Part shown: positions 1-55,401 of the stretch, one piece after another | How the letters are laid out: the number at the start of each line of letters is the position of its first letter | Numbering within the stretch: position 1 is the stretch's first letter | Origin: a virus | Virus record (IMG/VR): IMGVR_UViG_3300049054_000009 | Span: 1 to 55,401 of that record | Length of the DNA stretch: 55,401 nt | Direction: 5' to 3' (one strand) | Translations under genes and position numbers: made by a program | Notes under the pieces: generated by a model | Told to the model about the DNA's origin: nothing | Databases searched by the model: none | The model's input: the letters and a program-made list of their open reading frames with translations, nothing else

Positions 1-127
1 GCATTAACCCTATATACAGTGCCATGTAAACACCAGATATTTTTGCCACCATAATGATACGTCTAGGGTTTACAAAAAACCAGTATGGTGTTTCATCGTT
101 CCATAATGAAATACCGGGTGGGTTACC
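1..127. repeat. Terminal direct overlap: bases 1-127 are identical to 55275-55401 (circular closure; unique length 55274 bp)
   Basis: Direct comparison of the two window ends; an ORF reads in frame across the junction. Confidence 0.95.
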
Positions 128-421
128 AGTAATAGCACCCGGATTAAATTCAAAGCCAGAATTAAGGTAACCAGTATAACCCTGTAATGCCCACCCATAA
201 ATATCAGTGCCTACATTAGCATATTTTCTAATGGCAACATAAATATTTTTATCACCAGAATAGTCTAAGCCTTTAAGATAAATAGTACCATTAGCTGCAA
301 GCTGGTCACTAACTACTATCCAATCACCAGTAGATACTGCAAACGTAATTAACTTATCAAGCAAGTCACTGTAATCTGTAGCATGTGGTGTAGCACCACC
401 ATCTGAAATTTCACTAGCCAT
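1..421 (-). CDS. Tail/virion structural protein, N-terminal part of a gene split by the window boundary (421->1, then 55274->54751; 945 nt, 314 aa)
   Basis: ATG at 421, one nt after the stop of 423..638. Open to base 1. 421+524 nt = 315 codons in one frame. The N-terminus MASEISDGG..DLLDKLITFAVSTGDW resembles the N-terminus of 53754..54743. Confidence 0.8.
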   Translation of the reverse strand, partial: MASEISDGGATPHATDYSDLLDKLITFAVSTGDWIVVSDQLAANGTIYLKGLDYSGDKNIYVAIRKYANVGTDIYGWALQGYTGYLNSGFEFNPGAITGNPPGISLWNDETPYWFFVNPRRIIMVAKISGVYMALYIGLM

Positions 422-422
422 A

Positions 423-638
423 TTATTCTATTATCCTTATGGGTAAGTTTTTATTTTCTAATCTTGATACTATTCTTTCTGCTGCATCATAGGCATCAGA
501 TTTACTAAAGAACGGTTCACCAGATGTAGCTATAATCTTGTTATTAGCAGCTAGCCAGTGCCAGAACCATACTTGCCCGGTCAAAGGTGCAGTTATGGTA
601 TCTTGTTTTAATACTTCTATTCTTTCTATATTATCCAT
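423..638 (-). CDS. DUF1508/YegP-like small protein
   Basis: 71 aa. The motif WFWHWLAANNKIIATSGEPFFSKSDAYDAAERI matches the YegP repeat pattern (xFxLxAxNGxxIAxSexYxsKxxA). Its start overlaps the tape-measure stop by 8 nt. Confidence 0.6.
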   Translation of the reverse strand: MDNIERIEVLKQDTITAPLTGQVWFWHWLAANNKIIATSGEPFFSKSDAYDAAERIVSRLENKNLPIRIIE

Positions 639-3600
639 TTGCTTGTTTTAACCTGCCATTAATAGCTGTAGCATTATCTTCAATCATATTTAAGAAGGTC
701 TTAGTGCCACTACCAGACTGTATATAGTTATCTAATAAGTCATTAGGCAGCACGGTTACCATGTTAATATTCTGACCTGCTGCACCAGCCTGCATAGTAG
801 CTGCTGGTGATACATTACCACCTGCATCTGTATTTCTTGATGGTCTTAAACCGTTATTCATAGCTTCTAAAAAGGCTAGATTTTCTTTTGCATAAGGTGC
901 TTTTACTACAAATTCTTGCCCGTGATAATAGCCCTGTTTTTCATCTGTTCTACCATCACCCGTGTAGCCACCTGTAGCTTTACCACCTGTAGCTTTATCA
1001 CCACCAAATAAGCCAGACAAAAAGCCACCTGCACCACCACTGCCACCACCACCAAATATTTTAAGGGCTAGCTGTGTTATTAAGGCTTTAATAGCAATAT
1101 CAGCAAGAATCTTAATAATAGACCTGCCAAAATCTGCAAATGCTTCTTTAGCATCTTTAGTGCCATCAGCTATAGCACTGAAAAAGTCAGTAAAAGCATT
1201 AGTAAAACTTTCATTAATAGATACAGCAAGGTCATCACCATCAGCACGTAAGCTGGCAATATCAGCACGGGCTTTATCTACATAACCTTGCAAGTCAGCA
1301 TTATTAGTAGCTACTGCAATAGCTTCTAAAACAGCTAGAAGGTCAAAAGCCTTACCATAGTAAGTAGCTATAGCTTCTTCACGCATCTGATATGCCTGCT
1401 GTTCTGTTATAGCATTATTAGTTAGCTGTGTATTAATACTTTGCTGCTGTAATTGTAATTCATTTTGTGCAGCAGATACTTTTTCCTTAAGGTCATCTAC
1501 TTCACGGGTAGTTTGTGATACTGACCAGTCATTTAAGCCTAGTGCTATATCTGTAATATCTTGCTGTAATTTAGGGTCACCAATAGTATCAGCCAGTGTG
1601 GTCATGTCAGCTACTAACACTTTAATTTTAGTAGCCTGTTCTTCTTCAAACTGTTTCAAAGCTGCATTAGCTTGTGTTCTGGCAATAACACCGTTTAATA
1701 CTTGCTGATTTAAAGATTTTTCTTGCTGGTCACGTTCTGTTAATAAGCGGTTAATGTTTTCTTGTGCTGCTTCAAAATCTGCCTGTGCAGCTAAAACAGC
1801 CTTTAGCTTATTAATATTTTCTATGCCAGCAGTATCACCTTTAGCAGTAGCTTTTTCTAGGTCTTTTTCAAAGCGGTCATCAAGTTCACGTCTGGTAGCT
1901 GCTGCACCCTTACCTTCTATCTGTAATAATTCAGTTTGCACATCACGTAACATTTGCAAATATTCTTTTTCTGCATCATTACGCTGCTGTGTAGCTTCAT
2001 TTACTATGTCATACTGCTTTAATAGCAGCTTATTATTTTCAGCACCTATCTTATCAATATCAGCTTGAATCTTTAGCCTTTCAGAACCTTTAGTAGCCTG
2101 TTCTAATCTTTTACGTTCTACAGCAGCCAGTGAATTATTCAATAAAATCTGTATAGAATTTTCACGTAAGTGCAGCACGGTTAGCTGGTCATAATATTCT
2201 TTATAACCTATAACATTATTTTTAAACTGTCTGGTTAATTCTGCCTGTTCACGTTTATTAGCATCTAGCAGTAAGTCATACTTAATAGTGTAAAAGGTCT
2301 TTTCAGTTTCTAATAAGGCATCTTGATAGGCTTTTATCTCAGGGTCAGTTTTTTCTTTCTTAAACTTACCAGAACCACCACCACTAAAACTACCTGTGGG
2401 CTTGATTTTATCCTTTAAAAAGGTATTAGGTGTGCTGCCATCACCACCATTAATTAATTTAAATAGACTGGTAAAGGTAGGTGAAGCTATAATATTTGCA
2501 CTATTAGTTAATTCTTGGTTAAGGTCAGCTATAGCAAATTTAGCATCAGCTACAGCCTTTTCAATAGTCTTTACAGCACCAGCTATATCACCAGATAAAT
2601 ACTGATACAGGGCTTTGCCAGCTTGAATTACACCACTTGATAAGCTGATAGCAGACACCACAAGGGCATAAATAGCATTAATGATGCCATAAATTAGATT
2701 AGTTAAAAATGCAATAGTGCCACCAAAAGCATACATAACACCAAGTGCTATTTTAAAGGTGGTAACTATAACACTGGCTAAGTCTGCTATGCCTTGCTTA
2801 TTTTCTACTACAAATTGTAAAGTGGATTTTGTTAATTCTATCAAGGTAGGTAAAAGACCTGCACCTATCTGATTTTTCAGCCCGGTTACTACTGCTGACA
2901 GTTCACCTAATGTGTCACCAAATTCATCAGCAGCATTAGCAGATTCTGTGCTAATGACTACACCTAATGCTTCTGCACGTTTTCTAAATTCTTCAAAACT
3001 GCCACCAGCTTGATTTATAACAGGTATAAGGTCAGCACCAGACTTGCCTGCTGCCTTCATAGCAGCATTTACCTGTTCTGCACCGGGTGGTATTTTGCTA
3101 ATAGCTTTAAATAACTGTTCAAGGGCATTAACACTATTTTTATTAGCAGCATTAGCATCTATACCTAACTGTTTAAAGGTATGGGCTGCTTCTTTATTAC
3201 CACCAGCAGCTTCATTTACATTTCTAAGATATTTCTGAAAACTACCAGCTACTTTTTCAAGACTACTACCACTACCATCTGCTGCCAGCTTTAACACACT
3301 TAGTTCTTCTGCTGTTAAACCAGTTTCTTCTGCCATGTCATGCAAAATACTACCTGCATCAGAAAAACTTTTACCTATAGCAAAGCCTGCTAAGATTACG
3401 CCACCAGCCACTGCTAACACAGCTAAAATAGCTGCTGCTGCAATTCCTAAAGCACTAGCAAGACCTATAGTAGCTACTGTAGCAGCTTCTTCTACTACTA
3501 CTACTTCTGCTGTTACTACAGTTAATGCCTGTTCTGCTACTGCCAGTTCTGTAGTAGCTATAGTAGCTGCCTGATTCGCTATAGTCAGTTCTGCTGCTGC

Positions 3601-4533
3601 TATAGCTGCTGTACTTTCTAAAGCGGTTAATTCTGCTGCTGTAGCAGTACCACTAGCTTGTGCTGCTGCTAAATTTGCATTAGCAAGGGCTGCTGCTTCA
3701 CTGGCAGTGGTTTGTGTAACAGTGGCAGCAGCAGCAGTAGCCTGTGCAGCAGCATGTGCATCAGTGGCAGCAGTTACTGCTAGTTCCGATGCTACTAATG
3801 CTTCTATGGTAGGTAATAAAGATGCAGTAGATGCACCAAATAATTCAGCTACAGCAGCAGCCCGGTCAGTAGCTTCTGTCATACCTGATAAAGTAGTTAT
3901 AAACTGTTTTAAAGCTACTTCTGGTTCTACTAATGCCTGCTGTGCTGTTATTCCAAACTTTTCAAATAAAGTAGTAGATAAAGCACCTTGCTGGTTTTTT
4001 GCAGCAGTGCCTAATAAACTAGAAAATCTGGTTAAGACCTTTTCAGAACCATTAACAGACTTTGTAAGTGCTTCTGCACCTTTAGCACCTGCATCAAAGA
4101 ATGGTGTAAAATCTAAGCCACTTCTAAAGGCAGTAGCTAAACTTTGCAAGGCTGGCAGAATATCACCGTTTAAGGCTTGTGTAATAGCATTACCAAAACT
4201 GGCAGCAGTTTGTGATAGTTCTGCAAAGCCCTTTTTAGCATCACCCGTGCCAGCAGTAACTTTGCTTAGGGCTGCTGGCACTTTACCAGTAGCCACACCT
4301 GCACCAGTCATAACACGCTGTGTGTCACTACCTAGCCCACGTAATTCATTACCAGCTTTATTTAATTCTTTTACGGTCTGTTCTATGTTCTTTTGAACAG
4401 TAGAAAACTGTGCTGACAGTTCTTTAATACCACTGCCAGCACCGGGTAGCTTTTCAATTTCACGCACTAGCACCCGGACATTATCAAGCCCTTGCACTAT
4501 TGCTTTTATACTAATATCTACATTATCAGTCAT
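631..4533 (-). CDS. Tail tape measure protein
   Basis: 1300 aa, Ala/Thr-rich and coiled-coil with central hydrophobic segments. It lies immediately downstream of the G/GT chaperone pair. Confidence 0.9.
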   Translation of the reverse strand: MTDNVDISIKAIVQGLDNVRVLVREIEKLPGAGSGIKELSAQFSTVQKNIEQTVKELNKAGNELRGLGSDTQRVMTGAGVATGKVPAALSKVTAGTGDAKKGFAELSQTAASFGNAITQALNGDILPALQSLATAFRSGLDFTPFFDAGAKGAEALTKSVNGSEKVLTRFSSLLGTAAKNQQGALSTTLFEKFGITAQQALVEPEVALKQFITTLSGMTEATDRAAAVAELFGASTASLLPTIEALVASELAVTAATDAHAAAQATAAAATVTQTTASEAAALANANLAAAQASGTATAAELTALESTAAIAAAELTIANQAATIATTELAVAEQALTVVTAEVVVVEEAATVATIGLASALGIAAAAILAVLAVAGGVILAGFAIGKSFSDAGSILHDMAEETGLTAEELSVLKLAADGSGSSLEKVAGSFQKYLRNVNEAAGGNKEAAHTFKQLGIDANAANKNSVNALEQLFKAISKIPPGAEQVNAAMKAAGKSGADLIPVINQAGGSFEEFRKRAEALGVVISTESANAADEFGDTLGELSAVVTGLKNQIGAGLLPTLIELTKSTLQFVVENKQGIADLASVIVTTFKIALGVMYAFGGTIAFLTNLIYGIINAIYALVVSAISLSSGVIQAGKALYQYLSGDIAGAVKTIEKAVADAKFAIADLNQELTNSANIIASPTFTSLFKLINGGDGSTPNTFLKDKIKPTGSFSGGGSGKFKKEKTDPEIKAYQDALLETEKTFYTIKYDLLLDANKREQAELTRQFKNNVIGYKEYYDQLTVLHLRENSIQILLNNSLAAVERKRLEQATKGSERLKIQADIDKIGAENNKLLLKQYDIVNEATQQRNDAEKEYLQMLRDVQTELLQIEGKGAAATRRELDDRFEKDLEKATAKGDTAGIENINKLKAVLAAQADFEAAQENINRLLTERDQQEKSLNQQVLNGVIARTQANAALKQFEEEQATKIKVLVADMTTLADTIGDPKLQQDITDIALGLNDWSVSQTTREVDDLKEKVSAAQNELQLQQQSINTQLTNNAITEQQAYQMREEAIATYYGKAFDLLAVLEAIAVATNNADLQGYVDKARADIASLRADGDDLAVSINESFTNAFTDFFSAIADGTKDAKEAFADFGRSIIKILADIAIKALITQLALKIFGGGGSGGAGGFLSGLFGGDKATGGKATGGYTGDGRTDEKQGYYHGQEFVVKAPYAKENLAFLEAMNNGLRPSRNTDAGGNVSPAATMQAGAAGQNINMVTVLPNDLLDNYIQSGSGTKTFLNMIEDNATAINGRLKQANG

Positions 4534-4534
4534 G

Positions 4535-4990
4535 CTACTTTACCTTAAAAGCAGGGTCATCAGGATTAAATTCATCAGCAGCCCATGCTTTTATATCTTT
4601 GCTTTCTTCTGTTTCTTCTTCTGGTGTGGCTAAAAACTGGCTTGCCATCATACTTTCAAATTCATCTATGTTAAAATCATTACTGATGCCTAACAGCACA
4701 TTAGCCATCTGCTTTCTTTGTTTAGCAGTACCACCATAAGCTACTGCCATGCAATTCATCAGCATTACTAATTTTTCATTTTCATCAGCTTCATGGGCTA
4801 TTACGCATGCTTCTATTTCATGCCACCCCATATTTTCTGCTTCTTTTTTAGTGTAACCTATCTTGACTAGATTATTTCTGATGGTAGCCCATGCGTTTAT
4901 TTCTTGACCATTGACCTTACGTTTTGTGCTGTGGCTACCACCTGCTGTGTGCCAGTCAGCACTTTTTGCAGCAGCCTTTGGGCGAAAAAA
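4535..4990 (-). CDS. gpT-like -1 frame extension of the tail assembly chaperone (expressed as a G-T fusion by frameshifting)
   Basis: The -1 frame relative to 4897..5454 is open from the slippery site at 4984-4990 through the 98-aa ORF 4535..4831; I translated it and found no stops. Confidence 0.7.
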   Translation of the reverse strand, partial: FFRPKAAAKSADWHTAGGSHSTKRKVNGQEINAWATIRNNLVKIGYTKKEAENMGWHEIEACVIAHEADENEKLVMLMNCMAVAYGGTAKQRKQMANVLLGISNDFNIDEFESMMASQFLATPEEETEESKDIKAWAADEFNPDDPAFKVK

Positions 4991-5454
4991 TTTATATTTA
5001 CTTCTATCACAGCTACTGTAATATCTATTACTGCATCATACAGGTCATCTGCATCAAACCATTCTACAGGCTTATTAATAGCAAAGGCTAAAAATTCTAT
5101 AATCTTGTCACTACCTTCACCTTGCAGGGCTGCTATAATCTTCTGCTGCATACCAGTAGCATCATCTTCTACCTGTGGTATAGCAAGTAAGGCAGCAGTG
5201 TCAATACTTTCAGCACCATCTACCATGTCAAGTATCTTAGCAGCATCTATTTTTTCTTCTTGGCTGTTAAATAAATTAAAGCCAAACATAGGTGCTACTA
5301 CTGCTATATACTCAAAGCCTTTTTTCCATTTTTTGAAAGGTAAGGGCATTATTAAAAGTTCTTCTACACTTTTATCTGCACGTGGTATTTTTACCACTTT
5401 ACCATCTGGAAAGATAGCTTCAAGGTCACTTTTTTCTTCTAAAATTGCGTTCAT
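4897..5454 (-). CDS. Tail assembly chaperone (gpG-like)
   Basis: 185 aa, acidic, located between the major tail gene and the tape measure. Carries the frameshift site near its 3' end. Confidence 0.75.
   Translation of the reverse strand: MNAILEEKSDLEAIFPDGKVVKIPRADKSVEELLIMPLPFKKWKKGFEYIAVVAPMFGFNLFNSQEEKIDAAKILDMVDGAESIDTAALLAIPQVEDDATGMQQKIIAALQGEGSDKIIEFLAFAINKPVEWFDADDLYDAVIDITVAVIEVNINFFAQRLLQKVLTGTQQVVATAQNVRSMVKK
4984..4990 (-). promoter_or_regulatory. Programmed -1 ribosomal frameshift slippery heptamer T_TTT_TTC
   Basis: Minus strand reads aaT TTT TTC in the zero frame of 4897..5454 (residues N-F-F), an X_XXY_YYZ pattern, and the -1 frame is open downstream. Confidence 0.65.
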
Positions 5455-5493
5455 GCTGGTTTTTTCCTTTTTATTTCTTAATAAAGTTTTATT

Positions 5494-5538
5494 TACAAAA
5501 TGTCACCTTGCTGGTTTTAGAAACACATGCAAGGTGAC
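5494..5538 (-). terminator. Hairpin terminator/attenuator after the major tail gene
   Basis: 10-bp stem gtcaccttgc (5502-5511) pairs with gcaaggtgac (5529-5538). On the minus strand it is followed by ATTTTGT. Confidence 0.55.
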
Positions 5539-5563
5539 TATGAGTTTTAGCTGTTAGTTTAGA

Positions 5564-6343
5564 TTAGTCATCTATCCATGTTAAAACACCAATTTGACCA
5601 CCCACAGCATCAGATGCACGGGTAGTATCTACCAGCACTGACATTTTTGTTTCAAAATCTGCAAGTGTGTCTTGAATCAAGCCTAAGCCAGCAGTAGGGT
5701 CTGGCTGCACATTGAAAAGGTCTAAAACAAACCTTTTGTATGCACCGTTTGACTGTTTTTGTGCTGTATTGATACCTAAGAACCTTAGCCATAACTGTGC
5801 TTCTGCTTCTGTCAGTAATCCCACAGACTTTTGCCCGGTCACCTTAGTGTAGGCAGCCTTGATAGGTGCAGTAAAACCAGCTTGACTACCTACAGCTTGA
5901 ATAAGCCCATAAGGTGCATTAAGTGTGTAATTAGTGGTCAGTGCCATAGTAGCAGGGCTGCCTGCACTGTCAGTAAGCACCACACTGGTAGCATTTTTAC
6001 CTTGCAGGGCATAAGTCTTACCAGCTTCAAGGGCTAACCCACCATTTAAAATTTCATTGGTAACACTGCCAGCACCCTGTGAAAGCACAGCACCTTGTAG
6101 CAGAAGTGCCTTATTTTCTGGTGTAAATTCTTGCATGTTCATGGTTAAATCTACTTTTTTACCAGTCACCAAAATTAAATCTATTAGCCTGTTTCCACTT
6201 ACGCTTTCTTTGTGTTCAAGTTTATCTACACTAATAGCTAATTCAAATGCTGGCACGTTACCACGAAAGTCAAAGGCTAATGGCAAGCCATCAGTACCTT
6301 TTCTAGCAGTATAAACCTTACCTTGACCGCTTAAATATCCCAT
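5564..6343 (-). CDS. Major tail (tube) protein
   Basis: 259 aa, directly upstream of the G/GT chaperones, with a strong AAGGAAAAA ribosome-binding region and a hairpin downstream. Confidence 0.7.
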   Translation of the reverse strand: MGYLSGQGKVYTARKGTDGLPLAFDFRGNVPAFELAISVDKLEHKESVSGNRLIDLILVTGKKVDLTMNMQEFTPENKALLLQGAVLSQGAGSVTNEILNGGLALEAGKTYALQGKNATSVVLTDSAGSPATMALTTNYTLNAPYGLIQAVGSQAGFTAPIKAAYTKVTGQKSVGLLTEAEAQLWLRFLGINTAQKQSNGAYKRFVLDLFNVQPDPTAGLGLIQDTLADFETKMSVLVDTTRASDAVGGQIGVLTWIDD

Positions 6344-6400
6344 ATTTTTATTTTTCCTTTTTTATTATTTGGTATCTAGGCTGTTTAGCAGCCAGTTTGT

Positions 6401-6886
6401 TTATTCTGCTTCTTTAGCAGTTTGTTTTGCAGCAAATTCTGCTTCTAACCGGGCTACAGCTTCTTCATCTGTTTCTGGCTTGATAGCTTCACCTTTCTTA
6501 GTGACTTCTAAGCCTACATCATCAGCACTACCCGGTTCACCTACTTTATTTTCAAGTAACCATCTGTAGGTAGCCATATCTACCATAAGAGTAGCACCCT
6601 TTTTAACCGGGCTACCTTCATGCGTGTGACCTTCTTTTACAATCTTTACAGGAAAGCCAGCAGGTGCTTTTACTTCTGCTTTTTCTGCATCAGTTTCACC
6701 TAAAGTGACTGGTTCAAAGCCTGCTGTTTCACCCTGTGGTTCACCAGCTTTAGCATCAGTAGGTGGTAACACCACGTTAGCACCAGTAGCACCTTTTTCA
6801 GTGCCAGTAGCTTTAGTGGTCACATTAGCACCGGGCTTTTCAGTGGTGCTGCTAGTAGTTTTAATTTCTTCTGTATTGTTTGCCAT
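6401..6886 (-). CDS. Hypothetical structural-module protein (low-complexity T/G/E/K-rich N-terminus)
   Basis: ORF with the consensus AAGGAAAAT..ATG initiation region. Confidence 0.6.
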   Translation of the reverse strand: MANNTEEIKTTSSTTEKPGANVTTKATGTEKGATGANVVLPPTDAKAGEPQGETAGFEPVTLGETDAEKAEVKAPAGFPVKIVKEGHTHEGSPVKKGATLMVDMATYRWLLENKVGEPGSADDVGLEVTKKGEAIKPETDEEAVARLEAEFAAKQTAKEAE

Positions 6887-6912
6887 ATCTTCTTATTTTC
6901 CTTATTTTAAAT

Positions 6913-7515
6913 TTACGTAGCAGATACCACGTATGAAAAAGTGAAGGGTAGATTACCCTGTGCTACATGTATTAGTGAATTATTGAAAGGTATCACTGCA
7001 TTAGTGGCAGCAAATTTTAATTCATCATGTTCAAAGTCTGCACATGACATACCTAAACGTGGTGCAGCACTAAACTTGTCTATAACTAACTGCCTTTCTA
7101 TCATAGCGTTTACTTCACTATTACTATCATCATTACCTTGCTCGTATTGCACTAGCTGCCATATTTTTAAGCTGCCAGAAACTATTATTTTATAATCTAA
7201 ATTTAATGCAGGGTCACCACCACCATTATCTATATTCCAATCATCAAAGCCCGGTGTAAAGTTTGATGGTGTGGGTGTCAGATTAGAAGCTGTTTTAACT
7301 TTTGCAGGTATCCATGAATTAGTAGTAAGCACCCATGAATTAATAGGCAGCAGGTCACCAGATATATCTTTAGGTGCTAAATGTGCAATAGCTTCACCTA
7401 TTTCAAGGGCTAATACCCATCTAGGCACTACTTTTGTAGATAAGCCCACTACAGAACTGATTACAGCAGCAGCAGCTTGCACGGTTAATACTTCTGTAGG
7501 TCTAATTAATGCCAT
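6913..7515 (-). CDS. Hypothetical head-tail/neck module protein
   Basis: 200-aa ORF abutting its neighbours in the morphogenesis operon. Confidence 0.55.
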   Translation of the reverse strand: MALIRPTEVLTVQAAAAVISSVVGLSTKVVPRWVLALEIGEAIAHLAPKDISGDLLPINSWVLTTNSWIPAKVKTASNLTPTPSNFTPGFDDWNIDNGGGDPALNLDYKIIVSGSLKIWQLVQYEQGNDDSNSEVNAMIERQLVIDKFSAAPRLGMSCADFEHDELKFAATNAVIPFNNSLIHVAQGNLPFTFSYVVSAT

Positions 7516-8136
7516 TTATCTAATACCTGTGGTGCTTATAACTACATTTTCAAATGAATTATGTATCATAGCCTGTGAAGCAGCCAGACCTAATTTAAAG
7601 TAATGCCTGCCTGCTATGCCTTCTTTTACAATCTTTTTACCCATAGCATAAGCCATGCTATTTACTGCAAATTCTGGTGGCACTACTATGCCCATTTTAT
7701 TTTGCCATTCTACCAGCACATCTACTGGCACACGGTGCTTATTTCTTCTTTGTCTGGCTACATTAATGGCAAAAGCAAAAGCCACCTGTGATTTTTCAAG
7801 GTCTGGCTGTATGCCATGACGTTCTGCATAAGCTACCAGTGCTTCTATGGGTGGCATTTTGCCACCGGGCTGCCTGCCTTCTTCATAGTATTTCATGTTT
7901 GCCCATGTGCTGGTAACCCTGCCAGTAACTAAGGTATTATTGTTACCTATACTTGCTTCTTCAATAAAAGCAGTTACTGTATTAGCTAGCTGTGTATCAT
8001 CAAACTGACCTTTAATATTAGCTACTAAATTATCTAGCACTACCTGCATGGCACTTTGCACACCAAAGTTTACCCGGTCAGTTAAGTTTTCTAGGTTCTG
8101 TGCATTAAATTTTACTGCATAATCTATACTAATCAT
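7516..8136 (-). CDS. Head-tail joining / tail completion-like protein
   Basis: 206-aa ORF; the call rests on position between the connector genes and the tail tube. Confidence 0.45.
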   Translation of the reverse strand: MISIDYAVKFNAQNLENLTDRVNFGVQSAMQVVLDNLVANIKGQFDDTQLANTVTAFIEEASIGNNNTLVTGRVTSTWANMKYYEEGRQPGGKMPPIEALVAYAERHGIQPDLEKSQVAFAFAINVARQRRNKHRVPVDVLVEWQNKMGIVVPPEFAVNSMAYAMGKKIVKEGIAGRHYFKLGLAASQAMIHNSFENVVISTTGIR

Positions 8137-8516
8137 AAAATTATTGCACCAGTGTCACCTACATAGCTGACATTAAACACCCATTCAGCAGGTGTGCTAA
8201 CACCATCATAAGGCACTACAGCACCTTTTTTATAAATCCTTTCACCTAGCTGAAAAGCTGCCACTTGTTTGCAAATTTCATCAGTGATAGGGTCAATCAA
8301 TAAAACATTAAATTTTCTTATCATTTGCCCGGTGCTAGGGTTTTCTTTTACGTCTGGCAGCCAGCTTACGATAGCACCACCGGGTATAAGGCTAGTGTAG
8401 GCATTTTTAACACCTAAGCCTAGAAAGCCTAACACGGTATCACCCACCCGTGCCTTACGTAGTAAGTTATATTTAATGGCTATTAATGGTGTTTTATCTA
8501 CAATGTAACCGGGCAT
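8133..8516 (-). CDS. Head-tail adaptor/neck protein (hypothetical)
   Basis: 127-aa ORF with a 4-nt overlap to the downstream gene; positional call. Confidence 0.45.
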   Translation of the reverse strand: MPGYIVDKTPLIAIKYNLLRKARVGDTVLGFLGLGVKNAYTSLIPGGAIVSWLPDVKENPSTGQMIRKFNVLLIDPITDEICKQVAAFQLGERIYKKGAVVPYDGVSTPAEWVFNVSYVGDTGAIIL

Positions 8517-8519
8517 AAC

Positions 8520-8978
8520 TTAGCACCTTGTTTTCTGGTATTCATTACCATAGCAGTTACCAGCCCTGCTAAATTCATCACGTATAGCCTTAGCTACTTC
8601 ACTTTCTTTAGTGCCACCAAAGTTATTAGAACCTTTAGGCACAAAAAGCACTGTGAAAGCTATAGCTAATTCATTATCTATAGTATCTTGTGTTAAATAC
8701 TCAAGTTCACCTTGTAGTTTTGCTTTCTGGCTACCTTCATTACTTACATTAGTAAGAATGGCTTGCAGCATGGCTGCATCAATACCCACAGCAGCAGCTA
8801 AGGCAGTTATTATGGCAGCATCTGAATATTTGCCTACTTGTTTGTAGTCAATTAGATATTTGCGTAAGAATCTAAGTAAGATTTTCTGACTATCACCAGT
8901 TAGCTTACTTAAATCTTCATTGTAAGCCTGTGGTGTCAGTAATAACTTAGCTGCTGTTATCTGTGGTATTGTTGGCAT
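8520..8978 (-). CDS. Head-tail connector protein (hypothetical)
   Basis: 152-aa ORF, positioned after the capsid genes. Confidence 0.45.
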   Translation of the reverse strand: MPTIPQITAAKLLLTPQAYNEDLSKLTGDSQKILLRFLRKYLIDYKQVGKYSDAAIITALAAAVGIDAAMLQAILTNVSNEGSQKAKLQGELEYLTQDTIDNELAIAFTVLFVPKGSNNFGGTKESEVAKAIRDEFSRAGNCYGNEYQKTRC

Positions 8979-8981
8979 GGT

Positions 8982-9548
8982 TTATTTTCCTACTGTCAAT
9001 AAAGCATTTAAAAGGTCATCTTTCAGCATAGTAGCATAGCCATCTACACCTTCTTCTTTTGCCATTTCTTTCAGTTCTGGCACGGTATATTCAGACAAGT
9101 CACCCTTAGTCATACCTTTATACGAAGCACTACCAGAAGAAGATACTGCATCATCATCACCTTCATCTACAGGTGCATTTGCACTACCCGGTGCTTTACT
9201 GTCATCAAGGCTAGCACCTACTGCACCACCTACCTCACTGTGCAGTGTTTCATTACCAGTGGTGAAATTAGCAAAAAACTTGCTATCAGGTGCAGCTTCA
9301 CGTATGCCTTCTGCTACTTCCCATTTCATCACTTCATCAGGTGTAGCTTCACGTAAAGAACCTAATGTAACCAGTCTTTCTACATCTACACCTTCATCTA
9401 CCATTTTTTGCAGTTCTTCTTGACTTAGTAAGGTAAAATTATCTTCACCACCTAAAATCATATCACTGGCTGCTGTAGCACCAGCATGACCACCAATATG
9501 GTGCATTACCCGTGCATATTTTCTTTGTTCTGATTCAATCTTTGCCAT
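8982..9548 (-). CDS. Head-associated protein with C-terminal HeH/SAP (Rho-N-like) motif
   Basis: The C-terminus YTVPELKEMAKEEGVDGYATMLKDDLLNALL fits the helix-extension-helix pattern. Confidence 0.5.
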   Translation of the reverse strand: MAKIESEQRKYARVMHHIGGHAGATAASDMILGGEDNFTLLSQEELQKMVDEGVDVERLVTLGSLREATPDEVMKWEVAEGIREAAPDSKFFANFTTGNETLHSEVGGAVGASLDDSKAPGSANAPVDEGDDDAVSSSGSASYKGMTKGDLSEYTVPELKEMAKEEGVDGYATMLKDDLLNALLTVGK

Positions 9549-9643
9549 AATCTTTATATTTCCTTTGCTGGTGTATGAAGAAGGTGCTACCCACCAGCAT
9601 AAGTAGCACCCACCTACAGGTGATAAACTGCCACCAGTGTGGT

Positions 9644-10666
9644 CTATACGTTCATCACTACCATAGCACTAGGGTAATACAGAACTGCACCACCATTATG
9701 ACCATCATGTATTTCTATTTCACGTGGCACTTGTTCTTCACCCTTATCAATAATTTTCTGATAAGCACCCGGTGCTGAATTAGGGTTATTAGCATTACGT
9801 GTCATTAAGTAGTTGCCAATTTGCCCACCATCTGTTCTGACACCTACCACTAATACCTTGCCATCACCAATGTAAGGCACAAAAGTGCCAGCATCATCTT
9901 TGTAACCTTCGTCATAAATTTCAATCTGTGGTAACCCTTCACCTAGCAGCACACCATTAATTTCAGTCAGATTAAGAACGGTAAGCAGCCCTGATGTTCT
10001 TCTACCAGCCATGTCATTTACGTTAGTATTTGACACTAAGCGGTTAAAGGTTACCCGGTTCATAATAGCACGGGCATTTGCACCAAAACTTACACCTTTA
10101 CCACGTGAAAGTAATTGAATGTCACGAAAGTTTTTAAGTGGCACTGCTGTAGCACTGGTAGCCCATGTAACACCAGCAGTGTAGGTATTCAGCACATAAG
10201 TATCAGTGTGCAAGATAGCACCATTAGCAGCAGATACAGAAAAAGTGCCAGTGGTCAGCAAAAGCCAGCCTAGCTGTTCAATTCTGTCATAACGTCTGGC
10301 TAACAGTCTATCTTGACGTTTTGCTACAAGGTCATTAACATCTATTGCTGCATTAGTTAATTGACCGTAATTTCTTCTTTTGGTAATTTCTTGTTCATCA
10401 ATTACCATGTGTTCACCATACACGCCCGGTTCTGCTACATAGCGTTTTGCGCCTACATGCTGTACTCTAGGTGGTCTGCCATTAAGCCCACGCACCTGCT
10501 GCAAGCCTGTATAGTCATCTTCTTGTTCCCATTCTAACGTGTGGTTATCAAGGGTATCAATAGGTAGAATGGTAAAAATCATTCTACGTGCTTCAAGGTT
10601 TGCTGCCTTGATAGCTGCTACTGTTCTAAGCACCCGGTTAGTAGGGTAGATTAATGCTTGTGCCAT
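9644..10666 (-). CDS. Major capsid protein (lambda gpE-like)
   Basis: 340 aa, in the lambda-type order S49 protease - scaffold - decoration - capsid, with a strong ribosome-binding region. Confidence 0.8.
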   Translation of the reverse strand: MAQALIYPTNRVLRTVAAIKAANLEARRMIFTILPIDTLDNHTLEWEQEDDYTGLQQVRGLNGRPPRVQHVGAKRYVAEPGVYGEHMVIDEQEITKRRNYGQLTNAAIDVNDLVAKRQDRLLARRYDRIEQLGWLLLTTGTFSVSAANGAILHTDTYVLNTYTAGVTWATSATAVPLKNFRDIQLLSRGKGVSFGANARAIMNRVTFNRLVSNTNVNDMAGRRTSGLLTVLNLTEINGVLLGEGLPQIEIYDEGYKDDAGTFVPYIGDGKVLVVGVRTDGGQIGNYLMTRNANNPNSAPGAYQKIIDKGEEQVPREIEIHDGHNGGAVLYYPSAMVVMNV

Positions 10667-10711
10667 ATTTTTTATTTTTCCTTTTATTGAATTTCTTAGC
10701 CTTAGCAGCTA

Positions 10712-11476
10712 TTAAGTTAAATGTAAGATGCCATCACTGTTTTTGCCTGATTGCAGCCTGCCTAAAGCAGCTATAACAGCATCACCAGTAGCATCATCAG
10801 TTAAAGCAGCAGGTGTATCAGAACCACCAGCCAGTGGTGTAGCTGCCATAGCTATAACCACACCAGCACCAGTATCAGCACCTGCATTAGCAGCAGTGAT
10901 AAGTGCAGATGCAGCAGCAGATGCTAAGATAGCAGCAGCAATTTGTGCAGACGTGCTAGTAATAGCACCAGCACCATCAGTAGCAAGATTAACCGTAATA
11001 GCTTTACCTACTACTACTACTGATAAAACTGCATTATTACCAGCAGGGTCAACATATCTGATAGTAATACTATTACCAATTACACCAGACAAGACTGATG
11101 TGAATTTTAAATCATTATTCGCACCAGCTAAGGCAGTAGTAAGTGTAGCCACAGGTAAGATGCCTTTTAGGTCAGCAGTTTTAAAATGCCCGGTGCTATA
11201 CATAGATGTATAAAAATCACCTACACCTATTTCATTGCTGGCTTGCCCACCCATGAAATGTTCACCAGCAGAATTTACCACCATATCATATTCAAGTAAG
11301 CCTTTAGCCTTAGCTGCTGTATCTAAGGCTTTGAACGTGCCAAACACTGCTGTTTCTTGAAGCACTTGACCAGCTACATATACACCTTCTACCAGCTTGA
11401 TAGGGTCAGTAGTAGGTGTGGGTGTAGCATACAAAGGCAGCAGTTTTTGTGCAGAATAATTTACTGTATTTAACAT
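10712..11476 (-). CDS. Head decoration protein (gpD-like N-terminal domain plus C-terminal extension)
   Basis: 254 aa, immediately upstream of the capsid gene. N-terminal ~110 aa looks gpD-like. The C-terminal part has the motif GNSITIRYVDPAGNNAVLSVVVVGKAITVNLATD. Confidence 0.55.
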   Translation of the reverse strand: MLNTVNYSAQKLLPLYATPTPTTDPIKLVEGVYVAGQVLQETAVFGTFKALDTAAKAKGLLEYDMVVNSAGEHFMGGQASNEIGVGDFYTSMYSTGHFKTADLKGILPVATLTTALAGANNDLKFTSVLSGVIGNSITIRYVDPAGNNAVLSVVVVGKAITVNLATDGAGAITSTSAQIAAAILASAAASALITAANAGADTGAGVVIAMAATPLAGGSDTPAALTDDATGDAVIAALGRLQSGKNSDGILHLT

Positions 11477-11534
11477 ATTTTTTATTTTCCTTTTGTTTAT
11501 TTTGTTGGCTGGTCATACCAGCCCATGCTGCCAG

Positions 11535-12227
11535 TTACACACCTTCTGGTGCATTAATAGCAAACTGATTAAAAGCCTTGCCTAAGTTAATAGGTCTTTC
11601 TACCTTGCCATCATTGGTAGCTATAACTACCTTACCTTCTTTCATAGCTTGAACAGATTGCATGCCTATTTCTGTTTTGCCTAATAATGCAGTAACCATA
11701 GCAGCATCTTTTTCTGATTCTGTTCTGTTATCCACAGCACCAGTGGTGGGCAAAATAACAGCAGTGGCACTGGCTACAGCTTCTGTAAGCATGTGATTTA
11801 CAGGTCTGGCATTAATACTGGCTTTATATTGATTTAATGCAGCAGGGTCATCAAGACTGGCAAGCTGCACAAAAAGCTGCTGCACAGCAGTTTGTTCTGC
11901 TGGTGCAATCTTGCCAGCATTAACAGCCATAAAGGTCTGACATTCAGCAGTAATACGTGCTGTTTTTTCTTGTGCAAGCTGTGCTAGAACTGCCTGCATA
12001 CCTTCATTACCACCGGGCATTACTACAGCATGTGGCTGTGCAGGTGGTGCTACTGGTGCAGGTGCAGTAATAACGGGCTGTGTAATTGGTGCAGTGTTTA
12101 CAGATGCAGCCATTTGCAGGTATTCTGCCTGTTCTGCTTCTGCTGTTACACCCATATCTACTAATGCTGCCTTTTGTTCATCAGGTGACAGACCAGCCAG
12201 CATTTTTGCTAAAATTTCCTTAGTCAT
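11535..12227 (-). CDS. Scaffolding-like protein
   Basis: 230 aa, Ala/Gln-rich, between the protease and the decoration gene. Confidence 0.5.
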   Translation of the reverse strand: MTKEILAKMLAGLSPDEQKAALVDMGVTAEAEQAEYLQMAASVNTAPITQPVITAPAPVAPPAQPHAVVMPGGNEGMQAVLAQLAQEKTARITAECQTFMAVNAGKIAPAEQTAVQQLFVQLASLDDPAALNQYKASINARPVNHMLTEAVASATAVILPTTGAVDNRTESEKDAAMVTALLGKTEIGMQSVQAMKEGKVVIATNDGKVERPINLGKAFNQFAINAPEGV

Positions 12228-13149
12228 ATATTTCTATTTTCCTTATTTTTATTTGATTTTCTGACAAGGCAGCAGTGACTACATTACGTAAGCCTGCCAC
12301 TACCCTTTCACTTACCACAGCACCCATGCTGGCTGCTTGATAGCTACCATCTTGCTGTAATTCCATTAAAATATCTTCAAAGCTACCTAAGCGGTCAGCC
12401 ATACCTACTGCTATGGCATCTGCTGCATACAGTAAACCACCTTGCCCAAACTTTTCATTTACTGTATCTACAGTAACACCACGCATGCTAGCCACATCAT
12501 CTATAAACATAGTTTCTGCTGTGTCTATTTCAGCTTGTATAAGGCTTTCACCCTTGCTAGTGTCAGCAGGTGCATTTTTGTTTACTGCATACTTAGAAGT
12601 AAACCGCTTTTGATTAGGGTTTTTAGCTATATTTGCTATAGCCATGATACCTATAGAACCTACACGGGCTGTTCTGTGCATTATAATCTGGTCACATGCC
12701 ACTGCCAGCCAGTAGCCAGCACTTGCACAAAGGTCACCTACATAAGCCCAAATTGGTTTTTTACCACGTGCTGCAAAAATGATACTAGCTAATTCAGCTA
12801 TACCATTTACTTCACCACCCGGTGTATCAAAATCAAAAAGAATAGCCTTTACTTGTGGGTCATTTAAGGCTGCATAAAAGTCTTTTGCTATCGTTTGAAC
12901 ACTAGCACTATTACCACTAAGGGCATCAAATAAGGCTGCACGTCTAAAAATAACGCTATGCACAGGTATGATGCTAACACCACCACGTATTTCTACAGTG
13001 CGTGTGTTTTCAAGTGGCTTACCTAGCTGTGTGGACACTGCCACCGGGTCAGTAACACCAGCAGCAATAGATTCAATAATATCTAAATATTCTGGTGTAA
13101 CACCCCATGCTATAGTGCTGGCTATTCGTAGTGCTGTAGGTATGCCCAT
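12220..13149 (-). CDS. Prohead protease, S49 (SppA/ClpP-fold, lambda gpC-like)
   Basis: Motifs DTPGGEVNG and GDLCASAGYWLAVACD (Ser nucleophile context). Follows the portal gene. Confidence 0.85.
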   Translation of the reverse strand: MGIPTALRIASTIAWGVTPEYLDIIESIAAGVTDPVAVSTQLGKPLENTRTVEIRGGVSIIPVHSVIFRRAALFDALSGNSASVQTIAKDFYAALNDPQVKAILFDFDTPGGEVNGIAELASIIFAARGKKPIWAYVGDLCASAGYWLAVACDQIIMHRTARVGSIGIMAIANIAKNPNQKRFTSKYAVNKNAPADTSKGESLIQAEIDTAETMFIDDVASMRGVTVDTVNEKFGQGGLLYAADAIAVGMADRLGSFEDILMELQQDGSYQAASMGAVVSERVVAGLRNVVTAALSENQIKIRKIEIYD

Positions 13150-13151
13150 AA

Positions 13152-14882
13152 TTATTTATCACCTTTGATGGTGGGTGGCTTGCCACCCTTCCCTTTTGCT
13201 TTATCTGGTTCTGTGTCACCTTCTTCTTGACCATCACCAGTGCCTTCACCATCATCTTGTAAATCTTTCTTTTGGCTTTCTTGTGCAAGCTGTTTTGCTA
13301 TACGTTTAAAAGCCCGTTCTGCTTCTGTAGGTAGTGGTATGCCTATTTGTGTGAAAAGATGGTTAAGCTGGCTTTCTGTGCAAATATCAGCCAGTGCTTT
13401 AACTGCCTGTGCATCTTGTGACCAGTCACGTGCTTCTGTATCACCTAGTGAAGTTTTAGGTAGCAGTTCATCAGCATCTTCATCACCAAAATTATATCTA
13501 ACCAGTGGCTTAAAAATATCATAACGCACCATATCAGCTATGGTATCACGCACCCACCATACTATCTGGTCTATCACCCTTGCCTGTGAACCAGTAGCAC
13601 CCTTAGTTTGGTGTGTACTATCACGGGTGGCAAGTTGCTGAAATAAAATAGCCATTGTAATTTCACTGCCAAATTTATCTAAAGCCCGTGTAAATACTTC
13701 ACCTTCACTATTAGCTTCAAGTAAGGTAAAGTCAGTACCTTCTGGTGCTACACCTACCTGATGATTACGCATCTTGCCTAACATATTAAGCAAAAATTGG
13801 TGGGCTTGAATAGTGATAGGTTCACCATTTTCATCTTTCTTAGTAGTTACACCATCATCTTCATATAAAGTTACTTCATCTTGACCTGCTGCCACTGTAG
13901 CAATAATACCCGGTATGGCTGATACCATTAAGAATAGTAAATATTCTGGAAAGGTACGCCTTTTCATATCCCATCCGTTAAGTGCAGCATTTAAAGCACT
14001 TTGCCCACGTGGGTCATTATTTTTAGGTCTGTAGGTGAATACTGCAAACTTTTCACGTGGTATAACTTCTGACATATCAGCCACCATAGTGGTTTGCACT
14101 ACACTGGCTTGACCGGGCAAAGCACCTAGCATACCTAATTCATTCATGTAAGCATCTACTACAAATGCAATAGCTTCACGTGGCTTAGGTTTAAGTGCCT
14201 TTAAGCACCACTTGCCAGTATCAGTACCACGTGCTGCAATTTCTAGCACCTGTTCTGCTACCTTGTTACCATGTGCCATACCTTCAAAACATAATTGAAA
14301 TAGGGTGGCAGCTATCTTAGGTACACGGTCATACTGCCTTTGGCAAAAGTCTGCTATTTCTTTAGCACGTTCTACACGTGGGTCAGTAGCTGCTGGCATA
14401 GGTGCAGTGTCATCTGCATCATCAGGTGCATCTAAGGCAGGTATATTATCTTTTTGGTTATTTTTGGTAGTGTCTGGCAGGTTTGTCTTAGGTGTGGGAT
14501 TTTCTAAAGGGTCACCCGTGTCAGCAGCTTCATCTTTTTTATTTATCTGTAAGGCACTTTCAGTAACTGCTGGTGTTATCATCATATCTTCATTCATAGC
14601 CATCAAAGCTATAAGCATAAGACCTGCAAATACATCAGGGTCAGCTAACATTTCTTCTATGATGACATGGCTGATGTTACCTAGCCCGGTGCGTAAGCTG
14701 GTATCATCATACTGACCTAACACACGTGGCATAGCAGCACCATAAGGGCTGCCAGATACATATTCTGCACCGGGCTTAATCTTAGTGTTAGGCTTGATAG
14801 GTATTACATTATTAGATGGTGTCATATAAAAGAAAAGCTGCACCTGTGCTATTTTCGCCAAAAGCACTGATGCAGCTTGCAT
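13152..14882 (-). CDS. Portal protein
   Basis: 576 aa, between TerL and the protease. The start is uncertain; an alternative ATG is at 14825 (MTPSNN..). Confidence 0.75.
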   Translation of the reverse strand: MQAASVLLAKIAQVQLFFYMTPSNNVIPIKPNTKIKPGAEYVSGSPYGAAMPRVLGQYDDTSLRTGLGNISHVIIEEMLADPDVFAGLMLIALMAMNEDMMITPAVTESALQINKKDEAADTGDPLENPTPKTNLPDTTKNNQKDNIPALDAPDDADDTAPMPAATDPRVERAKEIADFCQRQYDRVPKIAATLFQLCFEGMAHGNKVAEQVLEIAARGTDTGKWCLKALKPKPREAIAFVVDAYMNELGMLGALPGQASVVQTTMVADMSEVIPREKFAVFTYRPKNNDPRGQSALNAALNGWDMKRRTFPEYLLFLMVSAIPGIIATVAAGQDEVTLYEDDGVTTKKDENGEPITIQAHQFLLNMLGKMRNHQVGVAPEGTDFTLLEANSEGEVFTRALDKFGSEITMAILFQQLATRDSTHQTKGATGSQARVIDQIVWWVRDTIADMVRYDIFKPLVRYNFGDEDADELLPKTSLGDTEARDWSQDAQAVKALADICTESQLNHLFTQIGIPLPTEAERAFKRIAKQLAQESQKKDLQDDGEGTGDGQEEGDTEPDKAKGKGGKPPTIKGDK

Positions 14883-14984
14883 AACTTGCTACTTGGCACT
14901 TCTATGTAAGTGCCTTAAATGCCATATTTTCAAGTTAAAAAAGAAAATTTCAGTGATGTTTGTAACACAGTATATTTTGTGGTG

Positions 14985-15191
14985 TCAAGTAATAATAGTG
15001 CCAGATGTTGTATTTTTTTGTTTTTGTTCTGTATTTTCCCTAAAATAATAAGTTCTAATCCTTTTGCAAATGCACTTAAATATAATGCCATCAATATTTT
15101 CAGTAGGCATGACCGTGCCTTTATAAGTCACACTGCTAGCATTATGGCTTGCCAGATAAGCACCACACTTTTTACAATAAATCTTTATCAT
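14985..15191 (-). CDS. Small zinc-ribbon-like protein
   Basis: 68 aa with CKKCG...CICK; ATGA overlap with the TerL stop. Confidence 0.5.
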   Translation of the reverse strand: MIKIYCKKCGAYLASHNASSVTYKGTVMPTENIDGIIFKCICKRIRTYYFRENTEQKQKNTTSGTIIT

Positions 15192-16813
15192 CTTCTACCT
15201 ATAGGCTTTTCATTATAACCAGCCATACTAGGGTGCTTAACCAGTGTAGTGGTGTTACGTAAACCTGCTACTGCTGGTGCTACTGGTTCTGGTGCTTTCA
15301 GTTCACGGGCTTTTTGCACTATTGTATAAGCATCAGCTTCATCATCATTCATACCGGGTGGTGCTTTAAGGGTGCTGCCTTCTATACTAGAAAGCTGTTC
15401 AAATGTTTTTTCATCAAATATCATGCAATCTTCACTGGTGACAGTGCCAGCAAAATCATCATACTTTACTACATTGGTACGTTTATTACTTTGCCAGCCC
15501 GGTTTACCATCTTCACCATTAATAAGCCTTACTTTTTTCTTTTTAGTGCTGTTACGTAAATTAGCTAACACAGCATGACCATGATTATTTCTTTCTACTA
15601 ATGCAGGTGCATCATTATACCATGCAGATAATGTTTCTATGTAACTAGCATGCACATCTACATCATCTTTACCAGATAATACAGCACACTGGCTACCAGT
15701 CTGTGCATCAGCTACCTGTATAGCACTGTCATCACTATTAGGGTTACCTTCTGCCGGGTCACTACCTATTACATACCTTCTACCCTTACGTGGTGGTAGA
15801 TAGACACGTAAGCCCGGTAAGTGTGGCATGCCAGATTTTAATTCTATAGGGCTAGATGGTGCATACACCTTAGATAGAACCTTATATGGTAGCCTTTTAT
15901 CTACCTGCTTAGGTGCTAATGCTTCTGTATCAGTAGCAGGGTAGTTTTCATATAAGCTATCTATGCCATCTTTACCTGCTTCTGCATCACGTTTTTGCCT
16001 TTCATACCATTCTGGTGTACGTGATGGTCTTACTTCCCATGATAAAAAGTAAGGCTTGTAGCTGTTTTCACCCTTCTTAGCACCCTTATAGATGGCTTTA
16101 AATTCAGACATGGGCAAAGATTTATTTACCTTGCTAAGTAAAATAAGCTGACCACCACCATCAATAGTAGGTTTTACACGTAATAGTAGGGCTGCAAGGT
16201 CTGGTACTAAGTCTGCTTCATCTACTATGGCAAGTGTAGCAGTGTAACTATCACCAGCAGATGTAGGAAAAGCACGGGCTACAGAACCATTTGCCATCTG
16301 CCATAGATGCCCACCATCTATATCTACTGTTCTAGGTATCCATTCATAGGTATCACTTTCTTCAAGATGGTTACGCATCATCAGCCAGCTAGGTAGTCTT
16401 TTATACATACCTTTCAAGCGGTCAGTAGAAAGTAAATACACAGCTTCTGTGTCACGTAATGAGAATAGCAGCACTGTAGCAGCAGGGTAGAATAACATCA
16501 GCCATAGTGCATAAGCTAATACCAGCCATGTCATGCCAAGCTGCCTAGCTTTCAGAATAACTACTTGCTTTTCAGTAGTAAGGTCTATAGCTATTTCTTG
16601 CTGTTCTACCCATAATAAAAAAGGTATCCACTTTTTAGCAGTAGCATCATAGATTTTGACGTAATTAATAACAAAATACACAAAATCAGCAGCACATTTT
16701 TCAGCTTCTGGTATATGTTCGCGCTGCCTTCTTCTACGTTCCTTTTCAGCAGCAGCTAACTGTGCTGGTGTCAGTTCTTCTTTTCGTATTTTGCCAGTGT
16801 AGTTAGTAGTCAT
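15188..16813 (-). CDS. terL: Terminase large subunit
   Basis: 541 aa. Walker-A-like ILKARQLGMTW, Walker-B IVDEAD, and a C-terminal nuclease-like region. Confidence 0.85.
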   Translation of the reverse strand: MTTNYTGKIRKEELTPAQLAAAEKERRRRQREHIPEAEKCAADFVYFVINYVKIYDATAKKWIPFLLWVEQQEIAIDLTTEKQVVILKARQLGMTWLVLAYALWLMLFYPAATVLLFSLRDTEAVYLLSTDRLKGMYKRLPSWLMMRNHLEESDTYEWIPRTVDIDGGHLWQMANGSVARAFPTSAGDSYTATLAIVDEADLVPDLAALLLRVKPTIDGGGQLILLSKVNKSLPMSEFKAIYKGAKKGENSYKPYFLSWEVRPSRTPEWYERQKRDAEAGKDGIDSLYENYPATDTEALAPKQVDKRLPYKVLSKVYAPSSPIELKSGMPHLPGLRVYLPPRKGRRYVIGSDPAEGNPNSDDSAIQVADAQTGSQCAVLSGKDDVDVHASYIETLSAWYNDAPALVERNNHGHAVLANLRNSTKKKKVRLINGEDGKPGWQSNKRTNVVKYDDFAGTVTSEDCMIFDEKTFEQLSSIEGSTLKAPPGMNDDEADAYTIVQKARELKAPEPVAPAVAGLRNTTTLVKHPSMAGYNEKPIGRR

Positions 16814-16917
16814 TTCTGATTACTGGTTAGTGCTTTTACAGCAAAGATACCAGCAGCACCTAGTAGTAAGCATGCTACAGCACATAAGTCTGTATTAGTC
16901 AAGTATATTAGTAGCAT
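16810..16917 (-). CDS. 35-aa single-TM peptide between TerS and TerL (below the ORF-track length cutoff)
   Basis: The ATG directly follows the stop of 16918..17559 and its TGA overlaps the TerL ATG (ATGA). Sequence MLLIYLTNTDLCAVACLLLGAAGIFAVKALTSNQK. Confidence 0.45.
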   Translation of the reverse strand: MLLIYLTNTDLCAVACLLLGAAGIFAVKALTSNQK

Positions 16918-17559
16918 TTAACCTTCTGTTAGTAGTTCATCTAATTCTGCATCAGACAATTTACCAAAATCAATTTTAATTTTCTTTCTATCAGTTTCTT
17001 GACCAGTAGCCAGCCTAGCTATCTTGCTGCCTATTTCAAAAAACTTAGCCATATCACTAGGTGACCAGTCAAGTGGTTCATAGGTGATTACCTGTTTAAT
17101 AATGATTCTGCCTTGTGGGTCAAGACTATCTAAGTATTCTGTTACTGTTTCCCTAAATAATGGTGTATTCAGCATCTGTCTAACCTTATTAAGAAATTGC
17201 TGTGCTATATCCCATTCTTGCTGCCTTTGTTCATCACGCCTTTCTAACCACTGTTCATCTATTTTTTCCCTATGCCTTCTTTTCTTTTCTAATTCCTTAT
17301 TATTTTCATTATTATCATAAGCATCAGCCCGTTCTAACCATTTATACTTAGCACTGTAAGCACCTATAGCACCACGTGATAACCTTGTTTTAGCTGCTAC
17401 CCGGTCTAATTTACGTGGCACGGGCAAGCCTAGATATAATTTAAAATACTGATAAGCCCGGTTAGGTTCATCTGGCAGCTTACGCCACTTATAATCTACC
17501 ACGTCAAGCATATCAGCTTCATGTATCACTAATTGCTGGTTACCTTTCACTTGTTTCAT
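16918..17559 (-). CDS. terS: Terminase small subunit-like protein
   Basis: 213 aa upstream of TerL. Basic/HTH-like N-terminal half and a coiled-coil, charged C-terminal half. Confidence 0.5.
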   Translation of the reverse strand: MKQVKGNQQLVIHEADMLDVVDYKWRKLPDEPNRAYQYFKLYLGLPVPRKLDRVAAKTRLSRGAIGAYSAKYKWLERADAYDNNENNKELEKKRRHREKIDEQWLERRDEQRQQEWDIAQQFLNKVRQMLNTPLFRETVTEYLDSLDPQGRIIIKQVITYEPLDWSPSDMAKFFEIGSKIARLATGQETDRKKIKIDFGKLSDAELDELLTEG

Positions 17560-17560
17560 A

Positions 17561-17911
17561 CTATTTACTTGCTTCTATAGCCAACTGCTGCCAGTGGGTA
17601 GCCATTCTTAAATTCCTATTTAGATTAAAAGTTACCTGTAAGCCTTCTACATGCAGCACACAGGCATTTACAGTGTCAAAATACCGGGTATCAGCACCAC
17701 TAGCAGCCCAAAAAGCCAGCCTGTTATACTGCCATGCTGTGGGCTTTTCACCTAGTATCTTTATTTCATAAAAGCCAGCCAGCCCATAGGTCACTACCAG
17801 TATATCTATATCACGGTTAGTGGCTGATGACCATAATTTTTTGATTCTTGTGCATGGCAGCTTGCCTATCTTATCTTTAAGGCTAACTATCATTGAATTT
17901 TCACTTGCCAT
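17561..17911 (-). CDS. Hypothetical protein
   Basis: 116-aa ORF at the start of the late operon. Confidence 0.5.
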   Translation of the reverse strand: MASENSMIVSLKDKIGKLPCTRIKKLWSSATNRDIDILVVTYGLAGFYEIKILGEKPTAWQYNRLAFWAASGADTRYFDTVNACVLHVEGLQVTFNLNRNLRMATHWQQLAIEASK

Positions 17912-18089
17912 ATATCTTGCCTTTTAACCATTTTATAAACCTATCCCATAAGGTAGGGTTATACTGCTTTCTAATATACTTTATTACCTGCTTTCTTTCA
18001 GAAGATGATAGGCAGGTATCATATATGTAGATACCTTTTAAGTCACCTTGCCAGCTTTGACTGGTCTGCCTTGTTTGTGCTGTATCCAT
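17901..18089 (-). CDS. Hypothetical protein (first late-operon ORF)
   Basis: 62-aa ORF following the 465-bp non-coding region. Confidence 0.45.
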   Translation of the reverse strand: MDTAQTRQTSQSWQGDLKGIYIYDTCLSSSERKQVIKYIRKQYNPTLWDRFIKWLKGKIYGK

Positions 18090-18141
18090 ATTAGTTTTTC
18101 AATGTTTCCACAGGTTTTAGATGTGGCTGATGGTATCACAT

Positions 18142-18354
18142 GCACGTGGGAAAATAAACCATAAATATAAGGCTACATGACCAGACACATACATTTATAC
18201 ATAATTCATGTATTTCTATACTTTTTATTTCAAAAGTGTATAATGCTGTAAACCCTGCATCTACACCACTTACCTACATATTCACCACATAATATATACA
18301 CATTACACTTTTTCTGGCTATTTTCATTACTATTTTATCCTTACGCGCATGCGT
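18142..18354. repeat. Non-coding module A, homologous to 35065..35295
   Basis: Blocks shared with module B: gcacgtgggaaaata, ccagacacata, aaggctac, tttctatactttttattt[c/g]aaaagtgtata (1 mismatch), ctacacataat, cgcgcatgcg. Confidence 0.85.
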
Positions 18355-18486
18355 ATTCTATATACCAAAGCACCCTAGAATACCTGTAACTATAAGCGAA
18401 CAAAGGAAAACGCCAAATATACACATTTGAATTACAAATATATATATCTACACATAATATGTATAGTGGATTTTATTAAGTAGTTG

Positions 18487-18524
18487 AAAGTAAAGTGGTT
18501 TACGCTTTTTAGGACGTAAACCAC
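18487..18524 (-). terminator. Rho-independent-type terminator ending the early arm
   Basis: 10-bp stem gtggtttacg (18495-18504) pairs with cgtaaaccac (18515-18524), followed on the minus strand by a T-rich TTTACTTT. Confidence 0.6.
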
Positions 18525-18554
18525 CTTAAAATAAATGTATATTCTTGTCAAGCC

Positions 18555-19772
18555 TTATTCTTGATTTTGTGAAGTATGCCACCGGGCTGCATCTTCAATA
18601 ATGTCTTTCAGCTTTTCTATCATCACATCATAACCATCTGCTGCTGGTATCACATTAAGAATGTTTGCAGCCCTTTGTGCAGCTTCAAACCCATTTCTGT
18701 ATCTGTTTATCAGACTGACAAGTTGAAAGCCCGGTAAAAGGCTGTATTGACTTTCTGGCTGATTTATTAAAAAATCCATTAAAATGGGTGGCAGTTCATA
18801 AAAATCTGGTTCATTAAGATGGTCTTTATTTTGCCAGTGCCATGATTCATTTCTAAGCCTTTCATTAAACATTTGTATTCTGACCACTAAAGGTTCATCA
18901 AGCTGGCTTTCTGGCTGGTCTGCCATGACACCATTAAAATAGTCAGTAATGGCAGCCCACAAGCCCGGTAATAGTTCATCACGCTGCTGGTGCTGTTCTA
19001 CTGCTTCATTCACGGTCAGTGCTTCTGATAGCATTAATTCAAGTTCATCACGGGTAAAGGGTGAAAAATCACGTCTGGTGGCTTTATCCTTAATGCCCGG
19101 TGCTGACTGACCAGCTATAAATAAATCTTGGCTGCCTAAATCTAACTGCTTCTTTTCAGTTTCTGCATCTAAAACCTGTGGTGCAAAAGTGCCAGACAGT
19201 TCATTAGTCTTAGGTATTAAAGCACCATCAGATACATCTACATGGTTAGCCCATGCAGTAGTTTCTGCTATCTGCTGGCTAACTGCATCACCAGCTATGA
19301 ACTGATTAAAGATAATGGCTATAAAATCATCATCATTCTTATGTTCATCTAAGAAGTCTTGCAGCTTGCCTAAGCAGGTATCAAAGCCAGCCTTGAACAT
19401 TTCAAAGCCATCATGTGACTGTGCTGCTATAGTAGCTTCTGGTGGTGTCTTGGCTGGTGATTCATCAAAATCTACAGCATAAGGGTTATCATTATACTTT
19501 CTAGCCCATTCTTTAAATACTTCATCTGAAATACCCTTGCCACGTGGGTCATTATCTACTATTAATACAGTTCTAGGCTTATCTGTATCTAATTTTAAAT
19601 CATCACCATCTTCATAGGTAGCATGTCTAGCACTAGGTGCTGACCATGATTTATCATCATCTACAAACTGTGCAGCAGTGTCATCTGGTAGCTGCAAGTT
19701 ATCTATTGCTTGTTCTACTTCATCAGTAAAACTGACTTCGTTGTTTTCTGGTTCATCCATATTATCTGACAT
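18555..19772 (-). CDS. Highly acidic hypothetical protein
   Basis: 405 aa, D/E-rich throughout, with the consensus ribosome-binding region; last gene of the early arm. Confidence 0.6.
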   Translation of the reverse strand: MSDNMDEPENNEVSFTDEVEQAIDNLQLPDDTAAQFVDDDKSWSAPSARHATYEDGDDLKLDTDKPRTVLIVDNDPRGKGISDEVFKEWARKYNDNPYAVDFDESPAKTPPEATIAAQSHDGFEMFKAGFDTCLGKLQDFLDEHKNDDDFIAIIFNQFIAGDAVSQQIAETTAWANHVDVSDGALIPKTNELSGTFAPQVLDAETEKKQLDLGSQDLFIAGQSAPGIKDKATRRDFSPFTRDELELMLSEALTVNEAVEQHQQRDELLPGLWAAITDYFNGVMADQPESQLDEPLVVRIQMFNERLRNESWHWQNKDHLNEPDFYELPPILMDFLINQPESQYSLLPGFQLVSLINRYRNGFEAAQRAANILNVIPAADGYDVMIEKLKDIIEDAARWHTSQNQE

Positions 19773-19794
19773 GTTGTTTATTTTCCTTAAATTA

Positions 19795-20040
19795 TTATTT
19801 GTTTACTGCACCGGGTGTAACTTGAATCTTAATTAAGCCTAGCTTGCCTGCTTCACGCACCTGCACCAATTCTGGAAACAGTTTACCAGCCATGCCTATA
19901 TTTTCATCATGTAAAGTAAGGTTTGCATAACCAGACATAGTGTTATTATCTAAGTAAAACCTTATACTATTTGCCATCAGTGTAGCTACTACATCAGCTA
20001 CCTGCTTTTGATTTTGTTTGTAGTTCATTTCTGCTGCCAT
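19795..20040 (-). CDS. Hypothetical protein
   Basis: 81-aa ORF. Confidence 0.5.
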   Translation of the reverse strand: MAAEMNYKQNQKQVADVVATLMANSIRFYLDNNTMSGYANLTLHDENIGMAGKLFPELVQVREAGKLGLIKIQVTPGAVNK

Positions 20041-20287
20041 ATTTTTCTTTTATTGTAAATTTAAAGTTACCATCTAGCTGCTTTTCATAAGCTACCAGAT
20101 ATTTGGCAGGTGACTTTGCTGGTGTCACCTGCTTCTTGTGTTTGGTTATAATATACCATAGGTAAGCACCTATGCAGATTATAGCAATCACACACCATGC
20201 CACTAACATTAAAGCAATTAGTAGCCACTTAACTATAAAATTAATTGATAATTTTAAGTAATTCATTAATACACTTCTGTGTGTCAT
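19994..20287 (-). CDS. Small membrane protein (one TM)
   Basis: 97 aa with the hydrophobic stretch WLLIALMLVAWCVIAIICIGAYLWYII. Overlaps both neighbours by 47 nt, so the boundaries are uncertain. Confidence 0.4.
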   Translation of the reverse strand: MTHRSVLMNYLKLSINFIVKWLLIALMLVAWCVIAIICIGAYLWYIITKHKKQVTPAKSPAKYLVAYEKQLDGNFKFTIKEKYGSRNELQTKSKAGS

Positions 20288-20630
20288 CTGTCAATTTAGC
20301 ACCAGCATGCTTATGTAGAATAAACCTTAACGCTGCATCTAATAGTGGCACGTCAAGTGGTTCTAGGTGATATTCAGCCCACATACCAGATAGATTTTCT
20401 AAGTAGATGTAGGTGATATGGCTGGTATTCACTGGTGTGGCATACTTACCTACTAACTTGCCATCATTCTTAGTTACCACTTCAATTAAGCAGCCTTCTG
20501 GTGAATGTAATGGTGCAGTGAGTTCTACTACACCCATATCAGCATGCAGGGCTACTTTCATAGCTGACCTATACCAGTAGTAGCCCGGTTTATTTGGTTT
20601 ATCGTTTGTCCATTTGATTATTTGTAGCAT
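20241..20630 (-). CDS. Hypothetical protein, paralog of 20599..20946
   Basis: MLQIIKWTNDKPNKPGYYWY.. aligns with MIQILEWTHETPKAPGLYWY.. Confidence 0.55.
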   Translation of the reverse strand: MLQIIKWTNDKPNKPGYYWYRSAMKVALHADMGVVELTAPLHSPEGCLIEVVTKNDGKLVGKYATPVNTSHITYIYLENLSGMWAEYHLEPLDVPLLDAALRFILHKHAGAKLTDDTQKCINELLKIIN

Positions 20631-20946
20631 ATTGTTTTAGTTCTTCATAAGTACCAAATACTGGCATATCGAATTTAGCCCACTGACCTGTAAGGCTGGC
20701 AAGATGCACCAGCTTAAAAAATGATGACTTGATAGGTGTTACATATTTACCAGTCATATAGCCCGGTGTATCACCATGCTTACTTTCAAATACATCTATT
20801 AAGCAGCCTACTGATATATTTATTATCACATCAGCTACTACTTCACCACTGGTGCTTTTTTTGTGTTCAAGCTGTTTTAATTCCTTATACCAGTATAAGC
20901 CCGGTGCTTTTGGTGTTTCATGTGTCCATTCTAGTATCTGTATCAT
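20599..20946 (-). CDS. Hypothetical protein, paralog of 20241..20630
   Basis: Shared N-terminal motif and matching length; tandem duplication. Confidence 0.55.
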   Translation of the reverse strand: MIQILEWTHETPKAPGLYWYKELKQLEHKKSTSGEVVADVIINISVGCLIDVFESKHGDTPGYMTGKYVTPIKSSFFKLVHLASLTGQWAKFDMPVFGTYEELKQYATNNQMDKR

Positions 20947-20947
20947 A

Positions 20948-21283
20948 TTATTCTGGTTTTAGTATCTGCATAATAGCAGCTATCTGGCTAAGTGGTGTAG
21001 GTTCATCTACACCTAGCACATTTCTAAACTGATTACAAATATTATCAGCAGCTTCTATGCCAGCCTTAGCACCTTCTAGCATAGCACGGATATTATCTAA
21101 AGTAATACCACCTACAGATGATGCACCTGCTACTTCAATCTGGTCAAGTAATTCTTTAGCTTCTTGTGCTATACCTTGCTGTTCAATAATACCTAACACT
21201 AAGCCCTGTATAATTATTTCTACATCAGTATCACTGATAGTGGCAGCTAATTGTGGGTTACTTACATTAAGTAGCTGTATCAT
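20948..21283 (-). CDS. Hypothetical protein
   Basis: 111-aa ORF. Confidence 0.5.
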   Translation of the reverse strand: MIQLLNVSNPQLAATISDTDVEIIIQGLVLGIIEQQGIAQEAKELLDQIEVAGASSVGGITLDNIRAMLEGAKAGIEAADNICNQFRNVLGVDEPTPLSQIAAIMQILKPE

Positions 21284-21864
21284 AATTTCACCCTTCTACC
21301 ATCACACAGCACGGTTAGTTCTGCATAAGGCACTGCATCTTGCCTATGCACCCGGTTAGTTACTTTGCATTTACTGCAAGTCACTGCATTAGCATCAGCC
21401 CTGATAGGTGAAACACGCCACTGCATATCTAAAAGTATTTGCAGGTCTGGTGGCAGGTGGTCTGGTGACTTCACAAATTTACCACCAGCATCTTTTGTGC
21501 CAGTGGCTATTTTATCCATATTATTCTGATGCACTGCCAGAAACATAGCCTTAGCATTAATGCCATGTGCTACAAAGCTGCCTATGACCACATACAGCAA
21601 GTCAGTCAAGCCATCTGCCACAGCTTCAAGGTCTTTAGTCTGGTATGCTTCAATTAATTCATCTAGTTCTTCACGTATTAACCTTACCCTAAGCTGCTGC
21701 ACATCACTGCCAGCAAGTGTAGGCACGTCTGGTGTAATTTGGTCAGCAGCCTGCATAAATTGTTTCATCAGTATTTCTAATGAAAAATGATTATGGCATT
21801 TGATATTTTCTATAGCTATAGCATCTGGTGATGCCTTCTTTTCAAATTTCTTTATTGTCATCAT
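21280..21864 (-). CDS. mazG: MazG-like nucleoside triphosphate pyrophosphohydrolase with a C-terminal Cys-containing extension
   Basis: The motif RVRLIREELDELIEAY...AVADGLTDLLYVVIG is an all-alpha MazG/HisE-type EExxE/D pattern. Start moved to 21864, where AAGGAAAAACAAAACA precedes the ATG. Confidence 0.65.
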   Translation of the reverse strand: MMTIKKFEKKASPDAIAIENIKCHNHFSLEILMKQFMQAADQITPDVPTLAGSDVQQLRVRLIREELDELIEAYQTKDLEAVADGLTDLLYVVIGSFVAHGINAKAMFLAVHQNNMDKIATGTKDAGGKFVKSPDHLPPDLQILLDMQWRVSPIRADANAVTCSKCKVTNRVHRQDAVPYAELTVLCDGRRVKL

Positions 21865-22069
21865 TGTTTTGTTTTTCCTTTTTTGGTATGTAACCTGCTG
21901 CATAATCTTCATTACCGTAATTAGCATGACCTTCACAATAGTAGCCCATATAGCAATCATCACCCATTTCTACATAGCAAGTATCTATTTCACCATAGCA
22001 AGGCTGGTCTAGTTCATCTTCATACCAATTACATAACGTAAGATTATATTTATCTTTTTCTTCTATCAT
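21842..22069 (-). CDS. Small acidic Cys-rich protein
   Basis: 75-aa ORF with 6 Cys; ATGA-coupled to the upstream gene. Confidence 0.45.
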   Translation of the reverse strand: MIEEKDKYNLTLCNWYEDELDQPCYGEIDTCYVEMGDDCYMGYYCEGHANYGNEDYAAGYIPKKEKQNNDDNKEI

Positions 22070-22689
22070 TTTATAAATCTACCTTCACAAGTATCTTTAC
22101 CTGATGCCAGATTATTCATATTTAACATAGGGTGCTGTGAATGTGGCATGCCACATTGTAAGCATACCGGGTCAATACGCTTATCAGTTTTAGGTATCAT
22201 CTGATATACTCTACTTCTTAATAGATGAATAACCACACAAGGTAGTAAACATATATAAATATGTAATTCATCACCATCTATATCTAAATAGTCAATATCA
22301 TTAGTTTTCCAATATGCACCCACCCATAAATCATGCTTATCAAAGTAAGGTGCTTTAAAATACCATTGCTTCTTAACTAGAACACGTTCAAAGCTGTTAC
22401 CTATGGTTTTACCTATTTCAGCCATAGCTTGCCCTACTTTTTGTAAGCCAGCAGCAAAAGCACTGGTATCTACTTTAACAGTCATATTAAACTGCTTAAG
22501 TAGTGGGTTAGCTTCTTGTGCTTCTGCCACTTTAGTACGTAACTTTTCTAGTAATTCTGGCTGCACTTCATCAGATGGTGGTGTCTTGTCATCTGGTGCT
22601 GTATCTGCTGTAATCAGCTTATATGTTCTAACAGCATACCAGCTACCCAAAATCAAACCAGTTAAAATTATTAAGGTTAGTTCTATCAT
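22066..22689 (-). CDS. Membrane-anchored hypothetical protein (N-terminal TM, C-terminal CxxC...C)
   Basis: 207 aa with N-terminus MIELTLIILTGLILGSWYAV. Translationally coupled to the RHH ORF upstream. Confidence 0.55.
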   Translation of the reverse strand: MIELTLIILTGLILGSWYAVRTYKLITADTAPDDKTPPSDEVQPELLEKLRTKVAEAQEANPLLKQFNMTVKVDTSAFAAGLQKVGQAMAEIGKTIGNSFERVLVKKQWYFKAPYFDKHDLWVGAYWKTNDIDYLDIDGDELHIYICLLPCVVIHLLRSRVYQMIPKTDKRIDPVCLQCGMPHSQHPMLNMNNLASGKDTCEGRFIK

Positions 22690-22859
22690 TTACTTCTTTC
22701 CTGTTTATTTATTTCCGCATGAAAAATTTTTACCAGTAACTGGCTTACTGTTAGGTGCTGCTTCTTAGCCATTTGCTGTAGCTTAAATTTCATACCTGCT
22801 GGTATATAAGCACCTATTAATACACCATTACGTTTTTTGACCTTTTTTACATTTTCCAT
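22686..22859 (-). CDS. Ribbon-helix-helix (CopG/Arc-like) DNA-binding protein, 57 aa (below the ORF-track cutoff)
   Basis: My translation: MENVKKVKKRNGVLIGAYIPAGMKFKLQQMAKKQHLTVSQLLVKIFHAEINKQERSK, a beta-strand plus two helices. Its stop TGA overlaps the ATG of 22066..22689. Confidence 0.6.
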   Translation of the reverse strand: MENVKKVKKRNGVLIGAYIPAGMKFKLQQMAKKQHLTVSQLLVKIFHAEINKQERSK

Positions 22860-22862
22860 AAA

Positions 22863-23288
22863 TCACCCTTGCACGTGCAGATTAATAACTATGTGTGCTT
22901 TATGTTTTGGATTACCACACCTAGCTTCTATGACCACAGGCAGCTTACCTGTAGCACTTCTAATGGTCACTGGCTGCCACACCTGTGGCTGCCTTAGATA
23001 CATACGCTGTTCATCTTTTACCTTATCATTAGTAAAATCAAAATCTTGCCAGATAACATTACTGCCTAATTCAAATAGAACACCATCTAGCACCGGGTGC
23101 ATCATCTGATAAGATGATTGAATAATACGCTGCTGCACTTGCTTATCTGCACAGATAATAATTCTGGCAGACATTGGAATATTAGCACCCATGATAACCA
23201 CAGGTGCAAATGTTTCTAGGTCAAGCGTATCAGCTACCATAAAGCCATCTAGCATAGGCTTAACTGGTGCTAGTGTCAGTGTTTTCAT
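22863..23288 (-). CDS. Hypothetical protein
   Basis: 141-aa ORF with GGTAAGGAAAA before the ATG. Confidence 0.55.
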   Translation of the reverse strand: MKTLTLAPVKPMLDGFMVADTLDLETFAPVVIMGANIPMSARIIICADKQVQQRIIQSSYQMMHPVLDGVLFELGSNVIWQDFDFTNDKVKDEQRMYLRQPQVWQPVTIRSATGKLPVVIEARCGNPKHKAHIVINLHVQG

Positions 23289-23904
23289 TTTTCCTTACCT
23301 TCTTGCTGGCAGCTTTCACCTTGTCAGTAAAATCTTTCATGCCTTCTACCACTTCATCTTTCTTTTTAGTGCGTTTAGGTTTGCTTGCCAGCTTATCAAA
23401 ACGGGCTAACAGTTCTTCAAGGGCTAGGCTGCCTACATCACCAGCAGACAAGTCAGCCCATACAGTAGTGCTGACTAGGCTGGCTAGTTCTGCATTAGAC
23501 ATTTTTTGTAGTTCTTCATCTACTGGCATATCTTCTGCAAGCTGTGATACTGCACTATCTTCTAATTTCTTTAAGAAGGGCTGAATTTTGCCATACAGGT
23601 CTTTTGCTAAGTCTTTATAACCATCAGCTTCTGCTGACCGGGCATAAGAAAAAATGGCTGGTGCAGCATGTGGGTCATGTGTAATATCTAATACAAAATA
23701 ATCACACTGGTTATGCTTGCCACCTTTGTTAGTAGAACCATCTAGCCTACGTATAGCATACTTAGGATACAGCCCACGTTCTTTTTTAGGTTTTTCTTGT
23801 TCACGGGCAAGCATGCCTGCCTGCTGTATCTGTTCTTCTGTTAATTGTGTGGCAGTTTTGAATATCTGCCTTTTCTTTTTTTGGTGCTGGTGTCTTTTTC
23901 TCAT
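23260..23904 (-). CDS. Hypothetical protein (basic N-terminus; KYAIRRLDG...CDYFVLDITHDPHA motif)
   Basis: 214-aa ORF. Confidence 0.55.
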   Translation of the reverse strand: MRKRHQHQKKKRQIFKTATQLTEEQIQQAGMLAREQEKPKKERGLYPKYAIRRLDGSTNKGGKHNQCDYFVLDITHDPHAAPAIFSYARSAEADGYKDLAKDLYGKIQPFLKKLEDSAVSQLAEDMPVDEELQKMSNAELASLVSTTVWADLSAGDVGSLALEELLARFDKLASKPKRTKKKDEVVEGMKDFTDKVKAASKKVRKNENTDTSTS

Positions 23905-23908
23905 GTTT

Positions 23909-24160
23909 TTATAATCCTAATGGGTGGTTTTTATTCCAAATTTCTAGCCCTTCATTGATACCTTCATTCAGGCTTACCCGGTCTTGTATCAATTTTCTAA
24001 AATGTGTTTCTGTTACCCCATATTCAGCAGCTAGCCCTGCTTTAGTTAAGCCCTTAGTAGCCACTAAGTGCTTCAAGACTTCTTTAGTTAATGGGTGCTT
24101 CAATTTCTTTTTGCGGTCTTTTATAGGAAAAATGCCTATAGCATCTGTTCTTTTATTCAT
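23909..24160 (-). CDS. Small HTH DNA-binding protein
   Basis: Start moved to MNKRTD.. at 24160 (TAATG overlap with the exonuclease stop). The stretch LTKAGLAAEYGVTETHFRKLI looks HTH-like. Confidence 0.5.
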   Translation of the reverse strand: MNKRTDAIGIFPIKDRKKKLKHPLTKEVLKHLVATKGLTKAGLAAEYGVTETHFRKLIQDRVSLNEGINEGLEIWNKNHPLGL

Positions 24161-24795
24161 TAGAACATACCACGCTGCACTACACCTAACACTTGTGCTG
24201 GTGTCTGCACTGTAAGATAGCACCCACTGACCGGGCAAGTTAAAATGCCATCTATAATCTTGTATAGAATGTTAGCAGTTAAAACCACATCTTGCCTACA
24301 GTAATCATGTAGCTGTGCTATTTTAACCGGGTCACCAGACTGGTAAAGTGCAGGTGCATCAGCACCTGCTGTGCCTTCAAGTTTGCTGCCTAGCCCATTA
24401 GCCTTTGCTATCTGTTCTAGCTTGTAGCCTTTGGCATACATGCCAGCACCTGCTGCTGCCTTGACCTGTTCAAGAATGTCATAGCTTTTACTGGCTGGCA
24501 CATTATAACCCTGTGCTTTCAAAATCTTATTATCAAAGCCATGACTATTAAAGCCCACTATATAATCAGACTGTGCCAGTAAGCTATGCAGTGTTTCTGC
24601 ATCTTCTGCACTTTCTTCTGGTGTCAAAGTGTGCATCTGACCAGTTAAGGTATCTAAGGCACACAGCACAGCTATGCCCATATTTTCATGGTCATGCCAG
24701 CCCATGCAGTAGTTAAGACCGGGCTGCATGCTGCCATACCTATCTGGTATGGCTTTCTTAATTTCAATATCATAAACCATTATTTTTTGTGTCAT
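24160..24795 (-). CDS. DEDDy-type 3'-5' exonuclease (DnaQ/PolB-exo-like)
   Basis: Exo I VYDIE, Exo II GFNSHGFDNKIL, Exo III HDYCRQDV. Confidence 0.75.
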   Translation of the reverse strand: MTQKIMVYDIEIKKAIPDRYGSMQPGLNYCMGWHDHENMGIAVLCALDTLTGQMHTLTPEESAEDAETLHSLLAQSDYIVGFNSHGFDNKILKAQGYNVPASKSYDILEQVKAAAGAGMYAKGYKLEQIAKANGLGSKLEGTAGADAPALYQSGDPVKIAQLHDYCRQDVVLTANILYKIIDGILTCPVSGCYLTVQTPAQVLGVVQRGMF

Positions 24796-24799
24796 GTTT

Positions 24800-25972
24800 T
24801 TATTTTCCTTTTTGTTTTTCTAGTTCTATTTCACTTGCCAGATATGTGGCAGCTTGCTGTAAATCTTCTAACCGGGTGGCTGATGACTTCTTGCCAGCAC
24901 GTAACAGATACTTTAATACATTACCTTCAAAGAAATTTAAGCCATAGTGCCTAATAATCTTGAATGGTTCATACACATTATCTGGCTGGTAGTAATCAGG
25001 TCTTATCTGGTCAGCACGTTTTTCTTCTTTAGGTGCAGCAGCATCTTGCCTATGTGACCATTCATCTTTACACCCTTCTGTGCAAAAATAAACAGTGCCT
25101 AATAATTCATGTGGCTGTGCAGCCAGACTGGTTTGCACTGTAGGGTAATTAGAATGTAGTTCACGGTCTAAATTTCTGCCACAAGCAAAGCAGTGCCATT
25201 TACTAAAACCTTGCTTACTACGTTCTACAGCAGCAGCCTTTTCTTCTGGTGTAGTGCTAATGGTCATGCTGCCTACCTTATTTTTCTGGTATTCATCTTT
25301 ACATTGGCTACTACAAAATGGCACATCACCACCAGCTTCACCTAGAACTATATGCTGACCAGTAATGATTTTGCCACATGGAAAGTAGCCACACCTTAAA
25401 GCTGGCACGGGTGGCAAGCAAGTATGCCCCATAAAATCACCATTCTGCTTACCTTTATAGCTGCCTTTATAATCACACCACAAGCTAGGTGCTTTTTGAT
25501 GGCACGGGTAGCTTAAAAATTCTGCTTTATATTCATCTTTGCAGCCATCATCATCACAAAAGAAAAGTGTTTCTTTGCCATTAAACCAGCTAGGATAATT
25601 ATAAGCAGCATTAGTAAATCTTCTATCACACTGGTAGCAGTTAGTAACACCAGTGCCAGCTTTCTTTACTTCTTCTTCTACCCATGCAACAAAATGCCCG
25701 GTGCAGCAGCAGAAAACTTTAGCACTGGTCTTGTGCTGCTGCCAAACTACCCAAAAGCCTTTTTCTGGTATTTTGTTACAATAGGCACAGGGCTTACTTA
25801 AATCATATTTAGGCACATGGTAGGCTTGCCTGCCATCTACACCACCACAAGCTGGTGCTTTACCCTGCAAAATAAGTAAGCATTTTTCGTGATACCATAA
25901 TTCATTATTTACCACACCTTCTTTATTAGGTATATCTATTTCACCTTTACATTTCATGCAGGTCACTACCAT
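24800..25972 (-). CDS. Cys-rich protein: repeated FCxxxCKDE(Y/W) zinc-ribbon (TRASH/FCS-like) modules fused to a DUF3310-like C-terminus
   Basis: FFCDDDGCKDEY, PFCSSQCKDEY, YFCTEGCKDEW and more CxxC pairs. The C-terminus PDYYQ..EPFKIIRHYGLNFFEGNVLKYLLRAGKK..EDLQQAATYL follows the DUF3310 pattern. Confidence 0.55.
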   Translation of the reverse strand: MVVTCMKCKGEIDIPNKEGVVNNELWYHEKCLLILQGKAPACGGVDGRQAYHVPKYDLSKPCAYCNKIPEKGFWVVWQQHKTSAKVFCCCTGHFVAWVEEEVKKAGTGVTNCYQCDRRFTNAAYNYPSWFNGKETLFFCDDDGCKDEYKAEFLSYPCHQKAPSLWCDYKGSYKGKQNGDFMGHTCLPPVPALRCGYFPCGKIITGQHIVLGEAGGDVPFCSSQCKDEYQKNKVGSMTISTTPEEKAAAVERSKQGFSKWHCFACGRNLDRELHSNYPTVQTSLAAQPHELLGTVYFCTEGCKDEWSHRQDAAAPKEEKRADQIRPDYYQPDNVYEPFKIIRHYGLNFFEGNVLKYLLRAGKKSSATRLEDLQQAATYLASEIELEKQKGK

Positions 25973-26982
25973 AATTTACCACCTGCCTTTAAAATTTCTG
26001 CCTGCTTTTCAAGACCGGGTAGATTAGGTATAAAGTTTAATCTGTTTTCACCTTTGATGAATTTTCTAAGCTGATGCCACCCGGTGCTGAAATTACCTTG
26101 ATACTTACACCTTACTTGCAGTGTGTCAGTTAAGGAATTTTCAAGAAAGGCAAGCTGTGAAGATTCTATGGCTAAAGTATGTTCACACGGGCTGCCTTGA
26201 TGTTCAAAGGGTGAAGGGTGCATGCCAGTTAGCAGCTTATCATACACATTTAAATGGTGTGATACATCACGGTCACCATCATGGTTAAGATAGCTAACAC
26301 CAGCACACCTGCCTACAGAAAGCTGCTTTTGTATTTCTAGCACTTCATCTTCTGGTGCAGATTTTCTACCATCAGTATGCTGGCTAGCTGCCACTTCTAT
26401 ACATTCATCTATGCTTTTAGGGTCATCTGCATAAGGTAAGTGCCACTGACCGGGCTGCAAGGTCTTAGGGTCACCCATGTAATAAGCATACTGCATAGCA
26501 TCAGCCAGTGCCTTAAATTCTGGCTGTGCATCTTTGTGGCATCTTTGCCAAAACATATTATCAAAGTCTGTGGCAGTTAAAATAGCAGTGTGCCAGTTAA
26601 ATGGTTCTAATAGTCGGTTAGCTACCTGCTTATGTAGTTTAAGATTATTAACTAAATAATTGACACGGGTAATAATAGATGTGCTGGCATCTTTCCATAC
26701 TCTTTTAGCTTCATCTATTAAACCTTGTTCTAATTCATTACTAGCCTGCATGCCAGCTTGATTTAATCCAAAGTGAATAGGTAAAGCAGGGTTATCTAAT
26801 ATCTTTTGTATAATTACCTTAGAAGGTATAGCCCTGCTACTGGCACTATTCTTACTTATTACTTTATGGGTGTTTACTTCTGCTAGAATGTATCTATGAA
26901 AAGTAACTACAAAGGTGGTTAGCCTAACACCATTAGGTGCTACACTATCACATATTATTTGTGCTGATGGTTTATTTGTCAT
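25966..26982 (-). CDS. thyX: ThyX-like (flavin-dependent thymidylate synthase family) protein with a divergent signature
   Basis: ICDSVAPNGVRLTTFVVTFHRYILAEVNTHKVISKNSASSRAIP matches the ThyX motif region, but reads THK..S....SSR where the canonical form is RHR..S....S.R. Confidence 0.65.
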   Translation of the reverse strand: MTNKPSAQIICDSVAPNGVRLTTFVVTFHRYILAEVNTHKVISKNSASSRAIPSKVIIQKILDNPALPIHFGLNQAGMQASNELEQGLIDEAKRVWKDASTSIITRVNYLVNNLKLHKQVANRLLEPFNWHTAILTATDFDNMFWQRCHKDAQPEFKALADAMQYAYYMGDPKTLQPGQWHLPYADDPKSIDECIEVAASQHTDGRKSAPEDEVLEIQKQLSVGRCAGVSYLNHDGDRDVSHHLNVYDKLLTGMHPSPFEHQGSPCEHTLAIESSQLAFLENSLTDTLQVRCKYQGNFSTGWHQLRKFIKGENRLNFIPNLPGLEKQAEILKAGGKLW

Positions 26983-27862
26983 TTGTTTTGTTTCCTATAG
27001 ATAAAATACCATTACCAATTTCTGTTTTATTGCTGCCATCTTCATTACTAATAGATACATTAGTAACTTCTGACACAGCTTTAAAGCCATCTTTATTTAA
27101 CCTTTCTTGACGTTCTTTCATAGTTTTGCAGCCTTCTGCTGGCTGCCAGAAGGTTCTAGTGGCTTTCTTAAATCTTTCAATACAGGCAGCAGCCCGGTCT
27201 ATAATGTGAAGGTTATACCATTCTGGTGCATTAAAGTAGCCTTCTGGCTGGTCAGCCATAGCATCAGCTAGCTTACTTAAATCTTTCTGTAACCATTCAA
27301 GCCTTTTACTGGTAGATGTGGCTGGTATATAGTCTAAATGCACTTGATGTTCTTTGGTGGTATGGCTGCCTATTTCAAGGCAAATGTAGCAAATTTCTGC
27401 ACCTGCTTCTTTTCTGATATTTTCCAATATTTTAGGGTCAGCATCACATTCACGGTCAAGGGTGCTTAGATAGTTTGGATATAGATAAGTAATAGGCTTA
27501 TGCAGCAGCCTAGCATATTCAATTTCTGACCGGGTGCTATCACCAATATAGCCACCTACATTAATTACAAAAACTTCATCAGCTAAGTCAATCTTACGCT
27601 TATGCAGTTCATCTAAAAAACCTTTTTCTGCTGGTGTTATGCCTACTGTTTCACCATGTGCTTCACCTAGTGCATGATGATAAAAGCCTACAGACAAGAC
27701 TATTTTACCTTGCATGGTAAAATCAAAATTTGCCTGCACATATTGCTGGTAAAATTTAGTGCTACCACATAAACATACTATGGTAGGTATGCCCGTGTGC
27801 TGCTTTACTGCATCTAGTGCAGGTAGCAGTTTTCTTTTTTCATGTATTTGCTGGTCTGTCAT
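26972..27862 (-). CDS. Nucleoside 2-deoxyribosyltransferase-like (Rossmann-like) N-terminal domain protein with an unknown C-terminal domain
   Basis: TIVCLCGSTKF...IVLSVG...LHKRKIDLADEVFVINVGGYIGDSTRSEIEYA pattern; family assignment is from memory. Confidence 0.4.
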   Translation of the reverse strand: MTDQQIHEKRKLLPALDAVKQHTGIPTIVCLCGSTKFYQQYVQANFDFTMQGKIVLSVGFYHHALGEAHGETVGITPAEKGFLDELHKRKIDLADEVFVINVGGYIGDSTRSEIEYARLLHKPITYLYPNYLSTLDRECDADPKILENIRKEAGAEICYICLEIGSHTTKEHQVHLDYIPATSTSKRLEWLQKDLSKLADAMADQPEGYFNAPEWYNLHIIDRAAACIERFKKATRTFWQPAEGCKTMKERQERLNKDGFKAVSEVTNVSISNEDGSNKTEIGNGILSIGNKTNDK

Positions 27863-27935
27863 TTTGTTTTTTTTTCCTTAGTATTTAATGAAGCTGGCAA
27901 TAAAAAATAATATCACCAGCAGTAGTAACCATGTA

Positions 27936-28418
27936 TCAAAACTTTTTATCATCTTCATCTGTTTTTACCTGTAAATCTACTATATGGGCATCACCACCTA
28001 GCACTATCAAGTTACCATCTTTATCTTTGATGGTCACAGTGCCAGTGCCTTGAAAGTATTTAGCTGGTGTCTTGCCAGCTTCTGCCTTGCCTTCTACCTT
28101 AGCACGGGCTTTTTCTGCCATAGCAATATAGCCTAGTGCTTTCTGGTTAGCTGCTTCACACACGGCTGGCAGTGGTCTAATACTTCTGGCAGCCTTGTTA
28201 TAGTCAGTATCACCTACTTGCCTGCATATTTCTATGCAGAACTGGCAGAACAGCATAGCTGTGCCATCTGGCAGCACTACCTTACTTAAAATAATTTCAG
28301 TGCTGGCTGTTATCTGTGCCAGTTCAAAATGGCATAAATTACATCTAGGCATTTTGCCTAACTGCATATCACGTAACTGGTCAATATTGCCAGCATGTTC
28401 ATATTCTGTATTTGGCAT
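27936..28418 (-). CDS. Hypothetical Cys4 zinc-binding protein
   Basis: Start moved to MPNTEYEH at 28418, 4 nt after the upstream stop. Contains CNLC...CQFC. Confidence 0.5.
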   Translation of the reverse strand: MPNTEYEHAGNIDQLRDMQLGKMPRCNLCHFELAQITASTEIILSKVVLPDGTAMLFCQFCIEICRQVGDTDYNKAARSIRPLPAVCEAANQKALGYIAMAEKARAKVEGKAEAGKTPAKYFQGTGTVTIKDKDGNLIVLGGDAHIVDLQVKTDEDDKKF

Positions 28419-28422
28419 AATT

Positions 28423-28650
28423 TTATTGATTGTCAAAAAGGGTGCTTTTATCCTTCTTAATTGGTTTTCTACGTTTTTTGGCTGGTGGTAACTTCTGACC
28501 GCAAAAAGGGCAAAAGGTAAGCATGATAGCATGCACCACACATTCATTAGTGTGCCACCTTCTGCCACTGGCAAGTATTTTAGATTCTAAAACAGCATTT
28601 ACAAAATGGGTGCAGCAGGCATTATCTATGCCCGGTAAATCATTTTGCAT
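28423..28650 (-). CDS. Small zinc-ribbon protein
   Basis: Contains CCTH...CPFCGQKL and a basic tail. The start may be 28650 (MQNDL) or 28698. Confidence 0.45.
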   Translation of the reverse strand: MQNDLPGIDNACCTHFVNAVLESKILASGRRWHTNECVVHAIMLTFCPFCGQKLPPAKKRRKPIKKDKSTLFDNQ

Positions 28651-29176
28651 TTTTGTGGGATTTTTTACGGGCTTGCAAGGTGGTATCAGCTTCATCAAAG
28701 GTAGCAGCTATAGTGCCACTGATACTAACAGCCGTGCCATCAGGCAAAATAAAAGGTGCATACATAGCTTCTATAGTGTCACGCACTTCTTCTGCTAGAT
28801 GCACCGGGCAAAGTATCACAAATTCATCACCACCATATCTAAACACACGTTCTGCCAGCTTATAGCGTGATGCTACCAGCTTTATCACGGCTGCCATGTT
28901 CTTTAGAACACCATCACCAGTAGTATGGTTAAGCACCTTATTGACAAATTTGAAGTTATTAGCATCAAATAAGATAACAGCAGTGCTTCTGTCAGCTTCT
29001 GCTGTAGGTCTGGCAAGGTCAAATGCCCTTCTATTAGCCAGACCAGTAAGCTGGTCAATATTAGCAGCCCGTTCTGCCTTGTTTCTTAAATCCTTACCTT
29101 CTGGAAAAACGGTATCAGCTACATACTTTCTGACAGTATGAAATAGTGGCTTTTGCGGTAAAATTGTAAATTCCAT
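28640..29176 (-). CDS. Stand-alone GGDEF-domain protein (predicted diguanylate cyclase)
   Basis: LTGLANRRAF, FDANNFKFVN, GDGVLK and RYGGDEF are all present. There is no RxxD I-site and no sensor domain. Start is ATG 29176, or alternatively GTG 29200. Confidence 0.8.
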   Translation of the reverse strand: MEFTILPQKPLFHTVRKYVADTVFPEGKDLRNKAERAANIDQLTGLANRRAFDLARPTAEADRSTAVILFDANNFKFVNKVLNHTTGDGVLKNMAAVIKLVASRYKLAERVFRYGGDEFVILCPVHLAEEVRDTIEAMYAPFILPDGTAVSISGTIAATFDEADTTLQARKKSHKNAK

Positions 29177-29209
29177 ATATTTAAGGGTGGTGTTTAACAC
29201 CAGAAGGTA

Positions 29210-29239
29210 AGCATAGCTTATCTGTGTTTAACGTGTCAA
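29210..29239 (-). promoter_or_regulatory. Sigma70-type promoter for the GGDEF-led transcription unit
   Basis: Minus strand: TTGACA (29239-29234) - 18 nt - TATGCT (29215-29210). Upstream is ATTTTGTAAATTTAAC, similar to the region upstream of the 43.2-kb promoter. Confidence 0.55.
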
Positions 29240-29315
29240 GTTAAATTTACAAAATGTCACCATGCTTACTTTATATACAAAAAATAATTTTCAGCCGTTT
29301 ATATACTTACTAAAC

Positions 29316-29341
29316 ATAAAAGCCCGGTCTGACCACCGGGC
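29316..29341 (-). terminator. Rho-independent terminator
   Basis: Stem gcccggt (29322-29328) pairs with accgggc (29335-29341), 6-nt loop, followed by TTTT on the minus strand. Confidence 0.7.
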
Positions 29342-29399
29342 TGTGCCATGTCAGCAAAAACAAAATGAAAAGCTAACACGTATGTATGAAAAGACCTTA

Positions 29400-29696
29400 C
29401 TAAAATAAGCCACCACTGTCAATTAAATATTTCAGCCACTTGATATATTCAGCCACATCTATATGCTGCTGACTGTCAGCACCATACCAGAACACTGGTT
29501 CTTTATTAGGTTCTACAGCTATACACCATTCAAACCAGTATGGTGCTGCATCTTCTATGATTACAGAACCTAAGAACCATGTGCCACCCACAGGCTTGAT
29601 GTAGAATGGTATAGGGTTATCTACCTGCATTTTTCTGATGTGTATAATGGCATTACGTATGCCAGAATTACCTATGTTATTGATTGTATGTTTCAT
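29400..29696 (-). CDS. Hypothetical protein
   Basis: 98-aa ORF; ATGA overlap with the HNH gene. Confidence 0.5.
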   Translation of the reverse strand: MKHTINNIGNSGIRNAIIHIRKMQVDNPIPFYIKPVGGTWFLGSVIIEDAAPYWFEWCIAVEPNKEPVFWYGADSQQHIDVAEYIKWLKYLIDSGGLF

Positions 29697-30004
29697 TTTG
29701 TTCTTTTCAGGGTCAAAAAAGCCCGGTAAGTAAATTTATTAGATTTTTCATTATTACACCTGTGACATGCCAGCACATAATTACTATCTTCATCTTTACC
29801 ACCATTAGCCTGTGCTATCTTGTGGTCAAGTGTAGCCAGTCTGTGCCAGTTTTCATAGCCAGTGCTATACTTCTTCATATCTTTATGCAAAATAGTCTTG
29901 ATGCCACAGTAATGGCAGTAGGGAAAGGCTAGATAAAGCCTAAGCAGTGCTAGCCTTCTTTTAGCCAGCACAGTTTTAGATGCCTTCTTTTTTCTTTTCA
30001 CCAT
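29693..30004 (-). CDS. HNH endonuclease
   Basis: CHYCG...LDHKIAQANGGKDEDSNYVLACHRCNNEKSN. Confidence 0.85.
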   Translation of the reverse strand: MVKRKKKASKTVLAKRRLALLRLYLAFPYCHYCGIKTILHKDMKKYSTGYENWHRLATLDHKIAQANGGKDEDSNYVLACHRCNNEKSNKFTYRAFLTLKRTK

Positions 30005-30377
30005 TTATCTTTCTACCTTTCCTTAAACCTTTGGGTGTGTGCTTCATGGCACGGGCATTACATGCAGGGCAAAGCTGGTGCAGCTTGCCATAAGCCTTGA
30101 TACGCTTTTCAGTGTGCCTATTATCAGCAGCCCATATACGTGTGATGGTCAAAGTGCCACCAGCCCTTACCATAGCAGCAGTAAGCCTAGCTGCACCATA
30201 GCTGCACAGTTCACCCGGTGCATGTGGTGCATGATTCAAGCCACAGGCTACATGGTCTGCCAGCCGTTCAATGGCAGCCCGTTTAGTGCTGCCTAAATAA
30301 TGTGACACAGTAACACCCGGTCTATTACCTAGTGCTACTGTGCTGCATATTAAATAACATCTTTTGCTTCTGGTCAT
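29976..30377 (-). CDS. GIY-YIG-like nuclease-fold protein with C-terminal CPxC
   Basis: CYLICS...HYLGSTKRAAIERLADH...EKRIK...LCPAC. Start at 30377 is ATGA-coupled to the upstream stop. Confidence 0.45.
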   Translation of the reverse strand: MTRSKRCYLICSTVALGNRPGVTVSHYLGSTKRAAIERLADHVACGLNHAPHAPGELCSYGAARLTAAMVRAGGTLTITRIWAADNRHTEKRIKAYGKLHQLCPACNARAMKHTPKGLRKGRKINGEKKKEGI

Positions 30378-31621
30378 TTTGTTTGATAGCCTGCACTTTG
30401 CCATGCTGCCTGTAAAAATTCACTGCCAGCCTTCTTAGGTTCATCTATCTTTCTTAATGCCCTAAGCAGTTCTACTGTGGTGTCAAAATCTTGTGGGTAA
30501 CAGTCTATCAAGCTGGTAGCAAGTTTAATTATTTCAGGGTCAGCATTTTTCTGGTCAGCAGATAAATTAACCACAGCTACCCGGTGCTGCTGTGTTTCAT
30601 CTAAGACCACTTTAGGTGCTGCACCCGGTCTAATTTCAGTATGCCCTAAAGGTGCATCACCAGCTATAAATACCATGCTATCTGCTGGTATGCCCATAGC
30701 AGTATTCATGGCTGCATTAAGGTCATTATGGTAAGTAGCTACTGCTTTATCAGCTAGCTTTTCTACAGCTTCACTAATAAAACCACGTGCAGCTTCTTTG
30801 ATAGCTTCACCTACTGCTTCTACAGTTTCTTTGACTTCACCAGCTTCTACAAAGTCAGCAGCACCCACCAGCATGGTAGTCTGTTCTGCTGCATCTTGCT
30901 TTCTAGCTTCTACACAAGTTTCTAAGGTGCAGCCAGACCATTCACAGCAGCCACCAGCTTTATGCAGCTTAGGTGCAGCTTTCTGTGCAGCCTTGTCAGC
31001 ACGGGCTACTTCTTTGGCAGCCTTCTTAGCAGCTTTTTCTTCTACTGCTGCTTCTTCACGGGCATAAACTTCTGGAAAGATGATTCTATACAGTTCTTCA
31101 CCTATCTGACCGCGATATTTATACAGCAATAAGCTGCCATAGCCTGCATCTGACCGGGTAAGCTGTGACTTGTTAGCCAGTGTATGCCCATATTCTACAT
31201 CATTACGGTTAAAGCCAGCCATGTCATCACGTAAAGAACCATCACACACGGCTGCCAAATTTTGCAGGGCTTGATGAATAGCAGCTATTTTTTCATCTGA
31301 CATGGTAGCAGCTTCTATGGCTGCTTTAGTTTTACGGTCTGGCTGAAAGCTGGCAGCACGGTCTAAAAGCCTTTCATAAGTGGCAGGCAAGAATTTACCA
31401 GCAGCATACATCAGTTCTACTGTATCAGCAGCTACATCAATTTTATCAAAGTGCTGCTTAATGGTGCTGGCAGCTACTGAAATATTTTCAGTAGCCCATG
31501 CACCCTGCTGTGGGTTATTCCATCTAAAGCCAGCCTGTGCAGCAAGGTGTTTTAAGTCAAAAGGTAAAACCAGTATAAAGACTGGCAAGCTGTTATTATT
31601 GGTAGTATGAAATAAATACAT
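30374..31621 (-). CDS. Hypothetical protein with a DUF5710-like N-terminal motif and an Ala/Lys-rich linker
   Basis: Start moved to 31621, preceded by GGAAAAACAAAATT. The motif LVLPFDLKHLAAQAGFRWNNPQQGAWAT resembles the VPFxxKDxAKxLGARWD pattern. Confidence 0.5.
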   Translation of the reverse strand: MYLFHTTNNNSLPVFILVLPFDLKHLAAQAGFRWNNPQQGAWATENISVAASTIKQHFDKIDVAADTVELMYAAGKFLPATYERLLDRAASFQPDRKTKAAIEAATMSDEKIAAIHQALQNLAAVCDGSLRDDMAGFNRNDVEYGHTLANKSQLTRSDAGYGSLLLYKYRGQIGEELYRIIFPEVYAREEAAVEEKAAKKAAKEVARADKAAQKAAPKLHKAGGCCEWSGCTLETCVEARKQDAAEQTTMLVGAADFVEAGEVKETVEAVGEAIKEAARGFISEAVEKLADKAVATYHNDLNAAMNTAMGIPADSMVFIAGDAPLGHTEIRPGAAPKVVLDETQQHRVAVVNLSADQKNADPEIIKLATSLIDCYPQDFDTTVELLRALRKIDEPKKAGSEFLQAAWQSAGYQTK

Positions 31622-31667
31622 AATTTTGTTTTTCCTTTTCAGTGGGCTGGTTAAGCCAGCCCGGTCA

Positions 31668-32099
31668 TTAGATTCTAAAGCCACCTACTTTTTCTACACC
31701 ATCAGCAGTAACAGTGACTGTTAGATAAGGTGAAATAACTTTCAGGGTAACAGCAGCAGCAGGTGCAGTGGTAGCACTTGCCACCACCTTTTCTGCCACC
31801 TGTTTAGCCTTGCACCGGGCTACATGATACTGATAAGCCACATTGATATGCTTGCACTGTCTGCCATGCTTACGAATATTAGCAAAATCAGGGCAAGTGC
31901 AGGCTGCTAAACGGTTACCATTAGCTGCTACAGCAAAGGTTACCAGATACTGGCTGCTGGTGCTGGTGTTAGTAATGTAATACTGTCTAGCATTATCAGC
32001 TACCAGTTCTATTTTGAAGTGGTCAGACTTCTGTGGAAAACGAAATACATCAGGGTTAATTACCACAAATGCTACATTATTTACTGCTGATTGAATCAT
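31668..32099 (-). CDS. SWIM zinc-finger protein
   Basis: CTCPDFANIRKHGRQCKH follows CxCx(n)CxH. Start moved to 32099, preceded by AAGGAAAAACAAAATT. Confidence 0.7.
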   Translation of the reverse strand: MIQSAVNNVAFVVINPDVFRFPQKSDHFKIELVADNARQYYITNTSTSSQYLVTFAVAANGNRLAACTCPDFANIRKHGRQCKHINVAYQYHVARCKAKQVAEKVVASATTAPAAAVTLKVISPYLTVTVTADGVEKVGGFRI

Positions 32100-32164
32100 A
32101 ATTTTGTTTTTCCTTACCAGTGAATGTGTCACTGTAAAATAAGAATAGCATACAAAATATTATC

Positions 32165-32184
32165 TTGTAAAGGAAACTTTACAA
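32165..32184. promoter_or_regulatory. Palindromic promoter/operator motif TTGTAAAG-GAAA-CTTTACAA (copy 1)
   Basis: Perfect 8-bp inverted arms. On the minus strand TTTACA - 18 nt - TATTCT follows. Lies 66-85 nt upstream of the ATG at 32099. Confidence 0.6.
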
Positions 32185-32191
32185 ATATTTC

Positions 32192-32221
32192 AAAAAAAAA
32201 TAGGCTGACACCTGCCAGCCT
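32192..32221 (-). terminator. Rho-independent terminator
   Basis: Stem aggctg pairs with cagcct, followed by nine T on the minus strand (A9 at 32192-32200). Confidence 0.7.
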
Positions 32222-32243
32222 TCTTGAATTAGTTTTGCTCTAT

Positions 32244-32498
32244 TTAATTATTTTTCATATATTGCATGCCTGCTGCTACTAAGGTAGGGTGCATATTTAA
32301 TTCTTGCCAGTAATCAAGCTGTTCTTTGGCATCTACTAAGCTAAGTGTAGCTAATGAACCAGCACCATAATGTGCATAGATTCTAAAGCCACTGCTAGCA
32401 CGGGCATCTTTTGCGATAAACCACAGCTTTAAGGTGGTTTGATTAGTAGAACCTATAAAATTTGACTGTTTAGCTGCATGTGTAATAAAGTTTGCCAT
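32244..32498 (-). CDS. Hypothetical protein
   Basis: 84-aa ORF with AGAAGGAAACAAAACAAA before the ATG. Confidence 0.55.
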   Translation of the reverse strand: MANFITHAAKQSNFIGSTNQTTLKLWFIAKDARASSGFRIYAHYGAGSLATLSLVDAKEQLDYWQELNMHPTLVAAGMQYMKNN

Positions 32499-32530
32499 TT
32501 TGTTTTGTTTCCTTCTGCCAGTGGCAGGGT

Positions 32531-32555
32531 AAAAGGGCTAGTGGTCAGCTAGCCC
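32531..32555 (-). terminator. Rho-independent terminator
   Basis: Stem gggctag (32535-32541) pairs with ctagccc (32549-32555), followed by TTTT on the minus strand. Confidence 0.6.
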
Positions 32556-32565
32556 GGTTAGTAGT

Positions 32566-33246
32566 TTAGTAACCTTTGTAATTTTGATTAAAAAATTCAT
32601 CAGTTACCCATTTATCTAAAGCTAGGTAAGTGCCACAGTTTCTAGCACCAGCTTGCACACGTAAAGTAAAATCACCTATGGTGTATTCAGCTATGTCTTG
32701 TGAAGTAGCTGTAGAATAATTGTTATCTTCAAGGGTTACACCTTCTGTTTTTAGCACAGCAGTTACCCATGCCTTCTGCTTATCAGTTAGAACAAAGTAA
32801 GCTAGCTTCTTGCCTTCAAATTTGATACGCTGACCATCTTTTTTCATGCCACCAATAAAAGACAGTTTATGGCTTTTTCTGGCAGTTTCAAAGAACATGG
32901 CACACAGGTCTGCACTGGTGGTAGTAGCAGCCTGCTGCTGTGCAGGCTGTTCTACTAGGTTATATTTAGCTAAAACTTCTTTAGATGATAAATAAAAGTA
33001 TTCAATCTGGCTTTTATCTTGTGACCAGAATTTAACTTTGATAGATTCAAAGCCCGGAAAATCAGCTATAGTGATGGTTCTGCATGGTTCTGCTTTACTG
33101 ACATATACATAAATTTCATCACGCACTTTCAAGCCTTTAACCGTGCCTATGAATTTACCACCACCTTCAAAGATGTTAGATATACTGGTTTTAATTTCTT
33201 CACCAGTCTTAGGGTTATAATAATAAAATCTATCAGGGCTGTGCAT
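32566..33246 (-). CDS. Hypothetical protein in its own promoter-terminator unit
   Basis: 226-aa ORF bracketed by palindromic motif copy 2 upstream and a terminator downstream. Confidence 0.6.
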   Translation of the reverse strand: MHSPDRFYYYNPKTGEEIKTSISNIFEGGGKFIGTVKGLKVRDEIYVYVSKAEPCRTITIADFPGFESIKVKFWSQDKSQIEYFYLSSKEVLAKYNLVEQPAQQQAATTTSADLCAMFFETARKSHKLSFIGGMKKDGQRIKFEGKKLAYFVLTDKQKAWVTAVLKTEGVTLEDNNYSTATSQDIAEYTIGDFTLRVQAGARNCGTYLALDKWVTDEFFNQNYKGY

Positions 33247-33316
33247 AGTTACCTACCTATTCAAAATTTAGCAACAGTGGCTGCCATGTTTAGAAAGGTA
33301 ACATAAAAAAATCAGC

Positions 33317-33336
33317 TTGTAAAGGAAACTTTACAA
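33317..33336. promoter_or_regulatory. Palindromic promoter/operator motif TTGTAAAG-GAAA-CTTTACAA (copy 2)
   Basis: Identical 20-mer, with arms extendable to 9 bp (C...G). Lies 71-90 nt upstream of the ATG at 33246. Confidence 0.6.
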
Positions 33337-33345
33337 GATTTTTAA

Positions 33346-35040
33346 TTATTTTTCTAAGATGAAATTATTTAAGCCACGTATGTAGCAGTTAGAAGCAGGT
33401 GATAGCAGCACTAATGATTCTTTGCATCTAGTCATACCTACATAAAACTGCCTGATAACTTCATCTTTGCCTTCTACAGTAGCATAGTTATCATAAGCCC
33501 GTTTAGATATGTCAGGCATTAAATAGACTACATCAGCTTCACCACCCTTAACAGAATGAATAGTGCCAATAACTATTGGTGGTGTCATCTTTAAGGCAGC
33601 TACCCGGTGCTTTTCTATAATATTGCAGATGTAATCAAACTTATTTACATTAGCTTTTTGCAGGTGGTCAATAAACCAGCCTAGATGCCCATTCACCATC
33701 TGCACAAAATCTTCTGGCTGTTCTAACATTCTGGCAAATTCTAAGGCAGTGGGTGGCTGGTCAGCTTCTTCTATCTGCTTACCTGCACCACGTTTTAAGA
33801 AAGTAGATATAGACATAACTGAAAGCCAGCTATCTAGTTCTTCTTTTGTCCATAACTTGGCATCTATCATACGCTGCCAGCTTTCTGCATCATTCTGCAC
33901 TTTCCACCCTTTTAAGCTAGGTGCAAGGTAGGCAAGTATGGCAGCTACACCTTTGCCTTGCCCTAATGGTGACCAGTCACCACGTTTTTTTCTAAATGGA
34001 TTATGAAAGGGTAAGCCAGCAGACCTAAGTGCTGATTTAAGATTATTCAGCATGTAAGCACAGCTTGCCAGAATCATTATAGTTTTACCCTGCCTTAAAT
34101 AATATTCTGCATCTTTTAATAAATTATCTACCTGTATGTAGTCAGCATCTGGTAACCATCTGCTTTCACCTAGCACCGGGCTGCCATCTTCATTAATACG
34201 TGGCTTATATTCTTTCTGCTGCCTGTTAGATAATCTTTGCACCCACCTATTAGCCACCTTATGCACTACCTGTGGCACACGGTAAGACTGTGTAAGAATA
34301 TGCTTATGACTGTCTGGTATCTTAGCACCATAGAAAGTTTCTGCTGATGCACCCTTAAAGCCATATATGCACTGGTCATCATCACCAGCTACTATAAGAT
34401 GTTCTGTAAATTTACCCCACTTTCTGACTAATGCCCATTCAAGTGCAGTTAAATCTTGTGCTTCATCTATAAACATTACATTAGGGTTACCCGGTGCATA
34501 AGGTATTTTATCAAGTGCCAGTGCTATCATGTCAGTATAATCTATGCTATTGGTATCAGCTTTGAATTTTTCCCACCTAGCTGCAAATTCTTTTACAGTG
34601 GCTGATGCCCACAAGTCAGAACGTCTTGCCCTTTGAAGCTGATACCGGGCTAACATTTCATTACCTTCACCACCTTCATCTATTTGCCCATCATCATGTG
34701 GGTTATCTACATCAGTGCCAGCCTTGCCTATGCAGAACTGTGGGTGCTTCTTATTCCATTCAGCTAGTAATTCTTTGTCAGTTTCCAAAATTCTAGGCTT
34801 GCCTATGGCACGGTAAGCATGTGCATGCAGGGTAGCCACCTGTTCTTTTTTTAAGGGCAAGTCACGGCTGACTAATTCTTGTGCAGCAGAAGTGGTAAAG
34901 CTGGCTACTAAAATATTATCACTGCCATGTTTTTGGGCTGCCAGCTTTATCTGTCTGGTCATGTAGGTGGTTTTACCACAGCCGGGTGAACCATAAATCT
35001 GGTGTTCACCATCTTGATTTTCATATTCAAAATTTTTCAT
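33346..35040 (-). CDS. SF1 UvrD/PcrA-like DNA helicase
   Basis: GSPGCGKTT (motif I), FIDEAQD (II), DDDQCIYGFKGA (III), SYRVPQ (IV), TIHSVKGGEADVV (V), YVGMTRCKESL (VI). Confidence 0.85.
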   Translation of the reverse strand: MKNFEYENQDGEHQIYGSPGCGKTTYMTRQIKLAAQKHGSDNILVASFTTSAAQELVSRDLPLKKEQVATLHAHAYRAIGKPRILETDKELLAEWNKKHPQFCIGKAGTDVDNPHDDGQIDEGGEGNEMLARYQLQRARRSDLWASATVKEFAARWEKFKADTNSIDYTDMIALALDKIPYAPGNPNVMFIDEAQDLTALEWALVRKWGKFTEHLIVAGDDDQCIYGFKGASAETFYGAKIPDSHKHILTQSYRVPQVVHKVANRWVQRLSNRQQKEYKPRINEDGSPVLGESRWLPDADYIQVDNLLKDAEYYLRQGKTIMILASCAYMLNNLKSALRSAGLPFHNPFRKKRGDWSPLGQGKGVAAILAYLAPSLKGWKVQNDAESWQRMIDAKLWTKEELDSWLSVMSISTFLKRGAGKQIEEADQPPTALEFARMLEQPEDFVQMVNGHLGWFIDHLQKANVNKFDYICNIIEKHRVAALKMTPPIVIGTIHSVKGGEADVVYLMPDISKRAYDNYATVEGKDEVIRQFYVGMTRCKESLVLLSPASNCYIRGLNNFILEK

Positions 35041-35064
35041 ATATCCACAGCCTTTGTGTTACAC

Positions 35065-35295
35065 GCACGTGGGAAAATATACAGAATATACATATTTTCA
35101 CCTTGCCAGACACATAGTAAAATAAGGCTACTACACATAATGTGTATATTTCTATACTTTTTATTTGAAAAGTGTATATCTACCTTATCTATCATGTTTA
35201 TCTATAGTTATCTATGCTTGTGCATGCTTATCTATACTTAATTACACATTTATTTCAGATTTTCAAAAACAAAAAATATTTTCCGCGCATGCGCG
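35065..35295. repeat. Non-coding module B, homologous to 18142..18354
   Basis: Carries the same sequence blocks as module A; ends in the 12-bp palindrome CGCGCATGCGCG (35284-35295). Confidence 0.85.
35185..35235. repeat. Four direct TTATCTAT repeats (iteron-like; candidate replication origin)
   Basis: Copies at 35185, 35198, 35208 and 35228 in an AT-rich spacer between the primase-polymerase and helicase genes. Confidence 0.5.
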
Positions 35296-35298
35296 AAA

Positions 35299-37047
35299 CT
35301 ATTTATATTTGCCAGCATATTCAATTTCATCAGCTTCTTCACCACGTTCTTTCACAGCACCTGCTGGCAGCCATTCTGGTGGCAGACAATAAACAGAAAT
35401 AGATTTTTGCTTATCACGTTCATCTTTTACATTGAATACTTCACGGTCAGCTTGCAGCCGTTTTAAGATGTTCACAAGGTCTTTTTTTTCTTTTTTGTAG
35501 CCATACCTTCTTTTTGCATATTGCCACAGTTCTAGGGCATTTATGGCTACTTTGCCATTTATCACAGCAGGTGCATGTGCAGCAGCATTTGCCCGGTGCT
35601 GTTTTTCGCTAATGTTCTTTATCATCTTTTCATCTATGTAAGTTTCAAGAATGTCACGCACTTCACCCACTTCTGTAGCTTCATCAGCTACCACCACTTC
35701 ATCAGCAAGGTCTGCCATCTTCTGTGCAGCAGCTTCATAAATAGGTTCTTTCATTTTTCTGACCACCTTGCTGATAGCATTAAACACATGCCTTCTAAAT
35801 AAATTCTGGTCAAGTAAGCCTGCACCATCACCAAAGTTTTTATGTTTCCCACCTTCAAAGTAAATAATAAAAGCTGGTGGGTCAGATAAATGCTTTTCTA
35901 TCCTTTCTATCTTGATGCCTAGCATGGTGAATAGGTCACGTTTTAAGCCTTCTTTATCAGTAGGGTCAGTAGTGCGTTTAGCTGCCTGCACTTTTTGTCT
36001 TTCTGCCTGCATGCCATTACGTGCTTCTGCTATGGTTCTTTGCAGGTAATCAAGCCTTAGCTTTTCATCATTATGCTTTCTTCTGTGTGCTATCAGTAAA
36101 TTACATACAGTCTGGTCATCTAGCCCTGCACCCACTGCCATATTAGCTAAGGCTATATCATAGCTGCTAGCTGATGTATCTTGCAGGTCTTTTCTGGTTC
36201 TAGTCCATGTGCTTTTGAATTTTGGTATATTATCGCTAAGTGCTTCAAAAGTTTCATTATCAATAGTGGCAGCAGGGTCAATATCAATACTAATATCATT
36301 ATAAGGTGTGGCATTTATCTTAGGTGTGCTGCTGCCATTCATGGCAGGTGCTGTGACTGTTACCCGGTTAGCAGCCCTTACATCATCTAAGTAGTCATTA
36401 AGCTGACCGGGTGTGTATCTGGCTGTGTCATCAAATGCCAGCAAGGTAGCTTCTACAGGGCTGCTTTCTATTTTCCAGTTCAAGGTAGAAGGCACACGTA
36501 AAACACGGGTAATATCTTGTGTAGCATCAAGGTCATAGCCTAGCTTGCCTGCTTTCCATTTGAACATTTTTTGCCATGATTCTATTAACTTCATGGCAGC
36601 CTGCCTAGTTTCTTCATCAGTAAATTCTATGAAGTTTTTCAGCAGCCAGTAGGCATGTATGCCATAGCCACTGAAAACGATAATAGAAGGCTTAATAGGT
36701 ATGCTGGTTACAAATTCTACAGCTTCTTCTATAGTAGCTGGTAGATTATTCTTTTTATGGGCTAATGAATTTTGTATATCCACATCTAGGTGGATACTGC
36801 CTATACCTAGCACATCAGTTAGCTTACCCCTACCTTTTTTCAGTTTAGGTAATGTGCCTACACAAAAATACACATCAGTGCCTTCTGACTTAGGTGCTGT
36901 GGCATAATTGGCAGCTTCTTCTATGCTGGTAAAAAAGTTATTACGCTTACTATCTTCTGACCTGTTTAGTGTCCATACCAGTATATTATGGTCTGCTGGT
37001 TTGCTACCAAAGATGGCAGTAAGAAAGTCTAAAGCTGAATTAGACAT
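35299..37047 (-). CDS. Primase-polymerase (archaeo-eukaryotic primase superfamily)
   Basis: AEP motifs: IHLDVDI (DxD), SGYGIHAYW (sGxGxH), RVLRVPSTLNWK (motif III). I found no Walker A motif in the C-terminal half. Confidence 0.8.
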   Translation of the reverse strand: MSNSALDFLTAIFGSKPADHNILVWTLNRSEDSKRNNFFTSIEEAANYATAPKSEGTDVYFCVGTLPKLKKGRGKLTDVLGIGSIHLDVDIQNSLAHKKNNLPATIEEAVEFVTSIPIKPSIIVFSGYGIHAYWLLKNFIEFTDEETRQAAMKLIESWQKMFKWKAGKLGYDLDATQDITRVLRVPSTLNWKIESSPVEATLLAFDDTARYTPGQLNDYLDDVRAANRVTVTAPAMNGSSTPKINATPYNDISIDIDPAATIDNETFEALSDNIPKFKSTWTRTRKDLQDTSASSYDIALANMAVGAGLDDQTVCNLLIAHRRKHNDEKLRLDYLQRTIAEARNGMQAERQKVQAAKRTTDPTDKEGLKRDLFTMLGIKIERIEKHLSDPPAFIIYFEGGKHKNFGDGAGLLDQNLFRRHVFNAISKVVRKMKEPIYEAAAQKMADLADEVVVADEATEVGEVRDILETYIDEKMIKNISEKQHRANAAAHAPAVINGKVAINALELWQYAKRRYGYKKEKKDLVNILKRLQADREVFNVKDERDKQKSISVYCLPPEWLPAGAVKERGEEADEIEYAGKYK

Positions 37048-37091
37048 AATTAGTTATAATGTATGAAAGATTACAGAAAGGTTTGAAGGTT

Positions 37092-37115
37092 AAAAAAGGG
37101 TGGCATAAGCCACCC
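37092..37115 (-). terminator. Rho-independent terminator
   Basis: Stem gggtggc (37098-37104) pairs with gccaccc (37109-37115), 4-nt loop, followed by TTTTTT on the minus strand. Confidence 0.7.
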
Positions 37116-37137
37116 TAGCTGCTGGCTTTACGGTCAA

Positions 37138-38091
37138 TTAAAAAGGGTCACCATCTGCCACTACACCAGCTTCTACTGGTTCTTCTGCACCACCTGTATG
37201 GGTGGGCATATCATCAAGGCTTTCACTGGTTACATCTTTTTCAGCATAACCCTGTTCTATGGCATCATCAGCATCTAAAGCCATTTGAAAAGGCACACGT
37301 AATTCACGCACCTGCTTAGTTTCTTCTGCTGACAATTTACGCACCATCTTAGGCACTATCTGGCTGTAATCCTTAGCAGCCTTGATTTTGACCAGACTAA
37401 GCCCGGTAATGACACCTAAGTAGCTAAGTCTGCTACTTGCCAGCCGTTTGAAGTAGTCTTTAATGGGTGTGATGCTGGTAGCTGGCACACGGATAAGAAC
37501 AGGCAACACAGAATCTACAGGCAAGAAAAGAATAAATCTTTTATCTTGACAAGCCTTTCCACCACCCTGTGGTGCAGAACCAAAAACATTATGTGGACAA
37601 GTGGCACATAAAAAGCCACGCTTACCACCACTGTCTGGCACTAACACTTCACGTGCATAGGCATTAGCCTTGCCATCAGCCACTAACTGTTCTTCTTTCT
37701 GGTTCAAGTGCTTATTAGGGTTACCAATACCATGCACCATATCATTACTTTTACAGTCTGGCTGTTCTTTGCCACCACTTTCTGCATAGGATTTAACCCA
37801 CCAGCTTTTTTTATCAGCCCATGCAATAATGATGCCTTGCAGTTCCTTAGTTTCTACTTCACCTTCTTCTGCTGCTGACATGACTGACCATGAAGTAGCA
37901 CCACCAGAAGGTATTTTAACCTTATCTAAGTCTGCCAGTGTAAGCTGGCTACCACCAAAGTTTTCTTCTATAATTTGGGTAAATTCAGCAGCACCATCAG
38001 AAGATAATGCCAGCACATCACTTTGCTTTACTTCTAAAGCAGTTTGTTCACCAGTGCCTTCACCAGCACCTAATTCTTTTTTATTTGCCAT
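37138..38091 (-). CDS. Hypothetical replication-module protein with a Cys cluster
   Basis: 317 aa with C..x..CATCPHN...GGGKAC. No family recognised. Confidence 0.55.
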   Translation of the reverse strand: MANKKELGAGEGTGEQTALEVKQSDVLALSSDGAAEFTQIIEENFGGSQLTLADLDKVKIPSGGATSWSVMSAAEEGEVETKELQGIIIAWADKKSWWVKSYAESGGKEQPDCKSNDMVHGIGNPNKHLNQKEEQLVADGKANAYAREVLVPDSGGKRGFLCATCPHNVFGSAPQGGGKACQDKRFILFLPVDSVLPVLIRVPATSITPIKDYFKRLASSRLSYLGVITGLSLVKIKAAKDYSQIVPKMVRKLSAEETKQVRELRVPFQMALDADDAIEQGYAEKDVTSESLDDMPTHTGGAEEPVEAGVVADGDPF

Positions 38092-38117
38092 TTTATTTGT
38101 TCCTATGTAAATGTGTT

Positions 38118-38140
38118 CATGTGTGCATGTGTCACATGTG
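38118..38140. promoter_or_regulatory. Three direct CATGTG repeats; the last lies inside the 10-bp palindrome TCACATGTGA
   Basis: Copies at 38118, 38126 and 38135, in the 55-bp spacer between the HTH gene and 37138..38091. Confidence 0.4.
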
Positions 38141-38146
38141 ATTAAG

Positions 38147-38482
38147 TTAAACAGCTACAGGCTGCACATCTGCTGGCTTTGCATTAAGCCATGCTTGCCA
38201 GTCATCATATAAGGCAGTAGCACCACCTTCATATTCCATTAATTTAGCCAGTTCAATGATATTTTGAAACTTAGGCATAAACTTGCCATTTTCCCATAAA
38301 CTAACAGCCATACGTGAAGTGCCTATGCTTTCTGCTACATCTTCTTGTGGCATGGGTGGCTTGATGTTTTCAATATCCACAGGATTAGGCAGGGCTTGTG
38401 ATGCGTTATTACGCCAAACTAACAAAGGGTTAGCTGCTAGCCAGTCATCTGTGGTTAAAAAAGTTAAAGTTTTTGTATCCAT
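38147..38482 (-). CDS. XRE-family HTH transcriptional regulator
   Basis: VAESIGTSRMAVSLWENGKFMPKFQNIIELAKLM. Confidence 0.75.
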   Translation of the reverse strand: MDTKTLTFLTTDDWLAANPLLVWRNNASQALPNPVDIENIKPPMPQEDVAESIGTSRMAVSLWENGKFMPKFQNIIELAKLMEYEGGATALYDDWQAWLNAKPADVQPVAV

Positions 38483-38490
38483 ATAATTTT

Positions 38491-38530
38491 GGGAAAAAGG
38501 GCAAAATCATTAAAACACAGTCTTGCCCTT
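38491..38530 (-). terminator. Hairpin (terminator or attenuator) between the SNF2 and HTH genes
   Basis: Stem aagggcaa (38497-38504) pairs with ttgccctt (38523-38530), 18-nt loop, then TTTTCCC on the minus strand. It is only 9 nt before the HTH ATG, so its role is unclear. Confidence 0.4.
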
Positions 38531-38539
38531 TTGTAAAGT

Positions 38540-40192
38540 TTAGTTTACACCTTTTGCTAAAGCCTTCAATTTATTTTCTAAAAATTTAATCACATCTTCT
38601 TTATTTTGAAGGGCTTGCACTATATCTTCATCTACAGTATTTTCAGCTACAATATAGATATTAAGCACACTGTTCTTTTGTCCGGGTCTGTCTAATCTGC
38701 CTAAAGATTGCACATATTCTATCAAGCTATGCCCGGTGCTGTAGTAGATACCTATATGGGCTACTTCTTGCAGACCATCTACACCCGTGCCACCTGCATT
38801 AATCTGGCAGCCTAAAAGGTTTATCTTGCCTGCCTTAAAATCTTCTTGCTGGTCAATAGCACCAGAAATTTCACCATAGGTATAGCCAAGTTTAGTAGCT
38901 AGTGCTTTGATGCCACGTAAATCTTCTGTGAACCGGGCATAGACCACCACAGGTGTGTGCTGTGGTATGTTTTCCATATCAGGCAGGTCATTTAGAATAT
39001 CTTCTAAGGTATCTAGCTTACTGGTATCTATTCTGATAACTTCATCAGTGTCATCTATCTTAGTAAAGCCACATGCCATCTGCTGTGCTTTCAGCAGCTT
39101 CACTAAGATGTTATCAGCACTTACTACACCTTCATCAAGGCTTACAAAGGCATCACGCCAAAAGGTGTTATACATTTTCTGCAAGCTGCTATCTAAGGTG
39201 CAGTAATAGGTTTTATGTCTGGCAGGTATCAGATTAAGCACAGCCTTATCTACCTGAAAGATGTAAGGTGCTACTTTCTGCATCATTTTATCTTGATTTT
39301 TATAACCCAAAATTTCACGGTTATTAACACCACCCATGTAGCAGTATTCATCTTTGAATTTAGCAAAGCTAGTGCCATATACAGCAGGGTCAATAAAGCG
39401 CATCTGTGCATAAATATCTACTGGCTTGTCACCAAAGAAGGTAGCAGTAAGTGCAGCTACACAAGCTACCTTTTTACGTAAGGTCTTTAAGAACATGCTA
39501 GCCTTGCTGCCAGCAGCCTTAGCCACATGGCTTTCATCAGCTATCAGTAAATCTACTGGCTGTTTCAAAATCCATGACTTAAACGGGTCACGCCAAATAC
39601 TTTGATAGTTAGTGACCAGCATAATGGGCTTACTGGTATCTTTGGCTGCTTCTGCTGCCAGCTTCATATTCTTAGCTACACTGCCAGTATCAAGCTGCAC
39701 TACATTTATCTGACCGGGTGCAAAGGTCTGCACTGATTTTTTCCAGACTGACACAGCTTTCTTTTTAGTAACCACCAGAATGAACTGGTGACCACGTAAC
39801 AAACTTAAATCTACATTTAGCTTAGTCTTGCCTGTGCCAGTGGGCATATTGAAAATAACAGCAGGCTGATTTTCAGCAAATTTCAGTGCTTCACCTTGAT
39901 GATGCCATGCTACACAAGTAGCATCACAGGCATGTTTCTTGACCTGCTGTGCTTCATCTTGCTTTACCATGAAGTCATACAAAGCATAAAAACCTTTATC
40001 ACCAGCTAAGTCTGCATCAGCTTCTTTACACATTTCATATAAATTTCTGATAGCACCTACAGTAGCAGGCATTACATAAGACTTGCTAGCCTTATGCCAC
40101 CGGGTGGCTGGCAGTTCTTTAAGCTGTTCTTTTACAGCCCACGTGTCACCAGACACAAACAAGTTACCATTAATAGTTTTGATGTTAAGCAT
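38540..40192 (-). CDS. SNF2-family (SF2) helicase/ATPase
   Basis: MPTGTGKT (motif I), LLIADESH (II), ALTATF (III), GRLDRPGQ (VI). Confidence 0.85.
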   Translation of the reverse strand: MLNIKTINGNLFVSGDTWAVKEQLKELPATRWHKASKSYVMPATVGAIRNLYEMCKEADADLAGDKGFYALYDFMVKQDEAQQVKKHACDATCVAWHHQGEALKFAENQPAVIFNMPTGTGKTKLNVDLSLLRGHQFILVVTKKKAVSVWKKSVQTFAPGQINVVQLDTGSVAKNMKLAAEAAKDTSKPIMLVTNYQSIWRDPFKSWILKQPVDLLIADESHVAKAAGSKASMFLKTLRKKVACVAALTATFFGDKPVDIYAQMRFIDPAVYGTSFAKFKDEYCYMGGVNNREILGYKNQDKMMQKVAPYIFQVDKAVLNLIPARHKTYYCTLDSSLQKMYNTFWRDAFVSLDEGVVSADNILVKLLKAQQMACGFTKIDDTDEVIRIDTSKLDTLEDILNDLPDMENIPQHTPVVVYARFTEDLRGIKALATKLGYTYGEISGAIDQQEDFKAGKINLLGCQINAGGTGVDGLQEVAHIGIYYSTGHSLIEYVQSLGRLDRPGQKNSVLNIYIVAENTVDEDIVQALQNKEDVIKFLENKLKALAKGVN

Positions 40193-40451
40193 AGTTTTCT
40201 ACCTTATAAGAATGATAATTAGGTGCATTGAATCTTCTAAGCCATTTGCACTGTGCTGACCTTAATGCAGCTTGTGCATCACGTGCAGCAGTAAAGCTGG
40301 TAAAGATTTTACCATTAGCTTGACATGAAATTTTATACACTGTTAAGCCATCACGGTCTGCTATCCATTCAGCCCGGTCTAAGTCAGACATAGCAGCTAT
40401 AACCTTTTTAGCTTCTGCTGCTGGTAATTTTAATAGGTCTGCATGTTTCAT
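40185..40451 (-). CDS. Hypothetical protein
   Basis: ORF-track start 40535 is a TTG lying inside palindromic motif copy 3. The first ATG (MKHADLL) is at 40451. Confidence 0.45.
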   Translation of the reverse strand: MKHADLLKLPAAEAKKVIAAMSDLDRAEWIADRDGLTVYKISCQANGKIFTSFTAARDAQAALRSAQCKWLRRFNAPNYHSYKVENYA

Positions 40452-40505
40452 AATATTAAAAGCACAAAGGGTGCTACTAGAAGATAGTAACACCCTTTTT
40501 AATTC

Positions 40506-40525
40506 TTGTAAAGGAAACTTTACAA
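40506..40525. promoter_or_regulatory. Palindromic promoter/operator motif TTGTAAAG-GAAA-CTTTACAA (copy 3)
   Basis: Identical 20-mer. On the minus strand TTTACA - 17 nt - TACTAT follows. Confidence 0.6.
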
Positions 40526-40541
40526 AATTATTCAATTATTT

Positions 40542-40871
40542 TTAGGCAGCCGTTTTACCTTTCTTCTGTTTTGAAGGTGGCACGGGCTTGCCTGCATTAC
40601 GTTCGCGGGCTGCTGCCACAGACAAAGCATAGATTTTTTTGGCACTGTCAGCTTGTAACTGCACTTTTCTGATGAAGTTACTGATAGTGTTTCTTTCTTC
40701 TTCTGTAGAAGTCAGCAAAGTGATAGCTGTGTTTTTCTTATCACGGCTGGTGGCTGCAAGACTGTCAGCAAGTTTGACTACTGATTTTAATTCAGCATCT
40801 GCATCAGTGCTGGTGACCGGGCTGGTGTTTTCTACTGCATTAGTAGCTTCTGTATTTTCTACTGGTGACAT
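40542..40871 (-). CDS. Hypothetical protein
   Basis: Start moved to MSPVENTE at 40871, preceded by AAAGGAAAATTAAAAAT. The alternative start at 40973 is ATGA-coupled to the upstream gene. Confidence 0.5.
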   Translation of the reverse strand: MSPVENTEATNAVENTSPVTSTDADAELKSVVKLADSLAATSRDKKNTAITLLTSTEEERNTISNFIRKVQLQADSAKKIYALSVAAARERNAGKPVPPSKQKKGKTAA

Positions 40872-40969
40872 ATTTTTAATTTTCCTTTTAGTTTTATTTG
40901 CCAGTCTGGTGGCTGGCTGGTTTAAGTTATAAGCCACCACCGGGTGGCTTGTCAAGGGTAAATGACTAA

Positions 40970-42085
40970 TCATTTATGTTTTTCACAAAAACTTTCACCA
41001 TCTTCTGCTTTATTGTAGCAGTTATCTGCTTCACAATATAATAAATCTTCACAGGTGGCACAATAACTACCATCTTCTTCTGCTTCATTTTCACAATTTA
41101 AGTTTTCACAGTAGGTGGTATAATCAGTGGTGTCATCTGCATCTTCATCACTAGCTGGTGCTTTATAATCAGGGTAATTTTCATCTAAGAAAATTCTAAT
41201 ATCATCATACTTGTCATGTATCTGGTGCAGTTTGGCTATATCGTAATTTTCTTGTGCTACAGCAGCCTGCCATAGTTTATCATCACGGTAAGAAAGCACT
41301 GTATCAGTTACAAGCTGGTTTAAGGTCTGTGGGTCAAGTGCATCTAATTCCCATGACATGTCACCATATTTAGCCTGATATTCTTTGAATCTACTATCTA
41401 GCACTTTGGCATAATTTGGTGGTGGGTTATATCTTTCAATTTGTGGCATATTAAGTGCCATACGCTTAACTTCTACACCACCCATGAATAAAGATAAACG
41501 GTCAAAAATATCACGGGTCATATCTAAGCCACTAGGGTCATGGTCACCATGATGTAAAATTAAGGGTGTTTGACCGTTCTTTTTGTAACTAAGCAGCCTG
41601 TTAGCTGCCACATACATTTCAGAAACACTGGTGTAGCCCTTACAAGCAAAGAAGTCTATGCCTAGCTGATTACATGACCGGGCAAATACACCTTCTAGTG
41701 CTTCTTTTTCTATCCACACTTCAATTTTGTATTTTTGCTTAAATCTAGGGTCAGACCATTTATCAAGATGGTAGCCATAAGGCACTAAACTAAGTCTATC
41801 TTTAGGGCTTTCATAAGTAGCCAGCCCTTTCAAATTTCTACCCCTATCTACTAGGTGTGACCAGTCAATATAGCCAGCTAACCGGGCATCATTCATTAAG
41901 CTGCCTAAGTTATCATAGCTTTCTTTTTTATTTTCAATTTCATCAGCACTGACTAGCTGATAGTAAAGCTGCCTTAAAGTCATATCATAGCCTTGCTGGT
42001 GATACCTTTGTAAAATCTTTTCACATTTGTCAATTAAGACTAGGCTGGCATGCCTAAAGTTTTTCTGTATATACGCTTTTTTCAT
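40970..42085 (-). CDS. Stand-alone Spo11/Topoisomerase VI-A-like protein (5Y-CAP winged helix plus Toprim) with an acidic Cys-rich tail
   Basis: TLRQLYYQLVS (catalytic-Tyr motif), EVWIEKEA (Toprim Glu), HHGDHDPSGLDM (Toprim DxD). The C-terminal 60 aa carry ~10 Cys. Confidence 0.7.
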   Translation of the reverse strand: MKKAYIQKNFRHASLVLIDKCEKILQRYHQQGYDMTLRQLYYQLVSADEIENKKESYDNLGSLMNDARLAGYIDWSHLVDRGRNLKGLATYESPKDRLSLVPYGYHLDKWSDPRFKQKYKIEVWIEKEALEGVFARSCNQLGIDFFACKGYTSVSEMYVAANRLLSYKKNGQTPLILHHGDHDPSGLDMTRDIFDRLSLFMGGVEVKRMALNMPQIERYNPPPNYAKVLDSRFKEYQAKYGDMSWELDALDPQTLNQLVTDTVLSYRDDKLWQAAVAQENYDIAKLHQIHDKYDDIRIFLDENYPDYKAPASDEDADDTTDYTTYCENLNCENEAEEDGSYCATCEDLLYCEADNCYNKAEDGESFCEKHK

Positions 42086-42117
42086 TTTGTTTTTAATGGG
42101 TGGTAGCTGCCACCCGG

Positions 42118-42348
42118 TCAGAATTTGATAGAACCATTTGTAACCATAAACAAGATTACATCAGTTAAACGGGCAAGCTGCTGTGCAGTATGGTCAGCAT
42201 GCACACCATATTCTATCTTAGCAGCTATGTCTTGCAGTTCTGCTACTACATTTCTGCCAGTCAGAATACTTTTTGCATCTATCAGACCTACAGACTTTTC
42301 AGCCTGTAGGTTCTTTACTTCTTGTGGTGTGGGTGTAAATTGTTTCAT
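42118..42348 (-). CDS. Hypothetical protein
   Basis: 76-aa ORF; ATGA-type overlap with the upstream gene. Confidence 0.5.
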   Translation of the reverse strand: MKQFTPTPQEVKNLQAEKSVGLIDAKSILTGRNVVAELQDIAAKIEYGVHADHTAQQLARLTDVILFMVTNGSIKF

Positions 42349-43073
42349 ATACGCATGCCACCTATCTTTTCAGAATCACCCTTTTCTGGTTTGCTGTAAA
42401 GGGCATTATCTTGTTCTTTACGTTCTGCTGCTGCTTCACCTACAGTGGTGTCAGTATTGCCAGCTACCTTTGCATTAGGGTCAGCAGTTACCACTGGTTC
42501 ATCACTGGTCAGTTCTGCTATCTTTTCTACTGACATGCTGGCACGTAACTTATCAGCAAAGCTGCTGCCAGCTTCTGACATGCTACAGCCTACTGGTTCT
42601 TCACCTATCACGCTGCTTACCAGTTCTGGCTTTAGTTCTATGGCATCAGTAGTATCTTCTTGTGTCACAAGCTGTGCCACCATACGCATCTTAGCTGCTG
42701 CTTCTGTTCTACTGCCTAGCAAGAAGTGTTCATACTGCAAGGTCAGCAAGGTGATATTATTTTGTAAGTCAAGTATGCTGGCATGAATCTTAGCCCGGTT
42801 AATTTCACAAGTCTTAATATATTCATTTGCCTGTATTAAATCAGGGTTATTAATTCTGGCAAGGTGCTTTTGTTCATTACGCACTTTGTCATTCTTAAAC
42901 CGTTCATCTGACCAGATAGCCAGCACTATGGCATCTTCTACCCGTTTAGCATCTTCACGGGCTGTAGCTATGTCATGTTTAGCAGTAATAGCTGCTACCA
43001 TCTGGCTAGCCAGTAATTCACGGGCTTGCATAATCAGTTCTAGTGTCTTACTAGATTCTGTAATATTTGGCAT
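42345..43073 (-). CDS. Hypothetical coiled-coil protein (first early gene)
   Basis: 242-aa ORF with AAAGGAAAATAAACAAA before the ATG. Confidence 0.6.
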   Translation of the reverse strand: MPNITESSKTLELIMQARELLASQMVAAITAKHDIATAREDAKRVEDAIVLAIWSDERFKNDKVRNEQKHLARINNPDLIQANEYIKTCEINRAKIHASILDLQNNITLLTLQYEHFLLGSRTEAAAKMRMVAQLVTQEDTTDAIELKPELVSSVIGEEPVGCSMSEAGSSFADKLRASMSVEKIAELTSDEPVVTADPNAKVAGNTDTTVGEAAAERKEQDNALYSKPEKGDSEKIGGMRI

Positions 43074-43210
43074 TTTGTTTATTTTCCTTTAGTTAGATTA
43101 CAGCACTACAAAAACTATAATCATAGATAACAGAAAACCTAAAAAAGTGGCTGACAGTGCTAAAAATAAATAGTGTTTCATAGTGGTGCTGGTAATTACT
43201 ACCATACCTA

Positions 43211-43239
43211 AAGATACCATCTTGCTGGTTATCTGTCAA
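43211..43239 (-). promoter_or_regulatory. Sigma70-type early promoter
   Basis: Minus strand: TTGACA (43239-43234) - 17 nt - TATCTT (43216-43211), preceded by ATATTGTAAAATAAAC. Confidence 0.6.
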
Positions 43240-43285
43240 GTTTATTTTACAATATGTCATCTTGCCAATTTTAGCACCAATAACA

Positions 43286-43315
43286 AAGGGCTGCCAGTGT
43301 TTGCTAGCAGCCCTT
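43286..43315 (-). terminator. Hairpin terminator closing the late arm
   Basis: 9-bp stem aagggctgc pairs with gcagccctt, 12-nt loop. The T-tract on the minus strand is weak (TTGTTATT). Confidence 0.5.
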
Positions 43316-43341
43316 TTGCCTATTCAGTTTTTAACTATGGG

Positions 43342-43605
43342 TCAGATAAAGCCACTTTTGTGGCTGGTCACCTTTCCATAATTTTCAAAGATTTTTTGTT
43401 TTTTCGCTTTTCGGATTTTTTGACCTTTTGCCCGGTCATGGCTTTTTTCAGTATATCTAAAATTTGCAGCTTCTGTGCTGCTGGTGACCTTGCCAGCTTT
43501 CACTGGTGCAGCCACACTAACCGGGCTTTTAGATGGTTCTGCTAAAGCAGAATATGAAAAACAGAACAGCACGGCAAGTGCAATAAATAAAATCGTTTTC
43601 TTCAT
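43342..43605 (-). CDS. Small secreted basic protein (Sec signal peptide)
   Basis: MKKTILFIALAVLFCFSYSALA/EP.. A candidate promoter lies upstream (TTGACG - 18 nt - TAGTTT) and a terminator downstream. Confidence 0.65.
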   Translation of the reverse strand: MKKTILFIALAVLFCFSYSALAEPSKSPVSVAAPVKAGKVTSSTEAANFRYTEKSHDRAKGQKIRKAKKQKIFENYGKVTSHKSGFI

Positions 43606-43681
43606 CTGGTTCTTTCCTTATGCTAGTATTTGGCAATATCACAGACAAACTACCACAGCTTCTGTGGATACGTCAAGATAA

Positions 43682-44131
43682 TTATTTGCTGGCAAAGATG
43701 GCAGCTATGATGCCTACAATGACACCAGCCAGACCTACATATACAGTTCTTCTGTTAGCTGCTGCCACCTTATCTTTCTGCCTTTGCACTTCTTTTTCAG
43801 CCCGGTCAAGTGCTGACCTTAGCTTAGTAGCAGCATCACGTTCTTCTTGCAGGGCTGCACGTATTTCTTTTACTTCTACCTTAGCTTCATCACGCTGCTG
43901 CACCAGATTATTAATTCTTTCTTTGTCCACAGCAGTGGCTGACTTAGCATCTGATATTTCTTTATCAAGGCTTTTGATGTGGGCTAAGGCTGCATCACGC
44001 TGCTGCACTAAGATAGCTTCACGGTCAAGGCTTTCACGTAATAGCTGCTTAGTTTCTATTAGCGTTAAAGGCTTGTTTTGCCCGGTTACTGGCATCACGT
44101 AACTGGTCATCATCAGTGCCAGCATTATCAT
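43682..44131 (-). CDS. Coiled-coil protein with hydrophobic N-terminus and C-terminal TM anchor
   Basis: The ORF is open from 44317. The likely start is among the Met cluster MIMLALMM (44131-44095). C-terminus is VYVGLAGVIVGIIAAIFASK. Overlaps the 3' end of 44049..44510 out of frame. Confidence 0.45.
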   Translation of the reverse strand: MIMLALMMTSYVMPVTGQNKPLTLIETKQLLRESLDREAILVQQRDAALAHIKSLDKEISDAKSATAVDKERINNLVQQRDEAKVEVKEIRAALQEERDAATKLRSALDRAEKEVQRQKDKVAAANRRTVYVGLAGVIVGIIAAIFASK

Positions 44132-44510
44132 TACGGTTAGGCAGCTTCTGGTTAAGTGTCTTATTAAGGTTTTCACGGGTGTTTCTGCTTTGCTGTTCAT
44201 CATCAGCCAGTATTTTTTGCTGGTTTGCTTGTTTCTGTATAATGGTGTTTTCATTTTGTTGTAGTTCCTTTTGTTTATTTGCTGATATGTTTGCATTAGC
44301 TTCATGCTGGTTAGCATTTACCTCACTGGCATTAGCAGCATTTTTATCTTTATTCTGCTGCCTTTGATAGTTATAGTTATGCAGCACATCTAAAACCTTG
44401 TGAATACCGTAAAAAAGCATAATAGCACCTAGTATGATTATTACGGCTGTAATTATTTTATGTTTATTTTGTGGGTTCTGTATCCACAGTAATATGCTGT
44501 TTTTGTCCAT
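44049..44510 (-). CDS. Type-II membrane protein (N-terminal TM, Q/N-rich ectodomain)
   Basis: TM segment IITAVIIILGAIMLFYG. The start is 44510 or 44537, and both overlap the upstream gene. Confidence 0.5.
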   Translation of the reverse strand: MDKNSILLWIQNPQNKHKIITAVIIILGAIMLFYGIHKVLDVLHNYNYQRQQNKDKNAANASEVNANQHEANANISANKQKELQQNENTIIQKQANQQKILADDEQQSRNTRENLNKTLNQKLPNRNDNAGTDDDQLRDASNRAKQAFNANRN

Positions 44511-45063
44511 CAGTATCACCTTTGCTTTCTGCTTCATTTTCCCATACAGGTAACATGAATTTTGTTAATTCTATTATGGTTACTTCTGGTATATCTAAGC
44601 CATTCAGAATCAAAATTCTTTGCATGCCTAGAATAAGATTCTGCTGTGCCATTATCTGATTAATAGCTTTGTGGTTTATCTGGCTAGCTTCTTTAATTTG
44701 TTCACGGTATCTAGTTTCTTTTTCAAAATGTTCTGCCTTAGCCCGGTCAGCTTGCAGCTTATACCATGCTTCTTTTTCATCTAGCAAGTCTTGCTGCTGC
44801 TTTTCTAGCCTTTCTTGTTTGGCAGCTTCAATTTTTAAGACTTCATCAGCAGTTTTGATAGTTTTATTTCTACCTTCTAGCCATTTATCTACATATTTGA
44901 CAGATATGGCAGCTAATGCACCAGCCAGCACAGAAGTAATGGCAGGGTGGTCAGTCATAGTATCTATGATAGCAGCACCTTCACCTGCCAAAAAAGCCAG
45001 CACTACTATAGCCACATTACTGATATGTGTGTAAAACAAATTAATCATATACTTAGTAGTCAT
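44464..45063 (-). CDS. Two-TM membrane protein with a long coiled-coil tail (holin-like candidate)
   Basis: N-terminal hydrophobic helices VAIVVLAFLAGEGAAII and ITSVLAGALAAISV. Confidence 0.45.
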   Translation of the reverse strand: MTTKYMINLFYTHISNVAIVVLAFLAGEGAAIIDTMTDHPAITSVLAGALAAISVKYVDKWLEGRNKTIKTADEVLKIEAAKQERLEKQQQDLLDEKEAWYKLQADRAKAEHFEKETRYREQIKEASQINHKAINQIMAQQNLILGMQRILILNGLDIPEVTIIELTKFMLPVWENEAESKGDTDGQKQHITVDTEPTK

Positions 45064-45105
45064 TTTTATACTGCTGGCTGTATATTAAATGAACATATTC
45101 AGGTG

Positions 45106-45134
45106 TTAATAGGATGTTACACAGAACGTGTAAA
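45106..45134 (-). promoter_or_regulatory. Candidate sigma70-type promoter
   Basis: Minus strand: TTTACA (45134-45129) - 17 nt - TATTAA (45111-45106), in the 104-bp gap upstream of 44464..45063. Confidence 0.4.
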
Positions 45135-45167
45135 GATACTGTATTTTATCACACCTTGCTATATCCA

Positions 45168-45605
45168 TCAAATATATTTAATACAGAAAAAAGCCCTAAA
45201 CGCATTAAAGGCAAAGACTAAATACATAGGCGCAGATAATGCCCGTGCATCACCAGCTATGACACCCATAAACAAAGTGAACCATATAGCACCTTTTACA
45301 AGCAAGATGTGCTTTCTAATCCACAGACTGTCTATGCAAATGAACTGCCATTCAAAACGTGCCTTATCAAAATATAAAGATAATAATTGAATGGTAGCTA
45401 TAATCATAAAAATTATAGCCCATGTTTTTTCAGTGCCTATGGCAGCCATGATTTTATACACGGCTGATACTTCAAAAGTTTCATTACACCATAGCCAGAT
45501 ACCTAGTAAAAGCATTAAGCTAGCACCCTGCACTTCTACTGCATGTCTGCCATCTACATACATACAGCAGATTTTCTTAAATATGCTGGTATTTTCTGCA
45601 CACAT
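45168..45605 (-). CDS. Polytopic membrane protein (about 4 TM)
   Basis: 145 aa, strongly hydrophobic, immediately after the transglycosylase gene. Confidence 0.55.
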   Translation of the reverse strand: MCAENTSIFKKICCMYVDGRHAVEVQGASLMLLLGIWLWCNETFEVSAVYKIMAAIGTEKTWAIIFMIIATIQLLSLYFDKARFEWQFICIDSLWIRKHILLVKGAIWFTLFMGVIAGDARALSAPMYLVFAFNAFRAFFCIKYI

Positions 45606-45608
45606 AAT

Positions 45609-46742
45609 TTAACCTTCTTTTTCTGGTTCACCATAAGTAATTACAGGCTTACCTGTATCTAGTAACTTAGCTGCAAAAGCCTGCATCTGGCTAGCTGGCA
45701 CTGATGCCACATTAATTTGTGCAGGGTCTTGTGCTGCCTTTAAGTTTGCCATATCACGTTCATGGTCACGCTGCTTTTGTGCTTCTTCTGCCTTAGTTTT
45801 ATTGTCTTGAATTTTCCAGACTATCACCACTATAGCAATAATAACTAAAGCACTGACTATTAAAGCTGTAGGATTTTCAGCAAAGGCATTACGTGTGCCA
45901 TACCAAAGGTCTTGTGTAGCAGTGCCTACCAGTGCAAAGAAGGCTAAGATGGCAGCCCACATACGTTTATACCATGCTTCTGGCTTTGTTTCTGTAGTAG
46001 GCAGCATTTGCACCGGGTCTTTATCACCACCACCTTTTACTGGCTGCTGTGCTGCACCACTACTGACCGTGTTTTCTTCACCAGTTTGGATAACTAACCC
46101 ACCTGCTGCACCTACAGGTAAAGCACCTGCTGGCACGGGTGCTACTTGCCATGTACTTTCATCTTCATGGTCTGGTGTAGTAGTGGCAGCAGGTATAACT
46201 TTAGATACAGCTATATCTATACCACGTTCTTTTAATAAATAAGAAAATTCTACCATTCTACCTAGAACATCACGCCCATAGTCTTTACCTGTGGTGGTTC
46301 TATCAGGGTTACCAAACTGCTTAAATGATGGGTAAGCCCTGCTAGAACCAGTATTATATGAAGCTGCCAGTGTCCACAGAAACTGCTGCAAGGTTCTTTC
46401 ACCTTGCCACATTCTATTAAGTTCATCACGTTTTTCATCTAAAATACCAGTACCGTGCATAATAGATTCTGCTACGTTCTGCCACCCACCAGATAGACAC
46501 CATTTTTCATCAGTGTTTATATCTACCTGCATGATACCATAGCCATTATAGACCGTTCTGCCTAACCGCTTATTATATCTATAATCACCCTTCATGTTAT
46601 TCATGTTAGTTTCACGTGATGCTATAGCCATAAGTAAGGCTAGTGGAAAATCATAAGCCTTAGCAGCTTTAGCAAACATGGGTATGTAGCCACGCTGTAG
46701 TGCTTTTTCAAAGTGCTGGTTAATAAATTTTCTAATTTCCAT
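45609..46742 (-). CDS. Lytic transglycosylase/lysozyme-like (GH23/SLT-like) enzyme with C-terminal TM segments
   Basis: LLMAIASRETN (catalytic Glu context), YGIMQV, AASYNTG. Hydrophobic C-terminal stretches WAAILAFFALVG and LIVSALVIIAIVVIVW. Confidence 0.7.
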   Translation of the reverse strand: MEIRKFINQHFEKALQRGYIPMFAKAAKAYDFPLALLMAIASRETNMNNMKGDYRYNKRLGRTVYNGYGIMQVDINTDEKWCLSGGWQNVAESIMHGTGILDEKRDELNRMWQGERTLQQFLWTLAASYNTGSSRAYPSFKQFGNPDRTTTGKDYGRDVLGRMVEFSYLLKERGIDIAVSKVIPAATTTPDHEDESTWQVAPVPAGALPVGAAGGLVIQTGEENTVSSGAAQQPVKGGGDKDPVQMLPTTETKPEAWYKRMWAAILAFFALVGTATQDLWYGTRNAFAENPTALIVSALVIIAIVVIVWKIQDNKTKAEEAQKQRDHERDMANLKAAQDPAQINVASVPASQMQAFAAKLLDTGKPVITYGEPEKEG

Positions 46743-46762
46743 TCTTTTGTGTTTCCTTTTTA

Positions 46763-47464
46763 TTATGGGATAGATAAGCCATATTCTGCATTAAAATAAG
46801 CATTTATATTTGTTCTTTCTGTGCTATTTAGCACGGTGCTGCATATAACTATTTCAGCTACCCTGCCTGCATAGTTATTACCTACATTACATCTACCTAT
46901 AAATGGTGTAGTTGGAAATAAAGGTGTGGCAGTAACAGTGCGTTTAGCTACATTATTAAGTCTGTGTATAAAATTATTAGTACCAGATTTTGCTTGAACA
47001 TTATAGCAGTAATAGTTAGTAAAGCTAAAGCTATGGGCAAAATTATATCTACTACTTTGAAAAGCATCATCATAGATGTTAATGCCATCACTAAAAGGTA
47101 TATGTGGGTTCAAGCCAGAAGTACCCATACCATGAAGCTGTGAACCTACACCAGCACCACCAGACGCATCTGGCTTTGTTATGTAAAATATTTCACATTC
47201 AGTTAAGGCTGCCATACTAGGTAAAGTATAATTAGCTACATTAGTGGTAAAATCCCATATAGCTTTACCATTTAAAATACCAGTTCTTTTAACTGCATTT
47301 GCAGCAGTAGATACACTGTTACGTGCATTACCAGACTGGTCAAGTAAAGACGTAACAGCACTATTATCTGCACCTGCCTGCAATTCTGCTTTATACCTAG
47401 CCCACAAACCTGCTAAGGTAGGAAAGCCAGCACTAATAACTGCATATCTATAAGGCTGTATCAT
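46763..47464 (-). CDS. Tail-associated protein with a LamG/concanavalin-like lectin-fold signature
   Basis: 233 aa with LLDQSGNARN... and a beta-rich profile typical of the Laminin_G_3 pattern; the call is from pattern only. Confidence 0.35.
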   Translation of the reverse strand: MIQPYRYAVISAGFPTLAGLWARYKAELQAGADNSAVTSLLDQSGNARNSVSTAANAVKRTGILNGKAIWDFTTNVANYTLPSMAALTECEIFYITKPDASGGAGVGSQLHGMGTSGLNPHIPFSDGINIYDDAFQSSRYNFAHSFSFTNYYCYNVQAKSGTNNFIHRLNNVAKRTVTATPLFPTTPFIGRCNVGNNYAGRVAEIVICSTVLNSTERTNINAYFNAEYGLSIP

Positions 47465-47991
47465 AACGCACCATTAAAGTAAATTTTAAGACCTTTGGCA
47501 GCACTGCCAGCTTGCACAATATCTATCTGTATTTCATCACCTGCTATAAAACTAATAGCACCAGTCAGCACATAAGCTGTAGCTGCTGTAAGGCTGGTTT
47601 TTTCACCATTATCAATAGTTAATTGTGTGGTAAAAATAGTGCTGCCATTCTTTTTAATATTGACAGTAACTAAAGTGCCACCACCAGACACTGTAGATAA
47701 GCCAGCCATTACGCTACTTAATGTGAAAGGCACTTGCACATGAAAGATAGCAGCAGCAGTTTTGATAGCTATAGCTGTATCTTCATCTGATACAGCCACA
47801 CTATCATAATAGCCCGTGCCAGCACTTATAGTTATCCATGCACTGTTAGCTGCATTACGTAACTTTAAAATGTTAGCAGTGGTATCATACCAGTATCTGC
47901 TAGCACCTAAACTACTGGTAGGGTCAACCGTGTTAAAGTAAACCATTTCATGCAAAGCACCGTTTGCTGCTGTAAAATCTTTATGTTTCAT
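47461..47991 (-). CDS. Tail fiber-associated hypothetical protein
   Basis: 176-aa beta-rich ORF downstream of the J-like gene. Confidence 0.45.
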   Translation of the reverse strand: MKHKDFTAANGALHEMVYFNTVDPTSSLGASRYWYDTTANILKLRNAANSAWITISAGTGYYDSVAVSDEDTAIAIKTAAAIFHVQVPFTLSSVMAGLSTVSGGGTLVTVNIKKNGSTIFTTQLTIDNGEKTSLTAATAYVLTGAISFIAGDEIQIDIVQAGSAAKGLKIYFNGAL

Positions 47992-47994
47992 ATT

Positions 47995-50900
47995 TTATAA
48001 ACCACTCATTACTATTTCACCATCATCTGACCATACAAATTCTGGTGGTGCGCCACCATCATCACCTGTGGTTACTGGTTCTGATGTACCAGCACCAGCA
48101 GTAATAAGGATAGTGCCAGCAGCATCATTATAAGTAATGGTAATATTTGTGCCAGCTACTAAAGTAGATGCCATAGTATCTTGCACTACTTCTGTATCTA
48201 AAGACAGATTAAGAACATTACCAGCATCATTATAACTGGCATTAATACCAGAACCAGCAGCCACTAAAGCACCTACTATATCTTGTATAGCTTCTGCATC
48301 TACAGATAAGGTAAAACTATTACCAGCATCATTATAACTAGCATTTAAGCCCGTGCCATTAACCACAAAGGTGGCTAACATGTCTTGCATAAATTCTGTC
48401 AAATTAGTAGTGTTAGTTTCTACAGTTAAGGTGTTACCAGCATCATTATAGGTCAAGGTAATATAAGTGCCTTGAACTAAAAATGTAGCTAGCATGTCTT
48501 GTATAGCTTCATTACTTATACTGGCTGCTGGCTGCCATTCAATTAAGCCAGTAGTAGGATTATATAACGGTGCATTATTAGTGCCAGTAGGTGTGCCAGT
48601 TACTGGCACACTACTTATGCTAGTAGCATTACCTGCTGGTGGTGCTACATAAGTGCCACTACCTGCATAAGCAGGTGCATGAATAGTTACACCACTTCTA
48701 GCACTGCCATGTGTAAGTGCTGCATAACTGGTAACACCATCACGGGTGCTGTATAATTGAAAAGTTAAGGCATTAGCTAAACTACCACCATTATCTATAG
48801 TTTCTTGTGCATTAGTATAAATATAACTTTCAGTAACTAAGTCTGATACCGTTCTAAGAAGTGTGCCAGCCTGATTAAATATTTTTAAGGTATATTTAGC
48901 ACCACCTTCTAAGCCCACAGATGCAGTATTTTGTAATATTACCGTGCCTTGTCTAACCCTATCACGGTGTGACCATGCTACTGTAATATCACCACTACCG
49001 GGTATGCTGCCATTATAAACTGTGTTAATTCTAAGATTACCCGGTGCGTAAGGTCTTACACTTCTGTAACCCATAGCCTTAGAAATCATAGCAGCACCAG
49101 CTTCATCTAACACGCCTTGCAGTGTTCTGGTTAAGATTTTTGCATAGCCTGTAGCACCTGCTACATAGTTTGCTTCACTTCTGGCATCACCATAAGAAAA
49201 GAACCATGCACGGGCTGCTGTGGTAAAAGTCTGTGGTGTAGTATCAAGCAAACCACGCCACACATTATTAAGCTGATAGTTACCACTGACCAGTGTGAAA
49301 GATTCAAAAGCCATAATTTCTACTTTTGAACCTTCAATAACTAGAAACAAGTTTTTGCCATTTGCTATTTCAGTGGCTGTAGCAGCACCTAGCTTATCTA
49401 AATTAGATGCACCTGTAGCATTAATTACCAGCACACCAGTATTATCTTTAGCAGCAGTAAGATAGGTATAAGCTGCATTTAATAGCCCTGTAGGTGTGTA
49501 GTTATTATTTGGGTCATCTACATCATAAGTAACATTATCAAGACTGGTCAACATATCAAAGCTAAAGCTACCACTGTTAGGTGCTAAAGCCATTAACCAT
49601 AATCTAGCTGTTTCATCACCAGCTAGCATATAAGGCAATTCATCAAGTAAGGTAGTGGCAGTAGCTACAGGTGCTACAGAAGGGCTAGTGCCACTGGTGG
49701 TAGGTGGTGAAGCTACTATAGCAGACTGGCTGTTAAATAAATCTTCTATAGCTTCTATTTCTATTACAGGGTTAGTAGGGTTACCTATCCTAAGCCCGGT
49801 GCAGCGCATCACCATATTTACTATGGCATTACCATTATGGTCTTTTATTCTTTTAGTAGAAAATTTAAACGTGCTACCAATGGCAGTTTTATAACCTTTA
49901 TTACTTATCTGAAAAGTGACCTTAGCCAGTGGTGTAGTCATAGCTTTTAGGTCACGCTGTGCTACATTAGCAGCAGTGGTAGGGTTACTGATACCTACAT
50001 GCTGCACATTAGCAGCTACTGTAGCACCTTGTATTCTTTGATTAGCTACATCAAAAGCTATGGCAGTATCTTGAATAAAATCATTTAACCTGTTTACAAA
50101 AGGTATAGTCAAATAGTTAGTAGTTTCAGCCCATGCACCACGTGTATAAGAAGATATGCTAAGTATTTCTTTATCAGTATAGCTAGGTATATCTGCTACT
50201 ACATAATCAGCACGGGCTGCCTTGATAACTATTTTACCAGTTTGCAGGTCTGAATAGATTACGCTATCAGTAAGCTGTAAGATATTATTGATAATATCTC
50301 TACATGGTTTGCTAGTATCCCATAAACCAGAAAAACCTAAGCCATCAGTATGAAATTTCTGTGCAGCAGATAAGAAGCTAGCAGTATCTACATACTGTGC
50401 TGGCATGCCTATAGCATATTCAGCACTTCTGAAAATATCATACAAAACTTCAGCAGGGTTAGCATCACCAGTATTAATATTAGAATAATTAGTGCCACTG
50501 TATGGCAGATTATTAGGTATTGATTTTGCTACAAATTGCCATGCAGCTATGTTTTCACTGTTACCTAGATAACCAGAACCTTTTGCCCGTGTTTGCCCTT
50601 TAAAGATTACGTAAAAAATACCCCTATGTGCTGTGTAATTACCATATTGTGTGACTAGGTAAGAATCTTTAGTGGCATTAGGTAAGCCCATGTGAACACC
50701 TAAATACCCATAGATACCACCATTACCACCACTGGCAGGGTCATTACCACCAAATAAGGTAGGCTTATCTATTAATATTTCACTGTCAGTGGTTACACTG
50801 CCAGACCATGCCACCATATCACCTATAATAATTTTTTGCAGTTCATCTACCCGGTAAGCCAGTGCCATTTCTACACCACAGAAATACTTGTAGCCTGTGG

Positions 50901-51171
50901 TCTGTTTTTTAGCCATACCAAAAGAAAGGATTTTTTGCAGGGTGCTGACCTTCTGTATAATAGCTTCACTGCTAAAGTCAGTAAGACTAACTACATTAGG
51001 TGCTTTCATTAAAGCAGTGCCATACAGTTTTGGCACACTTCTAGTAGATTCTGCTGTAGGTGCATCAAGGTCAGCTAAGGTAGCTGGCTTAGGCTGGCTT
51101 GTCTTAGGTCTAAATAACTGACCTAAGATAGTAGAAGCAGCAAACATTAATAATGCAAACCAGAATGGCAT
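47995..51171 (-). CDS. Host-specificity / central tail fiber protein (gpJ-like, Phage-tail_3-type N-terminus)
   Basis: 1058 aa. N-terminus PFWFALLMFAAS..LGQLFRP...VPKLYGT is typical of J-like tip proteins. The C-terminus holds tandem repeats. Confidence 0.7.
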   Translation of the reverse strand: MPFWFALLMFAASTILGQLFRPKTSQPKPATLADLDAPTAESTRSVPKLYGTALMKAPNVVSLTDFSSEAIIQKVSTLQKILSFGMAKKQTTGYKYFCGVEMALAYRVDELQKIIIGDMVAWSGSVTTDSEILIDKPTLFGGNDPASGGNGGIYGYLGVHMGLPNATKDSYLVTQYGNYTAHRGIFYVIFKGQTRAKGSGYLGNSENIAAWQFVAKSIPNNLPYSGTNYSNINTGDANPAEVLYDIFRSAEYAIGMPAQYVDTASFLSAAQKFHTDGLGFSGLWDTSKPCRDIINNILQLTDSVIYSDLQTGKIVIKAARADYVVADIPSYTDKEILSISSYTRGAWAETTNYLTIPFVNRLNDFIQDTAIAFDVANQRIQGATVAANVQHVGISNPTTAANVAQRDLKAMTTPLAKVTFQISNKGYKTAIGSTFKFSTKRIKDHNGNAIVNMVMRCTGLRIGNPTNPVIEIEAIEDLFNSQSAIVASPPTTSGTSPSVAPVATATTLLDELPYMLAGDETARLWLMALAPNSGSFSFDMLTSLDNVTYDVDDPNNNYTPTGLLNAAYTYLTAAKDNTGVLVINATGASNLDKLGAATATEIANGKNLFLVIEGSKVEIMAFESFTLVSGNYQLNNVWRGLLDTTPQTFTTAARAWFFSYGDARSEANYVAGATGYAKILTRTLQGVLDEAGAAMISKAMGYRSVRPYAPGNLRINTVYNGSIPGSGDITVAWSHRDRVRQGTVILQNTASVGLEGGAKYTLKIFNQAGTLLRTVSDLVTESYIYTNAQETIDNGGSLANALTFQLYSTRDGVTSYAALTHGSARSGVTIHAPAYAGSGTYVAPPAGNATSISSVPVTGTPTGTNNAPLYNPTTGLIEWQPAASISNEAIQDMLATFLVQGTYITLTYNDAGNTLTVETNTTNLTEFMQDMLATFVVNGTGLNASYNDAGNSFTLSVDAEAIQDIVGALVAAGSGINASYNDAGNVLNLSLDTEVVQDTMASTLVAGTNITITYNDAAGTILITAGAGTSEPVTTGDDGGAPPEFVWSDDGEIVMSGL
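48090..48515 (-). repeat. Four tandem ~34-aa (about 100-bp) coding repeats at the fiber C-terminus
   Basis: E(A/F/V)xQDxxAxxxVxGTxIxxxYNDAGNxLxL appears four times: ITLTYNDAGNTLTV, LNASYNDAGNSFTL, INASYNDAGNVLNL, ITITYNDAAGTILI. Confidence 0.8.
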
Positions 51172-51175
51172 AAAT

Positions 51176-52018
51176 TTAACCTACATTTTTAACACCCGTT
51201 TGAAAAGGGTTTTTCTTTGGTATTCTATCAAAGCAGCCACATGCACCACCAGTATCTGTGTATGCACCAAACTTACCAGCACAGGTAGAAAACAAATGGT
51301 CACAGCCAGCATAAGCCCGTAAAATTTCACCAGCTACTACATCAGTAGGGAAAGGTGAAAGCAGGGTAAGCACACCTGCTACATTTGCTGTAATTAATCG
51401 TATGTCAGTAACACCAGAATCTAGCACCCTTTCTACAAAGCCAGACTTAAACCACTGGTCTGGCTGTGCAGCCCATTCTGGTGCAGTTAAAGTAAAGCCA
51501 GAAGGTGGTGAAGATAAAGTGCCATCTATCCGAAAAGCAGAAGCTGGCACGGGGCAAAAGCCATCATAAAGAATATGCCCACACAAAGCACTAAAGGTTC
51601 TTCTAAGCCCTAAGCGGTCAAAAAGCACCGTGATAGGTGAACAGTTCAAATAGCTATTCTTATCATCAAACTTACAGCTTTGCACAAAGCCCTGCCAGTA
51701 AACATAAACATCAGCAGGGTCACCCCTGTGAAATTTGAAAACTACTAAAAAAATCTGCTGTGCTGGCACAAAAGCTACATATTGACGTGGTAAAATCCAT
51801 TCTTTACTGGCTTTGATGGTAATACGCTGTGCATTAATTTCTTGACTTTGACCAGTGCCAGAAGGTTCTAAGCCTTCAAGCGGTATATAATCTTCATCTA
51901 AATAAGTATGTATCTGGTCATCAGACGTATAAGTATAAGCCACCGTGCCAGCAGTGAATTTAAATAAAAATATGGGCTTGCCAGCCCGGTTAGATTTTTC
52001 AAAAATGTCAAAACTCAT
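51176..52018 (-). CDS. Tail tip protein, DUF2163 / BR0599-like
   Basis: 280 aa. N-terminus PIFLFKFTAG..YTYTSDD and C-terminus CDHLFSTCAGKFGAYTDTGGACGCFDRIPKKNPF follow the BR0599 pattern. Confidence 0.6.
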   Translation of the reverse strand: MSFDIFEKSNRAGKPIFLFKFTAGTVAYTYTSDDQIHTYLDEDYIPLEGLEPSGTGQSQEINAQRITIKASKEWILPRQYVAFVPAQQIFLVVFKFHRGDPADVYVYWQGFVQSCKFDDKNSYLNCSPITVLFDRLGLRRTFSALCGHILYDGFCPVPASAFRIDGTLSSPPSGFTLTAPEWAAQPDQWFKSGFVERVLDSGVTDIRLITANVAGVLTLLSPFPTDVVAGEILRAYAGCDHLFSTCAGKFGAYTDTGGACGCFDRIPKKNPFQTGVKNVG

Positions 52019-52020
52019 AA

Positions 52021-53754
52021 TTAAATAGTATCATCATACACATCAGTTATCAGTAAATCAGATGCAGCCACATTACCACTATGCCACTGTATTTCTACTG
52101 CATCTGCCTTAAGTGCAGAAGGTATTAAAAAGCATACCCGGTCTATCTGGCTTATTAAAATATCAGCACCTAGTGCAGTATCTATACCTATAGTTTCAGT
52201 GCCATCTTCATTAATGCCAGCACCCGTGATACGTCTAAAATATCTAGTGCCATTCTTTAGCTGTATCATAATATCACGTCTATTATAAGCAGGTGCATCA
52301 TCTATATAATAAAGGCTGGCATAGCCTATAGCGTTAATTAAGATATTAGTAGTAGCACTGGCAATATCTTGCACCACCTGCATATCTTTTGACCATGTAG
52401 GCTGCCAGAATGGTGCTAGCCTGCCTTTTCTATTATCAAGCCAGCCATAGTATTTTGCTATCTGTGAATGACCATTAAAGATTAAGCCAAAAGTATTAGA
52501 AGCATCTGGTGCAGGCTGGTCAGCTTCTATGTTGAATATACCTACATTTGCATCATTTCTGATTACCTGCTGTTCTAAGGTAAAACTTTGCGTGTTATCG
52601 TAATTACTTTTAGTAAGCAGCACAGGTAATGACCTATAAGTAGTTTCTGCTGCATACACTAAACGGTTTATGCTAAGGTATTGTGGCAGTAATTCAAAAC
52701 TGACTGGCACGGTATCTATATCTACTGTATGTTTTTGCCCTTGTAAATTTGGATTTACATAAGCTAATCTAGCTGGCATAACTACAGTTTTACCAGCTTG
52801 CCATTCTTTTACTAGGTTTACCTTTAAAGTTAGATAAGTGCTAAACACTTCATCTATTTCTACCAGTTCATAATTTTCTTCATTCTGCCACAGCATTACA
52901 TAGTTATCAGCATCATAGTCAAAGTAGGTAGTATTTACCTGCACTTCATTTTGACCAGAAGCAGCAGTAACTGCTAACCGGGTAGCATCTGACCAGATAG
53001 GTATAGCAAAAATTCTGGTTTGCCAGCCAGCTATAAGGGCTGCAAATAATGCCCTAAGTCTGGCTGCATTACTATTTGTGCTGGCAAGTAAGAACTGATA
53101 ACTTAAAGACCTTCTAGGTGCATTACGTAGCATTACTAGCTGTTCAATACCATCAAGACTTTTACCACTGCTGGTATTATACCATGCCAGCCTTTCATTT
53201 ATTCTTTCAGACCAGTTATGCTGAAATGGCATAACTAATACCCGTTTACCACTGACATATAAAAAATATTCTATGATTACATCATCAAAGGTTAAGGTAA
53301 AAAAACCATCAAACTGTGGGCTGCCTACAGTATTAATAACAAGATTCTTATAAGTGCTTTCTAGTGCTGCTATGACCAGTGGTGTAGTTACATCAAAAGT
53401 AACACCAAGTAAGTCAGTAGCTACTACATCTTCTAAGGTCACTGGTATAAAGTAACCGTTCCAAATTTCTATAGGTCTGACTTGCTGGCTAACTAAATTA
53501 CCTACATCAATACGGTTAGGTATGATATGCACCCGGTTATACCATAAATCGGCAAAGTCACCCATTAACAGACCATCAAAAGTATCCACAGATGGTGTAG
53601 GGAAAATGTCAGTTTTAACGCCACCAGTTTCAAGATATTCACCTAGAAAGCATTTATCTGTAGGGTATTCAGCCACATCTATAGTGTCTAAGGCACTATC
53701 AGTAAGTAACCCTAGTATGTTATTATCTAGCAGAATACCATTATATGATGCCAT
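52021..53754 (-). CDS. Distal tail / baseplate-hub-like protein
   Basis: 577-aa ORF upstream of the BR0599-like and J-like genes; positional call. Confidence 0.45.
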   Translation of the reverse strand: MASYNGILLDNNILGLLTDSALDTIDVAEYPTDKCFLGEYLETGGVKTDIFPTPSVDTFDGLLMGDFADLWYNRVHIIPNRIDVGNLVSQQVRPIEIWNGYFIPVTLEDVVATDLLGVTFDVTTPLVIAALESTYKNLVINTVGSPQFDGFFTLTFDDVIIEYFLYVSGKRVLVMPFQHNWSERINERLAWYNTSSGKSLDGIEQLVMLRNAPRRSLSYQFLLASTNSNAARLRALFAALIAGWQTRIFAIPIWSDATRLAVTAASGQNEVQVNTTYFDYDADNYVMLWQNEENYELVEIDEVFSTYLTLKVNLVKEWQAGKTVVMPARLAYVNPNLQGQKHTVDIDTVPVSFELLPQYLSINRLVYAAETTYRSLPVLLTKSNYDNTQSFTLEQQVIRNDANVGIFNIEADQPAPDASNTFGLIFNGHSQIAKYYGWLDNRKGRLAPFWQPTWSKDMQVVQDIASATTNILINAIGYASLYYIDDAPAYNRRDIMIQLKNGTRYFRRITGAGINEDGTETIGIDTALGADILISQIDRVCFLIPSALKADAVEIQWHSGNVAASDLLITDVYDDTI

Positions 53755-54743
53755 TAGTTTTCTTTAATTGCTACACCCCACCAGAAGGTAGGTGAATTAG
53801 CTACATTAGTCTTGGTCTTAAAAGGAAATACTCTAAAAGTATCACCACTGCCATCATCCATCTGCTGTGCTGGTGTAAGATTACGAATATTACAAAAATA
53901 AATATCTGGCAGCTTACCTACTACAGAAAAGTTTGTGTTATTATCTCTATTACCAGTGCCATCACGTGTTATACATATTTCAACTGGTGATAGAACAGGC
54001 TGCTGATTAAATAAGTTAGACATATTAGCTACACTATTACAAAGCATGCTAATAGTTTCAAAGAATTTAGGCATAATAGGCACTACAGTTTCATTAGAAG
54101 CTGGTAACCAGCCAGTATTACCATCAATACTACTGCCATACATATAAGCATTAGGATTTAAGCCCATATTTGTAGTTTGTGTAGTATTACTGTAGCCTGC
54201 TATAGCACTTAATGATGCTGGTACATTACCACTATAAGCACTATTAGCTGCTGCATAAAAAGCACCACCAGACCATGTGCATGTTTTAGTAACCCTGCCA
54301 AACATTAACCACTGATACTGACCTGTGGCATATTCAATAAAAACATAAATCATGTCACCACGTGCAAAGAAATAATAGGCAGGCATAGCACCACTAATGC
54401 CTATCATGCCTACCATTCTTGGCAGGTCGCCACTACCACCACCAGCTATATAAGGTTTACCGGGCTGCATAAGCCAGCTATTAGCACCGTTATAGCTTGT
54501 GCTACCTACCACTAACAGTGAATTGCTGCCTGCTACTATATTAGACGTGCCATTATTAATATTTTCGGCTACTGATGCCCTAAAATTCATAAATACATCA
54601 GAATCTAATTGTAAATGCACACGCCTACCACTGCCTTCTACAGCGTTAAAATTACTTGTCCATCCGTTTGTTACACAGAAAGATGCTAACGCATCTAGTA
54701 AATTTGGCACTGTGGTTATAGCACCTGTTTCAAATATAGCCAT
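53754..54743 (-). CDS. Tail-associated structural protein, distantly similar to the junction-spanning gene
   Basis: 329 aa. N-terminus MAIFETGAITTVPNLLDALASFCVTNGW parallels ..DYSDLLDKLITFAVSTGDW. Confidence 0.5.
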   Translation of the reverse strand: MAIFETGAITTVPNLLDALASFCVTNGWTSNFNAVEGSGRRVHLQLDSDVFMNFRASVAENINNGTSNIVAGSNSLLVVGSTSYNGANSWLMQPGKPYIAGGGSGDLPRMVGMIGISGAMPAYYFFARGDMIYVFIEYATGQYQWLMFGRVTKTCTWSGGAFYAAANSAYSGNVPASLSAIAGYSNTTQTTNMGLNPNAYMYGSSIDGNTGWLPASNETVVPIMPKFFETISMLCNSVANMSNLFNQQPVLSPVEICITRDGTGNRDNNTNFSVVGKLPDIYFCNIRNLTPAQQMDDGSGDTFRVFPFKTKTNVANSPTFWWGVAIKEN

Positions 54744-54750
54744 AATATTT

Positions 54751-55401
54751 TTATTCGTCTTTTATCGCAAAGAAGTTATATAAATCAGTTCTAAAAGTAT
54801 CTTGAAAAACTATGTAAGTGTCAGCACCTATATCTATGGTATCTTCTGTGCTTAGATTATAACCAGCTACAAAAAAAGCACCATCAAGAATACCTAGTGC
54901 ATCTGGTGTATCACCACGTAATAAACGCAAAGGCTTAACTGCATAATTACCATCAAAATCTGGTCTAAGGTTACGCCACCCTGCATTAACACCTTGTGCA
55001 TTATTAATAAATTTATCACAGTAAGGTGATACACCACGAATAGCAGCTACAGAACCACCCGGTATAGCGTATAGCTGATTTACGCTATAAATTTCTATCC
55101 ATATACCTGTAGATGTACGAACAAGTAAATTACCATTAGTAGATGGTATAAAAGGCACTGCCATACTGTTAGTAGTATCAGAATATCTATTCACAGCACC
55201 TGCTACACTTGTGCAAATAGTGCTGCCACCTATCACTAAAGGATATGCCCACTGACCTGCTGTACCATAAGGTAGCATTAACCCTATATACAGTGCCATG
55301 TAAACACCAGATATTTTTGCCACCATAATGATACGTCTAGGGTTTACAAAAAACCAGTATGGTGTTTCATCGTTCCATAATGAAATACCGGGTGGGTTAC
55401 C
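54751..55401 (-). CDS. C-terminal part of the junction-spanning structural gene (continuation of 1..421; bases 55275-55401 duplicate 1-127)
   Basis: The frame is open to the window end. The Met at 55326 in the ORF track is internal (..RRIIMVAKISG..). Confidence 0.8.
   Translation of the reverse strand, partial: GNPPGISLWNDETPYWFFVNPRRIIMVAKISGVYMALYIGLMLPYGTAGQWAYPLVIGGSTICTSVAGAVNRYSDTTNSMAVPFIPSTNGNLLVRTSTGIWIEIYSVNQLYAIPGGSVAAIRGVSPYCDKFINNAQGVNAGWRNLRPDFDGNYAVKPLRLLRGDTPDALGILDGAFFVAGYNLSTEDTIDIGADTYIVFQDTFRTDLYNFFAIKDE
55275..55401. repeat. Terminal direct overlap, second copy of 1..127
   Basis: Identical 127 bases. Confidence 0.95.

What the first reader, a model, noticed from the sequence alone, without database searches (positions are those of the whole stretch)
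1..55401. Near-total depletion of the trinucleotide pair GAG/CTC, kept out by context-dependent codon choice
**Observation.** I read 1-1800 and 30001-31200 (3 kb) base by base and found no GAG and no CTC. At about 40% GC I would expect roughly 10-25 per kb for the pair. Across the rest of the window I noticed only about 15-20 in total, for example CTC at 2338, 5311, 7141 and 10465, and GAG at 5542.

**Why this is not plain codon bias.** Glu is GAA and Leu avoids CTC, but out-of-frame occurrences are suppressed as well.
- In the capsid gene 9644..10666, Arg is AGA before A/C/T-initial codons (aga aca, aga atg, aga cca, aga att).
- Arg is CGT or CGG before G-initial codons (cgt ggg, cgt ggt, cgt gac, cgt gaa, cgg gtg).
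- Ala is GCA rather than GCT before C-initial codons (gca caa, gca cgt, gca ccg).

A word and its reverse complement are both missing from one strand, which points to selection on DNA rather than on translation.

**Possible causes.** I know of no classical restriction enzyme with a bare GAG site. Options are a frequent-cutting or nicking host nuclease, or several overlapping longer sites. A phage nuclease (HNH 29693..30004, GIY-YIG-like 29976..30377) that spares a GAG-free genome is a third possibility.
Basis: partly seen in the sequence, partly recalled or inferred. Interest (0 to 1): 0.85.

Follow-up and report, generated by a model that had tools for sequence, protein, structure and literature searches.

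The report
Phage genome purged of GAG/CTC
This 55-kb uncultured phage genome has almost no GAG or CTC on either strand, along with dozens of missing classical restriction sites and no methyltransferase of its own, which makes it an extreme case of hiding from host DNA-cutting defences and implies unusually short (3-4 bp) target sites in an unknown host.

Summary
**Observation:** confirmed. GAG and CTC together occur 20 times in 55,401 bases. Dinucleotide-preserving shuffles give 962 ± 25. The loss holds in all three codon phases, both orientations, intergenic DNA and ribosome-binding sites.

**Persistence:** six further relatives share it (observed/expected ≤ 0.04), although 41-54% of their codons at conserved residues differ synonymously. 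Neutral drift would restore hundreds of sites, so selection is ongoing and acts on DNA.

**Wider purge:**
- 47 of 64 six-base palindromes are absent.
- GATC, GGCC and CCWGG are absent. Across the clade, GGNCC and RGCGCY are too.
- No DNA methyltransferase was found.
- Sister phages that carry Dam-like and MT-A70 methyltransferases keep GATC and about half their GAG.

**Build-up:** relatives show a nested series, from GGAGR only, to GGAG plus GAGG, to GGAG, AGAG and TGAG, to every GAG.

**Best explanation:** escape from host restriction at very short asymmetric GAG-containing sites. One 3-bp nuclease or nickase and several 4-5-bp enzymes are not distinguished.

**Phage nucleases:** unlikely to be the cause. 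The HNH gene is absent from GAG-free relatives, and GIY-YIG homologues occur in GAG-rich ones.

**Open:** the host is unknown.

The parts
1..55401 (.). Genome-wide purge of GAG/CTC. Twenty residual sites remain: GAG on + at 5542, 6589, 16461, 20520; CTC on + at 2338, 5311, 7141, 8700, 9234, 10465, 22209, 23900, 26700, 32238, 44322, 48005, 50298, 52014, 53831, 53945.
   Evidence: 20 observed against 962 ± 25 in shuffles; 19 of 20 residual sites have A or T on the 5' side of GAG, and none is GGAG.
9644..10666 (-). It holds one residual site, AGA-GTA, at 10465.
   Evidence: One search lists its Arg codons with the following codon. Searches give the family assignment.
10667..10696 (-). Example of the remodelled ribosome-binding site: AAAAGGAAAAATAAAAAAT before the ATG, a Shine-Dalgarno motif cut back to AAGGA so that it holds no GAG.
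   Evidence: upstream sequences; of 58 ORF upstream regions, AGGA occurs in 21, AAGG in 26 and GGAG in none. Sister phages use AGGAGC or AGGAGT, and a distant relative uses GGAG or GAGG.
29693..30004 (-). Small HNH endonuclease gene. It is found only in this window's phage among the genomes compared, so it is probably a mobile insertion.
   Evidence: Pfam HNH, E = 5.9e-9; no homologue in L116, L086, L118, L117 or L120, although both flanking genes are conserved in the first four.
29976..30404 (-). Small stand-alone GIY-YIG-superfamily protein (142 aa).
   Evidence: One search shows the conserved motifs; remote homologues P0250 and P0273 pass the Pfam GIY-YIG threshold; present in all GAG-free relatives examined; divergent homologues also occur in GAG-rich sister phages.
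30374..31684 (-). 436-aa protein of unknown function, next to the GIY-YIG gene. It is found in the GAG-free clade, L121 and L123, and was not detected in the sister clade.
   Evidence: No Pfam, PHROG, NCBIfam or PDB match.
33346..35040 (-). UvrD-like helicase, used as the anchor gene. The slot just downstream of it holds a Dam-like methyltransferase in sister phages and a PAPS-reductase-like gene in L123. It holds no methyltransferase here.

Best explanation
**What it is.** The window is a nearly complete genome of an uncultured siphovirus. It escapes host restriction by carrying no target sites, rather than by modifying its DNA.

**Shown.**
- GAG/CTC is removed at the DNA level by synonymous, context-dependent codon choice and by trimming the Shine-Dalgarno motif to AAGGA.
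- Selection is ongoing in every member of the clade.

**Inferred.**
- The selecting agent is host DNA-cleaving defence of the restriction-modification kind, recognising very short asymmetric sites that contain GAG.
- Each site removed gives a small multiplicative gain in escape, so about a thousand sites could be lost one by one.
- The purge was built up stepwise. Relatives avoid only GGAGR, then GGAG plus GAGG, then GGAG, AGAG and TGAG (GAG preceded by any base but C), and the core clade avoids every GAG.

**Not resolved.** The final state could reflect one nuclease or nickase with an effective 3-bp specificity, or four or more enzymes with 4-5-bp sites. I rate these about equally likely.

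**A hint from the residue.** The leftover sites, mostly GAG flanked by A or T, sit at a non-zero plateau of 0.2-1.2 per kb, whereas GATC and CCWGG are at exactly zero. This points to weaker or density-dependent harm per GAG site, as expected for a nickase or for an enzyme that needs two sites.
For: **Depletion is at the DNA level.** It is phase-independent, strand-symmetric and extends into intergenic DNA.

**It accompanies classical restriction-site avoidance.**
- 47 of 64 hexamer palindromes are absent, against 0.4 expected to be absent by chance.
- GATC, GGCC and CCWGG have 0 copies, and TCGA has 1.
- Pooled over six genomes, GGNCC, RGCGCY, GAAGAC and CTGAAG are also gone.

**The avoided set differs between relatives.** GGCC, GTAC, GCGC, AGCT, CTAG and CAAC vary between close relatives, while GAG, GATC and CCWGG are always absent. 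This fits strain-variable host restriction repertoires.

**Methylate or avoid.** No methyltransferase was found in any window protein. Sister phages with Dam-like and MT-A70 genes have GATC at 0.8-0.97 and GAG at 0.46-0.48.

**Selection is ongoing.** Within the clade, 41-54% of codons at conserved residues differ synonymously. Simulated neutral synonymous drift restores about 140 sites at 5% codon turnover and about 890 at 43%.

**Replacement routes are varied.** They include GAG to GAA, xGA-G to xGT-G, xCT-C to xCA-C, and the serine switch AGY to TCN. This points to selection on the outcome, not to one mutational process.

**Other support.** Ribosome-binding sites are remodelled, and relatives show the nested context series. 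Normalised for mutational opportunity, GATC (0 against 14.3), CCWGG (0 against 12.8) and GGAG (3 against 23) are purged harder than GAG preceded by A or T.
Against: - The host is unknown, and no cognate nuclease or methyltransferase has been seen.
- From memory only, I know of no prokaryotic restriction enzyme with a bare GAG site, and my paper searches found none. REBASE could not be queried.
- Twenty sites remain, so GAG is not absolutely lethal.
- Surveys report that avoidance of Type I, Type IIG and Type III sites is rare in phages (PMC6286503). Strong avoidance of asymmetric sites is therefore atypical.
- All evidence is compositional and comparative.
Confidence: 0.7

Rival explanations
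1. A phage-encoded nuclease (the GIY-YIG protein at 29976-30404 or the HNH at 29693-30004) cuts GAG in host DNA and spares the GAG-free phage genome. This would parallel T4 endonuclease II, which spares hmC-containing T4 DNA.
For: - The GIY-YIG-superfamily gene is present in all six GAG-free genomes whose replication module was examined.
- Phage HNH nickases with 3-7-bp sites are known, including one that nicks at GAG^CA (PMC3592412).
Against: - The HNH gene is absent from five GAG-free relatives.
- Divergent GIY-YIG homologues (27-37% identity) sit in sister phages that hold about 300 GAG per 21 kb.
- L121 shows partly restored GAG, GATC, TCGA and GTAC together, which points to a change of host rather than loss of one nuclease.
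- A GAG-specific self-nuclease could not be tolerated until the genome was already GAG-free, so it cannot be the first cause.
Confidence: 0.07
2. Modification-dependent restriction. A promiscuous host methyltransferase marks GAG (or GA) on phage DNA in one host, and a methylation-dependent (Type IV) nuclease in the next host attacks the marked sites. Losing the motif removes the mark.
For: The motifs purged in this clade but kept by the methyltransferase-bearing sister clade all contain GA: GAG, GATC, TCGA, GGA and CGA. Short-motif and non-specific adenine methyltransferases exist (PMC7544214; M.CviQII, cited in PMC3017599).
Against: The sister phages carry their own adenine methyltransferases and keep these motifs. 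That is the opposite of what methylation-dependent restriction would select. No direct evidence exists.
Confidence: 0.07
3. Mutational footprint. A sequence-specific deaminase or a repair bias destroys GAG/CTC, as APOBEC does to TC in some animal viruses.
For: GC content is lower in this clade (39.5-53%) than in the wider family (50-70%), and CpG is depleted while TGC, GCA, CAC and GTG are enriched.
Against: - Replacement routes include transversions and multi-base serine and arginine codon switches.
- L082/L120 has 52% GC and a GAG observed/expected of 0.01.
- Dozens of unrelated palindromes sit at exactly zero, which no single mutational process would produce.
Confidence: 0.04
4. RNA-level or translational cause: codon usage, avoidance of internal Shine-Dalgarno-like sequences, or a GAG-cutting ribonuclease toxin.
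For: GGAG and GAGG, the Shine-Dalgarno core, are the most strongly purged contexts.
Against: On the one coding strand, CTC is depleted at least as much as GAG (4 against 16). All codon phases and intergenic DNA are affected, and even the true ribosome-binding sites have lost GAG.
Confidence: 0.02
5. Avoidance of a CRISPR protospacer-adjacent motif (PAM) such as GAG/CTC.
For: PAMs are 2-5 nt long and act on both strands (general knowledge).
Against: Losing PAMs lowers the number of targetable sites only in proportion, so it would hardly drive a 98% purge. The co-purged motifs are classical restriction palindromes. No CRISPR data are available.
Confidence: 0.03

Closest known systems
Restriction-site avoidance in virulent phages (for example the survey in PMC6286503; from memory, the absence of GATC in Staphylococcus phage K)
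   Same: Under-representation or complete loss of host restriction sites. It is strand-symmetric, achieved by synonymous change, and strongest in phages without their own methyltransferase.
   Different: - Here the avoided word is only 3 bp and asymmetric, with about 1000 sites removed.
- It comes with the loss of 47 of 64 hexamer palindromes.
- It even reshapes the Shine-Dalgarno motif.
- The survey found avoidance of asymmetric (Type IIG and Type III) sites to be rare.
Chlorovirus frequent nicking and modification systems: Nt.CviQII/M.CviQII (R^AG) and Nt.CviPII (^CCD) (PMC3017599)
   Same: They show that nucleases with 3-bp asymmetric recognition, and matching methyltransferases, exist in nature. 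Dense nicking on both strands fragments DNA, so harm depends on site density.
   Different: These enzymes are encoded by viruses of eukaryotic algae. The RAG specificity does not fit, because AAG is not depleted here (observed/expected 1.1). No such gene was found in this window.
T4 endonuclease II, a small stand-alone GIY-YIG nuclease that degrades host DNA while hmC protects T4 DNA (general knowledge)
   Same: The phage carries a small stand-alone GIY-YIG-superfamily protein, and the phage genome differs from the host's in a way that could spare it.
   Different: Any protection here would come from lack of the motif, not from base modification. The GIY-YIG family does not follow the GAG-free state.
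Phage self-methylation as anti-restriction (Dam-like and MT-A70 or non-specific adenine methyltransferases; PMC7544214, PMC3299994)
   Same: Sister phages of this clade use this route and keep GATC and many GAG sites.
   Different: The window's clade has no methyltransferase and takes the alternative route of avoiding sites.

Membership tests
Restriction-site avoidance (anti-restriction by loss of sites) | The word is far below its compositional expectation. | tested here: met
   20 observed against 962 ± 25 in shuffles. Observed/expected is 0.015. Control contigs have a median lowest-trinucleotide value of 0.43.
Restriction-site avoidance (anti-restriction by loss of sites) | The word and its reverse complement are both depleted, whatever the codon phase or coding status. 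| tested here: met
Restriction-site avoidance (anti-restriction by loss of sites) | Known restriction palindromes are avoided too, and the avoided set differs between related phages. | tested here: met
Restriction-site avoidance (anti-restriction by loss of sites) | The host encodes a nuclease that recognises the avoided word. | not testable with these tools
   The host is unknown. Scans of bacterial genomes found only distant prophage relatives, in Pyrinomonadaceae and other lineages. REBASE was not available.
CviQII-type frequent nicking and modification system (R^AG) | Both AAG and GAG are targeted. | tested here: not met
   AAG/CTT is at observed/expected 1.1. Only GAG is purged.
CviQII-type frequent nicking and modification system (R^AG) | A nickase and its matching methyltransferase gene are identifiable. 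| not testable with these tools
   They would be host genes. None is present in the window.
Self-sparing host-DNA degradation by a phage nuclease (T4 endonuclease II type) | The phage encodes a GIY-YIG nuclease. | tested here: met
   Remote homologues pass the Pfam GIY-YIG threshold. The direct Pfam hit, the AlphaFold2 model (pLDDT 50) and the fold search were all uninformative.
Self-sparing host-DNA degradation by a phage nuclease (T4 endonuclease II type) | The nuclease gene is found in the same genomes as the GAG-free state. | tested here: not met
   The HNH gene is absent from GAG-free relatives. GIY-YIG homologues are present in GAG-rich sister phages.
Plain codon-usage bias | Depletion is confined to in-frame codons. 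| tested here: not met
   Off-frame counts are 2 against 336 expected for CTC and 9 against 210 for GAG.
Mutational footprint (deaminase type) | One dominant substitution route replaces the motif. | tested here: not met
   Routes are varied and include transversions and multi-base codon switches.

The most novel reading that the evidence does not exclude
The unknown bacterial host lineage has a restriction or nicking system whose effective recognition site is the bare trinucleotide GAG/CTC. It may have evolved by stepwise relaxation from GGAGR through GGAG, and it would need a matching methyltransferase marking about one base in 40 of the host genome. That would be the shortest asymmetric restriction specificity known in prokaryotes, and the phage clade records an arms race in which host specificity shortened as phages lost sites.
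Probability: 0.3. Interest if true: 0.8.

Novelty: new variant of a known kind. Interest (0 to 1): 0.66.

Why it matters
**How far site avoidance can go.** Whole trinucleotides can be removed from a 55-kb genome. So can most hexamer palindromes. Protein coding is unaffected, and the cost is remodelled ribosome-binding sites and a shift in base composition.

**A fingerprint of an unseen host's restriction repertoire.** The core avoided set is GAG, GATC, CCWGG, GGNCC, RGCGCY, CTGGG and about 15 hexamers, with further strain-variable sites. It predicts enzymes with 3-4-bp asymmetric specificities. Such enzymes would be new and useful reagents for frequent cutting or nicking.

**A natural comparison of two strategies.** Related phages either avoid sites or methylate them. 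The nested series from GGAGR to GAG makes the step-by-step evolution of avoidance testable.

Tried and rejected
**Host and relatives**
- Megablast of 11 kb against cultured phages found nothing.
- The best capsid matches among cultured phages are Microcystis phages at 32% identity. Terminase, tail, primase and ThyX matches gave no host signal. The Microcystis phage itself shows no GAG depletion (0.70).
- Scans of bacterial genomes found only distant relatives at 41-57% identity, in Pyrinomonadaceae, Armatimonadota, Planctomycetes and a Flavobacteriaceae MAG.
- Cluster names and accession searches in the literature gave nothing. There are no tRNA genes.

**The GIY-YIG-like protein and its 436-aa neighbour**
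- The direct Pfam, NCBIfam and PDB profile searches found nothing.
- The AlphaFold2 model was poor (pLDDT 50) and the Foldseek search was not significant.
- Only the profile search followed by Pfam on the remote hits placed the GIY-YIG-like protein in the superfamily.
- The 436-aa neighbour stays unassigned.

**An early inference I had to drop**
- I first scored the GIY-YIG gene as specific to the GAG-free clade.
- A more sensitive tblastn with other family members then found it in the sister clade.

**Other dead ends**
- I considered general avoidance of the GA dinucleotide. GAA, GAT and GAC off-frame are not among the depleted words.
- I checked L121 for mosaic origin. Its intermediate depletion is uniform along the 17 kb.
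- Paper searches for trinucleotide avoidance or 3-bp methylation motifs found no precedent.

Full report
**1.

The window has 39.5% GC, is about 93% coding, and has nearly all genes on the - strand. It holds 4 GAG and 16 CTC on the + strand.

Base composition predicts 1347 sites, and dinucleotide composition predicts 958. One hundred dinucleotide-preserving shuffles give 962 ± 25, and none comes near 20.

**2. It is not codon usage**

- On the coding strand, GAG occurs 5/6/3 times and CTC 1/1/1 times in codon phases 1/2/3.
- A shuffle that swaps synonymous codons while keeping proteins and codon usage predicts 336 off-frame CTC and 210 off-frame GAG. The observed counts are 2 and 9.
- Context dependence holds genome-wide. 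AGA precedes G in 6 of 228 cases, but CGT does so in 139 of 215.
- GCT, CCT and TCT precede C in 0 of 895, 0 of 278 and 0 of 218 cases, and ACT in 1 of 512.
- AGN codons almost never follow a G-ending codon.
- Dynamic programming shows that every GAG/CTC can be avoided by synonymous change.
- Only 3 residual sites lie outside the called genes.
- Ribosome-binding sites read AAAGGAA. Of 58 upstream regions, none contains GGAG.
- Sister phages use AGGAGC or AGGAGT, and a distant relative uses GGAG or GAGG.

**3. The phage itself**

It is a siphovirus. Identified genes:
- HK97-type capsid of the E family, Mu-type portal, S49 protease and a T4-like large terminase.
- A 1300-aa tape measure and GTA-like distal tail proteins.
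- UvrD and SNF2 helicases, a primase-polymerase and an RNase H-like exonuclease.
- ThyX, a nucleotide kinase, MazG and a GGDEF-domain protein.
- A small HNH and a small GIY-YIG-superfamily protein.

No DNA methyltransferase was found.

The same sequence appears in independent datasets, so it is not an assembly artefact. There is no close cultured relative.

**4. GAG/CTC is one part of a much wider purge**

- Of the 64 six-base palindromes, 47 have no copy, where about 0.4 would be absent by chance.
- The other 17 are near their expected numbers. They include all eight made only of A and T, plus CTATAG, TAGCTA, CACGTG, GCATGC, GCTAGC and TACGTA.
- GATC, GGCC and CCWGG have 0 copies, and TCGA has 1.
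- GTAC has 24 copies against about 200 expected.
- CTGGG/CCCAG, GGYRCC and GAAGCC are absent.
- CAAC/GTTG has 21 copies against 185 expected.
- CpG is at 0.26.
- TCG/CGA, GCG/CGC and GGA/TCC are strongly depleted. Of the 159 GGA/TCC in genes, 74 are forced by the protein sequence.

**5. Relatives**

Capsid and helicase homologues brought in about 120 loci.

*The GAG-free clade.* Besides the window it has six members: L116, L002/L086, L080, L118, L117 and L082/L120. L080 and L118 lie on contigs from different assemblies, and I pooled them as one genome. The members have 40-53% GC and capsid identity of 83% or more, but other proteins are only 40-70% identical.

All have GAG observed/expected of 0.04 or less, no GATC or CCWGG, and CTGGG and TCGA near zero. 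They differ in whether GGCC, GTAC, GCGC, AGCT, CTAG and CAAC are avoided.

*The core avoided set.* Pooled over the clade, it also includes GGNCC, RGCGCY, GAAGAC, CTGAAG and about 15 hexamer palindromes.

*The rest of the family.* It has 50-70% GC and GAG near 1.

**6. Selection is ongoing**

Within the clade, 41-54% of codons at conserved residues differ synonymously. There are 3781 synonymous single-base changes in the window that would create a GAG or CTC.

Simulated neutral synonymous drift brings back about 140 sites after 5% codon turnover and about 890 after 43%. Each lineage nonetheless holds 0.2-1.2 sites per kb.

Where sister phages have GAG/CTC at conserved residues, the window shows GAA, xGT-G, xCA-C, several leucine codons, or a serine switch from AGY to TCN. 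Many routes lead to one outcome, which is the mark of selection rather than of one mutational process.

**7. Methylate or avoid**

The sister clade (L083/L119 and L004/L122, capsid 74-76% identical) encodes a Dam-like methyltransferase directly after UvrD and an MT-A70 methyltransferase upstream. In those loci GATC is at 0.8-0.97, TCGA at about 1 and GAG at 0.46-0.48.

It still lacks CAGCTG, CTGCAG, CCTAGG, CGTACG, GAAGAC and GGCGCC. Both clades therefore seem to face overlapping restriction repertoires, and they use different counter-measures against part of them. L123 carries a PAPS-reductase-like gene in the same slot.

**8. A nested series**

| Genomes | GAG observed/expected | GAG contexts avoided |
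|---|---|---|
| Sister phages (L083/L119, L004/L122) | 0.46-0.48 | GGAGA and GGAGG (0-2 against about 160 expected); CGAGC |
| L123 | 0.33 | GGAG; GAGG unless preceded by A |
| L121 (capsid 78%) | 0.10 | GGAG, GAGG, TGAG and AGAG; CGAGY kept at about 0.4 |
| Core clade | ≤ 0.04 | All 16 NGAGN contexts, each at least 94% gone |

Discrete short GAG-containing specificities therefore exist in this host-phage system and accumulate along the lineage.

Normalised for mutational opportunity over 192.5 kb, GATC (0 against 14.3 expected at GAG's ratio), CCWGG (0 against 12.8) and GGAG (3 against 23) are purged harder than AGAG or TGAG. Harm per site is therefore uneven.

This fits several enzymes of different prevalence. 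It also fits one enzyme with flank preferences, or with density-dependent harm such as a nickase would cause.

**9. The phage-nuclease idea**

The HNH gene at 29693-30004 sits between two genes that are conserved in most GAG-free relatives, yet it is itself missing from five of them.

The protein at 29976-30404 belongs to the GIY-YIG superfamily by transitive homology. At first it looked specific to the clade. Divergent homologues then turned up in GAG-rich sister phages.

A GAG-specific self-nuclease also could not have been tolerated before the genome was GAG-free. I rate this rival at about 7%.

**10. Comparison with what is known**

Site avoidance by phages is well documented, mainly for orthodox Type II palindromes (PMC6286503). 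Three-base nicking enzymes exist in chloroviruses: Nt.CviQII (R^AG) and Nt.CviPII (^CCD) (PMC3017599). Phage HNH nickases with 3-7-bp sites also exist (PMC3592412).

The RAG specificity does not fit, because AAG is not depleted. I found no report of a phage or bacterium purged of a whole trinucleotide, nor of a prokaryotic enzyme with a GAG site. REBASE could not be consulted.

Bloom-forming cyanobacteria are among the taxa richest in restriction systems (PMC8262939), and the nearest cultured capsids are from Microcystis phages at 32% identity. This is a lead, not an assignment. Distant prophage relatives lie in Pyrinomonadaceae.

**11. Verdict**

The finding is an extreme new variant of restriction-site avoidance.

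Two things remain open: the identity of the host, and whether one 3-bp enzyme or a set of 4-5-bp enzymes drives the purge.

Noticed in passing
window 1-55401: 47 of 64 six-base palindromes have no copy, including CAGCTG, CTGCAG, AAGCTT, GTGCAC, ATGCAT, CCCGGG, ACCGGT, GAATTC and TCTAGA. The other 17 are near their expected numbers and include all eight made only of A and T. GATC, GGCC and CCWGG have 0 copies, and TCGA has 1.
   Followed up: yes
window 1-55401: CpG is at 0.26 of expectation, and 70% of the remaining CpG sits in the context [A/C]CG[G/T]. TCG/CGA and GCG/CGC are nearly absent, while TGC, GCA, CAC and GTG are enriched. GGA/TCC is also purged: 159 remain in genes, and 74 of those are forced by the protein sequence.
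   Followed up: partly
window 1-55401: CCGG occurs 114 times, and 108 of these are in the single asymmetric hexamer ACCGGG/CCCGGT, spread over all three codon phases. The exclusivity follows from the avoidance of TCC/GGA, GCCG/CGGC, ACCGGT and CCCGGG. The roughly tenfold excess over base composition is only partly explained, for example by Arg CGG being used before G-initial codons.
   Followed up: partly
window 1-55401; L082, L120: The asymmetric 4-mer CAAC/GTTG is strongly avoided (21 against 185 expected) in most clade members but over-represented in L082/L120 (1.8-2.4 times). From memory, I know of no enzyme with this site. CCCC/GGGG, GCCG/CGGC and CCAA/TTGG are also low.
   Followed up: partly
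L119:1-687 and 11746-12552; L122:1-407 and 11749-12555; L123:11783-12772: The slot just downstream of the UvrD helicase gene is variable. It holds a Dam-like methyltransferase in sister phages and a PAPS-reductase-like gene in L123, and no methyltransferase in the window's clade. Sister phages also carry an MT-A70 methyltransferase about 10 kb upstream.
   Followed up: partly
window 29693-30004: The HNH gene overlaps both neighbouring genes and is absent from the same position in L116, L086, L118 and L117. It looks like a recent mobile insertion.
   Followed up: yes
window 28640-29200: A 186-aa GGDEF-domain protein (Pfam E = 2.5e-18) is conserved in the GAG-free clade and L121, and was not detected in the sister clade. 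Its role in a phage replication module is unknown.
   Followed up: no
window 24800-26982 and 21280-21963: There is a nucleotide-metabolism cluster. It contains a divergent ThyX-like protein (PHROG thymidylate synthase, E = 1.9e-66, but only a weak Pfam Thy1 hit). It also contains a 390-aa protein with a C-terminal DUF3310 / nucleotide-kinase domain, and a MazG/PRA-PH pyrophosphohydrolase. No sign of DNA hypermodification was established.
   Followed up: no
L009 (Pyrinomonadaceae MAG contig JAJQRF010000007.1, 49855-70856); L034: More distant relatives have their own purges: GGCC, GTAC and CCWGG are near zero, and 32-38 hexamer palindromes are absent in about 20 kb. Heavy site avoidance is therefore common in the lower-GC branches of this phage family.
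   Followed up: partly
window 1-55401: All convincing genes lie on one strand, and base composition is strongly skewed between strands (+ strand: T 18297, A 15232, C 12100, G 9772).
   Followed up: no

Follow-up and report, generated by a model that had tools for sequence, protein, structure and literature searches.

A tailed phage genome lacking several dozen short DNA words, a pattern consistent with escape from many restriction systems

The window, by which we mean the whole stretch of 55,401 nt that was analysed, is a roughly complete genome (~55 kb) of an uncultured, siphovirus-like tailed phage, in which about 40 or more independent short words are depleted. The best explanation, which we consider probable, is selection that accumulated against the sites recognised by many restriction systems of the host. 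The genome takes a known anti-restriction strategy to an extreme, with a word avoidance severe enough to bar some amino-acid pairs from the phage proteins.

Exact counts were compared with expectations from base composition and from a maximal-order Markov model. GATC was absent (194 copies expected from base composition, 106 from the Markov model), and this zero count alone has a Poisson probability of ~1e-46. No copy was found of GGCC (82 and 128 expected), CCWGG (50 and 76), ATGCAT (18 and 25), GGWCC (50 from base composition), RCCGGY (20 from base composition), GGNCC or CCCAG/CTGGG, nor of CCNNGG and GGNNCC (80 expected each) or GCTNAGC (35 expected). TCGA (1 copy), CGCG (6), GCGC (9) and GTAC (24) were strongly depleted, while 21 copies of CAAC/GTTG, 48 of CGA/TCG and 194 of GGA/TCC were counted. 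The trinucleotide pair GAG/CTC was present in 20 copies compared to ~1,350 expected, a loss of 98% (on the plus strand, 4 vs 474 for GAG and 16 vs 873 for CTC). Moreover, 47 of the 64 hexamer palindromes were missing, and 1449 of the 2080 strand-symmetric hexamers were used in 41.75 kb, compared to ~2010 in first-order Markov simulations. The depleted set and two sites of incomplete avoidance are as follows:

1..55401, both strands: about 40 or more independent short words with genome-wide depletion (exact counts and Markov expectations)
1..55401, depleted set, first part: GATC, GGCC, GGNCC, GGNNCC, CCWGG, CCNNGG, RCCGGY, CCCGGG, ATGCAT, CAGCTG, CTGCAG
1..55401, depleted set, second part: AAGCTT, GTGCAC, GGYRCC, GTATAC, GCTNAGC, GTAC, TCGA, CGCG, GCGC
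1..55401, depleted set, third part: CAAC/GTTG, CCCAG/CTGGG, GGATG, CTGAAG, GAATGC, GAAGAC, GAG/CTC, CGA/TCG, GGA/TCC
20669..20672, unstranded: the sole TCGA of the genome (exact count)
13152..16813, minus strand: portal and terminase genes, where GTAC is incompletely avoided and 8 of its 24 residual sites lie

AGCT (451), TGCA (458), CATG (244), CTAG (204), ACGT (143) and GCATGC (26) were common, the first four at or above expectation. An earlier note had called these six words common and GATC, GGCC, GGTCC/GGACC, CCAGG/CCTGG and ATGCAT missing; the exact counts confirm both statements, and the second was an understatement. Overlooked were the losses of GAG/CTC, CGA/TCG, GGA/TCC, CAAC/GTTG, CCCAG/CTGGG, TCGA, CGCG, GCGC and GTAC, as well as those of CCNNGG, GGNNCC, GCTNAGC and the hexamer palindromes.

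The depletion acts on DNA. It is strand-symmetric and seen in all frames: GAG and CTC are each ~98% depleted although all genes of the window lie on the minus strand. Intergenic DNA is affected as well, with 3 copies of GAG plus CTC vs 84 expected and no GATC vs 12. When synonymous codons were shuffled with proteins and codon usage fixed, the number of banned words rose from 377 to ~3,750. Sites are removed mainly by the choice of synonymous codons and of codon pairs. Where synonymous escape is impossible, the amino acids themselves are changed. The dipeptide Gly-Pro is absent (44.7 expected), because it cannot avoid GGNCC, and Trp-Pro is absent (8.5 expected), because it cannot avoid GGCC. 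Met or Trp followed by Asp or Glu is 2- to 4-fold depleted, since the pair forces GGA. The banned words that survive are mainly forced by function or protein, for example in AAGGAAA, at Trp-x junctions and in Phe-Pro. Among the 135 coding-strand GGA, ~23 fall within ribosome-binding zones, and Trp-x or Met/Trp-Asp/Glu pairs make 55 unavoidable. One such zone is:

10667..10690, minus strand: ribosome-binding motif AAGGAAA upstream of the capsid gene, which keeps the avoided GGA (upstream sequences)

Diverged relatives in assemblies of NCBI, JGI and Logan follow the same rules with differing word lists. GGWCC, CCWGG, CAGCTG, CTGCAG and AAGCTT are avoided in the window and in all relatives compared. 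GGCC is absent from the window, L001 and L003, and present in 58-116 copies in L002, L005 and L006; Trp-Pro returns exactly where GGCC is tolerated (6 in L002, 8 in L005). GTAC avoidance is complete in L001, the closest relative fetched (0 copies, vs 24 in the window and 1 in L003), and lacking in L002 (131). GCGC is absent from L001 and L002 and occurs 92-109 times in L003 and L005, and L005 is the sole avoider of AGCT, CTAG and TTAA among the window and its relatives. Single 4-mers flip from zero to above expectation between relatives at ~70% terminase identity. This bears on the reading that mutational bias, base composition, codon adaptation or avoidance of mRNA signals (ribosome-binding-like or RNase sites) caused the depletion with no reader of double-stranded DNA. 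The CG dinucleotide is indeed depleted (0.26) and CA/TG over-represented, a superficial likeness to methylation-deamination decay, and the Shine-Dalgarno core contains GGA and GAG. However, such a process would require dozens of unrelated palindromic targets, and it is inconsistent with the equal loss of reverse complements under transcription of a single strand, the equal depletion in intergenic DNA, the flipping 4-mers, the barred amino-acid pairs and the tenfold rise after shuffling. We regard it as very improbable.

CCGG occurs 114 times, in every case within CCSGG, just as the earlier note had read it; the positions that it gave were within 0-10 bases of the true starts (114, 139, 577, 2882, 3083, 3862, 4442, 15754 and 38682). 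Its observation that Pro is normally CCA or CCT, and CCC or CCG ahead of Gly, agrees with the codon counts (CCA 286, CCT 279, CCC 61, CCG 42; each of the 42 Pro-Gly pairs has CCC or CCG), and its two codon examples are correct on the minus, coding strand. As an account of all CCSGG it held in part: 42 of the 114 sites are in-frame Pro-Gly, whereas the other 72 lie in frame +1 (26), in frame +2 (37) or between genes (9). Examples are:

3082..3090, minus strand: Pro-Pro-Gly as CCA CCC GGT in the tape-measure gene, a forced CCSGG (Pro CCW to CCS ahead of Gly)
10424..10432, minus strand: Glu-Pro-Gly as GAA CCG GGC in the major capsid gene
15752..15760, minus strand: CCCGG in frame +2 of the large terminase gene, GAC CCG GCA, Asp-Pro-Ala

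With CCWGG banned, CCNGG has to be CCSGG, and with RCCGGY, TCC/GGA, GCCG/CGGC and CCCGGG banned, ACCGGG/CCCGGT is the sole remaining context of CCGG; 108 of the 114 sites have it. The pattern is thus mostly a by-product of other bans. Alternatively, CCSGG (as ACCSGGT or ACCGGGC/GCCCGGT) might be a positively selected functional motif, for example a binding or modification site. ACCGGG/CCCGGT is by far the top CG-containing hexamer (108 vs ~10 expected from composition), is likewise enriched in L001-L003 and L005, and is favoured where Thr-Gly and Arg codons take ACC GGG or CGG despite alternatives. On the other hand, Pro-Gly forces 42 sites, ACCGGG/CCCGGT has no strand bias (61 vs 47), and the CCSGG sites are dispersed over every frame and gene and show no pattern of position. 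A constrained synonymous-shuffle null, in which the ban list was incomplete and CG was left unconstrained, gave 66-80 CCSGG; it accounts for roughly two thirds of the excess and for almost the whole ACCGGG context. A functional motif therefore seems improbable. The surplus of observed CCSGG over this null also counts against the restriction account.

A complete loss of CCWGG with enriched CCSGG is also what a W-to-S miscall would give. The pattern could then be an artefact, either of sequencing or assembly errors at modified motifs or of a synthetic, recoded sequence. Modified bases might be suspected from two nucleotide-metabolism genes:

25966-26982, minus strand: divergent ThyX-like protein
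24800-25972, minus strand: protein with a T7 gp1.7-like nucleotide-kinase/DUF3310 domain

Against this, assemblies from three other samples (JGI 3300049207, JGI 3300049069 and Logan SRR35219863) match the terminase region at 99.4-100% nucleotide identity and lack the same words, and the diverged relatives obey the same rules with other word lists. Long, intact ORFs with strong family matches also speak against an artefact. Moreover, the one non-synonymous CCSGG site in the terminase encodes a Pro found in the same column of 51 of 60 homologs (~50% identity); conservation of this Pro among distant homologs means that the central S is genuine, not a W called wrongly. The depletion pattern is real, and an artefact is largely refuted.

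The escape from multiple restriction systems that the earlier note had proposed is well supported, the depletion being word-specific, strand-symmetric, intergenic, beyond codon usage and variable among relatives. Each site in incoming unmethylated phage DNA would cut the odds that an infection survives, so that every site-removing mutation would be favoured; summed across many restriction systems in the host population, this could strip several dozen words of 3 to 7 bp. As more than 40 specificities exceed the likely set of any single strain, a large shared pool in the host population would be needed. We infer that restriction endonucleases were the selecting agents. Avoided words match the specificities of prototype enzymes (MboI, HaeIII, Sau96I, EcoRII, Cfr10I, PstI, PvuII, HindIII and others), the comparison being with prototypes and not with the host's own enzymes. 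Restriction-site avoidance in virulent double-stranded DNA phages was reportedly described by Sharp in 1986. Usually it concerns one to few words at synonymous sites, whereas the window avoids about 40 or more words, including a whole trinucleotide pair, and excludes dipeptides proteome-wide. The general mechanism is established (Rusinov et al. 2018, PMC6286503; Pleska and Guet 2017, PMC5746541; both as cited in a review). Short palindromes are under-represented in virulent double-stranded DNA phages relative to Markov expectation, and the benefit of site loss is multiplicative. Taboo-free sequence space, in which evolution is confined to strings without a set of lethal substrings, is the subject of theoretical work (PMC7560954), while the window exemplifies it in nature, its taboo set being very large and some dipeptides unreachable.

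The trinucleotide taboo fits this account less readily. GAG is gone in every flank, with NGAG and GAGN all near zero, GA is allowed only as WGAH, and both strands and intergenic DNA are hit. We know of no Type II specificity matching GAG/CTC, SGA/TCS, CAAC/GTTG or CCCAG/CTGGG, and a 3-bp restriction specificity is to our knowledge without precedent in bacteria. It is therefore possible, though we think it unlikely, that the GAG/CTC taboo (with CGA/TCG and GGA/TCC) did not arise from classical restriction enzymes. The reader could be an undescribed nuclease or nickase, or another reader of double-stranded DNA, with a very short motif. The taboo could also be a near-complete purge of a type I CRISPR PAM, or a phage nuclease could degrade host DNA at the trinucleotide and spare the phage that lacks it. 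The taboo is limited to the tight clade of the window, L001-L003 and L005, and is missing from L006, from every reference cyanophage and from every IMG/VR relative. With a PAM-type target, the host would not bear the cost of methylating every copy of a 3-bp word, and PAM depletion likewise removes a word of 2 to 3 nt from both strands. For the phage-nuclease option, the phage encodes a candidate:

29693-30004: HNH nuclease

However, these agents are hypothetical. PAM depletion in phages is reportedly weak (Kupczok and Bollback, 2014), and removing a single PAM gains little, so a loss of ~98% would be hard to attain by PAM purging. A union of many longer GAG-containing sites of type IIS, IIG or III could replace a 3-bp reader, but would have to be large. 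The taboo also co-occurs with avoidance of GATC and DCCGGH, which fits the gain of more restriction-like systems in the same host lineage.

The earlier note had suggested an Anabaena/Nostoc host. Host restriction sites are said to be counter-selected in the Anabaena/Nostoc cyanophages A-4L, A-1 and N-1 (Bancroft and Smith, 1988-89). We recounted words on GenBank genomes. A core signature (GGWCC/GGNCC, ATGCAT, CYCGRG, CAGCTG, CTGCAG, GTGCAC, GGYRCC and GCTNAGC at zero or near-zero) is common to the window and the phages A-4L, Nostoc A1, Nodularia 2AV2 and PaV-LD of filamentous cyanobacteria; Pam3 and Ma-LMM01 are without it. A-4L has no copy of GATC, GGCC, GGNCC, ATGCAT, CYCGRG, CAGCTG, CTGCAG, GTGCAC, GGYRCC or GCTNAGC. 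Most of these words are absent from Nostoc A1 and Nodularia 2AV2 too, and all three phages, whose hosts are rich in restriction systems, have zero Gly-Pro like the window. Unlike the window, they do not avoid GAG/CTC, CCWGG, CCNNGG, CAAC/GTTG or AAGCTT, and their protein similarity to it is undetectable. In its 41.75 kb, A-4L lacks 33 of the 64 hexamer palindromes and uses 1926 of the 2080 hexamers, compared to 47 and 1449 for the window. However, the same signature occurs in Anaerolineae genome loci linked by terminase (Chloroflexota genomes assembled from metagenomes), Chloroflexota and Planctomycetota, not cyanobacteria, hold the terminase relatives among reference genomes, and no cyanobacterial marker gene was found in the window. 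Anabaena/Nostoc or another filamentous cyanobacterium is a possible host, consistent with the signature.

Several of the cyanophages carry methyltransferases, whereas Pfam and PHROGs scans of ~45 of the 69 ORFs of the window found neither a DNA methyltransferase nor a known anti-restriction gene. Since about one ORF in three is unannotated, some may still encode a methyltransferase or an inhibitor. The ThyX-like and gp1.7-like/DUF3310 genes might belong to a second, chemical anti-restriction layer; a PDB sequence search with the proteins of 24800..26982 gave no match. In gene content, the tail module resembles that of YuA/M6/PaMx74-like and Xylella Salvo-like siphoviruses, with 26-30% identity for the 1058-aa tail protein and 43-48% for the topoisomerase-annotated protein, and the genome size is similar (~55-60 kb). 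We know of no word avoidance of this degree in those phages. The head module is unlike theirs, and the nearest isolate capsid is that of Microcystis-associated phages, at 32% identity.

An exact k-mer census of the window with Markov expectations placed short palindromes far below expectation, whereas compositionally similar words were not. GATC, GGCC, GGWCC, CCWGG and ATGCAT, which an earlier note had found missing on reading the sequence, all have an exact count of zero, and the same is true for RCCGGY. For these zero-count words 18-194 copies are expected from base composition, and with a maximal-order Markov model 106 copies of GATC, 128 of GGCC, 76 of CCWGG and 25 of ATGCAT are expected. 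The words described there as common (CTAG, AGCT, TGCA, CATG, ACGT and GCATGC) are indeed so.

The depletion is much larger than this list and extends well beyond it. GAG/CTC is present in 20 copies versus ~1,350 expected, CGA/TCG in 48 and GGA/TCC in 194 copies. Among the longer words, GTAC (24 versus 201 expected), CAAC/GTTG (21 versus 184), GCCG/CGGC (18 versus 125) and CCCAG/CTGGG (0 versus 64) are affected, and CCCC/GGGG, GGATG and GGAAG are depleted too. Twenty-five hexamers are depleted, including CAGCTG, CTGCAG, AAGCTT, GTGCAC, CCCGGG and ACCGGT; further ones are GTATAC, GGCACC, CTGAAG, GAATGC and GAAGAC, and each of these named hexamers has 0 or 1 copy versus 12-52 expected. The gapped words CCNNGG, GGNCC and GGNNCC are each found 0 times versus 80, and GCTNAGC 0 times versus 35. 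In total, the window lacks 47 of 64 palindromic hexamers. Of the 2,080 strand-symmetric hexamers, 1,449 are used in 41.75 kb of the window, compared to ~2,010 in first-order Markov simulations and 1,926 in the reference with the strongest depletion among those tested, Anabaena phage A-4L.

The 69 ORFs of the window (55,401 bp, G+C 39.5%) cover 94% of it, and every one of them lies on the minus strand. On the plus strand, both the GC and the AT skew are steadily negative without a switch point.

Features of the window
631-4533, minus strand, tape-measure protein
9644-10666, minus strand, major capsid protein
13152-14882, minus strand, portal
15188-16813, minus strand, large terminase
21280-21963, minus strand, MazG/PRA-PH pyrophosphatase (MazG-like), near the ThyX-like and kinase genes
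24800-25972, minus strand, T7 gp1.7-like nucleotide-kinase/DUF3310 domain protein, adjoining the ThyX-like gene
25966-26982, minus strand, very divergent ThyX-like protein (Pfam Thy1, E = 3e-7)
28640-29200, minus strand, stand-alone GGDEF (diguanylate-cyclase-like) protein of 186 aa, kept throughout the window clade
40970-42085, minus strand, annotated DNA topoisomerase or DNA-binding protein, a widespread replication-module gene
47995-55326, minus strand, tail module

The structural, terminase, kinase-domain and MazG-like assignments are from PHROGs/Pfam, as are the GGDEF protein and an HNH nuclease, helicases and a primase-polymerase, also on the minus strand. Since the tail genes wrap round the window ends, the window is a phage genome that is circularly permuted and roughly complete. 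It comes from JGI/IMG metagenomes, and the largest contig with its proteins has 55,710 bp. No close relative was found among 50,697 phage records (megablast, 25 kb) or in IMG/VR. Phages of Curtobacterium, Rhizobium, Pseudomonas and Roseobacter, as well as Pseudanabaena phage Pam3, have proteins with 43-48% identity to the one at 40970-42085. The GGDEF protein is also encoded on phage-sized contigs of ~42 kb, and its nearest homologs are from phages and metagenomes, not cellular. When we checked for a hypermodified-thymidine pathway of the M6/ViI/Pam3 type, for which a dUMP hydroxymethylase, a 5-hmdU DNA kinase and aGPT-Pplase-type transferases are expected, we found only the ThyX-like protein, the gp1.7-like kinase domain and the MazG-like protein, and recognised no transferase. 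The ThyX-like, gp1.7-like kinase and MazG/PRA-PH genes might jointly yield a non-canonical nucleotide. PDB gave no sequence matches for the ThyX-like protein and two adjoining unknown proteins.

Though only one strand is coding, the reverse complements are equally depleted. In 3.4 kb of intergenic DNA we counted 3 copies of GAG+CTC versus 84 expected and 0 of GATC versus 12, and the depletion is indifferent to strand, reading frame and coding status. As it affects both strands and all frames, coding or not, recognition of double-stranded DNA is indicated. Avoidance of Shine-Dalgarno sequences or of mRNA interferases was rejected because both strands are depleted; a TC-context deaminase footprint was rejected for the same reason and because DTCW contexts are near expectation. 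A synonymous-codon shuffle with proteins and codon usage fixed raised the number of banned-word occurrences from 377 to ~3,750, which indicates that codon pairs are tuned, beyond codon usage alone. The leftover banned words are evenly scattered in the window, and no islands marking recently acquired genes were found. We also considered a basecalling artefact at methylated motifs. However, assemblies of three other samples (JGI 3300049207, JGI 3300049069 and Logan SRR35219863) contain the terminase region at 99.4-100% identity, and at the one CCSGG site of the terminase gene whose central base is non-synonymous, the Pro that results is conserved in 51 of 60 distant homologs. This reproduction across samples and the agreement with a conserved Pro led us to reject the artefact.

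CCGG was claimed to occur only inside CCSGG, and this holds for 114 of 114 copies. The two codon examples given for it, both on the coding (minus) strand, are also right. The proposed explanation, Pro codons chosen before Gly, accounts for the 42 sites in frame 0 (~37%), which are all Pro-Gly, but not for the others, which lie in frame +1 (26), frame +2 (37) and intergenic DNA (9). The context is ACCGGG/CCCGGT in 108 of the 114 sites, which follows by elimination: CCCGGG is banned, a G 5′ of CCGG makes GCCG and a T makes TCC, while an A 3′ of it makes GGA and a C makes CGGC. ACCGGT is found 0 times versus 25 expected. When synonymous swaps were simulated and new banned words forbidden, 66-80 CCSGG sites were obtained, nearly all ACCGGG/CCCGGT, compared to ~28 in an unconstrained shuffle. 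The CCSGG excess is thus mostly a by-product of the bans, and the gap from 66-80 to 114 may be due to weak positive selection or to gaps in the ban list used. The CCSGG excess of Nostoc phage A1 was rejected as the same phenomenon, its source being a repeated CCCCGGA/TCCGGGG (63 copies in positions 1-50000 of A1).

Besides the window, terminase homologs of 94, 71, 68, 57 and 52% identity were found on 45-56 kb contigs in independent NCBI, JGI and Logan assemblies; members of the clade exist as contigs of 54-56 kb. Source samples for the window and its relatives are JGI 3300049207, 3300049069 and 3300065457, SRR35219863, SRR26324620, GCA_034680565.1 and GCA_040384225.1, and no paper was found that names the sample or assembly accessions. 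All five of these relatives avoid GGWCC, CCWGG, CCCAG/CTGGG, CAGCTG, CTGCAG, AAGCTT and CYCGRG. GATC, GAG/CTC, GGNCC and CCGG outside CCSGG are avoided by every relative except the most distant one (L006). Other words switch on and off. GGCC is absent from the window, L001 and L003 but has 58-116 copies in L002, L005 and L006, GTAC has 24 copies in the window, 0 in relative L001, 131 in L002 and 1 in L003, and GCGC has 0 in L001 and L002 versus 92-109 in L003 and L005. GGYRCC and CAAC/GTTG are unrestricted in L005, and ATGCAT and GTGCAC are among the switching words as well. Such word-by-word switching at ~70% terminase identity is predicted by changing restriction repertoires, but not by mutation bias. 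The relatives offer a natural experiment, in which single words are forbidden or free and by which restriction pressures could be dated and ranked. L005, a 13.9 kb contig from SRR31724236, is alone in avoiding AGCT (5 versus 54), CTAG (2 versus 54) and TTAA (12 versus 54); these three words are abundant in the window.

Escape from multiple restriction systems, as the earlier note had suggested, is well supported as the cause of site avoidance in the window: the depletion is word-specific and independent of strand, frame and coding status, and the avoided set varies between relatives. The strategy is a known one. Its extreme here is not matched by the reference phages we examined, and it adds an unexplained trinucleotide component and effects on proteins. 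It also marks a limit, in that a viable phage genome has lost nearly one third of all hexamers and three quarters of the palindromic ones.

The trinucleotide component is the ~98% loss of GAG/CTC, which is strand-symmetric and found in every flanking context; GA is allowed only as WGAH, and SGA/TCS is strongly lost. Only one clade of uncultured phages shows this loss; the taboo was absent from all reference phages, genome loci and IMG/VR relatives examined, and no contig in IMG/VR has it. Bacterial restriction enzymes are not known to recognise sites as short as 3 bp. It is conceivable, although rather unlikely, that the loss of GAG/CTC and SGA/TCS is due to an as yet undescribed type of host defence, which would read a 3-bp or degenerate word of up to 4 bp in double-stranded DNA. 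Such a defence may be a short-motif nuclease or a near-total purging of PAMs. The loss might also stem from many asymmetric sites that together form a large union, or from self-sparing from a phage nuclease. If an undescribed defence did act, more than 40 defence specificities of a filamentous, uncultured host could be read directly from the missing-word list. The taboo, for which no enzyme is known, gives a concrete starting point for finding a new specificity.

The word avoidance has clear effects on protein sequence. Gly-Pro forces GGNCC and Trp-Pro forces GGCC, so that both dipeptides are unreachable under the bans, and Met-Asp and Met-Glu force GGA.

Dipeptides in the window and in other phages
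Gly-Pro: window 0 versus 44.7 expected; relatives L001-L003 and L005 0; L006 11, with GGSCC tolerated there
Trp-Pro: window 0 versus 8.5 expected; found only in relatives tolerating GGCC (L002 6, L005 8)
Met-Asp: window 8 versus 25 expected; near expectation in 7 of 7 reference phages
Met-Glu: window 6 versus 24 expected; near expectation in 7 of 7 reference phages

Gly-Pro is normal in the controls Pam3 (78 versus 75 expected) and Ma-LMM01 (36 versus 40). The proteomes of Anabaena phage A-4L, Nostoc phage A1 and Nodularia phage 2AV2, on the other hand, contain 0 Gly-Pro versus 31-42 expected, because GGNCC is absent; in the literature searched we found no statement of this for Nostocales phages. 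Replacement of Gly-Pro in the terminase was uninformative, as the dipeptide is rare across the terminase family anyway. By making dipeptides unreachable, host defence shapes protein sequence as well as codon choice. Of the 135 leftover GGA on the coding strand, ~23 are in ribosome-binding zones, while Trp-x or Met/Trp-Asp/Glu pairs force another 55, and many leftover TCC are forced by Phe-Pro. Most genes have the ribosome-binding motif AAGGAAA ~8-10 nt 5′ of the ATG (e.g. 10667-10690); the canonical GGAGG is impossible because GAG is banned.

From the missing words a filamentous cyanobacterium (as Anabaena/Nostoc) had been suggested, speculatively, as a possible host. Phages of filamentous cyanobacteria have a common core signature of GGWCC/GGNCC, ATGCAT, CYCGRG, CAGCTG, CTGCAG, GTGCAC, GGYRCC and GCTNAGC (summed observed/expected: A-4L 0/141, A1 0/103, 2AV2 3/132, Planktothrix PaV-LD 6/146). 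It is present in the window clade and absent from Microcystis and Pseudanabaena phages. The words avoided in the window include the AvaI, AvaII/AsuI and AvaIII sites, along with the others that known phages of Nostocales-type hosts lack. Under-representation of RCCGGY is typical of cyanobacteria carrying the DmtD methyltransferase (PMC4390886), and together with the core signature this supports the proposed host. However, the signature is also found in Anaerolineae/Caldilineaceae loci (L023 20/162, L070 12/121) and is therefore not diagnostic of a filamentous cyanobacterium. Eight terminase-related loci that are prophage-like or phage (L023, L070, L017, L049 and L014 from such genomes; L166, L104 and L113 from IMG/VR) strongly avoid GGWCC, CYCGRG, CAGCTG, CTGCAG and GTGCAC, and most also GGYRCC, the same words as filamentous-cyanobacterium phages.

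Gene content did not bear out the cyanobacterial assignment. All of the 80 best terminase relatives from reference genomes belong to the Chloroflexota or Planctomycetota, with no cyanobacterium among them; in the profile scan the relatives had only 34-54% identity and no extreme avoidance, and a single-protein scan of the same genomes found nothing. In the isolate database, the terminase is only 25% identical to those of T4-like cyanophages, and the nearest isolate capsid, from a Microcystis-associated phage, only 32%. Pfam, PHROGs and Rfam revealed no cyanobacterial auxiliary genes (nblA, psbA or similar) or RNA motifs, which is weak evidence, and the window has no tRNA genes or Rfam matches. 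Homologs of the GGDEF protein and the lysin were only from phages and metagenomes, with no names informative for the host. Palindrome profiles of the window and the reference phages correlate only modestly (r = 0.1-0.4). As a rough split, a filamentous cyanobacterium is the leading though still tentative host, a filamentous member of the Chloroflexota is a weaker possibility, and some other host is slightly less probable again. As a fingerprint of the host, the list of missing words could be compared with the methylomes and restriction genes of metagenome-assembled genomes obtained from the same samples, and in practice it is a design rule for DNA entering restriction-rich filamentous bacteria.

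CGCG/GCGC, otherwise rare in the window, forms small intergenic clusters at 35284-35295 and 18344-18348, which may be regulatory or structural sites retained against the ban.

What the first reader, a model, noticed from the sequence alone, without database searches (positions are those of the whole stretch)
28640..29239. Phage-encoded minimal GGDEF diguanylate cyclase heading its own transcription unit
**Catalytic features.** This ~178-aa protein is essentially a bare GGDEF domain. It keeps the catalytic and guanine-binding elements: LTGLANRRAF, D in FDANNFK, N in FVNK, D in GDGVL, and RYGGDEF.

**Missing regulation.** It has no RxxD inhibitory I-site upstream of GGDEF and no sensory domain. 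That suggests unregulated c-di-GMP synthesis.

**Placement.** It follows a clean terminator (29316-29341) and a TTGACA-N18-TATGCT promoter. It is followed by two small zinc-ribbon ORFs and then the nucleotide-metabolism genes.

**Possible roles.** A phage cyclase could reprogramme host motility, biofilm or receptor display, for example for superinfection exclusion. It could also interfere with nucleotide-second-messenger immunity or drain GTP.
Basis: partly seen in the sequence, partly recalled or inferred. Interest (0 to 1): 0.7.

Follow-up and report, generated by a model that had tools for sequence, protein, structure and literature searches.

The report
Stand-alone phage c-di-GMP synthase gene
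A complete 55-kb uncultured phage genome carries a small, catalytically intact enzyme predicted to make the bacterial second messenger c-di-GMP; this is a real but already-known kind of phage gene whose purpose in infection has not been tested.

Summary
The minus-strand ORF 28640-29176 encodes a 178-aa GGDEF protein. It passes Pfam (66.8 bits against a 23.8 cut-off) and TIGR00254, and it models confidently (pLDDT 92.9) as a helical hairpin plus a GGDEF fold.

The metal-binding, guanine-binding and GGDEF residues are invariant in 43 close relatives and nearly so in 138 wider ones. None carries the RxxD inhibitory site.

The gene is the first of a multi-gene unit. It follows a terminator and a TTGACA-N18-TATGCT promoter. 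The extended promoter sequence is conserved in six related ~55-kb phages and is unique in the window.

The window is a complete circular phage genome, shown by a 127-bp terminal repeat. It encodes no recognisable c-di-GMP receptor or degrading enzyme.

New context: the same module occurs 42-52% identical inside giant phage "polyvalent" proteins. In one podovirus-like contig it sits in the position of the ejected T7 gp16-like core protein.

Best reading: a product-uninhibited diguanylate cyclase that floods host c-di-GMP signalling early in infection.

It is not new in kind. Yuavirus and Vojvodinavirus phages carry annotated stand-alone GGDEF proteins, and GGDEF domains in polyvalent proteins were described in 2017. 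I found no biochemistry for any phage GGDEF. Interest is moderate.

The parts
28640..29176 (-). CDS of the 178-aa stand-alone GGDEF protein, including the stop codon at 28640-28642. An N-terminal helical hairpin (about aa 10-38) is followed by the GGDEF domain (about aa 38-178).
   Evidence: ORF. Start fixed by relatives and an independent gene call. Pfam and NCBIfam above cut-off. AF2 pLDDT 92.9 and Foldseek hits to WspR, DgcB and PleD. Catalytic residues invariant.
29210..29239 (-). Sigma-70-type promoter: TTGACA, 18-nt spacer, TATGCT.
   Evidence: Scan. The same TTGACA-N18-TAT..T architecture lies in front of the orthologue in L001 and L003 and of the more distant family member in L006. Aligned across seven phages.
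29226..29251 (-). Extended conserved promoter block, TGTAAATTTAACTTGACACGTTAAAC. It covers an upstream element, the -35 hexamer and the first half of the spacer.
   Evidence: Once in the window against 0.01 expected. The AACTTGACA and TT(A/T)AAC blocks are conserved in seven related phages whose GGDEF proteins are only 51-82% identical.
29188..29202 (-). Inverted repeat TGGTGTTAAACACCA in the predicted ~27-nt leader, between the -10 hexamer and the ATG. It may be an operator or a 5' stem-loop; its function is unknown.
   Evidence: a perfect palindrome here only. GTTAAACAC occurs twice in the window, both times in this promoter region. TGGT..ACCA arms are kept in 6 of 7 relatives with a variable spacer. 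Covariation support is weak, with 1 pair.
29311..29342 (-). Intrinsic terminator ending the upstream unit: AGCCCGGT-GGTCAG-ACCGGGCT followed by TTTATGTTT.
   Evidence: An 11-pair terminator sits at the same relative place in the closest relative, L001.
28423..28650 (-). 75-aa Cys-rich (CC..WH..CPFCG) small protein. Its ATG overlaps the GGDEF stop by 11 nt, suggesting translational coupling.
   Evidence: Homologues directly follow GGDEF with -10 to +1 nt spacing in L001, L003, L169 and L171, and with a 24-nt overlap in L170. Weak DUF6980 hit, E 7e-4. It is not conserved next to the GGDEF in other phage backgrounds (L006, L014).
27936..28418 (-). 160-aa protein with two CxxC pairs (MPNTEYEHAGN...), the next gene in the same unit.
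   Evidence: Homologues in L003 and L169. No Pfam, PHROG or PADLOC family.

Best explanation
The gene encodes a catalytically competent, guanine-specific diguanylate cyclase (2 GTP -> c-di-GMP + 2 PPi). It has been reduced to a GGDEF domain plus a short N-terminal helical hairpin. The hairpin probably supplies the homodimer contact that the reaction requires.

The protein has no sensor domain and no RxxD product-inhibition site. Once made, its output should therefore be limited mainly by how much protein there is.

It is transcribed by the host RNA polymerase from a conserved sigma-70-type promoter. It is the first gene of an early or middle unit that continues into the nucleotide-metabolism genes.

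The phage encodes no recognisable c-di-GMP receptor or phosphodiesterase. The product must therefore act on host effectors. The most likely consequence is a rapid, post-translational switch of the infected cell to a high c-di-GMP state, with flagella and type IV pili shut down and the surface or exopolysaccharide changed. That would exclude competing phages and lock the cell in a state favourable for phage production.

**Shown here:** the fold, the motif integrity and its conservation, the absence of the I-site, promoter conservation, the phage context, and kinship with GGDEF modules of phage polyvalent or ejected proteins.

**Inferred:** enzyme activity, dimerisation through the hairpin, timing, and the downstream biological effect.
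For: **Family membership and fold.**
- Pfam and NCBIfam scores are above their cut-offs.
- The best solved-structure matches are active cyclases: YfiN/TpbB, DgcB, WspR and PleD.
- The AF2 model has pLDDT 92.9. Helices 18-31 and 33-46 (186-aa numbering) lead into the domain like the stalk helix of GCN4-WspR and DgcB.

**Residue conservation.**
- The residues equivalent to PleD D327, N335, D344, R366, E370/E371 and K442 are invariant in 44 sequences.
- They are nearly invariant in 138 more distant relatives. 0 of 138 have Arg at the I-site Arg position.

**Residence in the phage.**
- Gene composition equals that of the genome: GC 41.7% against 39.5%, GC3 0.31.
- The syntenic position is kept in the six related ~55-kb phages examined.
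- The conserved promoter is described.

**No phage-encoded partner.** No PilZ, EAL or HD-GYP family was found in any other window protein.

**Effector context.** The same module sits inside giant proteins carrying LPD22 or LPD38 polyvalent-protein domains. In L019 it lies at the place of the ejected gp16-like internal virion protein. That fits an effector needed at the very start of infection.

**Literature.**
- The YIP peptide of PB1-like phages raises c-di-GMP through YfiN and lowers motility (PMC8085984).
- High c-di-GMP induces PlzR, which removes type IV pili and blocks pilus-dependent phages, including YuA (PMC11461919).
Against: - There is no biochemical or in vivo datum for this protein, or for any phage GGDEF, in the literature searched.
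- Isolated GGDEF domains are often weakly active unless dimerised, and the dimer could not be modelled here.
- The position equivalent to PleD K332 is Gly in most family members, although it is Lys in the window protein.
- The last strand of the canonical domain is missing: Pfam aligns profile positions 1-132 of 161.
- The gene lacks the AAGGAAAA ribosome-binding motif seen before 27 of 48 window genes, so protein levels may be low.
- The host is unknown. Whether it has c-di-GMP effectors cannot be checked.
Confidence: 0.7

Rival explanations
1. The enzyme does make c-di-GMP, but its purpose lies in the conflict between invader, host defence and rival elements rather than in motility or biofilm reprogramming. 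The nucleotide would jam, pre-empt or mis-trigger host immune sensors of cyclic nucleotides, or arm a response against competing elements. This is what Iyer et al. proposed for GGDEF domains of polyvalent proteins.
For: - Close relatives (42-52% identical) are modules of giant polyvalent proteins with LPD22 or LPD38 domains.
- One sits in the position of the ejected internal virion protein, so it would be delivered before any phage gene expression.
- The hypothesis is stated in PMC5512222.
- Cyclic-nucleotide decoys and sponges are an established theme in phage-host conflict (Panoptes, PMC12657218).
Against: - No known defence-system or anti-defence family was detected for this protein or its neighbours in PADLOC. 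The only hit is a marginal one, E 2e-4, to a model labelled WYL.
- No c-di-GMP-jammed immune effector was identified here.
- The literature recovered here on phage-related c-di-GMP effects concerns surface structures, motility and receptor display.
Confidence: 0.2
2. The protein is a nucleotide cyclase or polymerase with a different product, such as 3'3'-cGAMP or c-di-AMP as in Hypr GGDEFs, linear pppGpG, or a larger oligonucleotide. Alternatively it acts mainly by consuming GTP.
For: - GGDEF, Cas10 palm and mCpol enzymes share the fold and make diverse products (PMC12657218).
- The clade is distinct and seen so far only in viral or unassigned contigs: no relative above ~40% identity was found among 185,579 species genomes.
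- The residue equivalent to PleD K332 varies.
Against: - The two guanine-reading residues (equivalents of PleD N335 and D344) are invariant in the 44 close sequences. In the 138 wider relatives the Asn is invariant and the Asp is kept in 133, with Asn in the other 5.
- From my own knowledge of Hallberg et al. 2016, the Hypr signature is Ser at the D344 position. It is absent here.
- There is no strong ribosome-binding site, which argues against a bulk GTP-draining role.
Confidence: 0.08
3. It is a degenerate, non-catalytic GGDEF protein that acts as a GTP or c-di-GMP binder or as a protein-interaction module, in the manner of LapD, FimX or CsrD.
For: - Many GGDEF domains in bacteria are non-catalytic.
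- The Yuavirus and Vojvodinavirus homologues have AGDEF or SGDEF motifs.
- The domain is compact and lacks the terminal strand.
Against: - The full catalytic set, including GGDEF, the metal-binding Asp and the Arg before GGDEF, is invariant across the family. That is the pattern expected under selection for catalysis.
- It has no I-site with which to bind c-di-GMP.
Confidence: 0.05

Closest known systems
Canonical bacterial diguanylate cyclases (PleD, WspR, YfiN/TpbB, DgcB; Pfam PF00990)
   Same: - Same fold and the same active-site residues: the metal-binding Asp, the guanine-binding Asn and Asp, the R-x-GGDEF hairpin and the C-terminal Lys.
- A helix precedes the DxLTGL motif, as in stalk or coiled-coil cyclases.
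   Different: - No receiver, PAS, GAF, HAMP or membrane input domain.
- No RxxD I-site.
- Only about 26-36% identical.
- The last strand is missing.
- Encoded by a phage.
- No member of its clade was found in 185,579 bacterial and archaeal species genomes.
Stand-alone GGDEF proteins of Yuavirus (e.g. Pseudomonas phage AN14 gp48) and Vojvodinavirus (Bordetella phages FP1, CN1, LK3)
   Same: - Small (156 aa) stand-alone phage GGDEF proteins with the same compact C-terminal half and the same metal- and guanine-binding residues.
- They lie in the replication and host-interaction module near an exonuclease.
- They are annotated as diguanylate cyclases, and hyper-biofilm LK3 lysogens have been reported (PMC8471281).
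   Different: - Only 31-33% identical.
- Their motif is AGDEF or SGDEF rather than GGDEF.
- They lack the PEG-containing second helix of the N-terminal hairpin.
- Their phages carry integrase and repressor genes, whereas no integrase was recognised in this window.
GGDEF modules of phage and plasmid polyvalent proteins (Iyer, Burroughs, Anand, de Souza & Aravind 2017)
   Same: - Closest sequence relatives outside the solo clade, at 42-52% identity over residues ~14/28-177.
- Same I-site-less catalytic core.
- The giant proteins carry LPD22 or LPD38 domains, and one occupies the ejected-core-protein position.
- That paper notes that polyvalent-protein domains also occur as stand-alone genes in phages; the passage I read says this of the 2H phosphoesterase domain.
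   Different: The window protein is a free 178-aa polypeptide made after entry from its own promoter. It is not a domain of a packaged multi-effector.
YIP peptides of PB1-like Pseudomonas phages (De Smet et al. 2020)
   Same: A functional analogue: a lytic-phage product that raises host c-di-GMP, reduces motility and increases biofilm formation.
   Different: YIP is a small peptide that activates the host cyclase YfiN. The protein here is predicted to be the cyclase itself. There is no sequence relationship.
Minimal CRISPR polymerase OptS (mCpol) of the Panoptes defence system
   Same: A minimal stand-alone palm-domain cyclase of the GGDEF/Cas10 superfamily used in phage-host conflict.
   Different: mCpol is host-encoded, largely lacks the GGDEF motif and makes 2',3'-c-di-AMP. 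The window protein matches classical GGDEF models with an intact motif and guanine-specific residues.

Membership tests
GGDEF domain family (Pfam PF00990 / TIGR00254) | Profile score above the curated cut-off | tested here: met
   PF00990 scores 66.8 bits against 23.8. TIGR00254 scores 65.1 bits against 37.4.
GGDEF domain family (Pfam PF00990 / TIGR00254) | Palm-like GGDEF fold | tested here: met
   AF2 model with pLDDT 92.9. The top 50 Foldseek PDB hits are all GGDEF-domain structures, almost all diguanylate cyclases, with E down to 1e-11.
Catalytically active diguanylate cyclases | Intact GG(D/E)EF active-site hairpin preceded by Arg | tested here: met
   RYGGDEF at aa 113-119. The R, D and E are invariant in 44 family members.
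Catalytically active diguanylate cyclases | Metal-binding Asp (PleD D327) and guanine-binding Asn and Asp (PleD N335, D344) | tested here: met
   D71, N79 and D88 are invariant in the 44 close sequences. In the 138 wider relatives D71 and N79 are invariant and D88 is kept in 133. The residue equivalences come from alignment to YfiN and DgcB and from my own knowledge of PleD numbering.
Catalytically active diguanylate cyclases | Phosphate-binding basic residues in the last helix (PleD K442, R446) | tested here: met
   K171 is invariant. K175 is Lys or Arg in 43 of 44.
Catalytically active diguanylate cyclases | Homodimerisation bringing two GTP-loaded domains together | not testable with these tools
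   Only a monomer model could be made. An N-terminal helical hairpin with conserved residues (R16, P25, E26, R31, R36) is a candidate interface.
Catalytically active diguanylate cyclases | c-di-GMP synthesis from GTP | not testable with these tools
   Needs an enzyme assay.
Product-inhibited DGC subclass (I-site bearing) | RxxD motif five residues upstream of GGDEF | tested here: not met
   The position reads KLAE. None of the 42 close relatives in which the GGDEF motif was located, and none of 138 wider relatives, has Arg at that position.
Hypr GGDEF (cGAMP-producing) subclass | Ser instead of Asp at the PleD D344-equivalent position | tested here: not met
   Asp is invariant in the 44 close sequences and kept in 133 of the 138 wider relatives; the other 5 have Asn, not Ser. 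The signature itself is from my own knowledge of Hallberg et al. 2016.
Polyvalent-protein GGDEF module clade | Embedded in a multi-domain giant protein with LPD or other effector domains | tested here: not met
   The window protein is a solo 178-aa polypeptide. It is only a close relative (42-52% identical) of such modules.

The most novel reading that the evidence does not exclude
This I-site-less minimal GGDEF module may be a dedicated phage weapon used from the first moments of infection. It would be either injected as part of gp16-like or polyvalent ejection proteins, or expressed solo from a dedicated promoter as here. Its nucleotide product would serve to disarm, pre-empt or mis-trigger host cyclic-nucleotide immunity, or to exclude rival phages, rather than to act as a biofilm accessory gene. 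That would make c-di-GMP, or a close analogue, an offensive viral signal.
Probability: 0.2. Interest if true: 0.7.

Novelty: new member of a known kind. Interest (0 to 1): 0.4.

Why it matters
Phages are known to interfere with c-di-GMP signalling indirectly, as the YIP peptides do. GGDEF genes have been annotated in several phage groups and in polyvalent proteins. In the literature I could search, however, no phage GGDEF has been characterised biochemically.

This family is small, soluble-looking and free of input domains and product inhibition. It is conserved as a solo gene in a coherent lineage of ~55-kb phages, and it also occurs fused into ejected proteins. That makes it a convenient entry point for asking what a virus gains from making c-di-GMP. 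It could also serve as a compact, constitutive cyclase tool.

It does not overturn anything. It is an ordinary-looking but well-preserved example of a known theme.

Tried and rejected
- **Megablast of 26-32 kb against 50,697 phage records:** no match. The phage has no close cultured relative. The terminase is at most 28% identical to any record.
- **Scan of 185,579 species genomes with family-specific patterns:** only generic cellular GGDEFs, mostly 28-40% identical and higher only over partial matches, with no prophage copy that would name a host.
- **tRNA scan:** none found.
- **Host inference from tail and capsid proteins:** ambiguous. The tail protein resembles those of siphoviruses of Proteobacteria at 26-30%; the capsid resembles Microcystis phages at 32%.
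- **PADLOC:** no defence-system kinship, only a marginal hit at E 2e-4.
- **PHROGs:** only families of unknown function, all with longer profiles (274-693 positions).
- **Search for a phage-encoded c-di-GMP receptor or phosphodiesterase among the window's proteins:** none found.
- **Conserved functional partner:** the downstream Cys-rich 75-aa gene is coupled only within the ~55-kb lineage, not in other phage backgrounds.
- **RNA-structure reading of the leader inverted repeat:** alifold gave -2.3 kcal/mol and a single covarying pair, so this is not established.
- **Hypr, alternative-product and degenerate-receptor readings:** rejected on residue conservation.
- **Recent capture of a host gene:** rejected on composition and synteny.
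- **Technical note:** my first regular-expression attempts to extract domains from relatives failed. I replaced them with phmmer and MAFFT.
Full report

Yes. The minus strand carries an ORF at 28640..29200, 186 aa from a GTG. The closest relatives are 178 aa and begin M(E/Q)IT(L)LPQ, aligned with the in-frame ATG at 29176. An independent gene call on another public contig gives exactly this 178-aa product. The CDS is therefore 28640-29176.

Pfam GGDEF scores 66.8 bits against a cut-off of 23.8. TIGR00254 scores 65.1 bits against 37.4. The best matches among solved structures are the cyclases YfiN/TpbB, DgcB, SadC, WspR and PleD.

An AlphaFold2 model built on 44 sequences has mean pLDDT 92.9. 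It shows two N-terminal helices followed by the GGDEF fold. The top 50 Foldseek PDB hits are all GGDEF-domain structures, almost all diguanylate cyclases. The best are constructs with a coiled-coil or stalk helix in front of the domain: GCN4-WspR, WspR, and DgcB with its coiled coil, at E about 1e-11.

**2. Catalytic and regulatory residues.**

I aligned 43 short relatives (38-81% identical) with the window protein. Five features are invariant:
- the metal-binding Asp (D71 in 178-aa numbering; PleD D327 by my knowledge of PleD numbering and the YfiN/DgcB alignments);
- the guanine-binding Asn and Asp (N79 and D88; PleD N335 and D344);
- the Arg before the motif (R113);
- the D and E of GGDEF;
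- a C-terminal Lys (K171).

In a second, wider set of 138 relatives the same positions are invariant or nearly so. That set came from an exhaustive phmmer search of 1.84 billion cluster representatives.

The I-site position reads KLAE. None of the 42 close relatives in which the GGDEF motif was located has RxxD there, and none of the 138 wider ones has Arg at the Arg position. Retention of Asp at the D344-equivalent position argues for a canonical guanine-specific enzyme and against a Hypr-type one.

Two departures from the canonical domain are worth noting. The PleD K332-equivalent is Gly in most of the family, although it is Lys in the window protein. The Pfam alignment also stops at profile position 132 of 161, and the model lacks the last strand.

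The first ~45 residues are not junk. R16, P25, E26, R31 and R36 are conserved and form a helical hairpin. I infer, but cannot show, that this is the dimer contact.

**3. Context in the window.**

The first and last 127 bases of the window are identical. It is therefore a complete circular assembly of 55,274 bp.

It is a tailed phage. It has a terminase, a Mu-type portal, an S49 protease, an E-type capsid protein, a tape measure and GTA-like tail proteins (Phage-tail_3, Rcc01698_C, Phage_BR0599), plus an SLT transglycosylase. Its replication module has SNF2 and UvrD helicases. Essentially all genes are on the minus strand. No integrase was recognised.

There is no close cultured relative. Megablast found nothing and the terminase is at most 28% identical to any phage record.

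The GGDEF gene lies between the helicase block and a block with a divergent ThyX-like gene, a DUF3310 gene, an RNase H-like exonuclease and a MazG-like pyrophosphatase. Its base composition matches the genome. No PilZ, EAL, HD-GYP or other c-di-GMP family was found among the other window proteins. Any product must therefore act on host components.

**4. The transcription unit.**

The scan recovers the terminator (stem at 29342..29321 plus a T-run) and the TTGACA-18-TATGCT site at 29239..29210. By itself such a promoter match is no better than chance: 24 were found against 19.7 expected.

Comparison settles it. TTGACA-N18-TAT..T sits in front of the orthologue in L001 and L003, and even in an unrelated 42-kb phage, L006. 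The GGDEF proteins of these are 81%, 59% and 50% identical to the window's.

An alignment of seven members of the ~55-kb lineage shows invariant AACTTGACA, a conserved TT(A/T)AAC block in the spacer, and an upstream TGTAAA. The extended pattern occurs once in the window against 0.01 expected.

In the window, L001 and L003, the -10 hexamer ends 33 nt before the ATG. I infer a leader of about 27 nt. That leader holds an inverted repeat, TGGTGTTAAACACCA at 29188-29202. Its TGGT..ACCA arms recur in 6 of 7 relatives with a variable spacer. Covariation is too weak to call it an RNA structure.

The gene lacks the AAGGAAAA-type ribosome-binding motif seen before 27 of 48 window genes. No convincing terminator follows. 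The next ORF overlaps the GGDEF stop by 11 nt. GGDEF is therefore the promoter-proximal gene of a multi-gene unit.

**5. The family and where else it occurs.**

The word-indexed search found about 43 short relatives. Several lie on contigs of 53-56 kb that share the window's synteny: UvrD, then GGDEF, a small Cys-rich gene, ThyX-like, DUF3310 and the exonuclease. Others lie on unrelated 42-kb contigs of higher GC.

IMG/VR holds 158 viral contigs with a relative. Thirteen of them are at least 43% identical over the best segment. INPHARED holds 119 phage records with a GGDEF match below 40% identity.

A pattern scan of one genome for each of 185,579 species returned only generic cellular GGDEFs, mostly 28-40% identical and higher only over partial matches.

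The exhaustive search gave 35 representatives at E<=1e-30 and 1,994 at E<=1e-10. About half of the best 150 are giant proteins of 600-6,158 aa. In these the same module (query residues ~14/28-177, 42-52% identical) is one internal domain. Three of four giants tested carry Pfam "large polyvalent protein associated" domains LPD38 or LPD22.

In the viral contig L019 (45 kb, GC 66%) the gene order is:
- tail protein (phrog_376);
- internal virion protein (phrog_418);
- a 573-aa protein (phrog_10475);
- the 2,462-aa GGDEF-bearing protein (phrog_9880).

From my knowledge of T7 genome organisation, that last position is the place of the ejected gp16-like core protein of T7-like podoviruses.

**6. What is already known.**

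Iyer et al. 2017 listed GGDEF among the enzymatic domains of phage and plasmid polyvalent proteins. They proposed that such a cyclase could interfere with host nucleotide signalling or arm a response against rival elements. In the passage I read they also noted that one polyvalent-protein domain, the 2H phosphoesterase, occurs as a solo gene in several phages (PMC5512222).

Yuavirus and Vojvodinavirus phages carry 156-aa stand-alone GGDEF proteins annotated as diguanylate cyclases. These are 31-33% identical to the window protein, have AGDEF or SGDEF motifs, and lack part of the N-terminal hairpin. For Bordetella phage LK3 only a correlation with hyper-biofilm lysogens is reported (PMC8471281).

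BFVD also holds GGDEF models from Bacillus phages G and SP-15 and from uncultured phages.

Functional precedent for phages raising c-di-GMP is the YIP peptide, which activates host YfiN (PMC8085984). High c-di-GMP induces PlzR, which abolishes type IV pili and blocks pilus-dependent phages (PMC11461919).

Six literature searches found no biochemical characterisation of a phage-encoded GGDEF.

**7. Mechanism I commit to.**

I read this as a constitutively competent, product-uninhibited diguanylate cyclase. Confidence that it makes c-di-GMP is about 0.7. It would be made early or in the middle period from a host-type promoter, and it would push the infected cell into a high c-di-GMP state through host effectors.

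Infection cycles are short, and fused relatives appear to be delivered at time zero. Fast post-translational outputs are therefore the most plausible benefit. These would be flagellar and pilus shutdown and exopolysaccharide activation, giving superinfection exclusion and immobilisation. This last step is inference. Its confidence is perhaps 0.35, with the anti-defence or inter-element conflict role as the main rival at about 0.2. The alternative-product and non-catalytic readings are disfavoured by residue conservation.

**8. Verdict.**

The feature is a new member of a known kind. Its value lies in being a clean, compact representative of a phage-specific, I-site-less GGDEF clade that also exists as a module of ejected or polyvalent proteins, in a field where experiments are still missing. 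Interest: 0.4.

Noticed in passing
window 1-127 and 55275-55401: The first and last 127 bases are identical, the signature of a circular assembly. The window is a complete, circularly permuted phage genome of 55,274 bp. The structural module wraps around the ends: the tape measure is at 631-4533 and the tail genes at 45.6-55.3 kb.
   Followed up: partly
proteins P0122, P0129, P0130, P0133, P0166, P0168, P0229 and others; locus L019 3853-11241: The same minimal GGDEF module (42-52% identical) is an internal domain of giant phage proteins of 600-6,158 aa, some with LPD22 or LPD38 polyvalent-protein domains. In L019 the 2,462-aa protein follows a tail protein, an internal virion protein and a 573-aa protein, which is the place of a T7 gp16-like ejected core protein.
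   Followed up: partly
window 28423-28650 (-): A 75-aa Cys-rich protein (CC..WH..CPFCG, with a weak DUF6980 hit) overlaps the GGDEF stop codon by 11 nt. Homologues immediately follow GGDEF in five related phages (L001, L003, L169, L170, L171). It is not found next to GGDEF in other phage backgrounds. It may be a lineage-specific partner.
   Followed up: partly
window 29188-29202 and 29224-29232 (-): GTTAAACAC occurs only twice in the 55 kb: once in the promoter spacer, and once inside a perfect palindrome in the leader of the GGDEF gene. Both copies are conserved in L001. L003 keeps the leader palindrome and a one-mismatch copy (GTTAAACAA) in the spacer. This looks like an operator, but no regulator was identified.
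   Followed up: partly
window 21280-27862 (-): A nucleotide-metabolism block downstream of GGDEF. It holds a 296-aa protein with no family, a divergent ThyX-like protein (338 aa, only 30.7 bits to Thy1), a 390-aa DUF3310 protein with extra Cys motifs, an RNase H-like exonuclease and a MazG-like PRA-PH pyrophosphatase. The weak ThyX match raises the possibility of a modified-base pathway rather than plain thymidylate synthesis.
   Followed up: no
window 29693-30004 (-): A 103-aa HNH endonuclease lies just upstream of the GGDEF unit. No Pfam hit is recorded for the genes called at the corresponding position of the closest relative, L001, so it may be a mobile homing-endonuclease insertion.
   Followed up: no
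window, upstream of most structural genes (e.g. 10667-10686, 11477-11496, 24796-24815): An A-rich ribosome-binding motif, AAAGGAAAATAAA(A/C)AA(T/C), recurs directly before the ATG of many genes. 27 of 48 genes have an SD-like core. The GGDEF gene has none.
   Followed up: partly
window 47995-52018 (-): The tail module is of the GTA or Rhodobacter type (Phage-tail_3 and Rcc01698_C in the 1,058-aa protein; a Phage_BR0599 hit in one of the other window proteins scanned). The 1,058-aa protein is 26-30% identical to tail proteins of siphoviruses of Xylella/Xanthomonas, Pseudomonas, Sphingomonas and Vibrio. The capsid protein is closest (32%) to Microcystis phages. The host remains unresolved.
   Followed up: partly
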